DNA from: Amoebophrya sp. A120
Taxonomy: Eukaryota; Protista; Dinoflagellata
Assembly (NCBI GenBank): GCA_905178155.1
Contig: CAJINV010000017.1
Coordinates: forward strand, 426,722-490,721
Length of the DNA stretch: 64,000 nt
Reading direction: 5' to 3'
Shown: positions 1 to 64,000 of the stretch, in pieces
How the letters are laid out: every line of letters begins with the position of its first letter
How positions within the stretch are numbered: position 1 is the stretch's first letter
The notes under the pieces: model-generated
Database searches by the model: none
What the model was told of the DNA's origin: nothing
What the model saw: only the letters and a program-made list of their open reading frames with translations
Position numbers and translations under genes: made by a program

Positions 1-5
1 GGCAA

Positions 6-3000
6 ATGGAGGAGGTCCGGTGCCCCAACAGGGACTGTGAGACCAAGCTGGTGCGTGTTGACCCCGCGGCTCCAGATGCGCAGGGTCGCTTCGCGTGCAA
101 CAATGGCCGTTGGTGGATGCAATTCCAGCAAAGTGATTCCTGGAAAGTCAATGACGGCAAGGAGTGCACTACTCTCTCTGAATCTAAGGCCCACAAAGCT
201 ATCCTGCCCGGCACCCCGACCTGCGGCACCGAATGCGAGGGCTACTGGAAGGTTCCCGGCGTGCCGGAGACGGAATCACTTCAGAAAACGCGAACTGAGC
301 TGGTGCGAGACTTCTGTGCAAGAAAGTGGCAGGGCGTGCTCACGGCGGACAAAGTTCTAACTCTCCCGGTCGAACGGGATTTGGTAAGCGGTTCCAAGGA
401 GTACGTGATGCCAAGAACCTCGGACTTCTTCCTGAGACAAACCTACCAGGTGACGCAGCACGCGGCCCAGGGGGGCAGGAATTGCCCCAACAGGGAGAAA
501 ACAAAAGAGTACATCTTCTGCGCCACTGATTGCGAGTACGCGATGTTCGGCGACTGGAGTGTTTGCGAAAACGGAACGCAAACGCGCGACCTCGAGGTGG
601 TGAACCGGGAACAACCGGGAAAATATTTGCAAGTTTGCCAATTCCATCCCGACTTTCGAGAAATGGTGAAGAAAAGCAAGACCGCGGAGAAATTGATAGC
701 GGCAGATAAAAATGGTGTCGGATCATCGGGACTGAAGTACGCAAACAACAAGACGCTACAGGCGCTTGCCAATAGCGGCCTGCAGAGGTATTTTCTTTAC
801 CAAGATGCTGAAACAAGTAGGAATGCGTTGTCGAATCGACCGATCGAGCTCGAGGAGCACCGCGAGACGCGAAGTTGCGGCACGGACTGCGTTGGCGAAT
901 GGGACTTTACCGAAGGGGATTTGAAAAGGCAGTGTCTGTCGCAACTGAAGACCAGTTCCTACCTGCGGGGGAAATCCAACGCTTTTGTGTGGCGTACGTT
1001 CAAGCACACGCAGTTGGCACAGGACGGCGGGAGAGAGTGTCTCTTCCAGGATGGATTCAAGGACTGGGTGAAGTGTGATCCGGTGGATTGCCGTGGCGTC
1101 TGGAGCACTTGGACAACGAGTGAGGCCGTGTGCGAGCACAATACACACAGCGATGCGGAGGTACTTTTGTTGGCAGGCGAGGAAAAGAATAGAAATGCTG
1201 GAACTACAACCAGTAAAGCAGATGGTTCAGAACAAAGACAAACTAAAACGTCTTTCCTGGAACATGAGCCGGCAAAACTTGCTGACAAAATCAGCACCAA
1301 GACGAAAGTGCAGTTCCAGACCAAACCCACACTGCAGAGGCCAAGCGCATCCTCCGCACTTCTGGCGAGTCCTGAGGAAAGCCCTACGACGAGTGCGACG
1401 ACACGAGAACAAGAACCGTTCCAGTCCCGAAAATTTTACGTGGAGCAGCCCGAGCTTTACGGGGGGATTCCTTGTGGATACGCCGATGGCTTCATCCAAA
1501 AGCGGCTCTGTGGACCGCAGTATACGTACCCGGCGGACAGTATTTCTGAAGATTCCTCAGTACCAGGGACGACGGCAAGCACGGGCACGTCAAGCACTGC
1601 TGCTACTACGTTACCGACTGTGTCTAGTGTTAACCAACATTCCCCTGTTGTAGTTCTCGAACATAAACCGATAAGAGCGCCAACTAGTGAAATGAGACCA
1701 CCAACAGGACCGGAGGTTGCGCCAGGACCGGTTGGGACAGCATCAATTAGTCAATGGAGACCACCAATGGTTGCGCCAGGACTGGTGGCGCTAGGTGGGC
1801 CACAATTTCCTACTGGCGGAAATGATGCCGCTGGAGAAGGTGAAGAAGATGATAAAGAAAATGAAAATAAGGACGACAACGACGAGGAGAACAATTACAT
1901 AGCGGATCACCAACCACCAGCTGAACCAGGTCCCGATGGGCCTCAGATTGAGGAAAAGGCACCTGCAGCTCCACGCGGCCCCGCAGCAAATAACGTCCCC
2001 GCATTCGCAAACGGGATTCAGCAAGATCACTCTTGCAGCACATTTGCCTGGGACAAGACGCGGGTTGAAGTTTTGGACAGTTGCAAAGCACAGCTCGAAC
2101 AGCTGCTCGCGGACAAAAACGCACAAGTCGCGGCCGTCGGCCCGGAGGCGGTGGTTCCTGGCAGCTTGGACGCGGAGTACCTAGACAAGGCGAAGAGCAT
2201 ACAAGTAGAAGTGAAATTTATGCAGACCAGGGAGAAGAATCAAAGTACAGGTGGCGAAGAAGAAACAGGAAACAAGACTGAACAGGGCCTGTTCCAGCAG
2301 TACAATGGAGACGAAACAAGCAAAGCGGACGAGAAGGAGAAAAAAGCCAGCAATGGAGAAAGTATTGCAAACGGTAAAAACTCTACCTGCGTCTTTCAGG
2401 AAAACGAGACGAAGCAAATTCTCTGTCGCGAGGCGCTCACGGAGCAGTTTGACAGGTTAGGGTTTGCAAAGGACGAGGCCCAGGAGACGGAACAGATTAT
2501 AGCACAACAGACGGTCGCAGATCTGGGTCTAGGAGGTGGAGGCGCAGGAGCTGCTCCTCAGGGTTATTTTGCTCCTCCGTCCGCCTCCGCGAGTCGTGAA
2601 ATATTTCTTTTGTCGGATGTCCTCAACTTATTCTCCCCGTTTTCCGGTGGCACACACGAAGGCAGCACAAGCAGAACTAGTGCCACGACTTCTGGATCAG
2701 CATCCACGACAGGAGAGGAAGAGAATGCCACGACTTTTGGCGATCACGAAAGTTCTTCCAGTTCTTGTCTCTCCTGCACACCTTCCACCTGGACACCTTG
2801 CGGCTGGATGGGTTTCCTCGCGTTTGTCGGCGGGCTTCTGTATCCTGGGCAAAAGTATGGTCACTGGTAGTAATTATCGCAGTCATGCATGACAAGAGTC
2901 GTTCGTAAGCATGTGCATGAGCTAAATGAGCATTACAAAGTAGAACTTCATTTCTCGTGCTTGAAAAAATTTGTGAAGATGCTATCGCTACTAGCTACGA

Positions 3001-4870
3001 TACTTTTGCAATCCATATCCTGCTCATAACGGCCGCGGCTGGTGTGGTACTGTCTGCGGATGATTACATAGACTCGTCTGACTTCGATGAGATGGAAACA
3101 CAAACAGAGACGGACGAGTCGGAAATGTTGCGTGCCGCGGCCGCCCGCGGCGCCTACGATCCGGAATCCTCGGATCTTTCCGACTCGCAGAAAGAGCACA
3201 TTCTCGAGCAGGAAAGAACGCTGCGGAAAGGAGAAAAAAAGTTGAGGCGGAAAAGGGAACAACCTCCTAAGCGGACAAACATCTTTACCGCGCTAAAAAC
3301 GAGAATAAGGCGGGGTCGCGCTGGTGCTGCTGGAGGGGCGGCTCGTACAGCTTCTCCACGTGCTGGACAAGTAGGAGGCGCCGAAACTCCTCGCGGTGAG
3401 CAGCAGAGAAAGAACATCTTCTCCTTCTTTCGAAGGAAGAAGAACGCTGTGACCACAGCAGCTGAACCTCCGGTACCAAATCCATTCTCTTCAGGAGCCG
3501 ACCACACGATAGGGACGAACAAGGTTGCAGTTGTTCCTCCTACTAGCACTACTTCGTCCAGCATCAAGGACCACTTGCACTTCCTCCGCACGGCTGACAA
3601 CAAAACTACGAGTGCTGGTGCCCCGTCGATCCTCGCTAAGGAGCGCGAACAGCAAAAATTGCAGGGCGTGGCCGGGAATAGTAATAAACTTGGCGCCAGT
3701 GCAGCGAGTACCAGTAGATCTGGCTTTATGCAACTTTCTGGTCAAGGCGGTGATGAGCACTCTTCTCATACCACGGTGATACAGGACTCGAACCTCCTGA
3801 CTTTTGAGTTCAACAGCGGAAGCAAGTATACCGTGCCCCTGCAGGCCGCAACCGCAGTGCATCACGGGGGAAATGATTACCACGATGCAGAGGATCTGCA
3901 TAAAGTTAAAGACAGTACTTCGAACAGAATCAAAACAACAGGAACTACAGAATCAAAACAACAGGAACTACAGCGACAAGACCAAGAAGGATTTACCACG
4001 TCAGAAGTCGCTGCTGCGGTGCTGGGGCTGGAGAGGGGAGCCGCCAGCGCAGTGTTTCGCTACTCCGGTATGGAATCGGCTGTCGGCACAGCTTCTGCGA
4101 GGATGAAGTCCTCGACCAGAAGTCGGAAGAGCAGCTCGAGAATAGTAAGCCGCGATCATTCATCTCATGATCGGGCGTCTAGTAGCAGAGGCTCCTCCAC
4201 GGCGTCCGCGTCTGCCTCTTCCCTCGATAGTGTAGTTGGTCGCGTCACAGCGACGGGGGCTCCGCGTAGTTCAAGTAGAGGAACCAAGAGACTAAAGAAG
4301 AAGCAAAAACTGAAAGGAGATTTAGACCTGCGGAGTCATGAGGTGGAACACAAGGGCAAGATCAAGAAGAAAAAAGAAGAAAAGCAAAGCGGCAGAAAGT
4401 CGAGGTCCCGAAGCGTAACACCACGTGGTGCGACGCAAGAAAACCGCGGCCGTACCGGCTCCGGTGCTGGTGACCCATTAGGATTCGCTGCCAGTGTAGT
4501 TCCTGGCGCTGAGAGTTTGGAGAACCGCAAAAGCAGGCGAGCACTAGCGCCAAGAGCACCTTCATCACATCATAACCAAACTTCGTCGGCCATAGACTTC
4601 GAAAGCAGCCACTTCACTCCGAGGAAGAGCCGAGTGCGGACAACGACGGCGCAGAACACTTCTGCAGACGCAGCACATGAGCAGATTGCTCAGCTTGGTA
4701 ATTTATCGGCGAAGAGGAAAAGAAAGACGAAATTAGCTGGCGCTGATTCTAGTTCATCGGAAGACCACCTCGGTGAGAAAGTGGAGCCCATTCTTGACCC
4801 AGCAGAGGCGGCGCGCGGTAAAAAAGGCGGGAGGAAAAAGAAACCTGCTTCCAAGAACGCAGATGGTTGA
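6..4870 (+). CDS. Thrombospondin type-1 (TSP1) repeat single-pass membrane protein, TRAP/MIC-like adhesin; 5' end probably outside window
   Basis: TSP1-like motifs (CEYAMFGDWSVCENGTQTR, DCVGEWD, DCRGVWSTW, GGRNCP, GGREC, GGIPC) and a Pro-rich stalk. ORFs 6..2870 and 2957..4870 join in frame after removing non-canonical intron 2841-3022, which creates the TM helix WMGFLAFVGGLLLITAAAGVVL, followed by a basic Ser-rich tail. Confidence 0.75.
2841..3017. mobile_element. TIR introner / non-canonical intron, family A (TAT-N5-GCAAAAGTAT), degenerate
   Basis: Left tatcctgggcaaaagtat, right atacttttgcaatccata (13/18 complementary); flanks ttctg (2836-2840) and tcctg (3018-3022); removing 182 nt restores the frame. 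Confidence 0.75.
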
Positions 4871-5958
4871 AAGTGAAAGGCTGGGGCAGGGGGAGCTGCT
4901 TCGAAAAGCTACTAATTTAGTTGTTTGCTCAAATTTATGTAGAAATAGAAGTCTCAAATTTAGAAATTTTTTCTCCAATTATTCTGCGCGAATTTTTTGA
5001 TGGTATCGCAGTAGCAGCCGGAGTAGTCAGACTCCTGCGCACTAGCGCGGGCATCTACTGCTGCGCTAAATCTTGTAATTTTCTAGCGATTCTCTCTTTT
5101 TAGATTCAGACGGTATTGTCTGATAGTTTTTGACCTGTACCCCTCGTTCGCGAGCCCCTTTTTTCACCTGTACCCACAAGTAGTTGTCCCCGCGAATCAA
5201 TATTGCATTTTTTTCTTTGGATTTCAATGTCGTCGTCTTTCCCCTCTTCAAGATGATCGCTTTCTTTTCATCTTTTTGCTGATGGTGCATTCTGGTGCAG
5301 TTTGGCGGCTAGCACACAATCAACGTGCCCGAGCCAGCGAGTGCGAGTCGTGATTTCTTTGTTCAGCCAAGAAGATTTCGGGGGTTTTCTTGTTGGTTAC
5401 GTTACAGATGAGGAGCGCAATAAAAGGAGCGACACAGCAGGCTTCATCTACATGTGAGCAGCAAGTGGATGAAGGCCACCAAGACTACAAAAGTACTGTC
5501 TTTGAGGGAAAGCGCGCTCGGAAGGCCGAGTGGAGCTCGCTGCTGCCGCTGCGTAAGTAGATGATAACGACCGGCCTCGCGGCCCTCAGTATCTTTGAGT
5601 AGAATTTCATTTGCGTAGCAGTAAAGAGACAAGATGGAGATCAACATCAACGCGTATTGAGCTGCCTTGCGATCTTGCAGGTCGCTCGTCCTTGTTTTTT
5701 CGTTGCAGAAAAGCCAGAAAGAAACTAAGTCGGAGGTTCCGCTCCCACCGCGACTCGGAGGCTGGTGAATTTAGATCCGGTGTAAATACATTTCTCTACA
5801 ACTTCCCGCGTCCACCTCTTGAAGCACAAGCTCCACGACAGAACTCCTCCATCCTTGTTGTCGAAAAGTAGAGTTGCATAACGGCGCGGAACAAACAATA
5901 GCGAATAGGTCGGGAACAACAGGGGGAAGAAAAAGAGAGGGCCACCAGTAGTACGAAG

Positions 5959-8528
5959 ATGCCGACGGCCGAGAACCTCGCGACTTCGAGCACGATGGCG
6001 GGCACGACCCAAGCCGCGTCCTCCTCCACCGCGGGACGGGTAAATCCGAACAGCGCTCCGGTCAAGTCCCCGTGGCTGGACGCCATGAACGATCCGGTTG
6101 CCGGGATGAAGTGCTACTCCAGCTTCATGACGCTGTGCGACCTGCACGCCGACGGGAACCATCGGTTGATTTTGATCGACCTGCAGAAGCGGATACGGAT
6201 CTACAAGGGGTTGACGATCCAGTGGGAGCAAAAACTGATGGACGTTCCGGTCGGGCTGGCCTGCTTCCACCACGACACCGCGTCCAGCAAGGAAGCCAGC
6301 AAGTCCGGGGCGCAAATCCCCACCTTGGCCGTGGCAAGCGGGCACCAGATCTTTGTGTACCGCTACCTGCGGCCGCACCTCAAATACAGCCTCCCGAAGA
6401 TGGAGATACACGCTCAGGAAATCGCCGTGTGGAGCAGCATTCGCCCGGAGGCGCAAAACGTGCAGAATGCCGTCGATTCGCTGAACCAGCTGCGGGACCA
6501 AGGGGTATACTTAAAGTAATGAAAATGTAAATTTTTATGATATGATAAAGGAAAAGCAAAAGCAGAAGCCCACCTCAGTTGCATGTTCGTGATGTTCCTG
6601 AGTTGATATTTCATTTCGTGGTTATGCTAAACTGCTAAACTCTATTTCTACAACAAGAGTTGTAGACTGTGACCAGCATGACGACCGTCAGGTCTCCTTA
6701 ACCAACCGGTCCATGGACCTTCTGGCCATGGAGGACCAGCCCGATTCCGAGAAGGTGGACTACGTGAAACTTGCCCGGGAGCATCCCTTTATTCAAAATA
6801 CGGCCATCACGTGCATGGAAACCTTGAAAGTCAACATCGAGGAGGAAAACGGTGTTTCCATGGTGGTTTTCGGTGCCGAAAACCGGTGCGTCTACATTCT
6901 CGATTCGAACGCCTTGGATGTGGTAGTGAAGGTGGAACTAGACTCTGTCCCGGTCTTCCTCGTCTGCAGCGGGCTCTACGATGTCGAATATCGTATTTTT
7001 TTCTTTGCTTCGCGGAACGACAAGAAATTTGAAGTACTTTGCGACGTTATGCCGATACATCACGACTATCCTGTTGTGCTATGGGTTCTTGTGCCTTTTT
7101 GCTAGAAGTCTGTCAGAAAGAGGTGGCGACAGGTTGACGCTTTCCCAAGTAAGTACTTACTCCTCTACAATCCAGGTATTATTTGCGCGTGCCGTGACGG
7201 GAAGATCTACACGATCAAAAACGGCGCCCTGCTGTCCATGGTGATCGAGCTGGAAACGTTGCCGGTCGGGTTGGTGAAGATCGAAAAGATGATCAATGTG
7301 GGAACGATGGACAACGTCGTGCACTGCTTTCATTTCAAGGGCAAGAAGCAGTACTCGGTGTACCTTGACGCCCCGATTCAGTGTATGCAGTTGATGCAGT
7401 CGCCGAAAACCAAGGTGAAAGCAATGCTGGTGGCCCTGCAAAACGGCGAGGTGCGACTGTACAACGGGAAGTTTCTAGTTCACACACTGTTCCTGGCAGA
7501 ACCGGTGATCGGGATGTGCTTCGGCATGTTTGGCAGGGAAGACGGAACGCTCTGTACTTTATACTTTTGAAAAGTTTTGGAAATTCGTACTTTTCGATGA
7601 TTTTGCTTTGGCGGATGCTGCATAGTTTACTTAGTTAGTTTTTCCATGGTGCGTCGTGGTTTTCCTTGTCAAGCTGTTGAAAGAGTTTGTTTCATGGTAA
7701 AGAAAAAATCGCATAATTCGTAATGTTTCTTCATACTGATTCCAAATCAACAACAAATCGGCAGGCATGTCCTTGAAATCTGGCGGTCTGGTGGTGAAGA
7801 TGCTTTCCCGCACAGCAAATCTGGAGCGGTCCCTCGAGCCGCCCGGGCCTCCGCACGAGCAGGACATTCCGCTCGACATTCCGAAGAAAACGAAGCTGTA
7901 CGTAGACCAAACCGCGCGGGAACGCGATCAGCCCGTGGAGATGCACCGGATTTTCCAACGAGACCTGTGCAAGCTCCGACTCAATACCGCCCGAGCCTAC
8001 GTAAAACTGCTGGGCACGACGTCCAGTGGCGCAGTGGTGAAAACGGCGAACCAGGGCTTGGCGCAACTCCGGCTAAACGCAGGGGTAGTACTTGATAAAA
8101 TGCATAATACTACACAGGGTTCACGATGATCTAGTTCTAGTACGTTACGTCTGCATGATGATCCCTAACACTACACTTTCGCGCCGTGTTCCGCCTTGAC
8201 CGACGAACTATTCACCCAGGTAAAAGGCATGGGACCTGAGTTCGAGATCGAGCTTTCCCTCACCAATGCGGCAGAGAAGCAGATCCGCGACTTGTTCGTC
8301 CAGGTGGACGCGAATGGGGCCGTTTACGCGGTACAGAAACCGCTCACCTTCGTGCCGCTGTTGCTACCGGGATACCAGCTGGTAATACCCGTGAAAGTGG
8401 ACTGCGTCGACTACCTCGCGCCGGCCGACCACATCCGGGTCAGCGTTTTGTGCCGCGACACAGTGCGGCCGCTGGTCGCCGCGGTGGTGCAAATGCCGGT
8501 TTCCGCACAGAGCATGATTGAGGACTGA
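5959..8528 (+). CDS. BBS1: Bardet-Biedl syndrome 1 protein (BBSome subunit)
   Basis: Motifs WLDAMNDPVAG, DLHADGNHRL, LAVASG..IFVYRYLRPHLKYSLP, EQDIPLDIPKKTKLYVDQTARER, MHRIFQRDLCKLRLNTARAYVK. GT-AG introns 6505-6691, 6993-7175, 7554-7764, 8085-8219 give a continuous frame. Confidence 0.93.
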
Positions 8529-9074
8529 TATTTTGCTCGGGCCGATGTAGTTGTGGTGGCTCCTTAGTGTCGTGTGGTGAGCCGTTCGCTGTCAAAAAAG
8601 CCGTACAAGAATAAAGTCGCTCCTGATGATCTTGTTCTTGGAGTGCAACTTGCAAAAAGTAAATAATCTTCAGAAGATCGGTGGTAGAAAAAGTAACTGG
8701 ACGCTGTCTGTGCCACCACCAGGAGTTTGGCGGCATTGGGGCGCGGTCTGCCTGTTGCTCTTTGGGAAAAAAGTCAAAGAGGGATTGTTCACGGCCAGAT
8801 GTCGAGTCGCAGCCAGCAACCATGCGCAACTTTGTAGCTGGACGGTACATCGAATTTCAGCATCAATCATGAGTATCACTGTAGCATTCTAGTTGACCCA
8901 TCTACCACAGAAAATCAAAAACACGAAGCCGGCTAAGGGGCCAGAACGGCCGCAATAATCGATCCTACCCCCGCGGCGACAGTGACAGACCTGTCCACGC
9001 CTCTTCTGCTGGAGTCAGTCGTCCACGTCCGACCGTAGAATATCACACCAGAATACAACTCAAATTCCAAAAAG

Positions 9075-11729
9075 ATGGCTCCCTCTCCAAGCTTTGACAG
9101 CAAGAAGTTTTCTGCCCGCGACACGGTGTCACACACCGAGGCGGCGCACTCGAAAGCCATGGATTTGGCAGCGCACGTGGTGAATTTTGACGACAAGGTT
9201 GCGATGTTGGCCGAAAAAAACAAGTTGCTGAAAGGCAAGCTAGCGGCTCACCAGCTGGACACGGCGGAGGTATTAATTTTCTAGAACAAGCATAAGATTT
9301 TTTTCTGTTGACGCGAAGATACTAACTAAAAGAATCGTAGACCCACTTGTTATGCATTCATTAGTACTGCTGCGTTCATCAAAAAATAACGATCCGAGGT
9401 CATGAGGGAACTGGAGTACACGCGCTTCGCCTGTTTCTACAAGTGGCGCGACATCGTGGCCGCCGAATACCGGCGGAAGAGGTTACAAGCCAAGAAACAA
9501 GCCTTCCAGGAGGACGGGGACCGGCTGCGGTTGGACAAGCTAGATCGCGAAACTGTTTTGCGGGAAGCGGAACGAAAAAAAGCGGAAATGGAGCAGGAGA
9601 AAGCAACATTGCAGGAGGAGTGTACAAACTTCGGCTTTGATGTTTTTCATCCTGGAGTGCATGACTGGTTGCGTTTTTTGTTGAATAATTCACTCACTGA
9701 AATAAAAATACTTGCAAAAGGAAAAGCGAACTTGTTGCGTGCGTGACAAATCGAAGTACTCCCTTGTTGAACTTCAGGTTCCGCCGTGCGGTCCCAGCTC
9801 GAGCAGTTGATATTGGAAGAGAAGCAGCTGGAGTTGCAATTGGCAAGTAACGAAGACTGGCTTGACATCATGCGGACTAACGCAACGGAAAAAGCGCAAC
9901 TGAGAACAAGGCTTTCGTCCTCACAGCAGAGCAAGCACGAGCCTGGTTGTTCTGTTCTCCATTCAAAATCCAGCACACCGCCGCTTACGCCGACAGGAAG
10001 ACACAGCAACGTGTCCGTGTCATCGCTGGTGCGGGAGTTCGGGTATTGAAAAATGCCATGTCTTACTGCGTGAGACGTAGGAAAGTCAGGAGGTTTCATG
10101 GAGCTCCTTTTACGACCTGCCCTCGTCGACGCTCCCGCCCCCCCGCGCGCAGGTCCCGCGCCAGCGCCGGGCCTCCGCGCCAGCGCCGCCCCGCGCCGCG
10201 CGCATCGGCGCCCGTGCCTCCCGCGCGCCCGCCGCCCGCGCCGGCGGGCTTGCAGGGTCACAGCGTCTACGACCTGCCCTCGTAGACGCGGTGGGGGGCC
10301 ACAGCGTCTACGACCTGCCCTCGTAGACGCGGTGGGGGGCCACAGCGTCTACGACCTGCCCTCGTAGACGCGGTGGGGGGCCACGGCGTCTACGACCTGC
10401 CCTCGTAGACGCGGTGGGGGGCCACGGCGTCTACGACCTGCCCTCGTAGACGCGGTGGGGGGCCACGGCGTCTACGGCCTCTGCTCGTAGACGCTGTGGG
10501 GGGTCACAGCGTCTACAACCTCTGCTCGTAGACGCTGTGGGGGGTCACAGCGTCTCCGGCCTCGGCTCGTAGACGCTGCGGGGGGTCACAGCGTCTACGG
10601 CCTCGGCTCGTAGACGCTGCGGGGGGTCACAGCTCCTTTAGCTTTTTGACTACTTCTTGCATGCAACGATGGCAGCTTTTAGTACTGCAAATACTGAGAC
10701 TGACACTGACATCACACACAACTCCCATGCTTCAGGATTCCTCCCTCCTCCTCAACATCCACCTGCAACCCTGCGGGCCCCGGGCAACTGACCCTCCAGC
10801 AGGCTGCGCGCGTGAAGGCCGGGCTGCTGAAGTCCCTCGCGCAGTTGGACGAGTTCAACAAAAAGCGGCACAAGGACGCAGCGGCCGCCTTGGGAGGTCC
10901 TGCGCACCATGCGTGGTCGTCAAGTATGAGGCTGCAGACACAATCCGGGAAGGAGCTGTCGCCGATAACGCCGGAGGTGGTCCTCGGAGAAGATATTAGC
11001 GACTTGCACCGGCAGGCCCGCGGTGACAACACAGAGGAAGTGGTAAACCTGAATAGTGTCACGGTGAACCCACCGCCACCAATAAAAGGCCTGAATTCAT
11101 CAGCATCATCCTATTATACGACCACGCCAAAGAACGCGATGCCACCGACGCGACTCCTCAGCACGAGCAGCTCGTCCGCGTCGGTTGGTATTCCCGCGCC
11201 GGCGAGCGTGACGCTGCCGCGGCCGACGGGCGCGCATTCCAGTTCGACTTTCAATTTACATAGTCGGATCGTCAGCGGAACAAGTGCTGCGGTTGTAGGG
11301 CGTGGAGTGTTGACCAGCACTGGTACTTCTTCTGCTGCTCCTTGTCAAACAGCTACAAGAACGCCAAACAGGAACCACTACGTCGGCGGACAACAGCACA
11401 ACAACCTTGCTGCCGCTACACTATCGGCAGTTGCATCTACAGGCACGTCTGCCACTGTAAGTAGATCAACACTGAGGAAGCCAACCGGTCTGCGGTCGCG
11501 CGCCGGCACGGCTTCTACGACCAGTTTGCTGTCGACACCTCTGCTCAGGGACCGCGGATCAACCGGGGGTGCGTTTTCTGCGCAGGGAGCTGCGGCGGAT
11601 GTAGTTGGGAACAATCTGGGTGCAGAGGGAGCGGACCAGCAGCGAGGGCCGAGAATCAGTGGAAGTGGAAAGAACGTCAAATCTTCCTATTGCTTCAAGA
11701 CTCCGGTCCCAGCGATGGGGCCATTGTAA
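9075..11729 (+). CDS. Hypothetical coiled-coil protein with Ser/Thr-rich C-terminus
   Basis: ORF pieces 9075, 9402, 9786 and 10812 join in frame through GT-AG introns 9270-9398, 9622-9777 and 10043-10735; heptad-like E/K/Q/L-rich segments. Confidence 0.7.
10261..10629. repeat. Intronic tandem array, 9 x 41-bp units, each an inverted-repeat hairpin followed by a G6 run
   Basis: Units start at 10261, 10302, 10343, 10384, 10425, 10466, 10507, 10548 and 10589. Unit is cagcgtctacgacctgccctcgtagacgcggtggggggcca, with stem gcgtctacga/tcgtagacgc. Confidence 0.95.
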
Positions 11730-12172
11730 GATGACAAACGAACATAAGATGAAAGAATCAATTACGAAAAATGATAATCGCGGAACACTGGTGCAGCTGA
11801 ACGGCCACACATTTGTACAATTTTTTGAAAATAGAAAAGCAGAGAACATTTCTGCAAGAGCTTCAAACACGAGCTAAGCCTAAGTGCCTAGCACCTGTTC
11901 TCTCCATGCCGACGAAGTTGCCGATGAGGGCCTTCGAACACCTTTCGAGCTCCTTGCGGCCTATCTTCGTCAAAAAGACCGTTTCTGAAATTGCCTTCGT
12001 TGGTTGCAAGTTCTGTTCACAAGCTGCTGTTTGCTCCTACGGAAGATCTTTCGTAATCCACAAGCTACTGCTGCTTGTTTAGCTTTTTCTAGCGTCTCTA
12101 TACTTTTATTTTGCCAATTGTTTCTAGTACGGCTCCTAGTCATAGCACCACTCCGCTAAATATTCACCAAAC

Positions 12173-12460
12173 ATGAGTCTCTTCTTCCCCTCGCCGGCGA
12201 CGTTGTTCGCAAAGATGGGTCCGACCAAAGGCCGCGGACCGCTGATCAGCAAGCGCGCCCCGCATTTCCGCAAGGGCTTTGGGTCCATTGGTTTGGGAAG
12301 GCACACGAAAAAGGCGTTTTTTCATGTGAATCCGCAACTAGTGCCCATGTTCAAAGTGCCCGATCTGACCGGGTTCAAGTTGAAACCCTACGTGTCCAGG
12401 AGAACGCCGGTCGTAAACAATGCCTGCGAATACTGGCGAACTGGACATTTCATTCCATGA
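12173..12460 (+). CDS. MRPL41: Mitochondrial ribosomal protein mL41 (MRP-L27 family)
   Basis: PLISKRAPHFRKGFGSIGLGRHTKK...VPMFKVPDLTGFKLKPYVS matches the mL41 signature (SKR..F.KG.G...GRHT...VPDL..F.LKPYVS). Confidence 0.85.
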   Translation: MSLFFPSPATLFAKMGPTKGRGPLISKRAPHFRKGFGSIGLGRHTKKAFFHVNPQLVPMFKVPDLTGFKLKPYVSRRTPVVNNACEYWRTGHFIP

Positions 12461-13218
12461 AACAAAGAAAGTGCAGAAGCGGAGCAGGTGTACATTGTCG
12501 TCCAGCACGCCGCAACTTACTGCCATCGATAAAAACCGTCAATGGAAGCTGTGTCTTGACGTTCACGATGACGGCATTGTTAGTAGTCAAGTTGAAGAAG
12601 AGCGGTCTAACAACTGCTCTCGCTGTGTCCTCGGCGACACAAAAATCGATCCAGGAGTAAAAATATCTGTCGAAGGAGATCCTGCGCAAAGCCTCAGAAC
12701 GACATACGAATGCTCAGAAGCAGGACATAATCAGATCGCACACCGTGAAACAAAGGATCTTGATACAATGCACCGTGTGAGGAGCAGCGTGGACCTAAAA
12801 TGTAAAATAAAAATGATTTTCCGTCTCCGCTCACATAGTAAAGCTAAAGGCACCGCACCGATCCAAGTATTGATCCAATGCAATGGATAGGTGCAAGAAT
12901 GTGAAATCGCTCTAAAGCAAAATGAAATGTATGCTCTTCCACACAACGCAGATCAAAACATCAAATTTCCGGTGCTACTAATTCATGCGCTCTTCAAAAC
13001 GTAAATTGGGATGAATTGCGTTGGATCTAAGTATGATTTGAATTTGTGATACAACTTCAGGTGGGTTTTCCCGTAATAAGTACCATGGCTAGACATAAAG
13101 ATTGACTTGTGTTTCTATTTGACCTCAAAGTCGGATTTCTTATTTTTGACTCTGCGTAGTTCGAGTTCCTCTTCCTGGCCTCGCCTCATCATTTCCCCGC
13201 GTGGAAGAGAGGGCAAAA

Positions 13219-16200
13219 ATGGTAGAAGCGACCTCAAGCGACCTTGCCAACTCTTCTCGGGTGGTTTTGAAGAATATTCCGCCCTATGTTTCGGAAGCGA
13301 AGCTACGGGAGCGCTTCCGCGCGCACGGATCCTTGACGGATGTGAAGATTTTGACGACGAAGGCCGGCACCTCACGGCAGTTGGCGTTCCTTGGGTTCAA
13401 GACGCCGGAAGAGGCCAGAAGGTATGGATTTTCTAGGTTTTTTGTTTTTGTTGGTCGTTCTCCTTGCTTGATATCATCATGTGTAGCACTGGGTATGGGA
13501 AGATCTTGATGTGTAGTCGTGTAAGAAAGTACTTCTGAAATCGACCCCCGTCGCCGATTAACGCAGGTGTGTGAAGGCCAACCACCGAACTTTTTTCGAC
13601 GCTTACAAGCTCCAAGTAGAGATCGCAAAACCCGTGGGCGACACGAACCTGCAGCGACCCTGGAGCAAGCACTCGAAGGGGAGCTCAAAATTCGAAAAGC
13701 AATTGGCGAAGAGCAAAGTGGGAGGAGGCGAAGGAGCAGATACAGTGCCAAACAAAACGGTGGAGGGTATCGCAGGTGCGACTTCTGTCGCGAAGAAATC
13801 TGCGAAAAGATCCAAAGCAGATGAAAAGAGCTTTGTCGCTGGACAGGGAGGAAGCGACGAAGCTGCAGCTCCTTCAACATTGTCCCCGGCAAAAGCGTTC
13901 GGAGAGGCAGCCGAGAAAAATGAAGACGAAGCTCTGCTTGCGGATGACGATAACGATGACGATTTTCTGTCCCGATTCAAAACCAACGCCGACGATTTGG
14001 AGTCAGACGGCGAAGACGCTGCAGGGCAGAAGCGGAAAGCAGACGAAAGAGATCATAACGCAGAATCCGCGACCACCTCGCCTGTTTCCACTAACCAGGA
14101 CGGAAGCTCCTCCGCTGCCGATCGCGACAAGTTGTCAACAGCAAAGGATGTTGAAACAGCCACTCCAGCAACAGGTGCCCCTTGTAGTTCCTCGTCGGCG
14201 GCGTCCACCGGACGTCTGTTCGTCACGAACCTGCCCTACAGCACTACCGAGGAGGAGCTAAAAGATTTTTTCGAACGGTTCGGAAGAAGTAGCGGACAGA
14301 ACACGACGACAGGTCCTCGTGACATAGACATAATGGAGGTCGGCGAAGTGAAGATTCCGAAAGACGAGGACACGAAGAAGTCCCGCGGCTTCGGCTTCGT
14401 CACCTACGTGTTCCCGGAGCACGCGGTCCGAGCCCTCGCCGAGTTGGACAAACAGTGCTTTCAGGGGCGCCTGATTTCCGTCCAGGACGCGAAGGAACAG
14501 ACTTCGAAAGACGGCGGGGTTGAGACGGAAGCAGGGGGTGCTACCAGCATGTTGACGGGTTTATCGAGTGCAAACAGCCACAGCAAGGCGGGTGCTGCTG
14601 AAAAATCTTCCTACAAGCGGCAGAAGCAGCAGGAGCTGAAGCAGCAGCAGTCGGAAAAGATCTGGAATCTGCTTTACATGTCGGCGAATTCCGCGACCGA
14701 CGCGATGGCGAAGCGGTATGGCGTTCTCAACTGTTACATTCTCAACTGTTTACGTGATTTGTCATGCAAATTTACCACCAAGATCGCCACGATTCAGCTG
14801 CTTCGCATGACAAATATCCGAAGGGCTAAACAGAATCTAAATCTGTGCCAAATCTGTGATGCAAAAGGCGCAATCTTCCCCCTTTCACTTTCGCCGTTCT
14901 TGCATTACAAATTCATGTCACAGTTGAGAATGTAACATTTGAGAACGCCATAAGCGGCTCGGCGTGGAGAAACGCGACCTGCTTTCCAAGGAGCACGACA
15001 AACTGGCAGTCACGGTGGCTTTGGGCGAGACGCAAATCATCGCGGAGACGAAGCGGTGGCTGGAAAAGGAAAACATCTGGGTGGACGCCTTCACCAGAAG
15101 TGGCAAAACCCTGCTCTCCGCGACCGAAAACCCGTTCGAGGAAAAAGCGGCAGCAATCGGAGGTGCATCATCTTCGGCAGGAGCTTCCTCTTCTTCATCG
15201 ACAACAGGAGGCCCACAGCAGCCGGTGCAGCACCGGCGCGCGAAAGACGTTTTTCTGGTGAAACATCTGCCCGCCGAGTCGGTGTCCGAGGCGGAGCTGC
15301 GGGAGCGATTCGCGCGGTTCGGCGAAATCCGGCGGTTCTGTCTGGCGCCGTCAAAAACGGTGTGCGTCGTGCAGTTTGCGAGCAGTGTGGAGGCGGAGCG
15401 GTGCTTCAACAAAGTGAATTTCTCCCGGTACAAGCACGTTCCCTTGTTTCTGGAATGGGCACCCGAACAGATCTTCAGGAACGCAGGGGAACTACCTAGT
15501 AAAGATCAGGCGACCAAGAATCAGAAGGTACAAGAATCTGCTGGGGTATCAGGTGATGCGACGTCTGCAAAGCAGGGTGCAAATGGCGACCAGCAAGGTG
15601 AAGAACAAACGACTGACCAGCAGCACCCTTCGTGCAGCATTTTCGTGAAATATCTGAACTTCAACACCACCGAGATGAAACTGGAGCAGATCTTCCGGCA
15701 GCACGAGGGCTTCAAAAAGGTCACTCTGATGAAGAAGAAGGGCTTATCGTCAACCTCCGACAGCGCAGCAAAGCAAGTGTCGATGGGGTACGGATTTATC
15801 GAGTACCAAACTATGCAGCAGTGCGAGGCCGTGGTCAAAAAACGGCAGAACATGCCCCTGGACGGCCACGTACTGCAGCTGCAGGTGTCGGACCGGAAAA
15901 AGGCGGGGCAGTTTAAGGACAAGCAAAAATCTCTGGCCGGAGTAGAGATATCATCAACGTCGTCTAGGAGAAAAAACAACGCAGAACAGGACGCCGATTC
16001 TGCGGCCAACGGGGACGAAAATAAGCCGCTGTCCAACAAGCTGTGTGTGAGGAACATCGCTTTTGAGACGACGAAGTCTGAGCTGCAGCAGCTCTTCGCA
16101 CCCTACGGGACGGTGACCTCTCTGCGCCTGCCGAAGAAGGCCGACCGGTCCGGCCAGCACAGGGGGTTCGCGTTTGTGGATTTCCTGACGAATATCAAAT

Positions 16201-16782
16201 GTAAAAATGTCTGGGTCTGGAAGATTGCGAGATTTGTCATGCACATTTTGCATGACTCCCGATGTCTGTGATGCATGCCCTAGCATCACAGATTTTGCGA
16301 GGGCTTCCTGATGCCTATACCGCATGACAAATGCTCTCTCCGTGTACGCAAAACTTGGACTCTCTTTGCTGCTCATGCAATACAGATTTTTTTAGAATCC
16401 AAAATCAGCATGACAAGTTGGATTCTTCCAGACCCAGACATTTTTACATTTGATAACGAAATCCGACTGCTTGAACGCGTTTGAAAACCTGCAGCACACA
16501 CACTTGTACGGCCGGAAGCTGGTCTTGGAGCCCGCAGAGAAGGAAGCGCTCACGCTAGAGGAGATCCAAGCCGCGCAAGTCTTGAATTTGACGAAGCAGT
16601 CGGAAAAGGAAAAGCGAAAAAGGGAGAATGTAGTTGATGCTGGTAGAAGTACCGCAACGGCTTCCGAGCAGAAGAGCGCGGGATCATTCGCTGCGCAAGT
16701 CTTGGAAGACGGCGGACACAAGGGGAAGAATTCCTCGACTGGGAAACCCCCGAAAAAGAAACGGAAGATTGCAAAATCGTAG
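13219..16782 (+). CDS. RBM19: Multi-RRM ribosome biogenesis protein RBM19/Mrd1
   Basis: Five RRMs (SRVVLKNIP, GRLFVTNLPY...SRGFGFVTY, VFLVKHLP...VPLFLEWAP, SMGYGFIEY, KLCVRNIAF...HRGFAFVDFLTK...HTHLYGRKLVLE). GT-AG intron 13422-13566; non-canonical introns 14717-14957 and 16193-16460. Confidence 0.93.
14717..14952. mobile_element. TIR introner / non-canonical intron in RBM19 (33-bp TIR)
   Basis: Left tatggcgttctcaactgttacattctcaactgt versus right acagttgagaatgtaacatttgagaacgccata (1 mismatch in 33); perfect direct repeat agcgg at 14712-14716 and 14953-14957; removal gives AMAKRLGVEKRDLL. Confidence 0.95.
16193..16455. mobile_element. TIR introner / non-canonical intron in RBM19, family B (32-bp perfect TIR)
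   Basis: Perfect TIR tatcaaatgtaaaaatgtctgggtctggaaga; perfect direct repeat acgaa at 16188-16192 and 16456-16460; removal restores the RRM sequence FAFVDFLTKSDCLNAFENLQHTHLYGR. Confidence 0.96.
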
Positions 16783-17704
16783 AACTTGCAAAAGAACGGG
16801 TACAAAAGTTGCAAAAGTCCGTAGAAATTGCAAAATCCTAGAACTCTTAAACCGAATATCTTCTTCGCTTTCACTTGACAAAGCTTTGAGAAGCTTGACT
16901 TTTCCGCCCGATGGGCGTTATGAAAGCTAAGCACCCGCGAACGCACGCTGCTCGAGTTGTACTCCACTAGAAAACAGGGGTTGTGTTTTTGGGATGTTCG
17001 TACGCAAAGCGGTTGAGAGGAGGCGAAAACTGCTATAGTATCAAGACGAGAGCATTGTTTTTTTATGCATGGTGTGTCTATTTGGCAAGCGGAAAAAGGA
17101 AAAGCAAAAGCCCTAGATCTCGAATAGGATCGGTGGAAACCTCTCTTCGCAAATTTTATTTCTCGTGCAAATTTGTGATACAGCAGCAGCTGTAGCAGTT
17201 CCCCTTACACTTCTAGCTCCAGGTCCTCTTCACGTTCTTTATTTCCAAACCCTACTGTTTCTCTGACGTCTCTCCTCTTCGCTTCTCCGCTGAGGTCGTA
17301 CGACGAGAAAGCATCAACGGATTCGTCTTTCAAATTGGTTTTATTGTGTCTTGATGCCCACTGTTTCTACCGAGTTCGGGATTATTATACCGTTTAGTAT
17401 CTAGTTCTAGAGGCGTACCGCACCAGCTGAAGCAAGAGTTTATCGATAGTTCTCTTCCTCTTTGATCTGCGTCTGCTGCTGATCCAAGAAAGATAGCGTC
17501 GAGGTTTCAAACATATTATCAGTAGTTTCCCTTTCCGTTTCTTTGTTGCTATAATTAATTAAGCGCGAAACAGAGCCACAGACTAAGCTCTTCTTCGTCT
17601 TCGCTGTGAGAATCTGGAGAGCACTCATAGACACATACAATTTGCAATCTCCAAGGCTCACACACAGCTACGTACAGTCAGTCTCGGCAAGTTGTAATTT
17701 GAAC

Positions 17705-20312
17705 ATGTTCTCGTCGAACCGAGAGCGCCGGGTCGTGCCTGCGCGTGCAGGTGCTACCGCGGCAATGGTGCTGTTGCTCTCTTCCAAGGCAACCGTCAAT
17801 GTTGCCGCCGACACGATGGAGAAAAGAAGTTCAACAGTGAAGAAATACACCCTGACGAAAAAGAAGTACATGAATGAGTACAAGGTCATGCCGGGGCACA
17901 CCAAAAAGGAGCATATCATCTCGGACCGCACACACATGCAGCTGAAAGCAACCGAGCTTCCGGCAGAGCTGAACTGGGCCGATTATGCACGGGGAAGACT
18001 GCGCTAGTGTACCTACTAGTTTTCTTTGCCTGCAGCTGCAGCTGTGAAGATGATGAAGATCACAGCACTTTTTACAAGTGGGCCGCGCTCGAAATTGAAC
18101 TTGTACAACTTCGTGCGCCTGTGCAGTTGGAGTTTAGGCTAGTACCTGAAGAAAGCGCAGAAAAAAATGAAAATAGGGGCGCGCTTCCAGATGAATGACA
18201 CCACCTTTAAGCGGTGTTTAAAGAACGCCTTCGCAATTTTTTTTTGTTGCGAAACTGCTACACATGGATAATCATGGTACACCAGACGAGTTATTTTTTC
18301 TTGCATACCGACGTGAAGGGAAAGAGCCTGCTGACAAAGAATCTGAACCAACACATTCCGCAGTATTGTGGTAAGTATACTAGTCTTCGTTTTTTTAACT
18401 TTAATACGTGAAGATCCTGTTCCTGAAGATCCTGAGTGACTGAATGATTATCTCCTCAGCACAGGTCGTGTCCGCACCTAGTAGGAATATTTATAGAAAA
18501 GCAACACTACGAAACGCAAACGACGACATGGACATCATGATCCTGATATCAAATAAAGGTTCCTGCTGGGCCCACGGTGCAATCTCAGCGCTCTCGGACC
18601 GCATTAAAATCGCACGAAAGGGGAAGAGCCCGGACATCAACCTGTCGGTACAGCATATCCCACGAAAAAACTGTTTCACTGTGATGATCTTGCAAGATCT
18701 GTATCACAAGTTTGTTACACATGACACAGAGAATTTGCCATGCGCGCTTCCAAAGGGAAAACACCGCTAAAGAGTCGAGGTCTTGCAGGTGTGGCAAGAC
18801 AAATAGTTCTGTCTTCCATTCTATGCATCACAAGTTCACAGCGAAGCAGTTTTTTCTTGCGATACAGCACGTGTTGAATTGCGGTGGCGAGGTCGCCGGA
18901 AGCTGTTACGGAGGATCGCAGTCCGGAGCTTACCAGTGGATCCATGATAACGGGTAAATTGTCTATACTGCAGCCTTTTTTAGACCCATGTTGATCGTGA
19001 GGTCTTGCTTGCTGTCTGCTATTCTTGCTCCCCGCTTTACCGGCATTGATCGCCGTGCATACTTCTGCATGTCTACGATTCTACTTAGCGGTAATACTAA
19101 CAGTTGCTCCACTTGCACTAGCTAGATGGGAACTAAGCTGCACCTCTTCGTTCTTTGTCTCAGATACTTACACATGACGCACCGTCTTCTACTTTTTCGA
19201 GCACACATACTGGAAAATATCCGGAAAACTACCCCTGCAGTTTCGTCGCCTACGACAGTGGGAACCCCTACCTTGCCTGCTCTTCCGATAGCAAGAACGG
19301 CATTTGCGTGCACGCCGATTTCACTTGCACGGCCAAGAACGTCGCGAGAACTTGCTCTGTATCCATTCTGCAAATTTCAATTTAGCGACGTAGTACTACA
19401 CATAGCGTGCTATATGAAAAATCCTTACCATGATGCGCCAGAACTATCTTTCTTGCTTGAAACATGCCAGCAAAGTCACGGCCACTTCTTGTGCTGTGCA
19501 GGGGGCGACATTAACGTGGAATGCAAGGCTGTAAATAAAAAACCTAGTACAACAGCTGCATGCGCTATGTCGCTTATGATACCTACTTTTGCAGTGGATA
19601 CTATACCTTTCCGGAGATGGGCGGAAAGTGTGTGGGGTTGACCCATTTTCCGAACGCGACTATTGCGGAATACGGCATGGTGTCGGGTGTGGAAGACATG
19701 AAGAAGGAGCTGATGCGCGGGCCCTTGGCCTGTGGTAAGTGAACAACGTGATGCATAAAATAAAGCTCGTTGTTTTTTCATACTGAAACAGCACTAGCAG
19801 ATGCATCGGAAGTACAACGTAGACGGGAGGTTTTACTTGTATTCGTCACACTTCATCACCATTTGCTCTGACATCGCTTTCGATCTGATCCATCTTTCAA
19901 TCACTTTTAAGGTATCGACGCCGACAACCTGCGTGACTATCACAAGGGCGTTTTGGACATTCCGGACGGCACGCGCAACATCAATCACGTGATTTCGGTC
20001 ATTGGGTGGGGCAAAACCCCGGAGGGCAAGGAGTACTGGATTGGTCGCAACAGCTGGGGCGAGTACTGGGGCGAGCTCGGGCACTTCCGCATTGCCACCG
20101 GCGGGTCACAGGCGGGCATCGAGGACGAGTGCTCCTGGGCGGTGCCGGGGTCCTGGACCGAGAACAACTTTCCGTGTGAGGAAGACGGCACGGGGTGCTT
20201 GGAAGAGGGCGACCAGGCGGGAACACCGGTACTCACCAATCTGGTGGAGAAGAACGTGCTGAAGAAGAACAAGGTGCAAGCGGAACAAGCGCAGGAGGAG
20301 GTGTACAACTAG
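17705..20312 (+). CDS. CTSZ: Cathepsin Z/X-like papain-family cysteine protease
   Basis: [15 protein letters not shown] (HIP mini-loop and catalytic Cys), [57 protein letters not shown] introns 18371-18558, 18954-19240, 19735-19911; non-canonical introns 17984-18312, 18656-18869, 19360-19605. Confidence 0.95.
17984..18307. mobile_element. TIR introner / non-canonical intron in cathepsin Z (degenerate TIR)
   Basis: Ends tatgca...tgcata with an inner gtgtacc/ggtacac pair; flanks ccgat and ccgac; removal gives [25 protein letters not shown]. Confidence 0.88.
18656..18864. mobile_element. TIR introner / non-canonical intron in cathepsin Z (29-bp TIR)
   Basis: tatcccacgaaaaaactgtttcactgtga versus tcacagcgaagcagttttttcttgcgata (4 mismatches in 29); perfect direct repeat cagca; removal restores the conserved LSVQHVLNCG. 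Confidence 0.93.
19360..19600. mobile_element. TIR introner / non-canonical intron in cathepsin Z, family A (degenerate)
   Basis: Left tatccattctgcaaa, right tacttttgcagtggata; flanks ctctg and ctata; removing 246 nt gives ARTC(S)[11 protein letters not shown]. Confidence 0.85.
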
Positions 20313-21205
20313 GCGGGTCTATTTACAATTACAGTGCAGCTTCATCTTTTGGCGCCTTCGATTTTTTCCATTTTTTTTTTGATGTCAGGATGAGAAATTT
20401 TGGATTTTTCACATTTGAGGTTTTTCATCGATGGCACACTCTTGCTTTTTTTGCCTCGACAAGTGCAGCAACTTGTTGATGTGAGTCGTGTACACTAGAT
20501 TCAGATTTACAAAATCGGTCTTCAACAATTTTTAGAGGTGTTTTATTCGATACCACTTGTAAGAAAACCAAAACAAACATGAAATTGCGCTTCTTCGAAC
20601 TACTCCGCATGAGTTCCGGGAAGTACTAGAATAAGTCAGCACAGGACCAGGGACACGGACAGCGAACGTGCATGATTGCACCAATGGCGGAGGTACCGCA
20701 TTGGGATTGGCTAGAAGAACAAGTGCGGTGCAAGCGAGTACAGTAGACTTGAAATTGTCTACAGCATATCCTCGGTCAGTATTGTATCGCTCAGTATGTG
20801 ATCGAGCTTGTAAAGAAGTTGTAGGAAAGATTAACTTTTTTGGAAAAAAAAGTATTCGCATCGCTGCGTACAGCGCGGAGTAGTACTACCGCGGGGGTAT
20901 GCTTTTTCTAGAAGTGAAGAGGCGACTGGGTCCTTGCTTCGACGTTTTCCCTTCTGCAGGAGCACTCCTTCTCGTCGTCACGATTCACATTCATCTTCGG
21001 GTGATTATCGTCTTTGATGAAGGAGTGAATAAGATCTCAACTTCCGGCGCAGCTTCCAGTTCCACACTAAACATACATCAACAAACTCTTCCTTCGACCG
21101 ATGAAGAACGGACAGGGAAAAAAGATCCGAAGTCCGAGAGAAGGAGACAAAAAAGGTCAATTGTCGAATATAAAAAGATAAGTCCCGCCGCGAAGGACAA
21201 GGATC

Positions 21206-24200
21206 ATGATGTCGCAGTCCGTGTCTTCGTTTTGTTTTCGGTCGCTGGCGTTTCGCACAAATTTGTTGTTTTCTCTCTTCACGGGCTTGGGACCCCCTTC
21301 TTCATCTTCGGACTACTATACAACTCCGATCACGACTTCGAAGAAGAAGGCAGCCTCCTTCCATCCTCGGCAAGGCTTTCAGATCTTTGCAGCGGCATTG
21401 TCCACTCAGACCACCCGATCCAGTGCCGCGCAACAACCTCGAAGGAGGCCGACGAACCGGCACAATACGCCCATTCGGCCGACGAGACGGCCGTCAGTCA
21501 CAAGTAGCGTGACCGCGGAGTCGGAACAGGACATCGGGACCGACAATGAGCATTACCACCAGCGAGCGCGAGGGCAGCAGCAGCACAGAGCCGCTGCTCC
21601 GGTCGCGATGTCCTCAGGGGCTGCGTATGACTTCCGCAGTTCCAGTAAGGACAGCAATCGGGGCGGAAGTGGTCGTCGTGCAGGGTCGCTTGTTGGAGGT
21701 GGAAGCAAGAACACAGTAGATGAAACGCCTGCATCTTCACGAGGGACAACCACCACTGCAGGGGTAGTAACGGCATCAAGTGCGAGACAAGGAAAGCAAG
21801 GAAACTCGTCCTCCGCTGCGTCCGCCGCGATCACAAGAACAGCGGGCACAACTACTACAGCCAACTCAGCATTTACCCCTGCCTCGCAGCCAAAAAGGAC
21901 ATCACGTGGACTTCGAGACCACGGTCAGGAGAGCGACACTGGTGGTGAACCGATCCGACCTACACCCAGCACGACGATCCCGGTATTGTCCGCGACCGCG
22001 ATTCGGAAACGGTGCTCCCCCGGTTTCTACTCGGTCAGCTTTGATCCGGAGCTGACCAAATACGCCACCATGACGGCCGACAAGAAAGTTCTGCAGACCA
22101 AAATGGGCTTTCTCTTTGTCCTTTCCGATTTGCTAGAGAACAATCAGGAGTGGCTGGTTGCCGATTTAACGCTGAGCAAGCTCCGGCGCTGCAGGTGCCG
22201 CGAGAATAAATTGGTGCTGCATTTCGAGCAAAACAACGCCCTGTTGGTGGAGAAAATCGTGCCAGAGCTGACCACGAAGAAGCAGATGACAGAGATCGCT
22301 CCTGGAACGGGGATATTTAGCTTCGCGGAACATCAAGTAGCCGGTGGATTTGACGGGACAAGTGGTGCAAACCCGACAGGCTTGTTGCCACCGCCACCGA
22401 GTAGCGACTCTACCTCTCACCACAACGAGGGGTCGACGTTGCTGCACCAGACCCGGAGCTTCGTTTTCGGCGGCGTGGAGATCTCGAAATCGCAGAACAG
22501 CACGTTGCAGCGGATGTTGACATCTTCAAACAATAACTCCAACAATCTGCTCGCCGTTTCAACCGGCTCCTCCGCCTCGGCGGTGGCTGGGGGGCCGGCG
22601 GGAAGCGGTTCGGGCGCGGGTGCACCACCACAGAAAATCACATTGGAGCCAGCGGAAGAAAACACAGAAGGAGCAAGGGTGAAAAATGATGCGGGAACGG
22701 AAATAGAGCTAGAGCCGCAGTTGCGCGAGAAGCAGCAAGGAGTCGTTCTCGCCGTGCAAGATTCCGAAGAATTCAAGGACTACATTCACCAACGCCGGGA
22801 CCTGGCCTGGAGCCACGCCGAGCCCGTGAAGAAACTATGACAGTGCACAACTCCCCCTCCCCCTCATTTGTCATGCAAAATACCCAATCCACCCATTGCT
22901 TCTGAGCACTGTTTGCATGACAAGTTCTGGTAGCCCAAATAGCACTACACTCCAGTGCAAATTTGTCACGCAAAACCGGCATCCTTTTCCTTGCTGATGC
23001 CTGTATTGCTGTTCATGCTATACAAATGAGGGGGAGGGGGAGTTGTGCACTGTCATAGAAACGGAACAAAGTCGTGAAACCGAACCAGGACCTCTCGTTT
23101 CTGCTGGAAAACGTAGCGGCACCGCCAAAGCGGTACATGCGGTCCAGGGGAGGTGGTGCCGGCCACGCGAAGAAATTTGTGGAGCTGAATAACCGGCCAG
23201 GTGCAAGTTTTTGTGGTGTGATGTACACTACAGCTTCGGCATGTTGAGAAATCATCATCCACACTTTTTTTTTTTGAGACGATAAAAAATGTTCTCACAC
23301 ACACTCTCACCACATGCAATGTCGTGGACAGTGTGTTACTAGGCGCATGATGCTGCCCAAAGAAGTACGTACAGATGAACTACGGACGCAGAGGAAATCT
23401 AGAAAACAAATCATTATTTAATCTGCAGGCTCCACTCTCGAGGCGGGCGTGTACATGAGCCCGATCAACCCGAAGGTCGGTCTGGTTCTGGACAAGCACC
23501 GAACCACAGGCCAGTTTTCCGAGGTGTCCCCGAGCGTTCTGAAGGACAAGGTGAAAATCCCGAAGCTCGGTGTGAACCTGTTCAAGAGCAAAATGCGAAA
23601 CGTGAAAACCGCGGCGAATGACGAGGAAACGAAGCGGCAAACGTCGATGCTGCTGCACGGAGTGGAGGTACAATTCTCGCACAGCCTAGACGCGCCGACA
23701 GAAGGAGACGGTGGAGTTGCAGGGCAGAAATCTCTGACCACGCTAGTACCCGCGCCAGCATTACCTTTCTCAACTTCTGCGTGTCCTGCACCTCCGGGGG
23801 CTCGTGTGGAACGACTGGTCCAACCTCTGGCCGCTCAGGTCCTGGACGCCAGCCCGGAAGTGATGTACAACTGCATGAAGTCGCTCGAGCTCTCCATGGA
23901 GATGTTTGACCTCTTCCAAGACGAGGAGTTGGAAGACGAGGAATTGTGCGAAGACGAAATGAAAGACCACGAAGTGACGCACGAAGGAGACCAGGACCCG
24001 GACCGGGAAGACCTCGATCTGTTGAACTCGGAAAACGAAGGGGCAGCTGGTACTAGGTCTAGGAACTGCACGACGATGAAAAGATCAACACGGGTTAACA
24101 GCCGAAAACCGACCGCCGAATTTGTTCACCAAGAGGTCCGAACCCCGCCCGCCGCCGCGATGCTGTCGATGAGTAACTCGCAGGTGAGTCTGCAGCAACT

Positions 24201-27200
24201 GCACCAGTCGGGCTTGAGCTACACCACCGCCGACGAGGCTGCTGAGCAAGCATTGGAGCGGAAAAACGAGCCCTGGCGGGACTTGTTTCACGAGGAGGTC
24301 GCGTTGCGCTTCTTTCGCGATTTCTCCCTGGAATTCTTCGGGCACGAGGGAGAGAAAAACGGGAAAAGCATGGCGGGCATTTACCAGAAGGACGAGATTG
24401 TGACAACCGTGCGGCGGGAGGGAAACACCGATGCGAAACTGCCCCTGACGGTTTTGAGTGCCATCAAGGCAGCGGGATTGCTGCAGGGATTTGTTGGTAC
24501 TGCAACTTCTACTTCTGCTCCTGGTCACCAGCAGGTGGGGATTGACCACATGATCCAGAGCGCAGCGACGTCCGCAGCTTCCGACAAACCTGCTGGTATT
24601 GACTTTCTGCTCGAGATTACGAAGGACAAAGATCATGACACCGCGACAGAAGAAGTCAACGCCAACAGCCACAAAGATTACGAAGATCTTGCGGAGAAGA
24701 GACAGAAAGCAAGAAAGAAATTTGGGACGAAGGTAGGGATATTCCTGGAGAAGCATTTCGACTTCAAAAACTTGCTGTCCGACGCAAATCCTACACATCA
24801 AGCTGCAGGTGCTCCCGGCGTCGAGAACGCGATTTCCCAGTGGTCGTCGCACGACCCTGTCAACAACCCTGGAACAACCGTGACAGATGCGCGTTCTCTA
24901 ACGTCGGTAAATAATAACGGCACCTCCAGCGAAAGCAACATCTTGTTCAAGGTCGGCAATATTAACGTAGGGACGGACCAAGGAGCCGGAGCGTCGGCGA
25001 AATTTGTCGAGTACTCCCCGCAAGCCCAGGCTCCAGCCTTCTTTTCCCGACAAGACTCGTTGGACGACATGCTGCCAATAGCTCGAACGGCTTCCGAGTC
25101 CTCGGCCGCAAGCCATGACGGAAGAGACAACAACTTAGAACCCATCAAGATGTTCCGAGCCGACCGTCCGTTTTCTTCTGTCGACCTCCATTTGATCGCT
25201 CTGGAAGATGCGACGCGACAGACCGCCGCGGTAGACCCCACAGGTTCGTTAATTGGTGGACCGGCTGCACCAACCCTGCAAAACATGGAGTCCATTCCCG
25301 AAGTGGTGAAAAACGGCCAGAACCTGGAAGTGACATCCACTTCCCTTGCGAAAAGCAGCAACGCGGCCGGGAATAATCTCAACATAGTACCAGATCATTC
25401 ATCGGGTACTAATAAACAGCCCCAGCCGCCGGCAATCATCACGGGGGCCAGCAGCCATAGTTTAGGGAATTTGCTGACCCTTTCCTCGGGCTCGACTACC
25501 CCGGCGGGTGGGGCCGCCGCGGGTCAAGCACAACAAGCGCAGATGAACCAGGAGCTAATACCCACGATCTCCCGGTCGACCAGCACAAGGACCACGAACA
25601 CGGTGCAAACCAGCAACATTTTCGATGCGCACCAGATTCTGCACGGGCCCGACACGGCGTTTCTGACGCAGGCCATGAACAGCGAGACCGAGGAGGAGCG
25701 AAAATCGAAATTTGTCCGCGTGCTAATCTCCGACGAGACCGCGTCCATTCAGTCCGAGGAGCCGCCGCCGATCTCCTGGCGGTTGTTTACCTTCCCCGAC
25801 GAGGCGGAGTTCGCGCAGGAGGCGTACGCGCTCGTGCCGCCCGTGAAACAGTTGGTGGAGCTGTTTCGGGGGGAAGTTAGGGCGGCGTTGGAGGAATACG
25901 AAGCGGCCAGCGAGATGATCAGTTTGAGCGCCACTTCGAGCACGGGGGTTGTGACAACTACCGGCTCTACTTCCATCGCGGAGGACAGGAGGAGGGAATT
26001 GCTCAAAACCTTCATCCAGTCGCATTTCGCGGCCAGTGTTGAGCCAACATCTGTTGATAGTGGTACTACCGCAGGAGCTATGAACGACGTAGAGGAGCAG
26101 CAGCGTGGTCGAGAAGATCATCAGGTAGTTGATCCTTTACTACACAACAACATAAAGCGTGACACAGACGGAACGGTGACCAAGAGACCGCTCCCGGTGG
26201 GCCGGGTTTACCAGAAAGACAGCGACTTTCTCGACGACCCAACGGTTTGGGAGACCGCTGCCGCTGCGGATTCCGCAGCGGCTGATGAAGAAGAAGAAAA
26301 TCAGACGAACGAGGAAACGAAAGACGAAAGTGCGAATGCTGCAGCAGCAAAGAAAAGCCACCTGACCATCTTCCTCGAGATCGTGGGCTGGTCGCACAAG
26401 AGCGTCCTTGGCCTCCATCCGACCGCCAGGATCGGCTTCAGTTCGAACCAGCACGGCGGGGGGTCGTTCTCTGGAGGGAACTGCAATTCGTCTCCCGCAG
26501 GGTTATTTAGTAGCGGCATTCCTGGCGGTTCTCCGAAGATGTCTTCAGGCTCGCAATTCATCCCGCAGGAAGCCTCCTCCCCTCTCGGTCCGAAAGGAAG
26601 AGGACCGGACTTCGTGTACTCCGCGGACGACTTTCCATCTTTGCACCACACGGTGATTCACCAACCCGGCAGCAGTCCCAGCGCTTCAGAAGCCACGGCG
26701 ACACCGAACAGCATCACGAACCGACGGGCGTCGAGCGGGCGGCAAACGTCGACCACGACCAACCGGGGCCGGCAGACGAGGCGCCGCCAATCGATCGCGA
26801 GACAGCAGCTGTTGCAGGAGCAAAAACGGTTAGAAGAGCTCAGGAGGAAGCGGGAGCGAGACATCGACGATTTGGTCTTCACACACATTCTGAACCACCC
26901 GCAACTTTCCGCCGCCTACCTGCTGCAACGACAGGCGACTTTCGCGAATTTCGAGGACACGGCCGGGGATTTGCTCTCGCTCTCCCGGTTTTTGGAGCGC
27001 GAGCAAGCGGCGCAGCAGAAGCTGAAGGAGGAGAGAATGCTGCAGAAGACGCTGCAGAAAGTGATGCAGAAACAACAGGCATTGGCGGAGCAAAATTTAA
27101 GTCAGCAGCAGGCGGGACATCAACAACTACACCAGAGCCGGCTCATCTCCAACGAACAAACGACCCGAGAAATTGAACTTTTGGAGACCGAAAACCTACA

Positions 27201-27726
27201 AATCCGGCAGCGACACGAACAGGAGAAAGAGGAGCTGCTGTTCCAGCTCTACTGCATCGGCGGCTTCAGTGGGTTGCTGCTCATCGTGTTCGTTTTGTAT
27301 GTGATTCTGCACCCGCGACCCGAGGATCCGCTGAATGCGCCGGTCTTTATGGATCATGACAGTGAAGAGAGCGACCACGGGCTAACTGGCGGCGACAACA
27401 TGGCGAGCGGGGGTGACCTGAGCTACCAGCGGATCCAGCACATTAAGGACATGATGCGGGACATCACCGATTTAGAAACCGCCTATGAAGAGCAGTTCAT
27501 CGAGGCAGTGAGAAAGACAGAGTCCTCCTCCTCTGTGGGAGCAGGGTTGAGCGCCGAAGTCGTCACGACCTCCAGCATGGGCGGGAATAACGGGAAGCAG
27601 GGAAAGCAATTTACTGAGAAAGCGTTGAACGAACGAGAAGCAGCAGCTCCGGTTGATGTCCAGAATGGAGGGTCATCCTCTTCGTCTTCTTCTTCTTCTT
27701 CTTCTTCTTCTTCTTCTGCGAAGTAA
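21206..27726 (+). CDS. Large hypothetical protein (about 2000 aa) with coiled coil and C-proximal TM helix
   Basis: ORF 21206..22840, a middle exon 23063-23200 and ORF 23449..27726 join in frame through non-canonical intron 22836-23062 and GT-AG intron 23201-23428. TM segment LYCIGGFSGLLLIVFVLYVIL. Start codon uncertain. Confidence 0.7.
22836..23057. mobile_element. TIR introner / non-canonical intron (36-bp perfect TIR)
   Basis: Perfect TIR tatgacagtgcacaactccccctccccctcatttgt; perfect direct repeat gaaac at 22831-22835 and 23058-23062; removal gives EPVKKRNKVVKP. Confidence 0.95.
27673..27717 (+). repeat. (TCT)n-rich microsatellite encoding C-terminal poly-Ser
   Basis: tcatcctcttcgtcttcttcttct... 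immediately before the stop codon. Confidence 0.85.
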
Positions 27727-29329
27727 GGTTTGTTGGGAGGCTTTTTCGCACTTAAGTAATCATCCGGCCCAGTAGTGTCCGCCCCCACGTCGCCGTGATC
27801 ATTCTGCGAAACAGACACGACCATTTCGACTGATGCTATTAGTTACTATGCCTACTGAACCACAACCAGCTTTCCACCCTCGCTATGCTCCTGGTTTAAA
27901 AAGAACGACACTTTTTACATTAATTTTGCAGTATGTGCTAGCGTCGCTCTCCTTCTCCGCGTCGCCGGTACAGTAATAGATGACGGCTTCAATATCGCGT
28001 ACAGTAGATGAAAATAAGAGCCACGCTAATATCATTCTGTGCCAGCTTGTGACACGCCTGTACCATAATTACTAATATTCAATGTACTTCTACTACTTAC
28101 GCACAAACAATATAAAATCAAATTTTGCCAGACCAGTTACAGACAGGCGAGTTCGCTGTTCTTGTAGGCTGCTTGCAACGAGGTGAACAAATGTCCAAGC
28201 AGAAGAGAGCAGCGTTTCTGCCTGAATGCCATTCATATGGTACAGCCGATCTCTTCTGGAAAACTGCTCCCGGCATTTGACAAGTAGCAGTCACGGGAAC
28301 TCGACGCTCCTGCAGCTCTATAAGGTATATTTTGCTTCCGCATGCCGCCAGAAGAAACACTTTTTGTTGAGGTAAACAGCCGTTTGCAAACTTTCGTTTC
28401 TTTTTTGCCCGACCACTTAGAATACAGAACTTTCCAACTCTCTTTATGCAGGTGAATGATCGACCACGACTGTGCTAATGATTTTCAAGACTTTCACTTT
28501 CATCTCATGCCTTCTAGAAATCAACAACCGCACGGCCCTCTTCATCTTCTTAAAATGTAAAAGCTACGTCGCCTTTTCTCGAGTAAAATGCCAGCACGAT
28601 ACGTCGACACTTTGCGTCGCAACGATAGACAAATCAAATCAACATCATGAACTGGGTCATCATGCTGAAGCATCGATTTTCGCTCTTATGGTGGCTGATT
28701 TGAGAACAAGAGTAATGTGAAAATATTTTTTTTGACTGTCAAACGAACCCGCTTTCATGAATGTTTCTTCGAGATACGGTCGTCCGATGAATGAAGTTTG
28801 CAAAAGGAAAAGGACAATGTTGAATGAAGCAATTTCTAAGTATGTCTCTGCAACACGCACCAAATTTTTCGAATGTCATGTTTATAGAGACAATACGAAT
28901 ACAGATATTGATATCATTATCAATAAGGCGTCAAGAGGTTTGTTCCGCGCGTGTTGTCGACTCCCACGTGGTCTGCTGGTTTTTGTCAGTAAGAGACCAC
29001 AAGTGTTCGAAGCGGACGAAGTGATCATCTTTCTCTTTGCTTCTCTCCTCTCAACACCGTGGCGAGTAGCAACGCTGTCGCTGCTTTCTTATTGAACGCA
29101 GCGCATCGCCGTTGGCGCAAGTGGTCTTGTCGTGTTGTAGGAGCGGGCTCTCGTCCACTATTTGCAACTTAACGAACTCATCCGGCTTGCTCTCTGTCTT
29201 CAAAAGCATATGCCTTGCTAATTACATGCGTCGTTGCCAGAAGCAGAACAACCAGCACGGGGAAGGTACGGATGAAATTAGGAAGTTAGTAGTTGAAGGA
29301 AAAAAACTAATATTTTTCATCATTCAAAT

Positions 29330-30371
<1,042 letters not shown>

Positions 30372-30905
30372 GTAATAGGGCTGCAGCGTCGTAGATCGAT
30401 ATTATACCTACACTGATGTTGGAGATCAGCATGGGCAGATTTTTTGAATTTCACTGTATCGGATTTATTGTCAGGAAAAATGAATATTGCAGCCCTCACC
30501 GCGCCGGCAACGAAGATGTGTCTCATGAGGCGGTACCAAAAATAAACCCTCTGCAGTGCTTTTTTCGTTTTTCGTGTTTTCCAGTCGACCTCGGCGTGGT
30601 CCTTGTTTACTATGGATTCGACAAGGAGAGCATGTAGGAGCGGCGCACACACCTGCCGTGCGACTTTTGCGAAGGTCGAGGTGGGAGATTATGGCGGACG
30701 TTGACATGAATGAGCGAAAACTGATACCGAGGGACAAGCTTCATCGTCTTCTACATGTTCTCGGCACGCATTACCCTTTCCTATTCCTTCATTGATGAAG
30801 CGGGGGAACTTCCTCGAAGTAGGAGTAGTTGTAACGCATTCAAATTCCTTTGCCCCCCCCCCCCCCGATCTTCAAAACCTTTTACTGCCTCGTCTAAGAG
30901 TCAAA

Positions 30906-32666
30906 ATGAACCCTGACGACCGCAATCCAGTTCCTTTTTCCGCCCCGGTCGGCAATCCCAATCCGCATTTTGAGGTGGAGCTGAAAGTGCCTTCAGATGA
31001 GGTGGTGGAGCAGAACAACAGCTCAGGCGGACGTCCCGTAGTACCTCCAGCTCTGACTGATGACATCAACCAACTCGCTTTATTCGGTGGAGCAGCACCC
31101 CTCTCTACTTCTGGTCAGATGTTACAGTCAAGCGCCAGCACGCCGGTGGTCTATATTCAAGATCCGAAGAACCCCGACAAGCCTCCCATGGCATTCAAAG
31201 TGCAGGTGACACAAAGGGCGGGACAGCACGGCGGGGCCACGACCCCGTCCAGCGGGTCGAATTTTTCCTCCCCGATGATCCCCCCTCTACTACGGAATGG
31301 CACGTCGAAGCTCGGCGCACTCAGTACGAGAACAATGGACGGCCTCTTTGCGCCCATGCAGCAAACCATAGTGCCTGTCCTGGTGCAGCAGCCGGGAGCT
31401 TCGGAACAAAATGGCAATCAGTTTGCACCGAATTATTCCGGTTCCGGCGGCGGGGGTGGGCCTATCTTGCAACCACCACCAATGGAAAGCATTGCCGGCG
31501 CCAACACAACGGGGGCAACAGCTGCGTCAGGGATTTACGGAGCGTCTACTTACCAAGGTCCAAAAACCGTGAACGTCCACATCAACAAGAGATACAGAAG
31601 ACAGGAAACGTTCAAACAAACACTACTGCAATCCACGCCGGAAGAAGAAGCAACAGACGCCAACGCTCTTTCCTGCAAAGACAAACTGTGCGGCTGCTGC
31701 TGGCTCGTGTTTGTTTCACCCTTTTACCTGCTCAGCTACACGCTCGCGTTTGCATTCGGGCTGATCGCGCTGCCAATCACTTTCGCGTACAGTCTGTGTT
31801 GTATGAGCGCAGCGCAGAAACAGAAGCACAGTCGGGAGCGGCTCGAGAAGAAGCTGCTGAAAGAGCAAGAACGGGCTCGGCGGCAGAGGCTGCACGACGA
31901 AAGACAGAGGCAGCAGCGCGGAACTGACTCGACGTACCACTACCAGGCGCACAACCAGTGCGACCTGTGCTGTCTCTACTGCGACTGCGGGCGGAACTGC
32001 AATTACTGCTTCGGCGCTACCAACGAGTGCGAGTTTTGCCGTCAGTGTTGCTTCTGCTGCTACCAAAACCACCCGACCAGCTATTTGGTGGACGACCGGG
32101 ATTTAGGAAAGAATGCGGCCGACGTGGTTGTCAACCTGTCAGCAGTCGCACCTCCGGGCGAACAGCTGGCAACGACCGGCGCTGAAGATGTCGGCTTCTT
32201 GGCGCCTACAGTGATATTAAACGTCGGTGACAATGTTGGAGCAGGAGTGAGTGCTACCGCAGACTCCGCCAACCAAGGGCTGCACTTCATTGGGGAGCAG
32301 GCGCAAACCGCTTCGGGGGAAGTGATAGGGAACATCACGAGTGTTGGGGACTTACCCGGGGCAGAACTCGCAGCTGACGCGTTCCAAGGCGTCGCGAACA
32401 TTGTCATGGAAGGCGGGCAGATTGTTGGCGTGGTGTTCGAATCTGCGGGGGAACTCCTCCAACCCGCCAAGGTGTGCGATGCGTTCTGCGGCCAGGTGAG
32501 CGACTGCTGCCAGTCGTTTCAAAACTGTGTAGACCAGTGCAGTGGGGTGGAGTGCTCCTGTTGCTGCGACGGCGAGCAGTTCTGTCAATGTTGCTGCCTC
32601 TGCAACGAGTGCGCCTGCAATTGCGACTGCGGAAATTGTGACTGCCCCGCACGCGATTGTTGCTGA
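30906..32666 (+). CDS. Hypothetical cysteine-rich membrane protein
   Basis: Long uninterrupted ORF; hydrophobic segment CCWLVFVSPFYLLSYTLAFAFGLIALPITFAYSLCC; two Cys-dense blocks including C-terminal CSCCCDGEQFCQCCCLCNECACNCDCGNCDCPARDCC. Start taken at the ATG at 30906. Confidence 0.7.
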   Translation: MNPDDRNPVPFSAPVGNPNPHFEVELKVPSDEVVEQNNSSGGRPVVPPALTDDINQLALFGGAAPLSTSGQMLQSSASTPVVYIQDPKNPDKPPMAFKVQVTQRAGQHGGATTPSSGSNFSSPMIPPLLRNGTSKLGALSTRTMDGLFAPMQQTIVPVLVQQPGASEQNGNQFAPNYSGSGGGGGPILQPPPMESIAGANTTGATAASGIYGASTYQGPKTVNVHINKRYRRQETFKQTLLQSTPEEEATDANALSCKDKLCGCCWLVFVSPFYLLSYTLAFAFGLIALPITFAYSLCCMSAAQKQKHSRERLEKKLLKEQERARRQRLHDERQRQQRGTDSTYHYQAHNQCDLCCLYCDCGRNCNYCFGATNECEFCRQCCFCCYQNHPTSYLVDDRDLGKNAADVVVNLSAVAPPGEQLATTGAEDVGFLAPTVILNVGDNVGAGVSATADSANQGLHFIGEQAQTASGEVIGNITSVGDLPGAELAADAFQGVANIVMEGGQIVGVVFESAGELLQPAKVCDAFCGQVSDCCQSFQNCVDQCSGVECSCCCDGEQFCQCCCLCNECACNCDCGNCDCPARDCC

Positions 32667-33625
32667 TAGAAAGACTTTTTGGCACCTGTGTACCATTGTG
32701 GATGCTCTGTATGTTGAAACGCATTCCGAACTCTGTTTGAAGAAGGCATGTCGTGACTGACAAGATAAAATGAAAAGCTTTTATTCTTTGCACCAAAAGT
32801 AGGTTTCTCGTTCTCCATGACCCCGCTCAGCTAGACAACTTGATGCAAGTAGGCTACTTATCCTTTACTAGTAGCTACGCCTTCTTCCACACAGTGTGTT
32901 CGTGCAAAATATTACATGACGGAAAAGGCGCCCTGCGTGCCATCACCAGATTCGGCCACAGCTTTTGCTATTGATGCTCGAGATCGAGACACGAACACGA
33001 TTTTTTGTGACAGGCGGCGCAGTTTTTTTATTTGCGCTTTATCACAAAACGGCTTCTCTCTCGCCGTTTCCAAAGTTGTTTCGGTTCCGCTTGATCATCA
33101 AACAACGAACAAACTTACAGGACCATGATACCCACTCCATTGGTAAGCCCCAACCCTGTCAAGGACCATTATCATTCTTGTTCCCTATTGCCCTACACAG
33201 AAGTCGTAATTTATCGATTCACTTATTACAAGTAAACCGAAACGCGGATCTAAGTTCTATCTGTCTGAGTCTGACGTGTCCATCATCTTTTTTTCTCTTT
33301 TTGCGCGGAGTTTTTTTTTGCCCCACCCGTGTTTCGTTTCTTTTCGGTTCATTGGCTCTCGTGTTGTTTTGATTGTAGAAAGTATTTGAATCAACATGAG
33401 GTTGAGGACAACCGACAACGACATCGAATTTCAAAAATAAAGAGGATCAAATTCTACATCTATGCACTTGACCACGCCCGTATCAAAAATTTGTACGATT
33501 CCTATATGGCGGCCCGATATTTCACTATTCCGATAATATAGCTCTGGACCAAGACCTATTGTCCTTGTGGTCCAACAGCCCTTGAGAAAAAAGACCCATC
33601 ATCTTCGTGTAGAAGCAACAAGAAG

Positions 33626-36024
<2,399 letters not shown>

Positions 36025-36923
36025 GAAAGCAGACGATGAAGCTCGTCAAATCTTTAGGCTCCTCGTACTTACGATTGGGTGATGTAGAAGCAGCCGACGT
36101 GCGGTCGCGATCGTCACCTATGAGCACAAGTTTCAGCCTAGCGGGGCATCATGACAAAGAATGAACAAGGAGAAGAAATTTTAGTACCACAATTAATGCC
36201 GTTCTATTTCCTGCACCTGCGGGTATTCAAATTTACACAACTACTTTCAAGAAAAACCTCCAGCGACACCAGTTCTAGCGATTTCTGTCAAATAAAAGGT
36301 GATCTACTGCGGATGCAATGCGAATTCCCAAAGTGAGCTAGAGACACTAGCGCCAAAACAAATAGGGACATTATTTGTCAGCACGTCTTCATCCGGTGCA
36401 AAGAAGGTGTTAATGTTTTCTAATCTCAGAATTTATGCTCGAGATCCGAAGAAAAACGAAGCGGATTTTTCTGGTGCTAAGTGCATCTTTCGTGACCGTC
36501 AGAGATGGAACAAAAGATCTTGTCGCGCAAAGGCTGTTTCTTACCGCGACCGCTTGATGATCGTGATAGTCGCCATTGACAAATGTTGTGCTATCCTCGA
36601 CGACGCACCTGCACCTCTTGGAAGATGTAGCTCTGTGGTGTAGACGATCTCGATCTAAAACTATGTCGAAGTTATTTCTGATTCATCTGCGTCTAACCGC
36701 AGCAGAGCCTACCTACAACCACATCTATCATTGTGAAGTTGATCACCACTGCTCTTAAACCTAATCTCTCATCAACCGCCAGCGGACAACTTCGTATCAA
36801 GCAGTGTAGCCTAAGCCTATCGTTCGTTGCTACCTAGCTCCTGTAGGATTAATTAGATAGATTTTATATGAACGAGATCGTCCATACTTACTGTTGCTTG
36901 GCACCCCTACTACCGTTTCGAAA

Positions 36924-37799
36924 ATGTCCACTAAGGTAGTACATCAAGCCGCAGGCATCAACATGACAACATCTGTTGTAGTTCTGGGAAAACTTATACT
37001 TAGGAACATCACCCTTGTCTGTTGGCTCCTAACAATGTATTTTTCACATGATATCATTGCAGCTACTTACGCAGTCAAGGTGAAGATGGACATACCCAGC
37101 ACGACCAGGAGTTCCGACTCTCGTCCGGCGGTACCTCCGAGGCAAGAACTGATTCCCGATCGCGGCAGGAGAACAAACTTCCCAAACGCGGCGGCCCATA
37201 CTGTGACACCAAACGCCGACTCAGCCCCGCCATCTGTTCTTTTCCAAGCGCGAGCAGTTCCTACTGTAAAAGACAGAGCTGCCTCTTGTCTCAGTGAAGT
37301 GGCAAACGCTTGGGTAGGAAAGTACGAGGAGGCTCCGTGTGCCGTCACTGTTGGAACTTGCGTGGGATTGTGGATCGCCCGCGATCACCCTGTTTTTGGC
37401 TGTTGCTGTGTCTGTGCGAGTACCGGCATGCTGCTGACGTCCCCAGAGAGAGTGGACGCATATCTTCGACAGGAAGCAGTCGCTCCCACCGACAATCAGC
37501 GACGGTTAAGGACTACCTCTACCACACGGCGCAGGCCAGTGCGCGCCGCGCGTTCAGCAAGTATGAGTGAGGACAGATCTTCTGCAGCACCGGTGGGTCA
37601 TGGCGCAGCTCCACGCCCCCGAGCACCTCGTGCTGGTGTTAATGTCGTTGCGCGGCAAGCTCCGGGGCGAACAGACAGATACAGATTGGAGCCTGACGCG
37701 GAGCCTGAACCTTGCGCCGCCTTTGAAACAATACCTCCACCACAACACGAGATGATGTTCTCTGGCAGTATTGCTGGGTCACGAGAAATCCGCCGTTGA
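36924..37799 (+). CDS. Hypothetical protein, possibly secreted or membrane-associated
   Basis: ORF of about 290 codons, co-oriented with neighbours, with an N-terminal hydrophobic stretch and an internal Cys-rich hydrophobic hairpin; no recognisable family. Confidence 0.45.
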   Translation: MSTKVVHQAAGINMTTSVVVLGKLILRNITLVCWLLTMYFSHDIIAATYAVKVKMDIPSTTRSSDSRPAVPPRQELIPDRGRRTNFPNAAAHTVTPNADSAPPSVLFQARAVPTVKDRAASCLSEVANAWVGKYEEAPCAVTVGTCVGLWIARDHPVFGCCCVCASTGMLLTSPERVDAYLRQEAVAPTDNQRRLRTTSTTRRRPVRAARSASMSEDRSSAAPVGHGAAPRPRAPRAGVNVVARQAPGRTDRYRLEPDAEPEPCAAFETIPPPQHEMMFSGSIAGSREIRR

Positions 37800-38944
37800 C
37801 ATGCGACCAGTGCGAATTCGCCTCATTAGACAGAGTTATCATGGAGAATTGTCATGCCCGTCGCAGACTTGACGACGGTTTGACGAGGAAAAATCCAAAG
37901 CGGATTATGAAGATTGTATGATATTTGTGTTTCGAAGAAGGAGTACGCAGCCGCCACCAGGTCAATAAGTGTACAATATTAACGCAAACGCTCCTGCGCG
38001 GGGACGCTGAAGATGCTATCAATGTTAAAAAAAAATGTTTGCGCTTCTATCGGGTTTCTTCTGTGCACGTCAAGGAAGCGATGCAGAGCAAGGTTTTGCG
38101 CTGACGGTAGGAAGGAGACCCATCGATGAGCGGCGACACGGCCACCATGACGATTGTTCAGAAGTGTTGCGGTGTGTCAACGTGGTAGAACTACGGAACA
38201 AATCGGTGCGTTCTCGTTTTATTTCGTGGAGAACTTCTGTAGGACGAACACGAACGTGACACGCGCACGCCATTCCTTGCTCGGTCTTCATCGCCTTTCA
38301 AGTTTGACAGAAAAGAACAACAAGAAGTGCTTCCCAATGCCGCTCTGGAACAGATGCAGCTCCTACTCGGGACTCACTGTCACTTTCTGATCAGAAGATC
38401 TCTCTGTGAACAACACGATCCTCGTGGCACCAGATCTTCCGCTGTATCTGCGTTGTCCTGATGAGAAACGCTCTAAAGGATTTCGTCCAGATGAAAGACG
38501 ATGCCCATGACAAAAATCCCGCGATGATGGGTAGGATCTTGCCGCGGGGCGCAAGAGGTACGAATTAGACGAGAGCTCTTGTGCTGCCTTCAATACTCTA
38601 CTGAGTCGGTAGCCACAGTTCACCACGAAAACCATTACTTTGACTTTATCGCACAAAGAGAGGGACTGACGCGGAGCAGCAGCAGCAGCGACTGGCTGCT
38701 ACATTCCACCGATTTTTCATGTCTCAACATTAGACCGTAGTCGTAATGGTAATGTTCAGTCGAAGATGTTTAAAATAGGTTTTATCAAAGCAGCCTTTTC
38801 TCATCCCTTTACCCTTTTCAAAGCAGGCGATTGGCTATGTTGGAAAGATGGACTTCTCTAATTTGGAACAAATAAACTCACATGGCATAATGCGCCAGGC
38901 GGTTTTTCTCTGACTCGGACCCCTACTTCGAAAACAGCATCGTA

Positions 38945-41900
38945 ATGGCCGCCTCCGCAGCAGCTACGGCCACTGCCAGCACCGTTCCGAGCATCGCCAA
39001 TGTCCGGTTTGATGTCTTCTGCCGGTTTCTGGAGAACCTGCACCGCTCGCGCAAGAAAAAGGACAAGCTCGAAACCCTCTGGGGCTTCCTCCGTCCGGTG
39101 TCCGATGGGGATCTGTGGCCGGGATTTCGCTTGATGTTCCCGCACGCCGACCGGCACCGGGGGAATTACGAAATGAAGGAGAATAAGCTGGGCAAGCTGG
39201 TCGCCGAGATTCTAAACGTCCCGGATCGGGAGAAAAAGCGGCTTTTGGGGTTCAAAGACGCGGGGCTGCAGGAGGGGTTTCGCTGTATACCAGGGGATTT
39301 CTCCTCGGTGTTGTTTTCCGTCGTGGAAATCCGAGCGAACTACGCCTCGGCGGGATTGACCGTCGGGGATGTGAACTTAGTGTTAGACCAATTATCGGTG
39401 GAGTACGAGGATATTGAGGACATAAGAGTTCCGGGGGGAGGACAAGCACAAGGGAAGGCTGCGAGTATCATCTCAGGCGAAGTCACGGAAGGAAAGAATG
39501 ACGCCACAACGTCGCCTCGCGGAGGAAAGAGTACCGCCGCCACAACCTCCGGGAGACCTCCAGCAACATCAGATGCTAGCGCCGAACTGCTTCAAGAGCT
39601 GCAGCGCGCGCGGCAGAACCCAGCGTTGTCCACCATCAGTGCCTCGCTCACCGCGAACATGAGCCGGAAGGTGAAGGAGATCAACACGAAGCAGGACAAA
39701 GCGTCGCATCGGGTGTTGCTCGCCGCCATCCGGCGGATGTCGCCGGTGGAGATGAAGTGGTTGGCGAGGTTCATTTTGAAGGATACGAAACTTGGATTCT
39801 CGGTGGAATCCGTGTTGTCAAAATTCCACAAGGACGCGATCTCTCTGTACCAAGAAATGGCGGATTTGAAGATGGTGCTGGACCGGCTCAGAGTGGGCGT
39901 AAACAACACGACGGAATCGTTCACTTCGTCCGTGAATTTTTTGTTCCAGAGGATTCAGCCCATGCTCGGTGGAAGACTAGGGATCGAGCACTGCGACAAG
40001 GTTCTCTTTGAAAAACCGAAGGAGCAAATCGCTGCTGCAATTGCGGCAGCCGCGGAGAAAGAGAAGGAGAAGGAAAAGAGCAAGCAGAATCTGAATAAAG
40101 ATGCGGCTAGCAATGAAGAACTTATCCAAGCAGAAAGCAGTGGAAAAAAAGAAGACCCACTCCAGGGCGCCCAGACCGAACACCCTCCCCAGCCAGGGTA
40201 CTTTGTGGAGACGAAGCTGGACGGCGAGCGCATGATTTGTCACATCGACAAGTCGCAGGGGATTCTCCAGTTCTTCACGCGCAACGGAAACGACTACACG
40301 CCGAGATACGGGCCGCAAATGAAGGAGACCATTTTGAGTTGCTTCGGCGGCGACCAGGGGATTTTGGACGGCGAAATGCTCGGTTTCGACGAGGCTTTGC
40401 AGTGCTTTCTCCCGTTCGGCACGAATCGGAACGTCAGCTTGGACCTGAGCGGCAAGACGCACTTGTGCTACATGATTTTCGACGTGTTGATGTTCAAAGG
40501 GAGAAGTCATGCTAATGCGAGTGCTTCATCCTCATCCAAGGATCCGCATCCTGCTTCTACCACCACGACAAACAAAATCTACGATTTCCGGTCGAATTCT
40601 CTGCAGCAGCGGAAGCAGGTCCTCCAGACCATCATCCGGCCGAAGCGCAACTGGGTGGAGCTGGTAGAACCCAGAGGGCCGTACTTCGACGCCAAGGAGG
40701 TCGAGGCGGAGCTGGAGCAGGCCGTGGAGCGGCGGGAAGAGGGCATCATGGTGAAGTCGATTCACAGTAAGTACCGGTTCAATTCCCGGAAGTCAGGCTG
40801 GTGGAAGCTGAAACCTGAGTACGGAAACAGGTACGCGGACCACCTGGATCTGGTCGTCATTGGCGGGTATTTTGCGGACACGGCTGGGAGGAGGCGGGGC
40901 GGAACGGAATTGGTGGACAACGTGTCGAAATTTTTGCTTGCAGTGAGGGTGCAGGGAGATGTTGACAATCCCGGGGGAGAGGATGACGAGGACAATCCTG
41001 AACAAGACGCAGAACAAATAGCGGATGATGGCAACGAAGAGTTGCAGGAGCTGCTTGCCGCCGGAAGGAGCGACGGAGAAAACAATAAAAGTCTACTTGT
41101 TCCGAATAGACTCGAGAAGCAAAATAACGCCTTGTCCTCTATGGAGCCGAAGCCGCGCGAGGTGGTTTGCTTCGCGAAGGTTGCGACCGGCTACAGCAAA
41201 GACGAGCTGGTGCAGATTTGCGACCTGATGCGCCCACATGTGACGCGGTACGAAGCTGCGAATCCGCCAAGTTGGTTGCAGTACAAATTTCCCGCGCACA
41301 CGAGGCCGGACGTTGTGTACAAGGATTTGAACGACTGCAACATTGTGTTTGAGATCGAAGCATCGGAGATCATGCGGTCCGTGGATTTCGAATTGGGGTA
41401 CACGATGCGGTTCCCAAGGTTCGTCTGCCTGCGGAACGACAAATCCTTCGGCGACTCCATGTCGTTCGAGGAACTGCAGCAGTTTCTGACCGCCGAAGCC
41501 GCGAACCAGAGATTTTCTCTAGCGACCGGGGCGAACCGAGGGAAGGGGGAGGAGGGGGAGGCAGGAACAACGGATGGGCAAAGTCGGAAAAGAACCAGGA
41601 CGACGACAGTGCGGGTAGCGAAGAAGCCGAAGATCGTCGGAAAAGTGGTGGCGCCGGCGGCCATGCCGATGGGCGATGTTGTGTCTGACCTCCAGGGATT
41701 GTCTTCACTGGCAACGAGCGGGGCGGCCGCTATTGGGGATGATGAGGACCCAGATACATCTTCAAAAACTGGCGCTGCAGCAGGAGGTCAAGCTACTCCA
41801 GCACACCTGGAAAAGAACTATCCGCACCACATTTTCAGAAAACTACCTGGCACAACAACTTCTTCCTCAAGCCCCGAATCTATCCCCCAACCCGGCGACG

Positions 41901-42634
41901 TTTACCGCCAGCTGTTGCCCTTCGTCTGGCAGCGGCAGATGCAGTTTGAGAAGGACAACCCTACGATAGTTTCTGATCTCTTCAAAGACACAGAAATCTG
42001 CGTTTTGAATCGGGTGACGAAAAGCACTCTGAGCCGACACTTTCCCACCGCCGAACAGCAGCTCCTCGACCATTTACTCCGAAAACACGGCGCGAAAGTT
42101 GTGGCGCAGTTTTCGAAAAATAGAACCGATTTTGTCCTCGCGGGAGAAATCGATCTGCGGGTGCGAAACCATTTCCGCATGCACTACGAGCAGGACGTGT
42201 TGCATGTTTTGTATGTGCTAGAGGCACTGATGTGGTGGTATGGGCGGAAGGAGAAAAATGAAAGCAAGCTGTTGTCAACGGCTGCTTTTTCGTCCACCGC
42301 TGCGGGCGCAACTACCTCCACGAATGGACAACAAGCAGAAGAACAGGCACAGGAAAAAAATCAAGTTCTGCAAGTCTTCCCTCCACGAAAGCGACATTAC
42401 TTGTTGACGAGCGACAGCACGAAGAGCAAATTAGCCACGGCGTTCGACCAATTTGGCGACAGCTTCACGACGGAGATGACGAGGCTCGATTGGGACCAAA
42501 TCGTGGTGGATACCACGACAAGCAGTACGGTGAGCGGCGGAGGAGCTCCAGATAGCAATGAGAATCACAACGCGCCCACTAGAGAGTATTCTGATCAGGA
42601 ACTTGAAAAAACGATCGCAGAGCTCATGGCATGA
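38945..42634 (+). CDS. LIG4: DNA ligase IV
   Basis: Ligase motifs ETKLDGER, ILDGEM, YMIFDVL, EGIMVK, WWKLKPEY, LDLVVIGGY, MRFPRF; N-terminal DNA-binding domain; BRCT (LFKDTEICV...KHGAKVV) followed by FDQFGDSF, resembling the XRCC4-interacting region. Intronless. Confidence 0.92.
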   Translation: MAASAAATATASTVPSIANVRFDVFCRFLENLHRSRKKKDKLETLWGFLRPVSDGDLWPGFRLMFPHADRHRGNYEMKENKLGKLVAEILNVPDREKKRLLGFKDAGLQEGFRCIPGDFSSVLFSVVEIRANYASAGLTVGDVNLVLDQLSVEYEDIEDIRVPGGGQAQGKAASIISGEVTEGKNDATTSPRGGKSTAATTSGRPPATSDASAELLQELQRARQNPALSTISASLTANMSRKVKEINTKQDKASHRVLLAAIRRMSPVEMKWLARFILKDTKLGFSVESVLSKFHKDAISLYQEMADLKMVLDRLRVGVNNTTESFTSSVNFLFQRIQPMLGGRLGIEHCDKVLFEKPKEQIAAAIAAAAEKEKEKEKSKQNLNKDAASNEELIQAESSGKKEDPLQGAQTEHPPQPGYFVETKLDGERMICHIDKSQGILQFFTRNGNDYTPRYGPQMKETILSCFGGDQGILDGEMLGFDEALQCFLPFGTNRNVSLDLSGKTHLCYMIFDVLMFKGRSHANASASSSSKDPHPASTTTTNKIYDFRSNSLQQRKQVLQTIIRPKRNWVELVEPRGPYFDAKEVEAELEQAVERREEGIMVKSIHSKYRFNSRKSGWWKLKPEYGNRYADHLDLVVIGGYFADTAGRRRGGTELVDNVSKFLLAVRVQGDVDNPGGEDDEDNPEQDAEQIADDGNEELQELLAAGRSDGENNKSLLVPNRLEKQNNALSSMEPKPREVVCFAKVATGYSKDELVQICDLMRPHVTRYEAANPPSWLQYKFPAHTRPDVVYKDLNDCNIVFEIEASEIMRSVDFELGYTMRFPRFVCLRNDKSFGDSMSFEELQQFLTAEAANQRFSLATGANRGKGEEGEAGTTDGQSRKRTRTTTVRVAKKPKIVGKVVAPAAMPMGDVVSDLQGLSSLATSGAAAIGDDEDPDTSSKTGAAAGGQATPAHLEKNYPHHIFRKLPGTTTSSSSPESIPQPGDVYRQLLPFVWQRQMQFEKDNPTIVSDLFKDTEICVLNRVTKSTLSRHFPTAEQQLLDHLLRKHGAKVVAQFSKNRTDFVLAGEIDLRVRNHFRMHYEQDVLHVLYVLEALMWWYGRKEKNESKLLSTAAFSSTAAGATTSTNGQQAEEQAQEKNQVLQVFPPRKRHYLLTSDSTKSKLATAFDQFGDSFTTEMTRLDWDQIVVDTTTSSTVSGGGAPDSNENHNAPTREYSDQELEKTIAELMA

Positions 42635-42944
42635 CCAGCGCCAGCGGGGACTGTCAGCATAAACAATCAGTGAAGAAGTGACGAGATGCAGCAAGCCGCA
42701 AAGCTTTGCAAATTTGGCTGTGTTCCTCGTAGTGCGCTGTTGTACGGTCTTGCTCTTGTCGTACTCGAGTGTAGTACCTGCTACATGAACCTTTTCCAGA
42801 ATCGCAGTAAGGAGACGCGGCGCGGCCAACCGTCGCGCTACCTTTTCTTTTTACAGATTGCGTTTGCTCCATTACCTTTACCTTTCCCATTGTGATCATC
42901 ATGTTGTTCTTCTTCTTTTCATTCTGTCGTAAGTGCATCAGACC

Positions 42945-45900
42945 ATGACCAGCGTTTCGCGTGCGATCGAGGTAAAATCGCCGCACGCGTTGCAGCAACC
43001 ACTACTGCCTGGGGGACTAGCAGAAAAACTACCGTCAGCGCCCAAGCCTTCGTTCTCCCCATGGCCCTCGTCGACGAATATCACCCGTTTTCGCCGCGCT
43101 TGGGCCAAAACCAACCCGAACGATGCGTACGCTATCGTGTTTGGTCTTTCCATCGGGCTCCCGACGATCTGCAGTTACGCCGCCGTGCAAGCGGCGGCTG
43201 CGGAATTCCCGCCGCTGACCGGGCCGGTAGCGAATCAGGCGGTGCTGTCCAGTTTCGTGGTTTCTATCTTCTTCGTGTGCTTCTCCCGGTTCCAAACTTG
43301 CGGCAACGTCGATACCATATCCGCAGTCCTCCTCGGCCGCATGGCGAGAGACAGCGTCAAGGAGCTTGCGGAGAAGTTTCACAAACCGGTGACAGATGTG
43401 GTCGATCACGTGCTGTTTCTGAACGTGTTCGCCTCGGTGGTATTTTCCACCGTTTTGCTGTACTTAGGGAAAAAAAAAATCGCGATTTTGATGCGGTTCC
43501 TACCCTACTCAGTGCTCGCGGGGTTTATCGGCGGCACAGGATTGCTGATAGTGCAGTCCGGTGTGGAATTAGTCCTCGGCTTTCCGCTGCGGGACTTGCT
43601 GGCTTTAGCCGTGGGGGTATTCCAGACGAGTATGGAAACGGATGAACTGAGGGACGGAGATAGTAGCAGCAACAGCCGGAGCAGGAATAATTTTAGCCTC
43701 TTGGACGTTGGACGCAGAATGGTGTTTGCAGATGAATTCGAGCAAGATGTGTATCTCCAGGAAAAATCACACCCGGCTCCTCCATCCCCTGTCGAAATCA
43801 CCACCAACACGATTCTTCTTTCCCTCCTCACGATCCTCTACGTTTTCCTCTCGCTCTTTTGGAAAAGGTATCACCGGCTTGGTGCGATCTTCACCTTCCT
43901 GCTCTTCGTGGTTTTGTCGGAGGTTTTTCGCACCTGGCTGCCGGGAATCGGGTATCCGAACGCGGACTGGTATCTGGATCTACACGCCGGACAGGAAGAA
44001 CCAATAGCGGAGGGATCTGAGGCTGAAACTACTGCAGGTGAAAGTCATAATCACCCACAATCAAGCACTTCGACAGTCTTCCTCTGGTTCGAGTTTCTGT
44101 ACCTCCACGGTTATTTGACCTCTTTCTCCAACATGTTCGAGCTCCGGCACGTATTGCCAAACCCACAGTCCCTGCTCTCCTACGTCGCGATCATGGTTTT
44201 GAACTGGATGCTGCAAGTCGCCGCGTGTAAGCGTCTCGTTATTGCGAAGGACAGAACCCTGGCGGAAAAGTTCGGGTTGAGTGCGGACACGGCGGCGGTG
44301 GGGCAGAAGATCTTCGGAACTAAAACTGCCGCGCTTTTCGAGGATGCGGAAGAAGATTTCATTTCGCGATCGATTTCCCGGAATCGGAGCAGACGGAACA
44401 GCCGCGACGTTGGAATCGCGAGGCTCTCAAGTCCAGCCGTGCAGTTAACACCGCGACTGAACTACCCCGCGGGCGGGGCCGCGGGAGGCGGAAACAGCAG
44501 CAACAGTGCGAAAAAGCAGCAGATGGTCGCACAACACCGTGGCCAACACTCCTACCCGCCTGGTCGGCCGCCCTTCGCGACAGCGCCTGGTGGTGGAGCT
44601 TTCTCGCCGCAGTTGGCAAATTTGTCACGCACGGTGTCCCGGGAAACGTCCAAAACTAGGCCGTCAGGGATAAATTATGCAAACGTAAACCCGGTGACAA
44701 ACCTGAACATGAACAATTTAATTCCCCCTCACGCCGCGTCCAGCTTGACCACGCCTGAGCTGTCGATGAACAACGGCAACCTAGTTTCTGCAACCTCCAC
44801 CCCCCGGGAGCTGAGCCACGAGATTGACTCGACCTATACCGCCACGCCAAGGGATATTGTTGGGGAGAACGGTTCTTTTGGCGTCACAACCGGCGTTGTA
44901 AGCAACAAGATGGACGATGCGACAGTAGAGAGTCATTTGGCGAGGACTGTGACGCATTCCCCGATGAAAAACAATACTAACGACAGCTGCAACGGTGCCG
45001 ACGCACCGTTTTCGCCGATCAACGAGGACCGCGAAACCGCAACGCTAGGTTTTGTCAACGCCGTCGCGTCCCTGTTGTTCTCCTCCCTCGGGTCCTGTCA
45101 GAGCCTGCAGATTGCGCTCCCGATGCAGGAATTACTGAGGGCATCTTCGACGGCTGGAGAAGACGGGTCTTCTACTGCTGAGACGAAGGCGAAAAGGCGC
45201 CCGACAACTGCAAGCACCGCTACAATAGCACTCGCCGCGACAGAAAAGGAAAGCCAAAACATCGCTACAACAGCAAGCAACGAGAACCACAGCGATTCTA
45301 GTTCATCGTCAGCCCAGCCTGAAAACACCTCCAACTGGCCCTGGCTGTGCATCCTCGTGTACGCGCTTGCGTTTTACTTCAGTCCGGCGTTTTTCGTGAA
45401 ATTTCTTCCCAAATTTGTTCTCGCAGGGCTGGTGATTCTAGTGGCCGTGGATCTCATCACCGATTCGCTGATTCAATCCCGGGAGAGGATCGCCAACAAT
45501 GAGTGGCTGGTGTTACTCTTAACCGCCCTCTTCATGAGTTACGACATCGCGGTCGGGGTCCCGCTCGGTCTTGTCTTCTCGCTCATTCTCTTCGTCTTCG
45601 AATATTCCCAGATGACCGGGATTTACTGCGAATCGGACCTTGCGGACGCCAGATCCTGTGTCGAGTACACGGAGCACGAGAAACTGATTTTGTGGAAAAA
45701 TCGCGACCGAGTGCAGGTTCTCTTTCTGCATGGATATCTGTTTTTCGGCTCCGCGACGGTGGTAGTGGAAAGAGTTAGGGCGAAAGTAAGGGAAAGAGAA
45801 CAAAGTACGAGGATAGTAGAGACATCGAACGAACTCGACCAAATGCTGAACCATGACCCAACAAATTCAGCTTCGACCGGAGACGGAATCTACGACAGAA

Positions 45901-47534
45901 GTAGTCCGAAGAGAATTAAAACGGAAAAATCGAGGACTAGTGCCATCAAGAAAACCATCATAATCCTGGATTTCAGCTCCGTGCCGGCCATGGATGCGAA
46001 CGGGGTCTTCGCCATCGCGGAGCTCGCAAGAGAACCTCATGTGCAGTTGGTGGTTTGCGGGCTGGTGCGACGCCTGAAAAACGCCTTGCAGAACGCCGAT
46101 TTTGGATTCAACGAAAACAAGAAGGACTTTGGCTATCTGGTCTTCGAGAAAGACCTAGATCACGCACTCGAAAACCAGGAAAAGCTGATTCTGTTGGAGT
46201 CGCGGAAAAAACTAAAGCAGGCGGCTCGATTGGAATTAGATTTGAAGAGTAGTGTTTTTGAACCGAAAGTTTTGGTTCCACTGTTGCAGAAAGACCTGAC
46301 AACGCACGCGCGTTTAGGTGGTGTTGGCACCGCTGAGGACAAGCGCACCGGCATCGAAAGCGAAGACGTGACAACTACAGCAGCTGCAAAAAGTGCGTCT
46401 TTCTTGCTGCCAATCCTGGGTCCAGCCGCCCTGGACTCAGGAGCGAGCGGCCGCACCAAAAAGCTTTTAGTGGGCGGGAAGAGCAAGGGACTGCCAGATG
46501 TTCAGGACTTACTCCAGCCCTTGTTCGAGTACGAGGCGATCAGTCTAACGGAACAACACATTATACAGACTCCGTCTGTATCCGTTTCTCCGACGTTTTA
46601 CCTGACCAACAAAGTTTTAGCGGTTGAGACAGCGCGGTACATATGGAGACAAGTTCTGCAAGCCGACTTCCACCTTTTTCCCAGCGCACTGCAGGACGGG
46701 GGGAATTCTTCTTCGAAAGAAACGATGAATGTGAAGAGAGTCGGCGTCTCAACGTCGCCCTTGAAGCACACAGGAGCTCCTGTGCCTACAGTTCCTTCTT
46801 CCACAATTTCCTCGGATGACGACGAAATTCTCGAGTTGCTCGCGGCCCGCTCCTTCCTGCGTGTCTTCGAGAAAGACAGCAGCATTTACCTTGCGGGCGA
46901 CCCGGCGAGTGAGCTCCTTATACTGCTAGACGGTTACGTCGAGCACTTTTCATCTGAGTTGGACACAGAGAATTTGAATTTAGTTCCCGCTCCAGGAGGT
47001 CCTCTCACTGGGACAGCGGCGGATCGGACGAAAGTAAGGAATGTGCTGCTCCCGCGGTATCACTTGAATGAAAAGAAGGGTGATTTGTTCGCATTTGAAG
47101 AGAACCCGGCGAGGCTGCGGGTGACGAAGAACGGTTGGGTGCTAGGAGTGCAGGAGTACTTGACGCATACTTTTTCGACTTGTTTCAGTGCTTTCGCGGT
47201 TCCAGATGCGAAAGCATCATCCTCGATCATGGGTTTCAAGACACAGATGGCGGGGGAGGTGGGGGCCCCACCTTCCCCGCCAGCGATACAAGCGCAGGCA
47301 GTGTTTCTTCCCGACAATTTCTCAGTCAGTCGACGCCTTGATTCCGCTTATGTTTCCAGCACAGCACTGTCCACATCTTCCAGCGCCGGTCATCGAAAAA
47401 ATTACGGTGCCGTGTTTCTAAGTATTCAATTTAAAGACTTGTTCATTCTGGAGCGGAGTCACGTGCGGTTAGGAGCGGTTTTGAGAAGTTGGCTGACAAG
47501 AAACCTGATGCACTTGCTGGCAAGAGCAGGGTAA
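42945..47534 (+). CDS. SulP/SLC26-family anion transporter with STAS and cyclic-nucleotide-binding domains
   Basis: LMRFLPYSVLAGFIGGTG, multiple TM helices, FLPKFVLAGL, LHGYLFFGSA, IILDFSSVPAMDANG (STAS), IYLAGDPASELLILLDGYV (cNMP-like). Intronless. Confidence 0.88.
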   Translation: MTSVSRAIEVKSPHALQQPLLPGGLAEKLPSAPKPSFSPWPSSTNITRFRRAWAKTNPNDAYAIVFGLSIGLPTICSYAAVQAAAAEFPPLTGPVANQAVLSSFVVSIFFVCFSRFQTCGNVDTISAVLLGRMARDSVKELAEKFHKPVTDVVDHVLFLNVFASVVFSTVLLYLGKKKIAILMRFLPYSVLAGFIGGTGLLIVQSGVELVLGFPLRDLLALAVGVFQTSMETDELRDGDSSSNSRSRNNFSLLDVGRRMVFADEFEQDVYLQEKSHPAPPSPVEITTNTILLSLLTILYVFLSLFWKRYHRLGAIFTFLLFVVLSEVFRTWLPGIGYPNADWYLDLHAGQEEPIAEGSEAETTAGESHNHPQSSTSTVFLWFEFLYLHGYLTSFSNMFELRHVLPNPQSLLSYVAIMVLNWMLQVAACKRLVIAKDRTLAEKFGLSADTAAVGQKIFGTKTAALFEDAEEDFISRSISRNRSRRNSRDVGIARLSSPAVQLTPRLNYPAGGAAGGGNSSNSAKKQQMVAQHRGQHSYPPGRPPFATAPGGGAFSPQLANLSRTVSRETSKTRPSGINYANVNPVTNLNMNNLIPPHAASSLTTPELSMNNGNLVSATSTPRELSHEIDSTYTATPRDIVGENGSFGVTTGVVSNKMDDATVESHLARTVTHSPMKNNTNDSCNGADAPFSPINEDRETATLGFVNAVASLLFSSLGSCQSLQIALPMQELLRASSTAGEDGSSTAETKAKRRPTTASTATIALAATEKESQNIATTASNENHSDSSSSSAQPENTSNWPWLCILVYALAFYFSPAFFVKFLPKFVLAGLVILVAVDLITDSLIQSRERIANNEWLVLLLTALFMSYDIAVGVPLGLVFSLILFVFEYSQMTGIYCESDLADARSCVEYTEHEKLILWKNRDRVQVLFLHGYLFFGSATVVVERVRAKVREREQSTRIVETSNELDQMLNHDPTNSASTGDGIYDRSSPKRIKTEKSRTSAIKKTIIILDFSSVPAMDANGVFAIAELAREPHVQLVVCGLVRRLKNALQNADFGFNENKKDFGYLVFEKDLDHALENQEKLILLESRKKLKQAARLELDLKSSVFEPKVLVPLLQKDLTTHARLGGVGTAEDKRTGIESEDVTTTAAAKSASFLLPILGPAALDSGASGRTKKLLVGGKSKGLPDVQDLLQPLFEYEAISLTEQHIIQTPSVSVSPTFYLTNKVLAVETARYIWRQVLQADFHLFPSALQDGGNSSSKETMNVKRVGVSTSPLKHTGAPVPTVPSSTISSDDDEILELLAARSFLRVFEKDSSIYLAGDPASELLILLDGYVEHFSSELDTENLNLVPAPGGPLTGTAADRTKVRNVLLPRYHLNEKKGDLFAFEENPARLRVTKNGWVLGVQEYLTHTFSTCFSAFAVPDAKASSSIMGFKTQMAGEVGAPPSPPAIQAQAVFLPDNFSVSRRLDSAYVSSTALSTSSSAGHRKNYGAVFLSIQFKDLFILERSHVRLGAVLRSWLTRNLMHLLARAG

Positions 47535-48521
47535 ACATAGTATTTCCCTTTGAGTTTGACGTGACCGTGCCGATGCGGTGCAAATACTTTTCTGCTTCTT
47601 GGGTTAAAGAGAAGGCGCAGAAGCCGTTCCGGGAGCTGTTTTTGACTTTTCAGAGCAGTACTGATGAACGTGATGTAAAATTTTGAAGAAGAACACCGCT
47701 GGGTAGAACTAGAAGTACTTCGTTCTGGATGAATAAAGAACATAGCATAGTGCACTGATCATTTACATGATGGAGGTGGAAGACAATAAAGACAAACACA
47801 CTCACGAAATGCATCCCCTCGACAACGACTATGTGATCCTCAGTTGTCGCAGTTTTGACCGCCTACGAAGACGTTTACGAAGTCAGCAGAGGCAAAGCAG
47901 TATGCAAACTCGTCCATCGTGCCCCTCTGCCTGACTTCATATCTTCAGAAATGGTTCGTCCGAAAAGCCTCCCTCGGTCTTTGTAAAATAGTGGCACGAT
48001 CACAGGGATATGGATAAAGCAGACACTTCAGAAAGCACAAGCAGGAATACGCAATCGATGTGGTCAGAATTTAATCTGACCCTGAAGTACACGCACACCA
48101 TAAGCGAAGATCCTCAAGATGTTGTTGAATGGACGAAATCAATAACAGAAATGCAAGTGGCTCCTGATCATCATCCGTGAACGTTGTGACAACTCAAAAT
48201 TGAAGTCTCAGCTAAAAGATCAAATGGAGAGACCGTGTGTGCCTCGAACAAGCACTTCAATGAAATGCGTGACAGATCTCGGCGTTCTTGATCCGCAGTC
48301 TGTGATCCTCTTTCATCTTCACACGCAACTTGCCACTCAGGACCTCATTTTCTTCATGTAGAGCTACCCATGTTCATCTTCTTCTTTTAGAAATAGCGTT
48401 TTTCCAGAACGCCTATAGTAATCGCGACACATCAGACTACACTCCTTACAACTCGTTACCCTTTTCTTTTGAATAGTGAACCGCCTAATTTTACGCCCAC
48501 CCACCCAAGCCCACGATCAAA

Positions 48522-49394
48522 ATGGTGACCGACGCTGCCCTGAAGACGTACGCCAAGACCGGCAACTGCATTCCCTGCGAAGATGAATGCATCCTGGCCG
48601 AGGATGTATCCATGTCCCCCAAACTGCAATCGGCCCAACTGACCCCTCCCGCGTCCTGGACAGACAACGCTATCGAGCCGTTCCTCTTGGCGGGTAACTC
48701 CATCGGCTACGCGACGGACACCATTTGGGGCATCGGGTGTATCGCGGACGACGCCGAAGTTGTGAAGTCCTGCCTGGCAAAGAAGGGCGAGAACCGAGCG
48801 CCGGTCTGCTCGGCGTTGTTTCCCGATCTGGAGGAAATGAAGAAATGGACGCTTTTTGACCAACTCCCGGAACAAGCGAAGCTCGCGGTGGAGAGTTGCT
48901 TGCCCGGCCCGTACACGTTTGCGCTGCCGGTTCTTTCTGGTGCGACGCCTGGTGGTGACGCTTACGGCGCGAGGTCCTTGCTGCACATCGCGGGCGAGGG
49001 CCCGACGGTAGGCTGCAGGGTCATTCCGGGGAAGGAGGCGATGAAGCAGGTTTTGAAGAAAATGGGCAAGCCTTTGATCACGACTTCTCTGAACTTAACC
49101 GGAGAGAGATCGGCAACGACTGAGGCGGAAGCGAAAGTTGTTTGCGAGAAGATGGGGATCGCCTGCATCAAGGATGACACTACTACTACCGCCTCTCAGT
49201 CGGCAGAGCCGGAGGCGAAGCGACAAAAGATCATGGAGAATGCGGTGGCTCCAGCTTCCGGCAAGGGGTCCACGGTTTTGAAATGGGATTTTCAGAAGGC
49301 GAAGTTCGTCGTGATCCGCATGGGATCGGGTGCGATCACGGAAGAAATCGAGAATGCCGGCGTTGAGCTCCCGGCGGAAAAGGGAGGGGCGTAA
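48522..49394 (+). CDS. YRDC: Threonylcarbamoyl-AMP synthase (Sua5/YrdC/TsaC family)
   Basis: YATDTIWGIGC, KKG..R, LPGPYT, VGCRV, PLITTSLNLTGE, GSTV...IRMG motifs. Confidence 0.88.
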   Translation: MVTDAALKTYAKTGNCIPCEDECILAEDVSMSPKLQSAQLTPPASWTDNAIEPFLLAGNSIGYATDTIWGIGCIADDAEVVKSCLAKKGENRAPVCSALFPDLEEMKKWTLFDQLPEQAKLAVESCLPGPYTFALPVLSGATPGGDAYGARSLLHIAGEGPTVGCRVIPGKEAMKQVLKKMGKPLITTSLNLTGERSATTEAEAKVVCEKMGIACIKDDTTTTASQSAEPEAKRQKIMENAVAPASGKGSTVLKWDFQKAKFVVIRMGSGAITEEIENAGVELPAEKGGA

Positions 49395-49958
49395 CTTAAG
49401 TACTTCCCTTACTAAGGGCTAGAGTCCTGAAGAAGAGCAGCTTCGTTGGAACAAGTCTTCATGGGAGCTAGCGTAAAGAGAAAATGGAAATGGACACTCA
49501 GCTACACAATCTCACGTTCGAATATATCAACGCGCTGATCTTCATCAGAGAAAGTTCACACCCAACAGAAAGTATCGCTGAGGTTCTTTTTTATCCGGAC
49601 CGCTCTGCTCCTCGTGTCGCTTCTCTACTACGCAAAGGCACCATTATTCTCCACGCACAAGAACTAGAGACTTGACTGACGCATCATTCATGTACCCAAA
49701 AAACGAATCTCTATCGCACAAAGACAAAAACAACGACCATAACTGCTTCACGCGGAGCCTCCAAAGTCGCTTGAAAAAATGTTCCTTTATGTGATTCTGC
49801 TTCACAGACATGCGCCTCGTCGATCTCGACGTCATTTCATCGTCTGTATCTTCTTCGTGTTTTGTGGTTCTAATTTTCGACTTCTTGCCTCTCGTCTTTC
49901 TCTTTTACAGTTCTTCACTTTATCGTCTGTGTATCTATCAAAAGGAACAAAGCCAAAG

Positions 49959-52511
49959 ATGCTTCCTGGAGACAACAACCTCGCGGAGCCGCTGGAGCTT
50001 CCCGAGGTGGTCCAGCAGCGGTTGCTCGAGGAGATCATGCTTGCCGAGCAACAGGAAATATTAAACGCCGAGGAGCAAGAACTTCCACCCGCAATTGCAG
50101 CAGCAGTGGGCGGCCAGCAAAACAACCAAGCGCCCCCCCGTCCCCAACGCAGAGGTCCTGGGGGCTTGATCGTGCGTGGCGGGCCGCGAACGCGACGAAG
50201 TCGAGGGAGGCGGCGAGGCCGGAGATCCACCGACGATGCGCCCGCCAGTCTGTTCATCATCGCCATGATGGCGGTTTTCGGGGCGTTTCTGACCTACTAC
50301 GCCTACTGGTATCTGGAGCAGGCGCTGAAGCACGAGCGCGAAACGGCAATCGAAAAGTACAACCGGGTCGCTCGGAAGTGGTCGCTCGCGGGCCGAGAGG
50401 AGTTCTCGGAAGAAAATTTCGAAATCGCGCTGGCCCCAAGCGAGTGGAAAGAGATGGAGGATTTGAAGAACGAGAAGAAGCCGCAAGTTCTTTCGTACGC
50501 GCGGATGCACAAGTCCGTGCACTTGACCGATGTGGAGGACCTGTTTGCGCACGACACGACGCACGGTGGGGGAGAGATCGAGGTCTACAAGCCACTAGTA
50601 TTCACGAAGAAGATCGAAGTCGTCAAAGGGAAGAACGGAAAAGATGATAGGGAAGCACAAGCAGTAGATAAGTCGGCGGCCGGACTCGGAACAAAACAGC
50701 AACCCGGCGAGGACGAGAAGATAGATCCGCTTGACAAAGAGAAGCTTGAAGCAGAGATTGAAAATAACGCTGCTGAGGTGAAAGAGGCGCCTTTATCCGC
50801 ACCAGAAGTGAAAAAATACAACCACTTCGAGGACGATTTTTTGAACTTGTACGTGAAAGGCAGCACTTTCCCGCCGGTGAGAATATCGCCACAGATCCCC
50901 CTGGAAATCAAGCACGTGCGGCCGTTCTCAGAGCCAGGAGGGTACAGCCAAATCTACACACAGCACCACAGCCCGTCTTCAGCCAGCTCCGAAAGTGAAG
51001 AAGAGAGGAGGAAGCAAATGAAAGCGCGGCGACCCAGCTTCCACCCGATACCCGGGGCGGCGAGCTGTGAGAGCGAGGCGGCGAGTGGGGTGTTTCAAAC
51101 AAATTTATCTACCGGTGCAGCTGCAACAACTTCTACCGCCTCCGGCACGGCAGCTGCAGCTGCAGCTCCAGCGCGCAGCTACAATCCGGTAATCCACGCC
51201 ATGCAGCTGCGAAACAACCCAGCGCTGTCGCCAAACTGCTTGCAGACGTGGCGACTAGCGTCGGTGTGCCTGCTGTACAACCCGCAGACGCACAGTGTCG
51301 GGTTTGATACCAGTGTCGAGGGGAAGAAAACCGACCCGGGCGTGCTTTGCGGTGAGCCAATGTATGCGCCGGTCGTGTTCATACCGCCCAGCTTGGCGGC
51401 AAGTAAGGCCGCAGCAGCAACGACACCGGGAGGCGGGGTAAATAAGCCTGCAGCTGCAACAACAGGGGCGAAGGACAGCGCTAGTAGGAGCATGGAAGAT
51501 TTGACAAGCAAGTCTTCGTTCCCCGACCTAGTAGCAGAAACAGAACCTGGTCCTCCTGCTCTTACGCCGCCTCCCAGACAACCTCCACCTCTCTCCACGT
51601 TCGACGGCAGTGTCTACCTTCCCACCGCGAGCACACGGGAGGCGGTGGTCAGTGGGCATTTGGACCCGAGCGCGCTATTGCTGAAACAGCCGCACCGAGA
51701 CGACGGCACCGCGAGCAACGCTTTGAATCTCGCGGACCAGCAGCAGAGAGCGGAGGAACTGCTTCGCGAGGAGCAGAAAGAGGTACTGATGAACAATATG
51801 CTGGACCAGACAAGAATAAGACGTACACTACAGGAGGTGATGGGAAACAGAGTTGCACCAGCAGGAGCTCCTCTATCAAGGGTGACTTCCGCAGATGATC
51901 GCCCAGTTTCTGGAGCACCTGCACCTCCGACAATTTCAATAGAAAATAACGGCGTCCTCCGCCCGGTCCAGATGCACGGGAGCGGCGGAAGCAAGCACGA
52001 AGTTCCAACGATAAATGTGATTTCAACTCCGTCTACATCGGCAGCAGGAGCTGCGAGAAGTACAACCTACGGCGAAGTTTTTGAATCTATCACCGTGCAG
52101 ATCCGTTCGACAGAAGACCCCTTTCTGTATCTTCGCGACGCCACGGCGGACAGCATGGACTTCGGGTTGGAGGCCCGGACCGGGTTCATCATCGGCACGG
52201 TGCTGATGCTCACTGCCGGCTGCGTGTGCGCGTTGCCCATCGTGAAGCTGTTTCAAATCTTGAACTACTGGGCGTCGGGGTTCTTCCGGTGTTTCGCCGA
52301 CTGTTGGAGATGCTTGCTGTTGTTGATCGGCGTCAGAAGAGCGCGGGTCGGGCCGGGAATGCTGCGCGCGAACCAGGAAGAGGAGCAGCAGGAGTTCATC
52401 TCGATCGAGGATTTAAGGATTTCAGAAGACGAGGGGTCTGCGACGGGAGGGGAAGGGGAGGATGTGGAGTTGGAAGCAATAGAAGGAGGTGGAGGAGGTG
52501 GGGAGGAGTGA
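49959..52511 (+). CDS. Hypothetical two-TM protein with large lumenal loop
   Basis: Long ORF; TM1 ASLFIIAMMAVFGAFLTYYAYWY, TM2 GFIIGTVLMLTAGCVCALPIV. Start taken at the ATG at 49959. Confidence 0.7.
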   Translation: MLPGDNNLAEPLELPEVVQQRLLEEIMLAEQQEILNAEEQELPPAIAAAVGGQQNNQAPPRPQRRGPGGLIVRGGPRTRRSRGRRRGRRSTDDAPASLFIIAMMAVFGAFLTYYAYWYLEQALKHERETAIEKYNRVARKWSLAGREEFSEENFEIALAPSEWKEMEDLKNEKKPQVLSYARMHKSVHLTDVEDLFAHDTTHGGGEIEVYKPLVFTKKIEVVKGKNGKDDREAQAVDKSAAGLGTKQQPGEDEKIDPLDKEKLEAEIENNAAEVKEAPLSAPEVKKYNHFEDDFLNLYVKGSTFPPVRISPQIPLEIKHVRPFSEPGGYSQIYTQHHSPSSASSESEEERRKQMKARRPSFHPIPGAASCESEAASGVFQTNLSTGAAATTSTASGTAAAAAAPARSYNPVIHAMQLRNNPALSPNCLQTWRLASVCLLYNPQTHSVGFDTSVEGKKTDPGVLCGEPMYAPVVFIPPSLAASKAAAATTPGGGVNKPAAATTGAKDSASRSMEDLTSKSSFPDLVAETEPGPPALTPPPRQPPPLSTFDGSVYLPTASTREAVVSGHLDPSALLLKQPHRDDGTASNALNLADQQQRAEELLREEQKEVLMNNMLDQTRIRRTLQEVMGNRVAPAGAPLSRVTSADDRPVSGAPAPPTISIENNGVLRPVQMHGSGGSKHEVPTINVISTPSTSAAGAARSTTYGEVFESITVQIRSTEDPFLYLRDATADSMDFGLEARTGFIIGTVLMLTAGCVCALPIVKLFQILNYWASGFFRCFADCWRCLLLLIGVRRARVGPGMLRANQEEEQQEFISIEDLRISEDEGSATGGEGEDVELEAIEGGGGGGEE

Positions 52512-53009
52512 GCTGCTATAATCCGGCGCCTAAGCCATTGTCTGTGATTGATCTTGTCTGTCTCACTTTTTTCTGAGAATACAATGGATGCTACTTAGTC
52601 AGTCCAGCGGAGGCGCCACGAGAAACGTGCGTCTTACAGGTTTGCATACTGAAAACAGATGATGATTTGCGTGCCTCTACTTGCAGATCATTGGAGTGTG
52701 CTCGTGTGAAACTATGTTCCCTGATGTCACCATGTGCAAATTGAGAAGTCCCTTCAAAACCAAGGCGTTTCCCGACTGTGGTTCCTGTGCTCCTTTTCAG
52801 TTTGTCGTCGTCTCGTGTTATGTAGAGCAGCACACCGCCCGTCGGTATCTTTTTGAAGGTCATGTGTCGTTCTCTAACATCACCTGGCTGCGGATTTGTT
52901 TTCTTCACATTCGTTCAATTGAAAACGACAGGAAGTCGCGTTTTTTGCGCCAGGCTGCACTGCAAAAGGTGATGCTTTGTACCAGCACTCTCTTCTCTGA
53001 GTCTGACTT

Positions 53010-56000
53010 ATGGCACAAACTCCAAATAACGCCCTTTTGCGTCCGTGCTACACCCAGAGAATGCAGCACAGACTCCAGACACCAATGGTACGACCCGCAC
53101 CAAGTTCAATCCGCGCGCCTTTCTCCCGCGCAAGATGCTGCCCAGCCACTTCTGCTGGCGTAGCTCCGAGTGCAAGCAGCATCCGTTTTCTTGGTTCTTC
53201 TTCGTCATCCTCCAGTGGAGGTAGTGCAGCCCCCGCAGCCCAAAGCGCATTGCCGCAACATCCTCTGAAGCCGCCAGACGATGTGGCAAACCCACAAAAT
53301 CGGAAAACGCCTCAAGAATTGAACTACGAGCTCTGCCAAATGCCAATGTCAAACATCAACCGAGCCCATGGAGCGTATTTGCCGCAGACGAATCCCAAGC
53401 ATCCTCTGTACGAGTCGCGTACTAGTAAAAACATCGAAAGTGCAGCGCTGGCTCCCGCGCTTCAAGCATTCTCCTCTACACTGGCGAAAGCTTCCACTTC
53501 CTCGAGTAGTAGCTCCAGTACAGTGTTATCGACTACGACATTCCGTGTAACTACAGGAGGTTCCGAGCTGATGGGTGACGTGCCACAAAAAGGACCAAGA
53601 GTCGTCCTTGAAGATAGCACCGCCAGTCGCGGACGAAGAAGTGTTCGGCGACAGCGTTTGAGGGCCGCTATGGATGAGGTAAAGGCTTCTACGCAACATG
53701 ATCAGGGTCAGAACGAACCTCATAGCGCTGCAGCTACCACCAATTCCGTCACAAAAATCACTGCTCACCTTGACACGTCGACTCCTGTGTTTTCAGAAGA
53801 TGCTTCGGCAACAACTACCCGACGACCCAAAACCCGGAACTTCTCGAAGAGAAAATACCGTCGCAAGCCGCATTGGCAGTTCCCGATGGAAAAAGTTCCC
53901 TCGGAACTGAAATCCAAACTCCTCCAGCAGATGCGCGACCCGGGGAAGCTGCAGAGATTTTTGAGCAACAAATTCAAGAAGTTCACTAAATCGCTTTTGA
54001 AGTTCAACCGGACCCGATCGGAAAAAGCGTTCGAGACCTCCTGGTATCGCAAGTTGGTCACGAACAAACGACCAGCCGGCATTCACGACCCGCCGGTGGT
54101 GCGAAGACCGGGAGATCTGGTGCAAATGACACCACTGTTGAAAAACTGGTGGTGCATGCCAGCGGTTGGGTTCAACAGCATCCTGCAGATTCCAAGTCAC
54201 AAATTTGAGGTTTTTGAAGACGATTTTCCAGAGGAGCAGGAGAAAAACGCGGGTACTGCAGAAAACCACCAGGGTGCAGCAGGTGCGGAATCATCATCAT
54301 CATCGTTCAAAGCCGACCCCACGTCCGCTGCCATCGTCGTCAACAACCACCTGGTTTCCAACACGGGTATCATCGTTTCGCGCGATTTAAAATCCGTTTT
54401 GTCCGAGGTGATTGTCCCCAACGATGTCTTCGGGTTGCCGCTGCGGAAAGACCTGATCCACTGGGCGTATTGGTTTTACCGAAAGGCGTTAGCCGGGTAC
54501 GACAACCAGTCGCAATACGACAAGGCCGACTGGCCGCAATCGAACAAAAAGTTTCGGAACCAAATTCGCAGCGGCCGAGCACGGATGAGCACGCGATGCA
54601 GCCACAAATCGTGGGAAGGCAGCTTCTGCCACCCGATTAGGCCACATGTACTTTACTAAACTTAGTCCGTAATAATCTTGCCGGTGGTTATGATGTTTCT
54701 CGACTCGAAACCGAAAAGATGGAAATTGCTACTCGATTTCGATGCTTTCTTTTGGTTTTATTTCGAACAAACTGCTCTCGAAGTATTCGCTATCCTCAAG
54801 CTCAAGTGGCGCGCAGCTAGAATGGTCTAATAAAATCACTTGAACTACGCAAAACTCTTCAGGATTGGCGGCAGAAAAACAACAAGCGGATGATGTGGCT
54901 GGCGACAAAGTCCATGCTTTCCGCGAAGTTCGCCCAGGGCGAAATCATCCTTGTCGACAATTTCAATCTCTCCTCCCACAAAACCAAGCACGTCGTCCAG
55001 TGTTTCCGGAGACTTGTTGGGGACAAGTGCAACTCCGCCCTCTGTTGCCACGAGGGCACCCGAGATGTCAACGACGCTTTCCGCTGGGCGACGGCACACA
55101 TCGCGGCCGTGCGGCGGTGCAACGTCGAGGGGATCGACGTCTACAAGTTGTTGAAGTACCGCTACCTCATCATCACCGAGCTCGGGTTGCAGAATCTGAT
55201 TTACAAGCTGCAATCCTACCCGAAATTACGGAAGTGGGGCCCTAAATACGCCACGCCGGACGGACGTGTTGTTCCGGTGAAACACCGACCGAAAATGGTC
55301 CCCGGGTGGAACTCAGCTTGGAAGGAACGGAAGGAGAGACTCCGGAACAGTGAATTCCGCGCGAAACTGTACGCCGTGGAGCGGAAGAAATGGAAGTGGA
55401 GCAACCGGCTCGAGGGGGCCTTGAAACTGCGCGCAGAAGACCCACTGTACCGGTTCCGGTTGAAAAACTTCGGCGCTCTGGATCAAACAAAACCGTGGGA
55501 AAAAATGGAGGACATCTACTTAGACGACGAGCTGACGCTCGAAGACGCGTACCAGGCGGGAGAAGAGGAGATGGAAAGGCAGGAAACCGAGCAAGACCCG
55601 GAGTATTTGGTGGACGGAAGCAGTTTGCAAGAGTCGATCGAACGCTCGCGGTTGATGATCGGAACGAAAGAGGGGGTGAAAGGGTTGAGTCCAATGGGAA
55701 ATCGGTATGTAGACGTGGGGACGACGAGCACCCGGAGTGCTGGTTTTGGTTCGACATTCCCGGAAAATGGTCGTGAGGAACTACAGGCTGGTGCTCGAAA
55801 AAATTCCAGCGAACAACAAGACGACACGTTGAAGAGCGTGTGGCGGGCTGGTGCGAGGTACGACGCTTTTGTCAAGCAGGAAGGGAAGGCCGAGGCGACC
55901 TCTCCCAAGAAGATGCTGCCCACGAACAAGATGAAGAACAAGAAGGAGGAAATGTCTTCCAAATCCGACGAGGACGATGAGGATTTTGATTGCGAAGACG

Positions 56001-56059
56001 ATGGTGAGGACGACGAGTTTGATGAGGATGACGACGCGGATGAGGATTTAAACGACTAA
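53010..56059 (+). CDS. MRPL4: Mitochondrial ribosomal protein uL4m with long N- and C-terminal extensions
   Basis: VFGLPLRKDLIHW, KKFRNQIRSGRARM...FCHPIRPHDWRQKNNKR, SMLSAKFAQGEIILVD, IDVYKLLKYRYLIIT are bacterial-type L4 motifs. GT-AG intron 54648-54862. Confidence 0.85.
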
Positions 56060-56726
56060 AAAAGCGGCTCTTTCAACTGAAGCAGCAAAACTCGTTCTCG
56101 TCGTCGTTCTGCGCAAGCATCAGCTGGTGTACGTGTTTCATGAATTTTCCTCATCTGCTCGTACTAGAGAATACAGATTGAAGTCCTCATATCCAACCTT
56201 TTAGAGAATCAAGATAGTGGTACCTCTGTACGGCTAAGCCGTCGTGCAAATGTGTGCTGAGGTACACCGATGTAGTGATCCCGTACGTCCTTGTTCGTCG
56301 TACAACCGCCTAATTGGGCTAGGCATTGATCGTTCTTGTTTCCTGAGAGACTATTTGGTCCATTTCCGGAGAGACGTTGACATTTTCGTGCACACAACAA
56401 AAATCTTCTACCTCGAGTGACTTGTACGTACGAATAACGTTTTGCGCTTGGCGGGCTTTTGGGTCGTGCAAACGAGTAAATTGGGGGTTGCTGTAGCACT
56501 CATCGTATGTTTCTAAACGTCTAGTAGGCCCGCTGATTTGTCATCTTCGAGTGTGACGTCACAACACCGATCAGGGCTCCTGGCTTGATCCCAAACGCGA
56601 AAACGAAGTCTCGACAAAATTATCTTCTGATTTCTCACTACCACTTCATCTTTAGGGAGGAGCTTATATATTTGAGAAGCTAAACAGTTCTCCTACACTT
56701 TCCTTTACCGCAAAAGCACTTGAACC

Positions 56727-57819
56727 ATGACATCCTGCGCGAAAGCTCTCCAGATATGGTCGGAGAAGAACGACGGCGCGAACCCCGAGGAGGCAGAGGC
56801 GGTCGCGTTGTTGTGCCTGATCCCACCAATCAACAAGATGGACTCGTCGCTTAACGGCCTCGTAAACTGCAAACGATTGTCCCTGTCCACAAACGCCATC
56901 GATAAGATGATCTCGCTGCCAGGACTCAAAAACCTGGTCAGGTTATCGCTCGGAAGAAACCAAATCAAGAAGATACAAGGTAAATTTTTGTGTTGTAGAT
57001 GGAGCGCTTAATACAACACATTTATTTTCAACTCACAAGTACAGCAGAGAACGAGAAGATGAAGAATGAGAAAGAAGCAGCTCTCTTGCAGTGTCATGCA
57101 AGAAGTTGAAATCATAATCAACGAAAAACACACCCAGGTCTCGAAGAGGTCGGTGCCACGTTGGAAGAGCTCTGGATATCCTACAACCACATCTCAACGC
57201 TGGACGGTCTGCATCCCTGCGTCAAGCTCCACACACTTTTCATCTCGAACAACAAGATCAAACAGTGGGAAGAACTCGCAAAACTGCAGCAGCTCCCAGA
57301 CTTGGGCAACCTGCTGTTAGTCGGGAACCCCATCTACGACGGTATGACCAAGAAGGCCGCCGCACCGCAGGTGCTGAAGATCCTGCCAACGCTGAAAACC
57401 TTGGACGGAGAGATGGCCGGGCTCGACAGCGGGGACTCAACCGCCGGAAATGTCCGGGATGCAGGTATTGACTTAGGTTTTCGTTCGAAAAAGTACGATT
57501 ACGCTGTGACGCATAGTAGATAAAGAATCAACATGACAGGTTTTCTGCTTGTAGTTGTGCATACCCCTCCGAAAGCAGCAAGTATTTTCTGTCATGCAAA
57601 AACACCATGCGATACTTTACTACAGTCGGCGGCAACTTCGACGACGCGGTGGCTTCTCTGGGTATGGACCTGTCCGCGGCCATGGACAAGGGTGCGTTTG
57701 TCGGTGCTTTGACCGGGCTCGGCGTGTCCGGCGACGACGCCGAAGCGCTCTTCGACGCGGTGGCTTCGGGCGGCAACGCAACCTTGGAAGCCGCAGCGGA
57801 CTACGTGGCGAACAACTAA
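56727..57819 (+). CDS. DNAL1: Axonemal dynein light chain 1 (LRR) with C-terminal extension
   Basis: PPINKMDSSL...[55 protein letters not shown]. GT-AG introns 56980-57137 and 57465-57625. Confidence 0.93.
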
Positions 57820-59815
57820 ATTTTGTTTTGAACAAGACAGAGAAAGTAGAAATTTGTTTGGTAGAGCAAGAAAGTCTCAAAAACAAAAGTGCCTGATTTA
57901 CCACGACAGCACAAACGGAAGGAAAAGCCGAGACCTTTTGTTAGATCCTGAGTATTACACTATTAGCAAATATTAGCAACGACCGAATACAATTTTAACA
58001 AATATTCAACCTTCAGATTTTAGATTTCTAGAGCAAGAACAGGTGCAACCTTCATTGAGAGCTAATGCCACAATTTTAATGGAACAGAGCAACAGAAATT
58101 GAACGTGAGACGGACTATTGTTTTCGTGCAGAAGACTAAACAAACTAGAAAAGCAATCGTCTTCTAGTCGACATTTCTTGTACTTGCGTTTTATGAGTCC
58201 TATTCTCTCTTCCCGGAATCTCAAGAAGAGACTGTATTTATGGTTTAGACACAAGAAAAGAGAAAGACGAACAAAGAAAAGTTCTCCGTTGGGGATGGCC
58301 CTTTGTTTTGTTCTTGGGACAGGTGGCAGTTAAAGACAAGGGAGTGAGAGTGCTGAGCGCACAGAAGTATTTCTTGTCCCGTATCTTGTACTTGCATAGC
58401 TGCGCCCCGTATTTTACACTTGCACTTGTGCATTGGCCTTGAGTGATGCATTGCACACCTTGAGGCTGCGAAATGAGGAAAACTTTAGAGACCTCTTAGG
58501 TCGAGGTAATGAACTACCTTGTCGGAAAAGGAAAATATCTTGTTTATCCTTACGTATGACATACGTAGAATTGCTAGTCAGGTTGTAACGCAGGAGAATA
58601 CAAACATGAAGAAAATGGCGCGCGCATCAATTGCCTCTCGGCCATCAACTCCTGTGGCGCGGTGGCGTGCGACCTGTGCGCGTTGGCGGGCGGGGCATTG
58701 TTTGTTTTGCGGTTTACTTGGGGCCGCTTGCAGTTCCTACGCACTTGGGGGGCACTACTGGTCTCCAGGCCGGCCGCGTGGCCGATCGCGTTCTCGTTCA
58801 TGTTTATCTATGCGAACTGGCGACGCCCGGCAAGCACGGCGCCGCTCTCCGACGGTGGCGGCCCGCAATACTAGCACCACTGGCAGAAGAACCAGACAGG
58901 CAGCCCGGCGCCTGCCAGAGTTCCTGTTGCGAAACGCGTAGCGTGAATGAGAAAGCGGAGGCGAAAGCGGTGGAATTCCCGCCAAAGCCCGACGCCAACA
59001 ATTTCCGGAAAAGGAACGCGGCGACGAAGCGCTGGGCCACGAATTTGCCCCGGTTGGGATTCACTCGGCAGCGCGTCGCCCGCGCCCGCCTCGCGTCTTG
59101 GGCCCTTGCTTTGCCTTAGCTACATGGAGGAGACGCGCGCCGTTTCCCGGTTTGTCTCCCGGGGCGCTGGTTCTGTGACACCCGGCCGCAGGCCCGCGCC
59201 CGCGCATGTTAGCAGATGCGCCGTGGAAGCCTGTCAGGGGGCGTTGGCCCGCCCGGTTTCGTTGGTGGGCCTGACCGCGCCCCGCTACCTAGGCTATTCG
59301 CCGCCACCAGCCACGCCGCCCATTCGCACGCTAGGCCTTCACTATGCCTCTTTTTACAGGTTGTTGTCGCGCTCGCGCCAGGCGCGCCCTGCCCTTCCAT
59401 CCTGGGTGCCGCCGCTTTCGTGCGGTGTGCGTTGTTCTTGTAAGCGGGGTTGCATTGTGGAAGGCCTGGCTCAAATTTGTGCCACTGACTCTGCGTAGCC
59501 AGTTTCTGTTCCACCTCCACAGCCGTCGGCAGCTATTTAGGCAGCTTCGACTCCGTCCCTCGCTCTGTTCGATCTATCATCTTCAAAATGCATCAGCGCG
59601 GGTCACTGACTCAGTGTCGCTTTTGCAAGCGCCGTGCAAGAGGTGGCAACTTAGTTCTCCTTGTTTCGTTTTTTTGGACGAGATGAATAACGACAGGAGC
59701 CATACAAGACCGGCGCTTTTCACGAACTCGAGTTTCTCAATCGGCCTCATTCTTCTACGAACGCAAAGGTGAGCGGAGCGTGCTTAACAAAAAAAGTTGC
59801 GGAGTAGGTACCAAA

Positions 59816-60304
59816 ATGGCAGTCTTGAATCTCTCGTCAGTCTTTGCGCTCCCCGCAAAATTGCGATCGCCGCACTCATCTGCACTAGCCCTAGCTCCAT
59901 TGTTTTCATCCAGGCCAGCCGGGCTCCTCTCCTGTATGACACTGCCAGCGTCTTCTTCTGGGTCTGGACTAGTCAATGTGCGCTACACAAACTGCACACC
60001 AGCGGCTAGCGCCTTTTCTCACCAGCAAACCCGCTTCGTTCGGACCAAGGGTGTTTTGAAGCTCCACTGCTCGGAGTGCCGGTACGTGATCAAGCGACGG
60101 AATGTCCCAATTCTCGGCGTCGATTGCAACGCCAACGTGCGCCACAAGCAGCTGATGACGAACCCGCCGAAACAGTCACGGCCGGTGCCGGACTGGTTGG
60201 AGCCCTGGTTGGAGGGACACCAGCTGCCCAGGCACCCCCGGTGGAAAATGGATTTCACCTCGGCGTACTTCACCAAGGCGAAATACAGGAACACGCACTA
60301 CTAG
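59816..60304 (+). CDS. MRPL36: Mitochondrial ribosomal protein bL36m with N-terminal transit peptide
   Basis: VRTKGVLKLHCSECRYVIKRR...VDCNANVRHKQ carries the L36 zinc ribbon (CxxC...C...HKQ); Ser/Ala/Leu-rich, acid-free leader. Confidence 0.85.
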   Translation: MAVLNLSSVFALPAKLRSPHSSALALAPLFSSRPAGLLSCMTLPASSSGSGLVNVRYTNCTPAASAFSHQQTRFVRTKGVLKLHCSECRYVIKRRNVPILGVDCNANVRHKQLMTNPPKQSRPVPDWLEPWLEGHQLPRHPRWKMDFTSAYFTKAKYRNTHY

Positions 60305-60835
60305 TTTTTCCGAAATTTAGCAACTAGAACTCTGAAGAGACAGACGAAAGTAAAAAGCATCGGAGGCACTTAGTTCCACTTATATCCTGTTTGCACTTGT
60401 TGAAGTCGGATTGTGTGACTCTTTTCGAGTGGTTGCGGTCTATCCTCGTGGTTGGTGTTAGCCACTACACAGGCGAACTTGATATCTCCAAGTATAGGAG
60501 ATGCGGAAATTGCTGGAGGTTAGACCTAACCGCAAAACCTGCGTCCCGCTGTGTTCGTCATGTGCTGTTCGAGAACTTTCTTGAACAGCTGAAGTGCTGT
60601 TCAAGAAAGAAGTGTGTTGCCTCTCTTCGGTTGTAGCGTTTGCCAAACACTACAACTTTCTCTTCCCTGGCTACCACGACCTGATCTGGACTTTCTGAGT
60701 GAGCGAGAGACGGGTTGCACGGACTGCCTTGGATCACTTTCGGTATGCCAACACGGCTGTAAGATCATAACAAAACATCATAAACAACTCTTGTACACTG
60801 TAGAAGAAAAAGAAGAAGATATCAAGGAAATCACC

Positions 60836-63800
60836 ATGCTAGGGGGCCGTGCACAGGGGGGGATCCAGCCCTCGCCCGTGACCACGCTCAACCCTGGCTT
60901 CACCACTGCCAATGTGCATATGGATTGTAAAAATGTCTGGGTCTGGAAAATTGCAACTTGTCATGCTGTCTTTGGATCCCAAAAAAATCTGTATTGCGTG
61001 ACCAGCAACAGGGGTCCAGTTTGTGTTACGCGGAGGGGGCATTTGTCATGCGGAATAGGCATCAGGAAGCCCTCTAAAAATCTGTGATGCTAGATCATGC
61101 ATTACATGAGTCATGGATCATACAAAATATGCACCACAAATCCCGGAATCTTCCAGACCCAGACACTTTTCCACTTGATAGTGCAGCCGGCGGGGCGGTT
61201 TACGCTGAAAATCGGCGTGCTCGGAAATCAAAGTGTCGGGAAGACGACCTTGCTGAATTCCCTTTTCCAGTATGCAACACAAATGTAGTATTCCACACGT
61301 ACAGAGCCTCCAAAACGCGTCCCGCTTTTTGTATGCATACTAGCATTTATTTTTGACACTGTTGTATACGACAAGCACAAGACCAAGACGTTACTCCATA
61401 GGAGTCTGTGTAATCTCGTCATGTCAGGGCTCCAGCTGCACGTGCAATTTGTACGTGCGCGGTACTACTTTTATCTTGCATATCCGAGACCAATTTGGGT
61501 CGGTATCGGAAAAACGATGCACAGCCGGAGTACACCATTACCACATAGAAGTGCTGCCGGTGACGGCGGAGGCACCAAAAACACTGGTGCAAAGCATCAC
61601 GAGCGTGGTATACAAGACGTGTGCTTTTTTTTTGGATGCTCTAAGTGATCTTGCTTCGCATGAGAGATGTATCACATAGCTCATGCGAAGATCTTCGCAT
61701 TTTCATTCTCAACGAGAGCTACACCTTGATCTCTCAACGCAAAACAGTTCCTGTCTTCGAAGCCTGAAATCCGCCCTGCGTCGGAAGTACATGGTCAAGT
61801 TTCAGAAATGGATCGCGTGCTCCGCCGATCTTCGATATGACTTGGAGCCGTGGTTGGAAATTTGTGTTTTATCAGTTCGTTTTGTTCCGTCGAACTAAGT
61901 TCGTTGTAGTGGAGTTCACACGATGAAAAGCATGAGCATCCGCAATCGAGTCTCTGTCGTGTGCAAGCCCTGAAGATTTTCGCAGATCCGTTTGCCTTTG
62001 CCTACATCGAAGGAACATGCCTGAAACCAATTCCCATTCCACACTTCTCCTTTCTCATACCCTCTCACGAACCGGGACAAGCCTACCAACGCCGCATTGA
62101 CGAAGGTGGAGAGCTGCAACTGGAAGGTCAAGTGCCCCGAGATCGTCAGTCTGGATGAGACCATCCCGAATGGCGGTTTGGATTTGGTGTTCGTCGACAT
62201 CCCCGGAATCAACTGCCCCGACAAGGGCGAGGCGTACAAAACGTACGTAAGCGAGAATTTCTCCGACTTCGACTACTTTTTGATAATGGTGGACGGCGAA
62301 AAGTTGATCGCGCAAAACAACGCCAGCGAAATGGGAAGTCCTGATGTGGATAAGGTGGGGAAGGTATAATTCTTGTGCGACGCCAGCATGATCACTACAA
62401 GGTGCGCAGCAGCACTGATAAAGTTTGCAGTCATGCGGATGAACATGAACCAACAACTGGATGTTCATATAGAAATTTCCTATGCGAGGAAACGAGACTA
62501 TGAGTATGATAATCATGAGCATTTTTCACAAAAAATCAAAATGATCAGCTCGCCGACGTGAAGATGCAGGTCGATCAGGACAATAGTAACAAACCGATGA
62601 GAACAACTTCGTCGAAGAACAAGTCATCGAAAAACCGATCTGCTAATAACTCCTACCGCGAACCCCCGCAAACTACTCGGGAGCACCACTATAATGACAA
62701 TAAGCAGCAGCAAGACGATTACAGCAGCGCCCCGTGGACCAGCGACTACGGCGAGCAGCAGTTCGCAGCGGTGGACCAGTCCCATGTCTATAACGCCGAT
62801 GGCAGCAACAGCAGCAACTGGCACTCGGCGAACAACAGTGGCAATGAAAACAACAACAATTCAGGGTTTTTTGACTACCACGACCAAGACCCAAATTACA
62901 ACTACATGCAGGAAGAACACTCCGCCGAGGAGTGGAAGGGCCAGAACGATCACGAGAGCGGTCTGCGGTACGGAAGCTCACTGAAAAGGAGTCGGGAAGA
63001 AGAGGAGTATCCGGTATACGCCAGTGTGAATTTTTTAGTAGTAACGGTAACCCGGCTGTCCCCACCATATGCCGGCTTGTGTATTTGTGGTGCTCTGTTC
63101 TTGTCTGCGCATTGAATTTTGAACTTGCAGTGTCGTCTGCTCATGTTGACCGCTAGTAAGCAGAAATAGAGCAGTAAAATCTTGTTAAACATTTCTTCGC
63201 AGTCCGCCGGTGCAGCCGCGCACGAAGTTAATGCCGCCAGTCCGTCTAGCTCCGACAGTGACCTGTCCCCGTCTTCCAGCGACAACCTTTCCTCGCCCGA
63301 GATTCAGCCACCGGAAGTACACGCACCCTTTCTCGGGGAGGACGACGCGAATCTCGTCCGGTGGTTCTCCAACCTCATGTTCGCGCAGGGACAGCATCTG
63401 GACATGCCGCCCTGCTGCATGTTGATCAACAAAATTGACGACACGATCGTAAAGGATCGGCGGGAGATTCAACAGACGATAAAACGCGTGAAGAACGCCA
63501 AGTGGTTCAGCTACGGAGACGAAGCCGTAAAGAGGGCAACAACCTTCCAGCACGTTTTCCCGATTTCGGCGATCGGGGCTTTAGGGGTCAGAATATCGAC
63601 CAGCCGAAATCTGAAGGAAACCGTGGCGACGGTATAGTGAATAGACTGAACAAGAAGATGTTTTTAACTATTCTGGAGTACTCGATGTAGTACTTCTTAC
63701 ATTTAGCTTCCCGATGTGGCCGTTGCGAGGTAGCTGCATCACCATCAGCTCGAAATTATGTGCCACCACTAGATATCTTAATGTTTGTAAAAATGCAAAA

Positions 63801-64000
63801 TCGCAATCCTTTTAGGTCGACCAAAACTGTCTAGTCAAGCTGGCCGAGAAGCACCTACCCATGTCCTACGAGGATTGGGCAGACCTGAAGGAGGACAAGC
63901 GACACGCGGAGATTATCCAGTATTTGAAGAAGCTCACGCCGGAGCAGCGAGAGGAAAAGCTGAAGAAGAACAACTTCCACATGTTCCTCCAGTTTCTCGA
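60836..64000 (+). CDS. Dynamin-like GTPase, 3' end beyond window
   Basis: G1 IGVLGNQSVGKTTLLNSL, G2 RCTA, G3 LVFVDIPG, G4 LINKID, FPISA. Non-canonical introns 60919-61185 and 61271-61487; intron from 61608 with ambiguous acceptor; GT-AG introns 62364-62569, 63014-63202, 63632-63815. Confidence 0.8.
60919..61180. mobile_element. TIR introner, family B (inverted relative to the 16193-16455 copy)
   Basis: tatggattgtaaaaatgtctgggtctggaa...ttccagacccagacacttttccacttgata; perfect direct repeat gtgca at 60914-60918 and 61181-61185; interior aligns to the reverse complement of 16193-16455. Confidence 0.93.
61271..61482. mobile_element. TIR introner / non-canonical intron in dynamin-like gene (20-bp TIR)
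   Basis: tatgcaacacaaatgtagta versus tactacttttatcttgcata (3 mismatches in 20); flanks tccag and tccga; removal gives LLNSLFQDQFGSVSEKRCTAG. Confidence 0.88.

Follow-up and report, generated by a model that had tools for sequence, protein, structure and literature searches.

Paired-end TAT...ATA elements in genes of Amoebophrya sp. A120 and their exact absence from a spliced contig at three sites

Elements interrupting seven genes

The window, i.e., the whole 64-kb stretch of Amoebophrya sp. A120 DNA that was analyzed, contains 11 TAT...ATA insertions in seven host genes, all on the + strand. Each element starts with TAT, lengths range from 177–324 nt, and GC content is 0.39–0.48. Eight of the 11 shift the reading frame and the other three carry 2–6 stops in the coding frame, as the initial annotation had proposed for every insert, and its count of seven interrupted genes also holds. 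Of its gene names, Rab11 is supported by the best PDB match; in the genes that it labelled RBM19 and DDX5, Pfam identified multiple RRMs and a DEAD domain, respectively.

The first element (2841..3017, 177 nt; repeats TTCTG/TCCTG) lies in a gene for a large membrane-type protein and is related to a 150-nt family in the related contigs L003 and L005. Two elements occur in a multi-RRM gene: 14717..14952 (236 nt; AGCGG/AGCGG), whose 33-nt arms are 97% complementary, and 16193..16455 (263 nt; ACGAA/ACGAA), with perfect 32-nt arms. A papain-family protease gene carries three (17984..18307, 324 nt, CCGAT/CCGAC; 18656..18864, 209 nt, CAGCA/CAGCA; 19360..19600, 241 nt, CTCTG/CTATA), the end at 19600 being taken from the RNA joint and the motif list. 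Single elements are present in a gene for a large protein without a Pfam match (22836..23057, 222 nt; GAAAC/GAAAC; long near-perfect arms), in the Rab11-like gene (29822..30014, 193 nt; ATTTC/AGTTC), and in a DEAD-box helicase gene (33981..34165, 185 nt; CTGTC/CTGCC). A P-loop GTPase gene contains 60919..61180 (262 nt; GTGCA/GTGCA), at whose junction the orthologue alignment starts, and 61271..61482 (212 nt; TCCAG/TCCGA). The same gene holds a probable 12th element, absent from the initial annotation, at 61836..62059 (+ strand, 224 nt; TATGA...TCATA; decayed repeats TTCGA/CCCTC): its removal with 5 nt scores 694 against protein P0005, compared to 683 for the best GT-AG alternative (61817-62081).

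Using a strict scan (at least 17 of 25 arm matches and at least 3 of 5 repeat matches), we found eight TAT..ATA pairs in the window versus a mean of 0.03 (maximum 1) in 30 block shuffles. The 11 insertions are thus confirmed by their TAT starts and by end-pairing far above that of shuffled sequence, with three (17984, 19360, 29822) scoring under the strict end-pairing cut-off. The direct repeat said to flank all of them was upheld in its 5-nt length and not in its perfection: it is perfect in five elements, matches at 4/5 in four, and at 3/5 in two. Over 52 pooled elements (a set without the 12th candidate, the two long members of 818 and 1148 nt, and three L002 elements from overlapping contigs, with the L003 gene strand judged by eye), the repeat is 5 nt long, perfect in 34, and at least 3/5 in all, the latter being required by the relaxed scan. 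Among 33 elements from L001–L005, which were picked by their ends with an end profile trained on perfect-repeat elements (L006 was left out due to contig overlap), a perfect 5-bp repeat occurs in 24 and a 4/5 match in nine; other repeat lengths from 2–9 are perfect in at most two elements.

The termini read TAT(C/G)...(C/G)ATA, and A occupies arm positions 11–13 in 43–49 of 52 ends per arm. TAT followed by these As is found at both ends of six of the eight strongest window elements (exceptions: 14717 and 22836). Elements 16193 and 60919 are 83% alike in opposite orientation, and many copies with other flanks exist in contigs of the run X5 and in L001–L006. Being short, non-coding, inverted at the ends, flanked by a 5-nt duplication, and present in both orientations, the elements have the features of MITEs. 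No transposase domain was identified by Pfam in 24 proteins, the long members (818 and 1148 nt) have no + frame over about 150 aa, and searches for an autonomous element in viral contigs and for Rfam families each gave 0 matches. Among Ginger2/TDD transposons, TDD-4/5 likewise make 5-bp duplications (Bao et al. 2010, PMC2836005), but the ends of that group are TGTNR rather than TAT.

Introners of this class are already known from Amoebophrya A120: Farhat et al. (2021, PMC7789003) report inverted repeats in which TAT is followed by seven variable bases and three or more As, flanked by direct repeats of 3–5 nt (5 bp in the legend of Fig. S19). The link drawn by the initial annotation to these introners is borne out by the anatomy (TAT start, As at 11–13, inverted ends, 5-bp repeat, length of about 240 nt), by end dinucleotides that are not fixed, by co-oriented genes, and by coexisting GT-AG introns. 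In addition, the orthologue cluster of the GTPase gene includes an Amoebophrya AT5.2 protein (59–75% identity per exon).

Absence of the elements from spliced contigs

To the base, three of the 11 inserts are absent, each together with 5 nt, from one contig of the run X1, which was guessed to be RNA; among the joints listed for it, these are 17978>18308 (329 nt; element 17984), 18648>18863 (214 nt; element 18656), and 19357>19604 (246 nt, with a one-base slide; element 19360). Because this single run was available as contigs, rare imprecise products would not show. Three GT-AG introns are also gone from the same contig. By the coordinates of X1 pieces, three further elements are consistent with removal of the element and 5 nt: record 1 starts at 14952 (fitting a 241-nt removal for 14717) and stops at 16187 (fitting 268 nt for 16193), and record 3 stops at 22829, with a 141-nt gap that equals exon 23057-23197 (22836). 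The claim that each element is excised precisely with one repeat therefore stands at three of the 11 sites by joints and agrees with coordinates at three more, whereas five had no RNA read-out (2841, 60919, and 61271, and 29822 and 33981, for which no RNA joint was shown). Raw-read runs X8 and X9 (nine and three reads) gave no yield.

In-frame GT/GC..AG alternatives exist near all 11 elements. At the three sites with joints, the spliced contig lacks the inserts and excludes such pairs; for example, an in-frame GT..AG pair at 18656 that would remove 6 nt more is unused. At these sites, neither of the two outcomes named by the initial annotation as refuting it was observed. Beyond the window, removing the element and 5 nt lengthens the open frame from 264 to 504 aa in L004 and from 237 to 369 aa in L006, with no gain in L005; this test fixes only the length modulo 3. 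Rab proteins have a hydrophobic residue after the W that precedes the 29822 junction; the PDB alignment of the Rab11-like protein stops at this W, and W-I versus W-S lies outside it.

It could be argued that the inserts are not introns and represent broken gene copies, assembly artefacts, or segments cut out of DNA, for which the five elements without RNA read-out leave room. We consider this highly improbable: the spliced pieces of X1 show 0 differing letters relative to the exons of the window and also lack GT-AG introns, contigs of the DNA-like run X5 run through 17984 and 19360 intact at background depth, and the same families are densely placed in reading frames of related contigs. For the protease gene, whose three inserts are missing to the base from the spliced contig, this explanation is largely refuted. 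Given that removal was exact at 19360, where the repeat matches at 3/5, the repeat itself is not the ruler.

A probable cut register from decayed repeats

The decayed duplications limit where the cuts may fall. At 19360 the RNA joint permits only three or four bases of the left repeat to be kept, and at 17984 at most four. At 61271, keeping at least four left bases yields LFQDQF, as in the orthologue, and keeping three or fewer yields LFRDQF; Q is present at this site in the AT5.2 orthologue P0005 and in P0002, needing four or five. One register, N|TAT...ATA|NNNN, fits all three informative sites. Assuming that elements share a register, we regard this one as reasonably probable, the narrowing from three or four to four depending on one residue in one orthologue cluster. 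Other sites were silent at position 4: the differences are synonymous at 33981, L005:4001, and L004:5360, at L006:1825 (Ala or Val) the search yielded no protein other than the ORF of that locus itself, and P0001 was set aside as a reader since the position is the third base of a proline codon.

The legends of Fig. 3 and Fig. S23 in Farhat et al. (PMC7789003) speak for a register that varies between sites, and the informative sites belong to different elements, so that three bases at 19360 and five at 61271 would also fit. We nevertheless think such variation unlikely, because perfect repeats (34/52) make alignments ambiguous and should by themselves give apparent variability, and a single register is common to the three sites. 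Compared to the A120 introners, the anatomy is no different; the published account calls the borders variable or unknown, whereas a register of -1/+4 is inferred here. This register puts UAU at +2 to +4, like the native GTA donors (21/23).

Splice signals and routes of removal

None of registers 0–5 gives GT-AG or GC-AG in any of the 11 elements, in agreement with the initial annotation. By itself this is weak evidence, because chance alone provides a GT-AG register in about 4% of elements, and all 11 would lack one with P=0.64. Our recount also returned the 23 GT-AG introns noted in the same genes (four RNA-checked, the others from frame), with GTA at 21 of 23 donors and T at +4 in nine. A GT-AG register occurs in 3/52 elements versus 2.1 expected, i.e., it is not enriched, and in 0/11 in the window; at the inferred register (register 4), the last two intron bases take 15 forms (AG: 4/52). 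Thus, element and duplication do not supply the G-starting donor and AG acceptor of spliceosomal introners. G at +1 is found in 21/52 (P=0.10), with the mirror C raised about equally, and at left repeat position 5, G is present in four of five mismatches, making GT (P=0.10 versus the mirror position). The +5 base is always C/G in elements, which the L001–L006 scan required and which is also true of 11/11 window elements, whereas it is A/T in 19/23 native donors. There is no branch-point bias (17 sense versus 20 antisense of 52 elements), and the branch motif occurs in 13/23 native introns versus a 44% background. From these counts there is no support for selection acting on a branch motif, on GT-AG duplications, or on G at +1. 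Folding predictions place the putative donor inside the helix, where it would be locked. The sequence NUAUCC resembles the U12 donor. This candidate was dropped, since Farhat et al. report no minor spliceosome (PMC7789003). In their Table S4, all nine top A120 splice motifs have T at +2, which could be aligner bias.

Our preferred reading, with a probability of about 0.45, is that short non-coding paired-end elements with a 5-base duplication, likely miniature DNA transposons, are removed at N|TAT...ATA|NNNN by a hairpin-guided, relaxed host spliceosome. Insertion, presumably by a transposase, would duplicate 5 nt, the length that the repeats display, and the element ends would then pair in the pre-mRNA in either orientation. 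Cuts at a constant spacing from the end of the helix would take out the element and 5 nt and restore the pre-insertion sequence, as seen at the three joints and fitting coordinates at three more sites. The spliceosome may read U+2, A+3, and U+4, as it would in native GTA donors; +1 and the entire 3' end would be free in sequence, their place given by distance. For this step we see about even odds. Farhat et al. detected most spliceosome parts, with the exception of U1 and snRNP27, and saw the same repeats in 15% of the canonical introns of A120 (PMC7789003); in strain Kv, U1 is present and introns are mainly GT-AG. Among yeasts, loss of SNRNP27K is associated with U at +4. In Fritillaria, a modified major spliceosome can leave GT-AG (PMC13326754). 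The introns of Fritillaria and the introners of Polarella/Symbiodinium (Roy et al., 10.1101/2020.10.14.339549) are likewise transposon-derived; some function in either orientation, and the duplication may contribute a splice base. However, their ends consist of a donor starting with G and an AG acceptor or are drawn from a narrow set, whereas here neither end is constrained and the duplications are not GT-AG-enriched.

Removal could instead bypass the spliceosome: guided by the structure, a nuclease would cut at set distances from the end of the helix, and RtcB or a similar ligase would join the exons. Such a route has been proposed for SOS splicing and is suspected for the nonconventional introns of Euglena. 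The symmetric arms and orientation independence (the same family occurs in both orientations) point this way, as do the lack of a preferred dinucleotide at either end and of a branch signal. Ends are predicted to pair in 10 of 11 elements, with fold z down to -11.4 compared to -1.3 to +2.1 for 21 GT-AG introns (assumed 20 C), but 29822 has no predicted end pairing. A pure ruler also does not predict U at +2, which one of six registers gives. In SOS splicing, exonic inverted terminal repeats similarly leave the mRNA without GU-AG (Zhao et al. 2025, PMC12779559); that animal system (AKAP17A/CAAP1/RTCB) cuts imprecisely and produces indels. By contrast, the three joints observed here, in contigs that drop rare variants, are exact. 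Euglena nonconventional introns (Nomura et al. 2025, PMC12501133; PMC11282704) share a likely MITE origin, paired ends, unequal unpaired spacers, and exact removal beside ordinary introns, and their fixed spacers of 3 and 5–6 nt around a paired motif (PMC12501133) are similar in geometry to the inferred 1 and 4. They differ in their signature (N3CDG...CHG N5-6, a purine exon start, circles reported), which the TAT(C/G)...(C/G)ATA elements do not carry (first exon base A/G in 31/52 at register 4). On this evidence we rate cut-and-ligate removal a tentative but serious competitor, somewhat less probable than the relaxed spliceosome; the same two routes that the initial annotation had named are left standing.

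One fixed hairpin offset in either orientation, with no AG, would mean that any insertion of this transposon into an exon does no harm, since an exact hairpin-reading route removes it, and if A25 (TTA ends) has a different offset also with U at +2, a spliceosome working without G+1 and a 3' signal would be indicated; we lean slightly toward this view. If excision triggered by inverted repeats is exact here, it would differ from SOS splicing in animals, which is imprecise. With decayed duplications, RNA-seq data that already exist can reveal where the cut truly falls. A fixed register, if true, would correct the gene models at tens of thousands of introns, define the precise ends to look for in lariats or circles, and allow a comparison of A25 and A120 to separate a relaxed spliceosome from a nuclease-ligase route.

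Anatomy and distribution of the TAT...ATA elements

The 11 inserts proposed by the initial annotation (named by start: 2841, 14717, 16193, 17984, 18656, 19360, 22836, 29822, 33981, 60919, and 61271) were all recovered as TAT/ATA-bounded elements of 177-324 nt, richer in AT than the exons of the window, and 8/11 passed a strict scan (mean of 0.03 in block shuffles). The shared 5-nt direct repeat is present, but it is perfect only in 5/11, with a 4/5 match in four and 3/5 in two. As proposed, each insert disrupts the reading frame (shift in 8/11, stops in 3/11), and removal of the element plus 5 nt gives open, sensible joins in all 11. Recounting also returned 23 GT-AG introns in the window. No excision register yields GT-AG, or GC-AG, but this signal is weak, given that chance gives none in all 11 with P=0.64.

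A sub-terminal motif, TGTCATGC/GCATGACA, occurs in 10 copies in 2524 nt of elements versus 3 in the remaining 61476 nt and is possibly a transposase-binding site. The GT-AG intron at 57465-57625 contains one copy and may be element-derived. A 12th, decayed TAT...ATA intron probably occupies 61836-62059 in the GTPase gene. Compared to P0001 (a relative's off-frame ORF), its last codons match 10/10 and its interior 26/57, and the first codons are alike by eye, though scored 2/8 through misalignment; because the ends match better than the interior, they hint at selection. The GT-AG intron at 61608-61747 contains an inverted repeat, TCTTCGCATGAG...CTCATGCGAAGA, spotted by eye.

The element class is already known. 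In the available text of Farhat et al. 2021 (PMC7789003), A120 elements have TAT + 7 + AAA ends, repeats of 3-5 nt, a mean length of 240 nt, and borders described as unknown, and this shared anatomy bears out the assignment to Amoebophrya introner elements. Scanning JACKZZ01 contigs with one family's element end returned six loci, where the window families align along their whole length at 67-83% identity, in many cases with one element per 40-150 nt of exon. Genes at L004, L005, and L006 hold 8-12 elements per 4.5-8 kb, with intervening exons down to 39-49 nt. Among 33 elements picked by their ends, the 5-bp repeat was perfect in 24 and a 4/5 match in nine. No long reading frame was found in the longer members (818 and 1148 nt; L004:5360-6177 and L005:1265-2412), nor a transposase in a Pfam scan of 24 proteins or in viral contigs.

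The + strand carries every long reading frame of the window, including BBS1 (5902-8528), an ATP-dependent DNA ligase (38891-42634), a sulfate permease with STAS (42933-47534), Sua5/YrdC (48489-49394), and ribosomal L4 (53007-56059), all on + and assigned by Pfam. A tandem array at 10255-10633 consists of 9.2 copies (94% matches) of a self-complementary 41-nt unit and is preceded by a GC-rich stretch.

RNA joints and the position of the cut

One window stretch containing 8/11 elements (2841, 60919, and 61271 lie outside it) was compared with four sequencing runs. Retention of three of the inserts in mRNA is contradicted by a contig of X1, taken to be RNA by guess only, that skips 329 nt at 17984, 214 nt at 18656, and 246 nt at 19360, each equal to the element + 5, and also lacks three GT-AG introns. 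At 22836, the gap left by X1 pieces measures 141 nt, matching the exon predicted from a 227-nt removal; at 14717 and 16193, the start and end of an X1 piece coincide with predicted joints; and at 29822 and 33981, no joint appeared among the matches listed. Contigs of X5, a DNA-like run, cross 17984 and 19360 with the element intact. The elements are real and expressed wherever RNA could be read, and it is very improbable that they are not introns.

Let k be the number of left-repeat bases retained in mRNA. The X1 joints restrict k to 3 or 4 at 19360 and cap it at 4 at 17984. At 61271, k >= 4 produces LFQDQF, matching P0002 and P0005 (one cluster, hence not independent), whereas k <= 3 produces LFRDQF. 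The protein cluster nearest to the GTPase gene includes an Amoebophrya AT5.2 protein that is colinear over this junction without a gap, and under k = 4 both repeat differences at 61271 fall within intron sequence. Provided that one register is common to all elements, these limits at three sites point to register 4, N|TAT...ATA|NNNN. Removal with no fixed register is unlikely. The two raw-read runs contained 9 and 3 reads, so imprecise minor products may have escaped notice. Figs 3 and S19-S23 of Farhat et al. 2021 (PMC7789003), a partly available source, may bear on the register.

Proposed routes of removal: spliceosome or cut-and-ligate

Removal by the spliceosome is the reading to which we give a probability of roughly 45%. 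In its favour, TA falls at +2/+3 under k = 4 and under no other register, and 21/23 GT-AG introns of the window have a GTA donor. Left-repeat position 5 is G in 4/5 mismatches (P=0.10). In Table S4 of Farhat et al. (PMC7789003), as available, T occupies +2 in each of the top A120 motifs, and every top A25 motif is TT-NN, although an aligner could be the cause of these patterns. From the parts of the sources at hand, U1 and snRNP27 are undetected in A25/A120 (PMC7789003), strain Kv has U1 and GT-AG introns (PMC12005148), loss of SNRNP27K accompanies +4 U (PMC10581693), and non-canonical introns of Fritillaria are processed by a modified spliceosome (PMC13326754). Judged from sequence, the native splice signal in the window is unusually weak: G is at +5 in only four of the 23 GT-AG introns, and neither a pyrimidine tract nor a branch motif stands out clearly.

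Structure-guided cut-and-ligate removal, Euglena- or SOS-like, would be a tentative but serious alternative, favoured because several spliceosome-type signals are missing, element families can point either way with respect to the host gene (16193 and 60919 are one such pair), and the element donor is predicted by folding to be paired. Specifically, the elements lack a 3' motif, GT-AG duplications are not in excess (3/52 versus 2.1 expected), G is not significantly enriched at +1, there is no branch-point bias, and the +5 base of the elements differs from that of native donors, all of which count against the spliceosome. Euglena introns have fixed spacers (PMC12501133, in part), but SOS splicing is described as imprecise (PMC12779559, in part), and 29822 lacks predicted end pairing, both of which weaken the cut-and-ligate reading. 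Further comparison sources, partly available, are PMC11282704, PMC2836005, PMC11453091, and bioRxiv 10.1101/2020.10.14.339549. In the literature covered, which excludes most subscription papers, no title or abstract opening reports a map of the cut site or of the removal machinery for Amoebophrya. What the present analysis adds is a candidate fixed register and, with it, a cheap test separating the spliceosome from cut-and-ligate removal.

Follow-up and report, generated by a model that had tools for sequence, protein, structure and literature searches.

Transposon-like hairpin introns in Amoebophrya sp. A120 and a candidate N-TAT...ATA-NNNN splice register

Introduction

Non-canonical introns make up more than 60% of the total in the Amoebophrya strains A25 and A120, and the available portions of the study describing them leave border and mechanism open (Farhat, 2021; PMC7789003). 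According to the same portions, A120 introner elements measure about 240 nt, fold into a hairpin, have non-GT-AG ends and carry direct repeats of 3–5 nt and inverted repeats of 8–20 nt, the latter running from TAT through seven looser bases to an A-run. The TAT type is that of A120, whereas A25 repeats start with TTA; no transposase is reported there for A120. The text finds no clear splice signature and a border that is variable or unknown, and the legend of Fig. 3 calls the sites variable. Of 89 spliceosome proteins, 83 were found in both strains, U1 was not found, and 15% of the canonical introns in A120 have this repeat organisation as well (Farhat, 2021; PMC7789003).

A layout of comparable geometry has been described for the nonconventional introns of Euglena, in the form of the code 5'-N3CDG...CH'G-N5-6 followed by a purine (R), with the machinery given as unknown in the available text (Nomura, 2025; PMC12501133). 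In Fritillaria borealis, introns derived from terminal inverted repeats (TIRs) and target duplications lack GT-AG and are removed by an adapted major spliceosome, according to the accessible parts of two papers; their ends are under constraint (AG-AC, AG-AT) and linked with a U2AF duplication and an m6A change (PMC11282704; PMC13326754). Introners generally, as far as the excerpts at hand go, are of non-autonomous DNA-transposon origin, derive their splice sites partly from target duplication and leave mRNA length unchanged; in the families described, GY/AG is either carried or recruited (Gozashti, 2022, PMC9860276; Gozashti, 2025, PMC12130899).

Here, we analyse a 64,000-nt stretch of the A120 genome (the window). 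Its repeated elements share with A120 introners the TAT inverted repeat with its A-run, the direct repeat, a length of about 240 nt, the hairpin and removal with non-GT-AG ends. For two window genes, the best named homologues come from strain A25, at 75% and 81% identity. As in Euglena, paired triplets would stand at fixed spacers from both cuts, with free terminal bases, a stem behind the triplets, a longer 3' spacer and GT-AG introns alongside. The likeness is one of layout only, and the elements are not Euglena-type introns: the triplets are TAT/ATA with spacers of 1 and 4 instead of CDG/CH'G with spacers of 3 and 5–6, the next exon base is C in 5/12 cases in contrast to the purine rule, the triplet occupies the spliceosomal donor position, the lineage is unrelated, and the Euglena code is genetically defined whereas ours is drawn from sequence and transcripts. 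Unlike in Fritillaria, both terminal dinucleotides are taken from the target repeat and are free to vary; unlike described introner families, the window elements need neither GY nor AG, so any 5-mer target would do.

Inventory and Anatomy of the Elements

The window carries 11 TAT...ATA elements, all on the + strand and all at the positions given in a preliminary description of this DNA (Table 1). With right ends reverse-complemented, 22 of 22 ends read TAT, a count to be read with the TAT/ATA filter by which the 11 were picked. The six mismatched 5-nt repeats and four GTAT donors listed in that description are likewise present. TIR positions 1–3 match in 11/11 elements and positions 4–8 in 8, 7, 10, 6 and 8 of 11; A stands at positions 12, 13 and 14 in 19, 19 and 20 of 22 ends. 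The direct repeats match at 47/55 positions. Since the TIR score tracks the repeat match (Spearman 0.73, P 0.01, n=11), the proposed age series of copies holds. Some of the pairing lost at TIR positions 4–8, at 19360 and 29822, reflects a 1-nt slip and not substitution. The copies may have originated as non-autonomous TIR elements with a 5-bp target duplication.

Table 1. Elements of the window, the introns they form under the proposed register, and transcript joints in contig sets X1 and X3.
Element	Intron	Intron ends	Strand	TIR and direct repeat	Gene	Transcript joint
2841-3017	2840-3021 (predicted)	GT-CT	+	TIR 4-8 eroded; repeat 4/5		
14717-14952	14716-14956	GT-CG	+	TIR near-perfect; repeat perfect	multi-RRM (RRM_1)	14710>14952, skip 241, X1
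16193-16455	16192-16459 (predicted)	AT-GA	+	TIR and repeat perfect	RRM gene of 14717	
17984-18307	17983-18311	TT-GA	+		cathepsin Z/X-like	17978>18308, X1 and X3
18656-18864	18655-18868	AT-GC	+	repeat perfect	cathepsin	18648>18863, X1 and X3
19360-19600	19359-19604	GT-AT	+		cathepsin (Peptidase_C1)	19357>19604, X1 and X3
22836-23057	22835-23061	CT-AA	+	TIR and repeat perfect		22829>23057, X1 and X3
29822-30014	29821-30018	CT-TT	+		Rab-like GTPase (Ras family)	29818>30017, X1
33981-34165	33980-34169	CT-GC	+		DEAD-box helicase (DEAD)	33979>34170, X1 and X3
60919-61180	60918-61184 (predicted)	AT-GC	+		dynamin-like GTPase	
61271-61482	61270-61486 (predicted; junction 61269/61487)	GT-CG	+			
61836-62059 (candidate)	61835-62063 (predicted; junction 61834/62064)		+	5-bp end pairing; repeat 1/5		

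Nine TAT..ATA pairs pass a combined repeat and TIR filter, against a mean of 1.2 (maximum 3) in 30 shuffles; 17984 and 19360 fail it, yet both are missing from transcripts. A scan by TIR and repeat without further condition returned 90 pairs, mostly chance, of which four begin with TAT and three are real. The gene carrying the 2841 element matches no Pfam family, and cutting element length plus 5 nt preserves its reading frame. Members of the same TIR families recur in X1 and X3, as loose ends, and at eight loci of a single metagenome assembly.

A candidate twelfth element, absent from the preliminary description, lies at 61836-62059. The A25 orthologue puts an exon just upstream that reads into a stop, removal of length plus 5 nt mends the frame, and the end pairs are predicted with P 0.88-0.99; a GT-AG intron from 61817 is a possible alternative. 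A longer version, 61609-62059, was ruled out, as the same orthologue brings a hidden exon to light and 61608-61747 forms a GT-AG intron of the ordinary kind.

Removal from Transcripts

The contig sets X1 and X3 are not annotated as RNA; among the joints listed they lack five GT-AG introns, and they were therefore taken as spliced transcripts. Both consist of assembled contigs of one study, in which minor isoforms are hidden, and 15 of 21 joints were listed. All seven element joints among these skip exactly the element length plus 5 nt (Table 1), so at least 7 of the 11 elements are removed, and this removal is exact. No joint among the 15 listed concerns the 16193 element. Three joints inside elements (side 20–21 nt, single contigs) were left out as likely paralogous copies, and the raw-read runs X8 and X9 gave 123 and 3 reads, nearly all partial, on element ends only. 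A GT-AG or GC-AG register is possible at 0/7 joints, which sets these introns apart from U2-type GT/GC...AG introns; the 29822 junction can be written TT-AG.

Position of the Cuts

It had been predicted that the mRNA keeps the first four bases of the left repeat and the last base of the right one, and this register proved to be the sole value common to all tested sites, four of them with mismatched repeats in transcript contigs. The transcripts allow 3 or 4 left bases at 19360, 4 or 5 at 33981, 0–4 at 17984, where 5 is ruled out, and 2–5 at 29822. Register 4, or N-TAT...ATA-NNNN, cuts one base before TAT and four bases after ATA and fits 7/7 tested sites; each transcript-tested site by itself allows at least two registers, and four are informative. 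Protein homologues agree: the reading C-S-T-F, favoured beforehand at 19360, occurs in 10 of 13 cathepsin homologues with a readable site and the alternatives C-S-A-F and C-Y-T-F in none, and homologues P0005 and P0006 read F-Q-D, which limits 61271 to register 4 or 5. P0005, a relative's gene call, runs through the 61271 site unbroken. For the dynamin-like exon, a first homologue search gave no matches and a HMMER search four, none spanning the junction.

All nine top A120 intron ends in Table S4 of Farhat (2021; PMC7789003), as far as available, begin N-T, and all nine top A25 ends begin TT. The N-T start is given by register 4 and not by registers 3 or 5. What these ends read hinges on the aligner's placing of slidable junctions.

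The cut might instead slide within the repeat from element to element (e.g., 3 at 19360 and 5 at 33981), the shared 4 being fortuitous. Each tested site does permit two or more registers, and the published figure legend speaks of variable sites; however, with random registers all five informative sites would, by hand calculation, allow 4 only about 2% of the time (6% if 19360, the basis of the prediction, is left out), and the top ends of Table S4 are uniformly N-T. A sliding cut is very improbable. In place of the variable or unknown border of the available Farhat text, we propose a single register. The literature searched contained no paper stating it, though Figs 3, 4 and S19-S23 of Farhat (2021) may already show the offset. 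The single register, the +2T/+3A donor and the slower decay of the triplets are put forward here; the element class itself is already published.

Conservation of the Terminal Triplets

TAT/ATA had been called invariant, which is true of the window (22/22 ends) but not beyond it, where 21 of 24 metagenome ends keep the triplet. These ends come from eight loci of one assembly, found without using TAT: a scan gave 119 loci, of which 111 unrelated matches were dropped and all eight from the element-carrying assembly kept, and 27 anchor rows became 24 ends once two duplicates and one element-internal match were dropped. The exceptions, TAC twice and CAT once, are all at left ends, right ends reading ATA in 11/11; with 3/13 exceptions on the donor side and 0/11 on the acceptor side, the bias falls short of significance (P about 0.14, calculated by hand). 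The donor triplet is better written TAY than strictly TAT. At the CAT end, which loses +2T, the frame stays open into the element and the opposite end is absent from the record.

In the seven transcript-defined elements, changes affect 0/42 TAT/ATA bases versus 5/35 repeat positions (conditional P 0.017; pooled 0.0015), which suggests selection on TAT/ATA after insertion. No intergenic copy was found in the window, and a profile scan with 20 matches gave no unpaired or intergenic TAT end. Could the triplets be only a transposase end signal, on copies that are young or still recognised by it, with splicing guided by hairpin shape alone? Several TIR families share TAT and an A-run at positions 11–14, which resembles a transposon end (also in the available text of Farhat, 2021; PMC7789003), and the 11 elements were found through the TAT/ATA filter. 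Against this, target repeats erode once an element has inserted but its triplets do not, the transcript-defined seven included, loci found without the triplet still mostly keep it, and the triplets show none of the wobble or compensatory changes that a need for shape only would allow. We regard this explanation as unlikely.

Recognition of the Splice Sites

Most canonical introns of this genome had been described as having GTA donors, and 21 of 23 do, five of the 23 being seen in transcripts and the rest placed by reading frame. Their donors have T at +2 in 23/23, A at +3 in 21/23 and T or C at +4 in 17/23, with weak preference further on; near the 3' end they have A at -7 in 9/23, T at -6 in 6/23 and A at -5 in 5/23, and end-to-end pairing is mostly absent. 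Among the window elements, the donor +1 base is altered in three, to G in two of them. The two metagenome TAC variants conform to the canonical donor profile yet disrupt the third pair. The TTA start of A25 repeats, as given in the available text, again yields +2T and +3A.

We propose that these are transposon-derived hairpin introns whose donor the major spliceosome likely reads as N-T-A-Y, with the acceptor 4 nt past the paired ATA, a reading we hold to be an even call. The first base would be free and the donor otherwise like the GTA donors of this genome, the acceptor would lie 4 nt beyond the ATA paired with the donor TAT, and the long TIR stem may bring both ends together and replace AG recognition. 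TAT...ATA reads the same on both strands, so an insertion would be removed without trace whatever its orientation or frame, which would explain the genome-wide spread. Folding predicts TAT:ATA pairing at P of at least 0.6 for all three pairs in 9/11 elements and for two of three in 14717. Some observations count against the proposal: 29822, the sole element with no predicted TAT:ATA pairing, is nevertheless removed, and one metagenome left end reads CAT. Free +1, -1 and -2 bases also conflict with the conserved docking of the 3' site in the spliceosome. Rfam gave no matches and no snRNA gene within the window.

The spliceosome might read the donor while the ATA at -7 to -5 acts as branch point and 3' end in one fused signal, the acceptor being measured from the branch A. 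Fused branch and acceptor signals occur in some protists and yeasts, ATA is fixed at this distance in 12/12 elements (candidate included), and the removal of 29822 would need no end pairing. Conversely, the ATA context does not fit the branch consensus yUnAy, canonical introns here lack such a motif, and the long stems persist; a fused branch point is improbable.

A separate machine, of the sort proposed for Euglena nonconventional introns or an endonuclease with a ligase, could use the same register, recognising the paired TAT:ATA at the hairpin foot and leaving spacers of 1 nt on the 5' side and 4 nt on the 3' side, so that the likeness to GTA donors would be coincidental. The layout does parallel the genetically defined Euglena code N3-CDG...CH'G-N5-6 (PMC12501133, available text), U1 was not found (PMC7789003, available portions), terminal bases are free on both sides, and right ends are ATA in 12/12 window elements (candidate included) besides the metagenome ones. 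Arguing the other way, +2T and +3A are common to canonical donors here and to the differing A25 triplet TTA, the donor variants TAC carry the second commonest canonical +4 base and break pairing, and the repeat organisation reported for 15% of canonical introns suggests one continuum. We consider a separate machine rather doubtful, though a more serious contender than a fused branch point.

Implications

We tentatively suggest, as a possibility that falls short of the even call above, that a second exact code, N-TA...TA-NNNN, governs the majority of this parasite's introns, with +2 paired to -5 and all four terminal bases free. A spliceosome lacking U1 would read only +2T/+3A and take the acceptor from the hairpin foot. 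A25 would behave alike, with TTA...TAA plus three bases in an unrelated element family, and Amoebophrya would be the second lineage after Euglena with a paired-triplet ruler, here reusing the major spliceosome. With a fixed register, exact predictions could be made for tens of thousands of slidable junctions, gene models could be corrected and the bases to target by mutation would be named. If cutting is the work of the major spliceosome, the G..G terminal pair and AG would be dispensable when a hairpin holds the ends, which would show how a transposon can escape the notice of selection at whatever target site it enters.

Element Anatomy and Identity

A scan of the window for TAT...ATA pairs with flanking repeats recovered the same 11 hairpin elements (177-324 nt, named here by start position) that a preliminary description had placed there. 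All 11 lie in + strand coding sequence, and the open frame is kept at each once the element and 5 nt are taken out. By Pfam, the hosts include an RRM gene, a cathepsin Z/X-like gene, a Rab-like GTPase, a DEAD-box helicase, and a dynamin-like GTPase; two further host genes, tested by exon only, gave no match. At 22 of 22 ends, TAT is followed by G or C and by an A-run at 11-14, and nine elements satisfy the repeat and TIR filter vs. 1.2 expected. Every element folds better than its shuffles (z -1.9 to -12.7), with TAT:ATA pairing predicted in all except 29822. The proposed age series of copies is borne out by the joint decay of TIR and repeat (rho 0.73).

The parasitic dinoflagellate Amoebophrya A120 has published introner elements (PMC7789003), whose repeats, according to section 11 of that account, begin with TAT, followed by seven looser bases, an A-run, and direct repeats of 3-5 nt. 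Two window genes have proteins of strain A25 as their best named homologues (75% and 81%), which makes A120 or a close strain the likely source of the window. By every feature tested, strain identity excepted, its elements belong to the A120 introner class. The elements themselves are already known; the question here is the register, i.e., the number of left-repeat bases kept in the transcript. In its available text, PMC7789003 reports no clear signature at the first and last two bases, describes splice sites as varying relative to the hairpin, and calls the border unknown, a variable-boundary view repeated in the available portions of 2024 reviews.

Register of Removal

Contigs of two sequencing runs, X1 and X3 (two samples of one study, guessed to be RNA), were aligned to positions 14400-34399; such assembled contigs can hide minor isoforms. 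The 15 joints listed, out of 21, comprise seven element removals, five GT-AG introns, which identify the contigs as spliced transcripts, and three short joints inside elements, excluded from the register test. All seven listed element-removing joints skip the element length plus 5 nt, and GT-AG is not obtainable by any equivalent writing of them. The left-repeat bases kept are {3,4} at 19360, {4,5} at 33981, {0-4} at 17984, and {2-5} at 29822, while perfect repeats at the other three admit all registers. The intersection is {4}, so that the predicted left 4 plus right 1 is the only value common to all seven. By hand calculation, five random registers would all admit 4 in ~2% of cases (6% without 19360); sliding registers, including a mix differing per element, are highly improbable. 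These transcript data span seven of the 11 elements, with none of 2841, 60919, and 61271, and with the 16193 joint absent among the 15 listed.

Homologous proteins were also compared. At 19360, the anticipated C-S-T-F reading occurs in 10 of 13 readable cathepsins (19 fetched), and C-S-A-F and C-Y-T-F in none of the 13. At 61271, F-Q-D in two homologues, P0005 and P0006, allows registers {4,5}. Independent support comes from Table S4 of PMC7789003, where the nine predominant A120 intron ends available all start with GT, CT, AT, or TT. Such ends are expected under register 4, whereas TA would be expected under register 5 and random pairs under register 3; aligner placement may bias the tabulated ends.

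Terminal Triplets as a Proposed Splice Signal

Since insertion, the seven transcript-defined elements have changed at 5/35 repeat positions vs. 0/42 triplet bases (conditional P 0.017; pooled 0.0015). Over the full set of 11, which were picked by triplet, the counts are 8/55 and 0/66. To avoid triplet selection, metagenomes were scanned with subterminal arms, leaving TAT out of the query. Elements were present in 8 of 119 loci, all eight from one assembly; these loci lack RNA, and their sense was taken as + from open frames (ambiguous for locus L090). With these anchors, TAT stands at 21 of 24 distinct ends (right 11/11, left 10/13). The triplets previously called invariant thus hold at 22/22 window ends but not throughout the metagenome loci, where TAC occurs at L033 (perfect repeat, donor GTAC) and L094, and CAT at an element-like left end, L033 1259-1354, with an open frame running into the element. 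This last stretch is possibly an unspliced or exonised copy. Because of these exceptions, the rule suggested by the sequences is better written N-T-A-Y...A-T-A-NNNN.

The 23 canonical donors of the window carry +2T (23/23), +3A (21/23), and T or C at +4 (17/23), and are weak beyond. Since the TAC variants fit this profile while breaking the third pair, the comparison favors reading of the donor's sequence rather than its pairing alone. The A25 pattern, in which the repeat starts with TTA and the top intron ends are all TT- (available text of PMC7789003), is again +2T +3A. Conservation of TAT/ATA due to the transposase alone is quite unlikely.

Candidate Element and Side Observations

The rule predicts an in-frame junction, 61834|62064, for a candidate 12th element whose direct repeat is nearly lost (1/5). 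Agreement of frame is expected by chance in one case out of three, and the stretch also has a GT-AG alternative; the candidate is a prediction of the rule, not evidence for it. An earlier guess for the boundaries of this stretch was wrong, as the A25 orthologue shows an exon there. The preceding canonical intron seems to be shared with P0005, which ends at the same position, and the 61271 element seems not to be.

Features of the window beyond the 11 elements
Feature	Position	Observation
Candidate 12th element	61836-62059	224 nt; starts TATGA, ends TCATA; ends pair with P 0.88-0.99
Exon revealed by A25 orthologue	~61748-61834	Runs into stop
Canonical GTAT..AG intron	61608-61747	Still hairpin-folded, z -3.9; possibly a converted element
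Canonical introns	29534-29687; 34416-34525	ATA at -7..-5 before AG; GTAC donors
GCAT(G/C/T)AC, examples	6676; 9659; 57093; 57591; 62430	With complement: 7.3/kb in elements, 1.7/kb in canonical introns, 0.26/kb elsewhere in window
GC-rich tandem repeat	10255-10630	~41-nt unit, internal palindromes, between two genes
Long genes	38946-42633; 43056-47534; 49960-52512	Appear intron-free beside intron-rich neighbors
TIR-family end in run X8	16407-16455	112 raw reads join it to a different flank; window exons uncovered
X3 contig, 7.6 kb, spliced	19911-22829; 21122-27668	Cathepsin gene, intergenic stretch, next gene; does not prove one transcript

All window genes read are oriented on the + strand, and the first long gene is presumably a DNA ligase IV. 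The internal motif enrichment may mean that some canonical introns are old elements or that the motif serves as a protein site within introns. An ATA at -7..-5 in 2 of 23 canonical introns is near chance, yet is how a converted element would look. The X8 reads, from another study, suggest that this TIR family occurs, and is transcribed, in another strain or at another locus.

Proposed Mechanism

Exact removal and free terminal bases are observed, and a stem joining the element ends counts among the features shown. On insertion, a non-autonomous TIR element would duplicate 5 bp of target. The stem would do the work of cross-intron recognition. At the donor, positions +2 to +4 would be read, as in this genome's short GTA donors, and a count of 4 nt from the paired ATA would set the acceptor; that this ATA is a fused branch point is very unlikely. 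For removal of these hairpin introns by the spliceosome in this manner, the chances appear even. The free +1/-1 bases fit poorly with spliceosome structures, which counts against the spliceosomal version, as does the removal of 29822 though its end pairing is not predicted. U1 snRNA, moreover, was not found according to the available text of PMC7789003. A separate hairpin cutter as the agent of removal is rather unlikely.

As far as the available text of PMC12501133 goes, the Euglena code is similar in its paired triplets with fixed spacers, but the window elements fail that family's sequence test. The transposon-derived introns of Fritillaria, as partially available accounts describe them, share a likely adapted spliceosome, as is proposed here. 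The accessible literature contained no statement of a fixed Amoebophrya register, although figures of the 2021 paper (PMC7789003) may already hint at one. Overall, the elements are known, the spliceosomal mechanism is a proposal, and the cutting rule is new and partly confirmed; with the first four left bases and the fifth right base kept, the original message would be restored whatever the target and whichever way round the element inserted.
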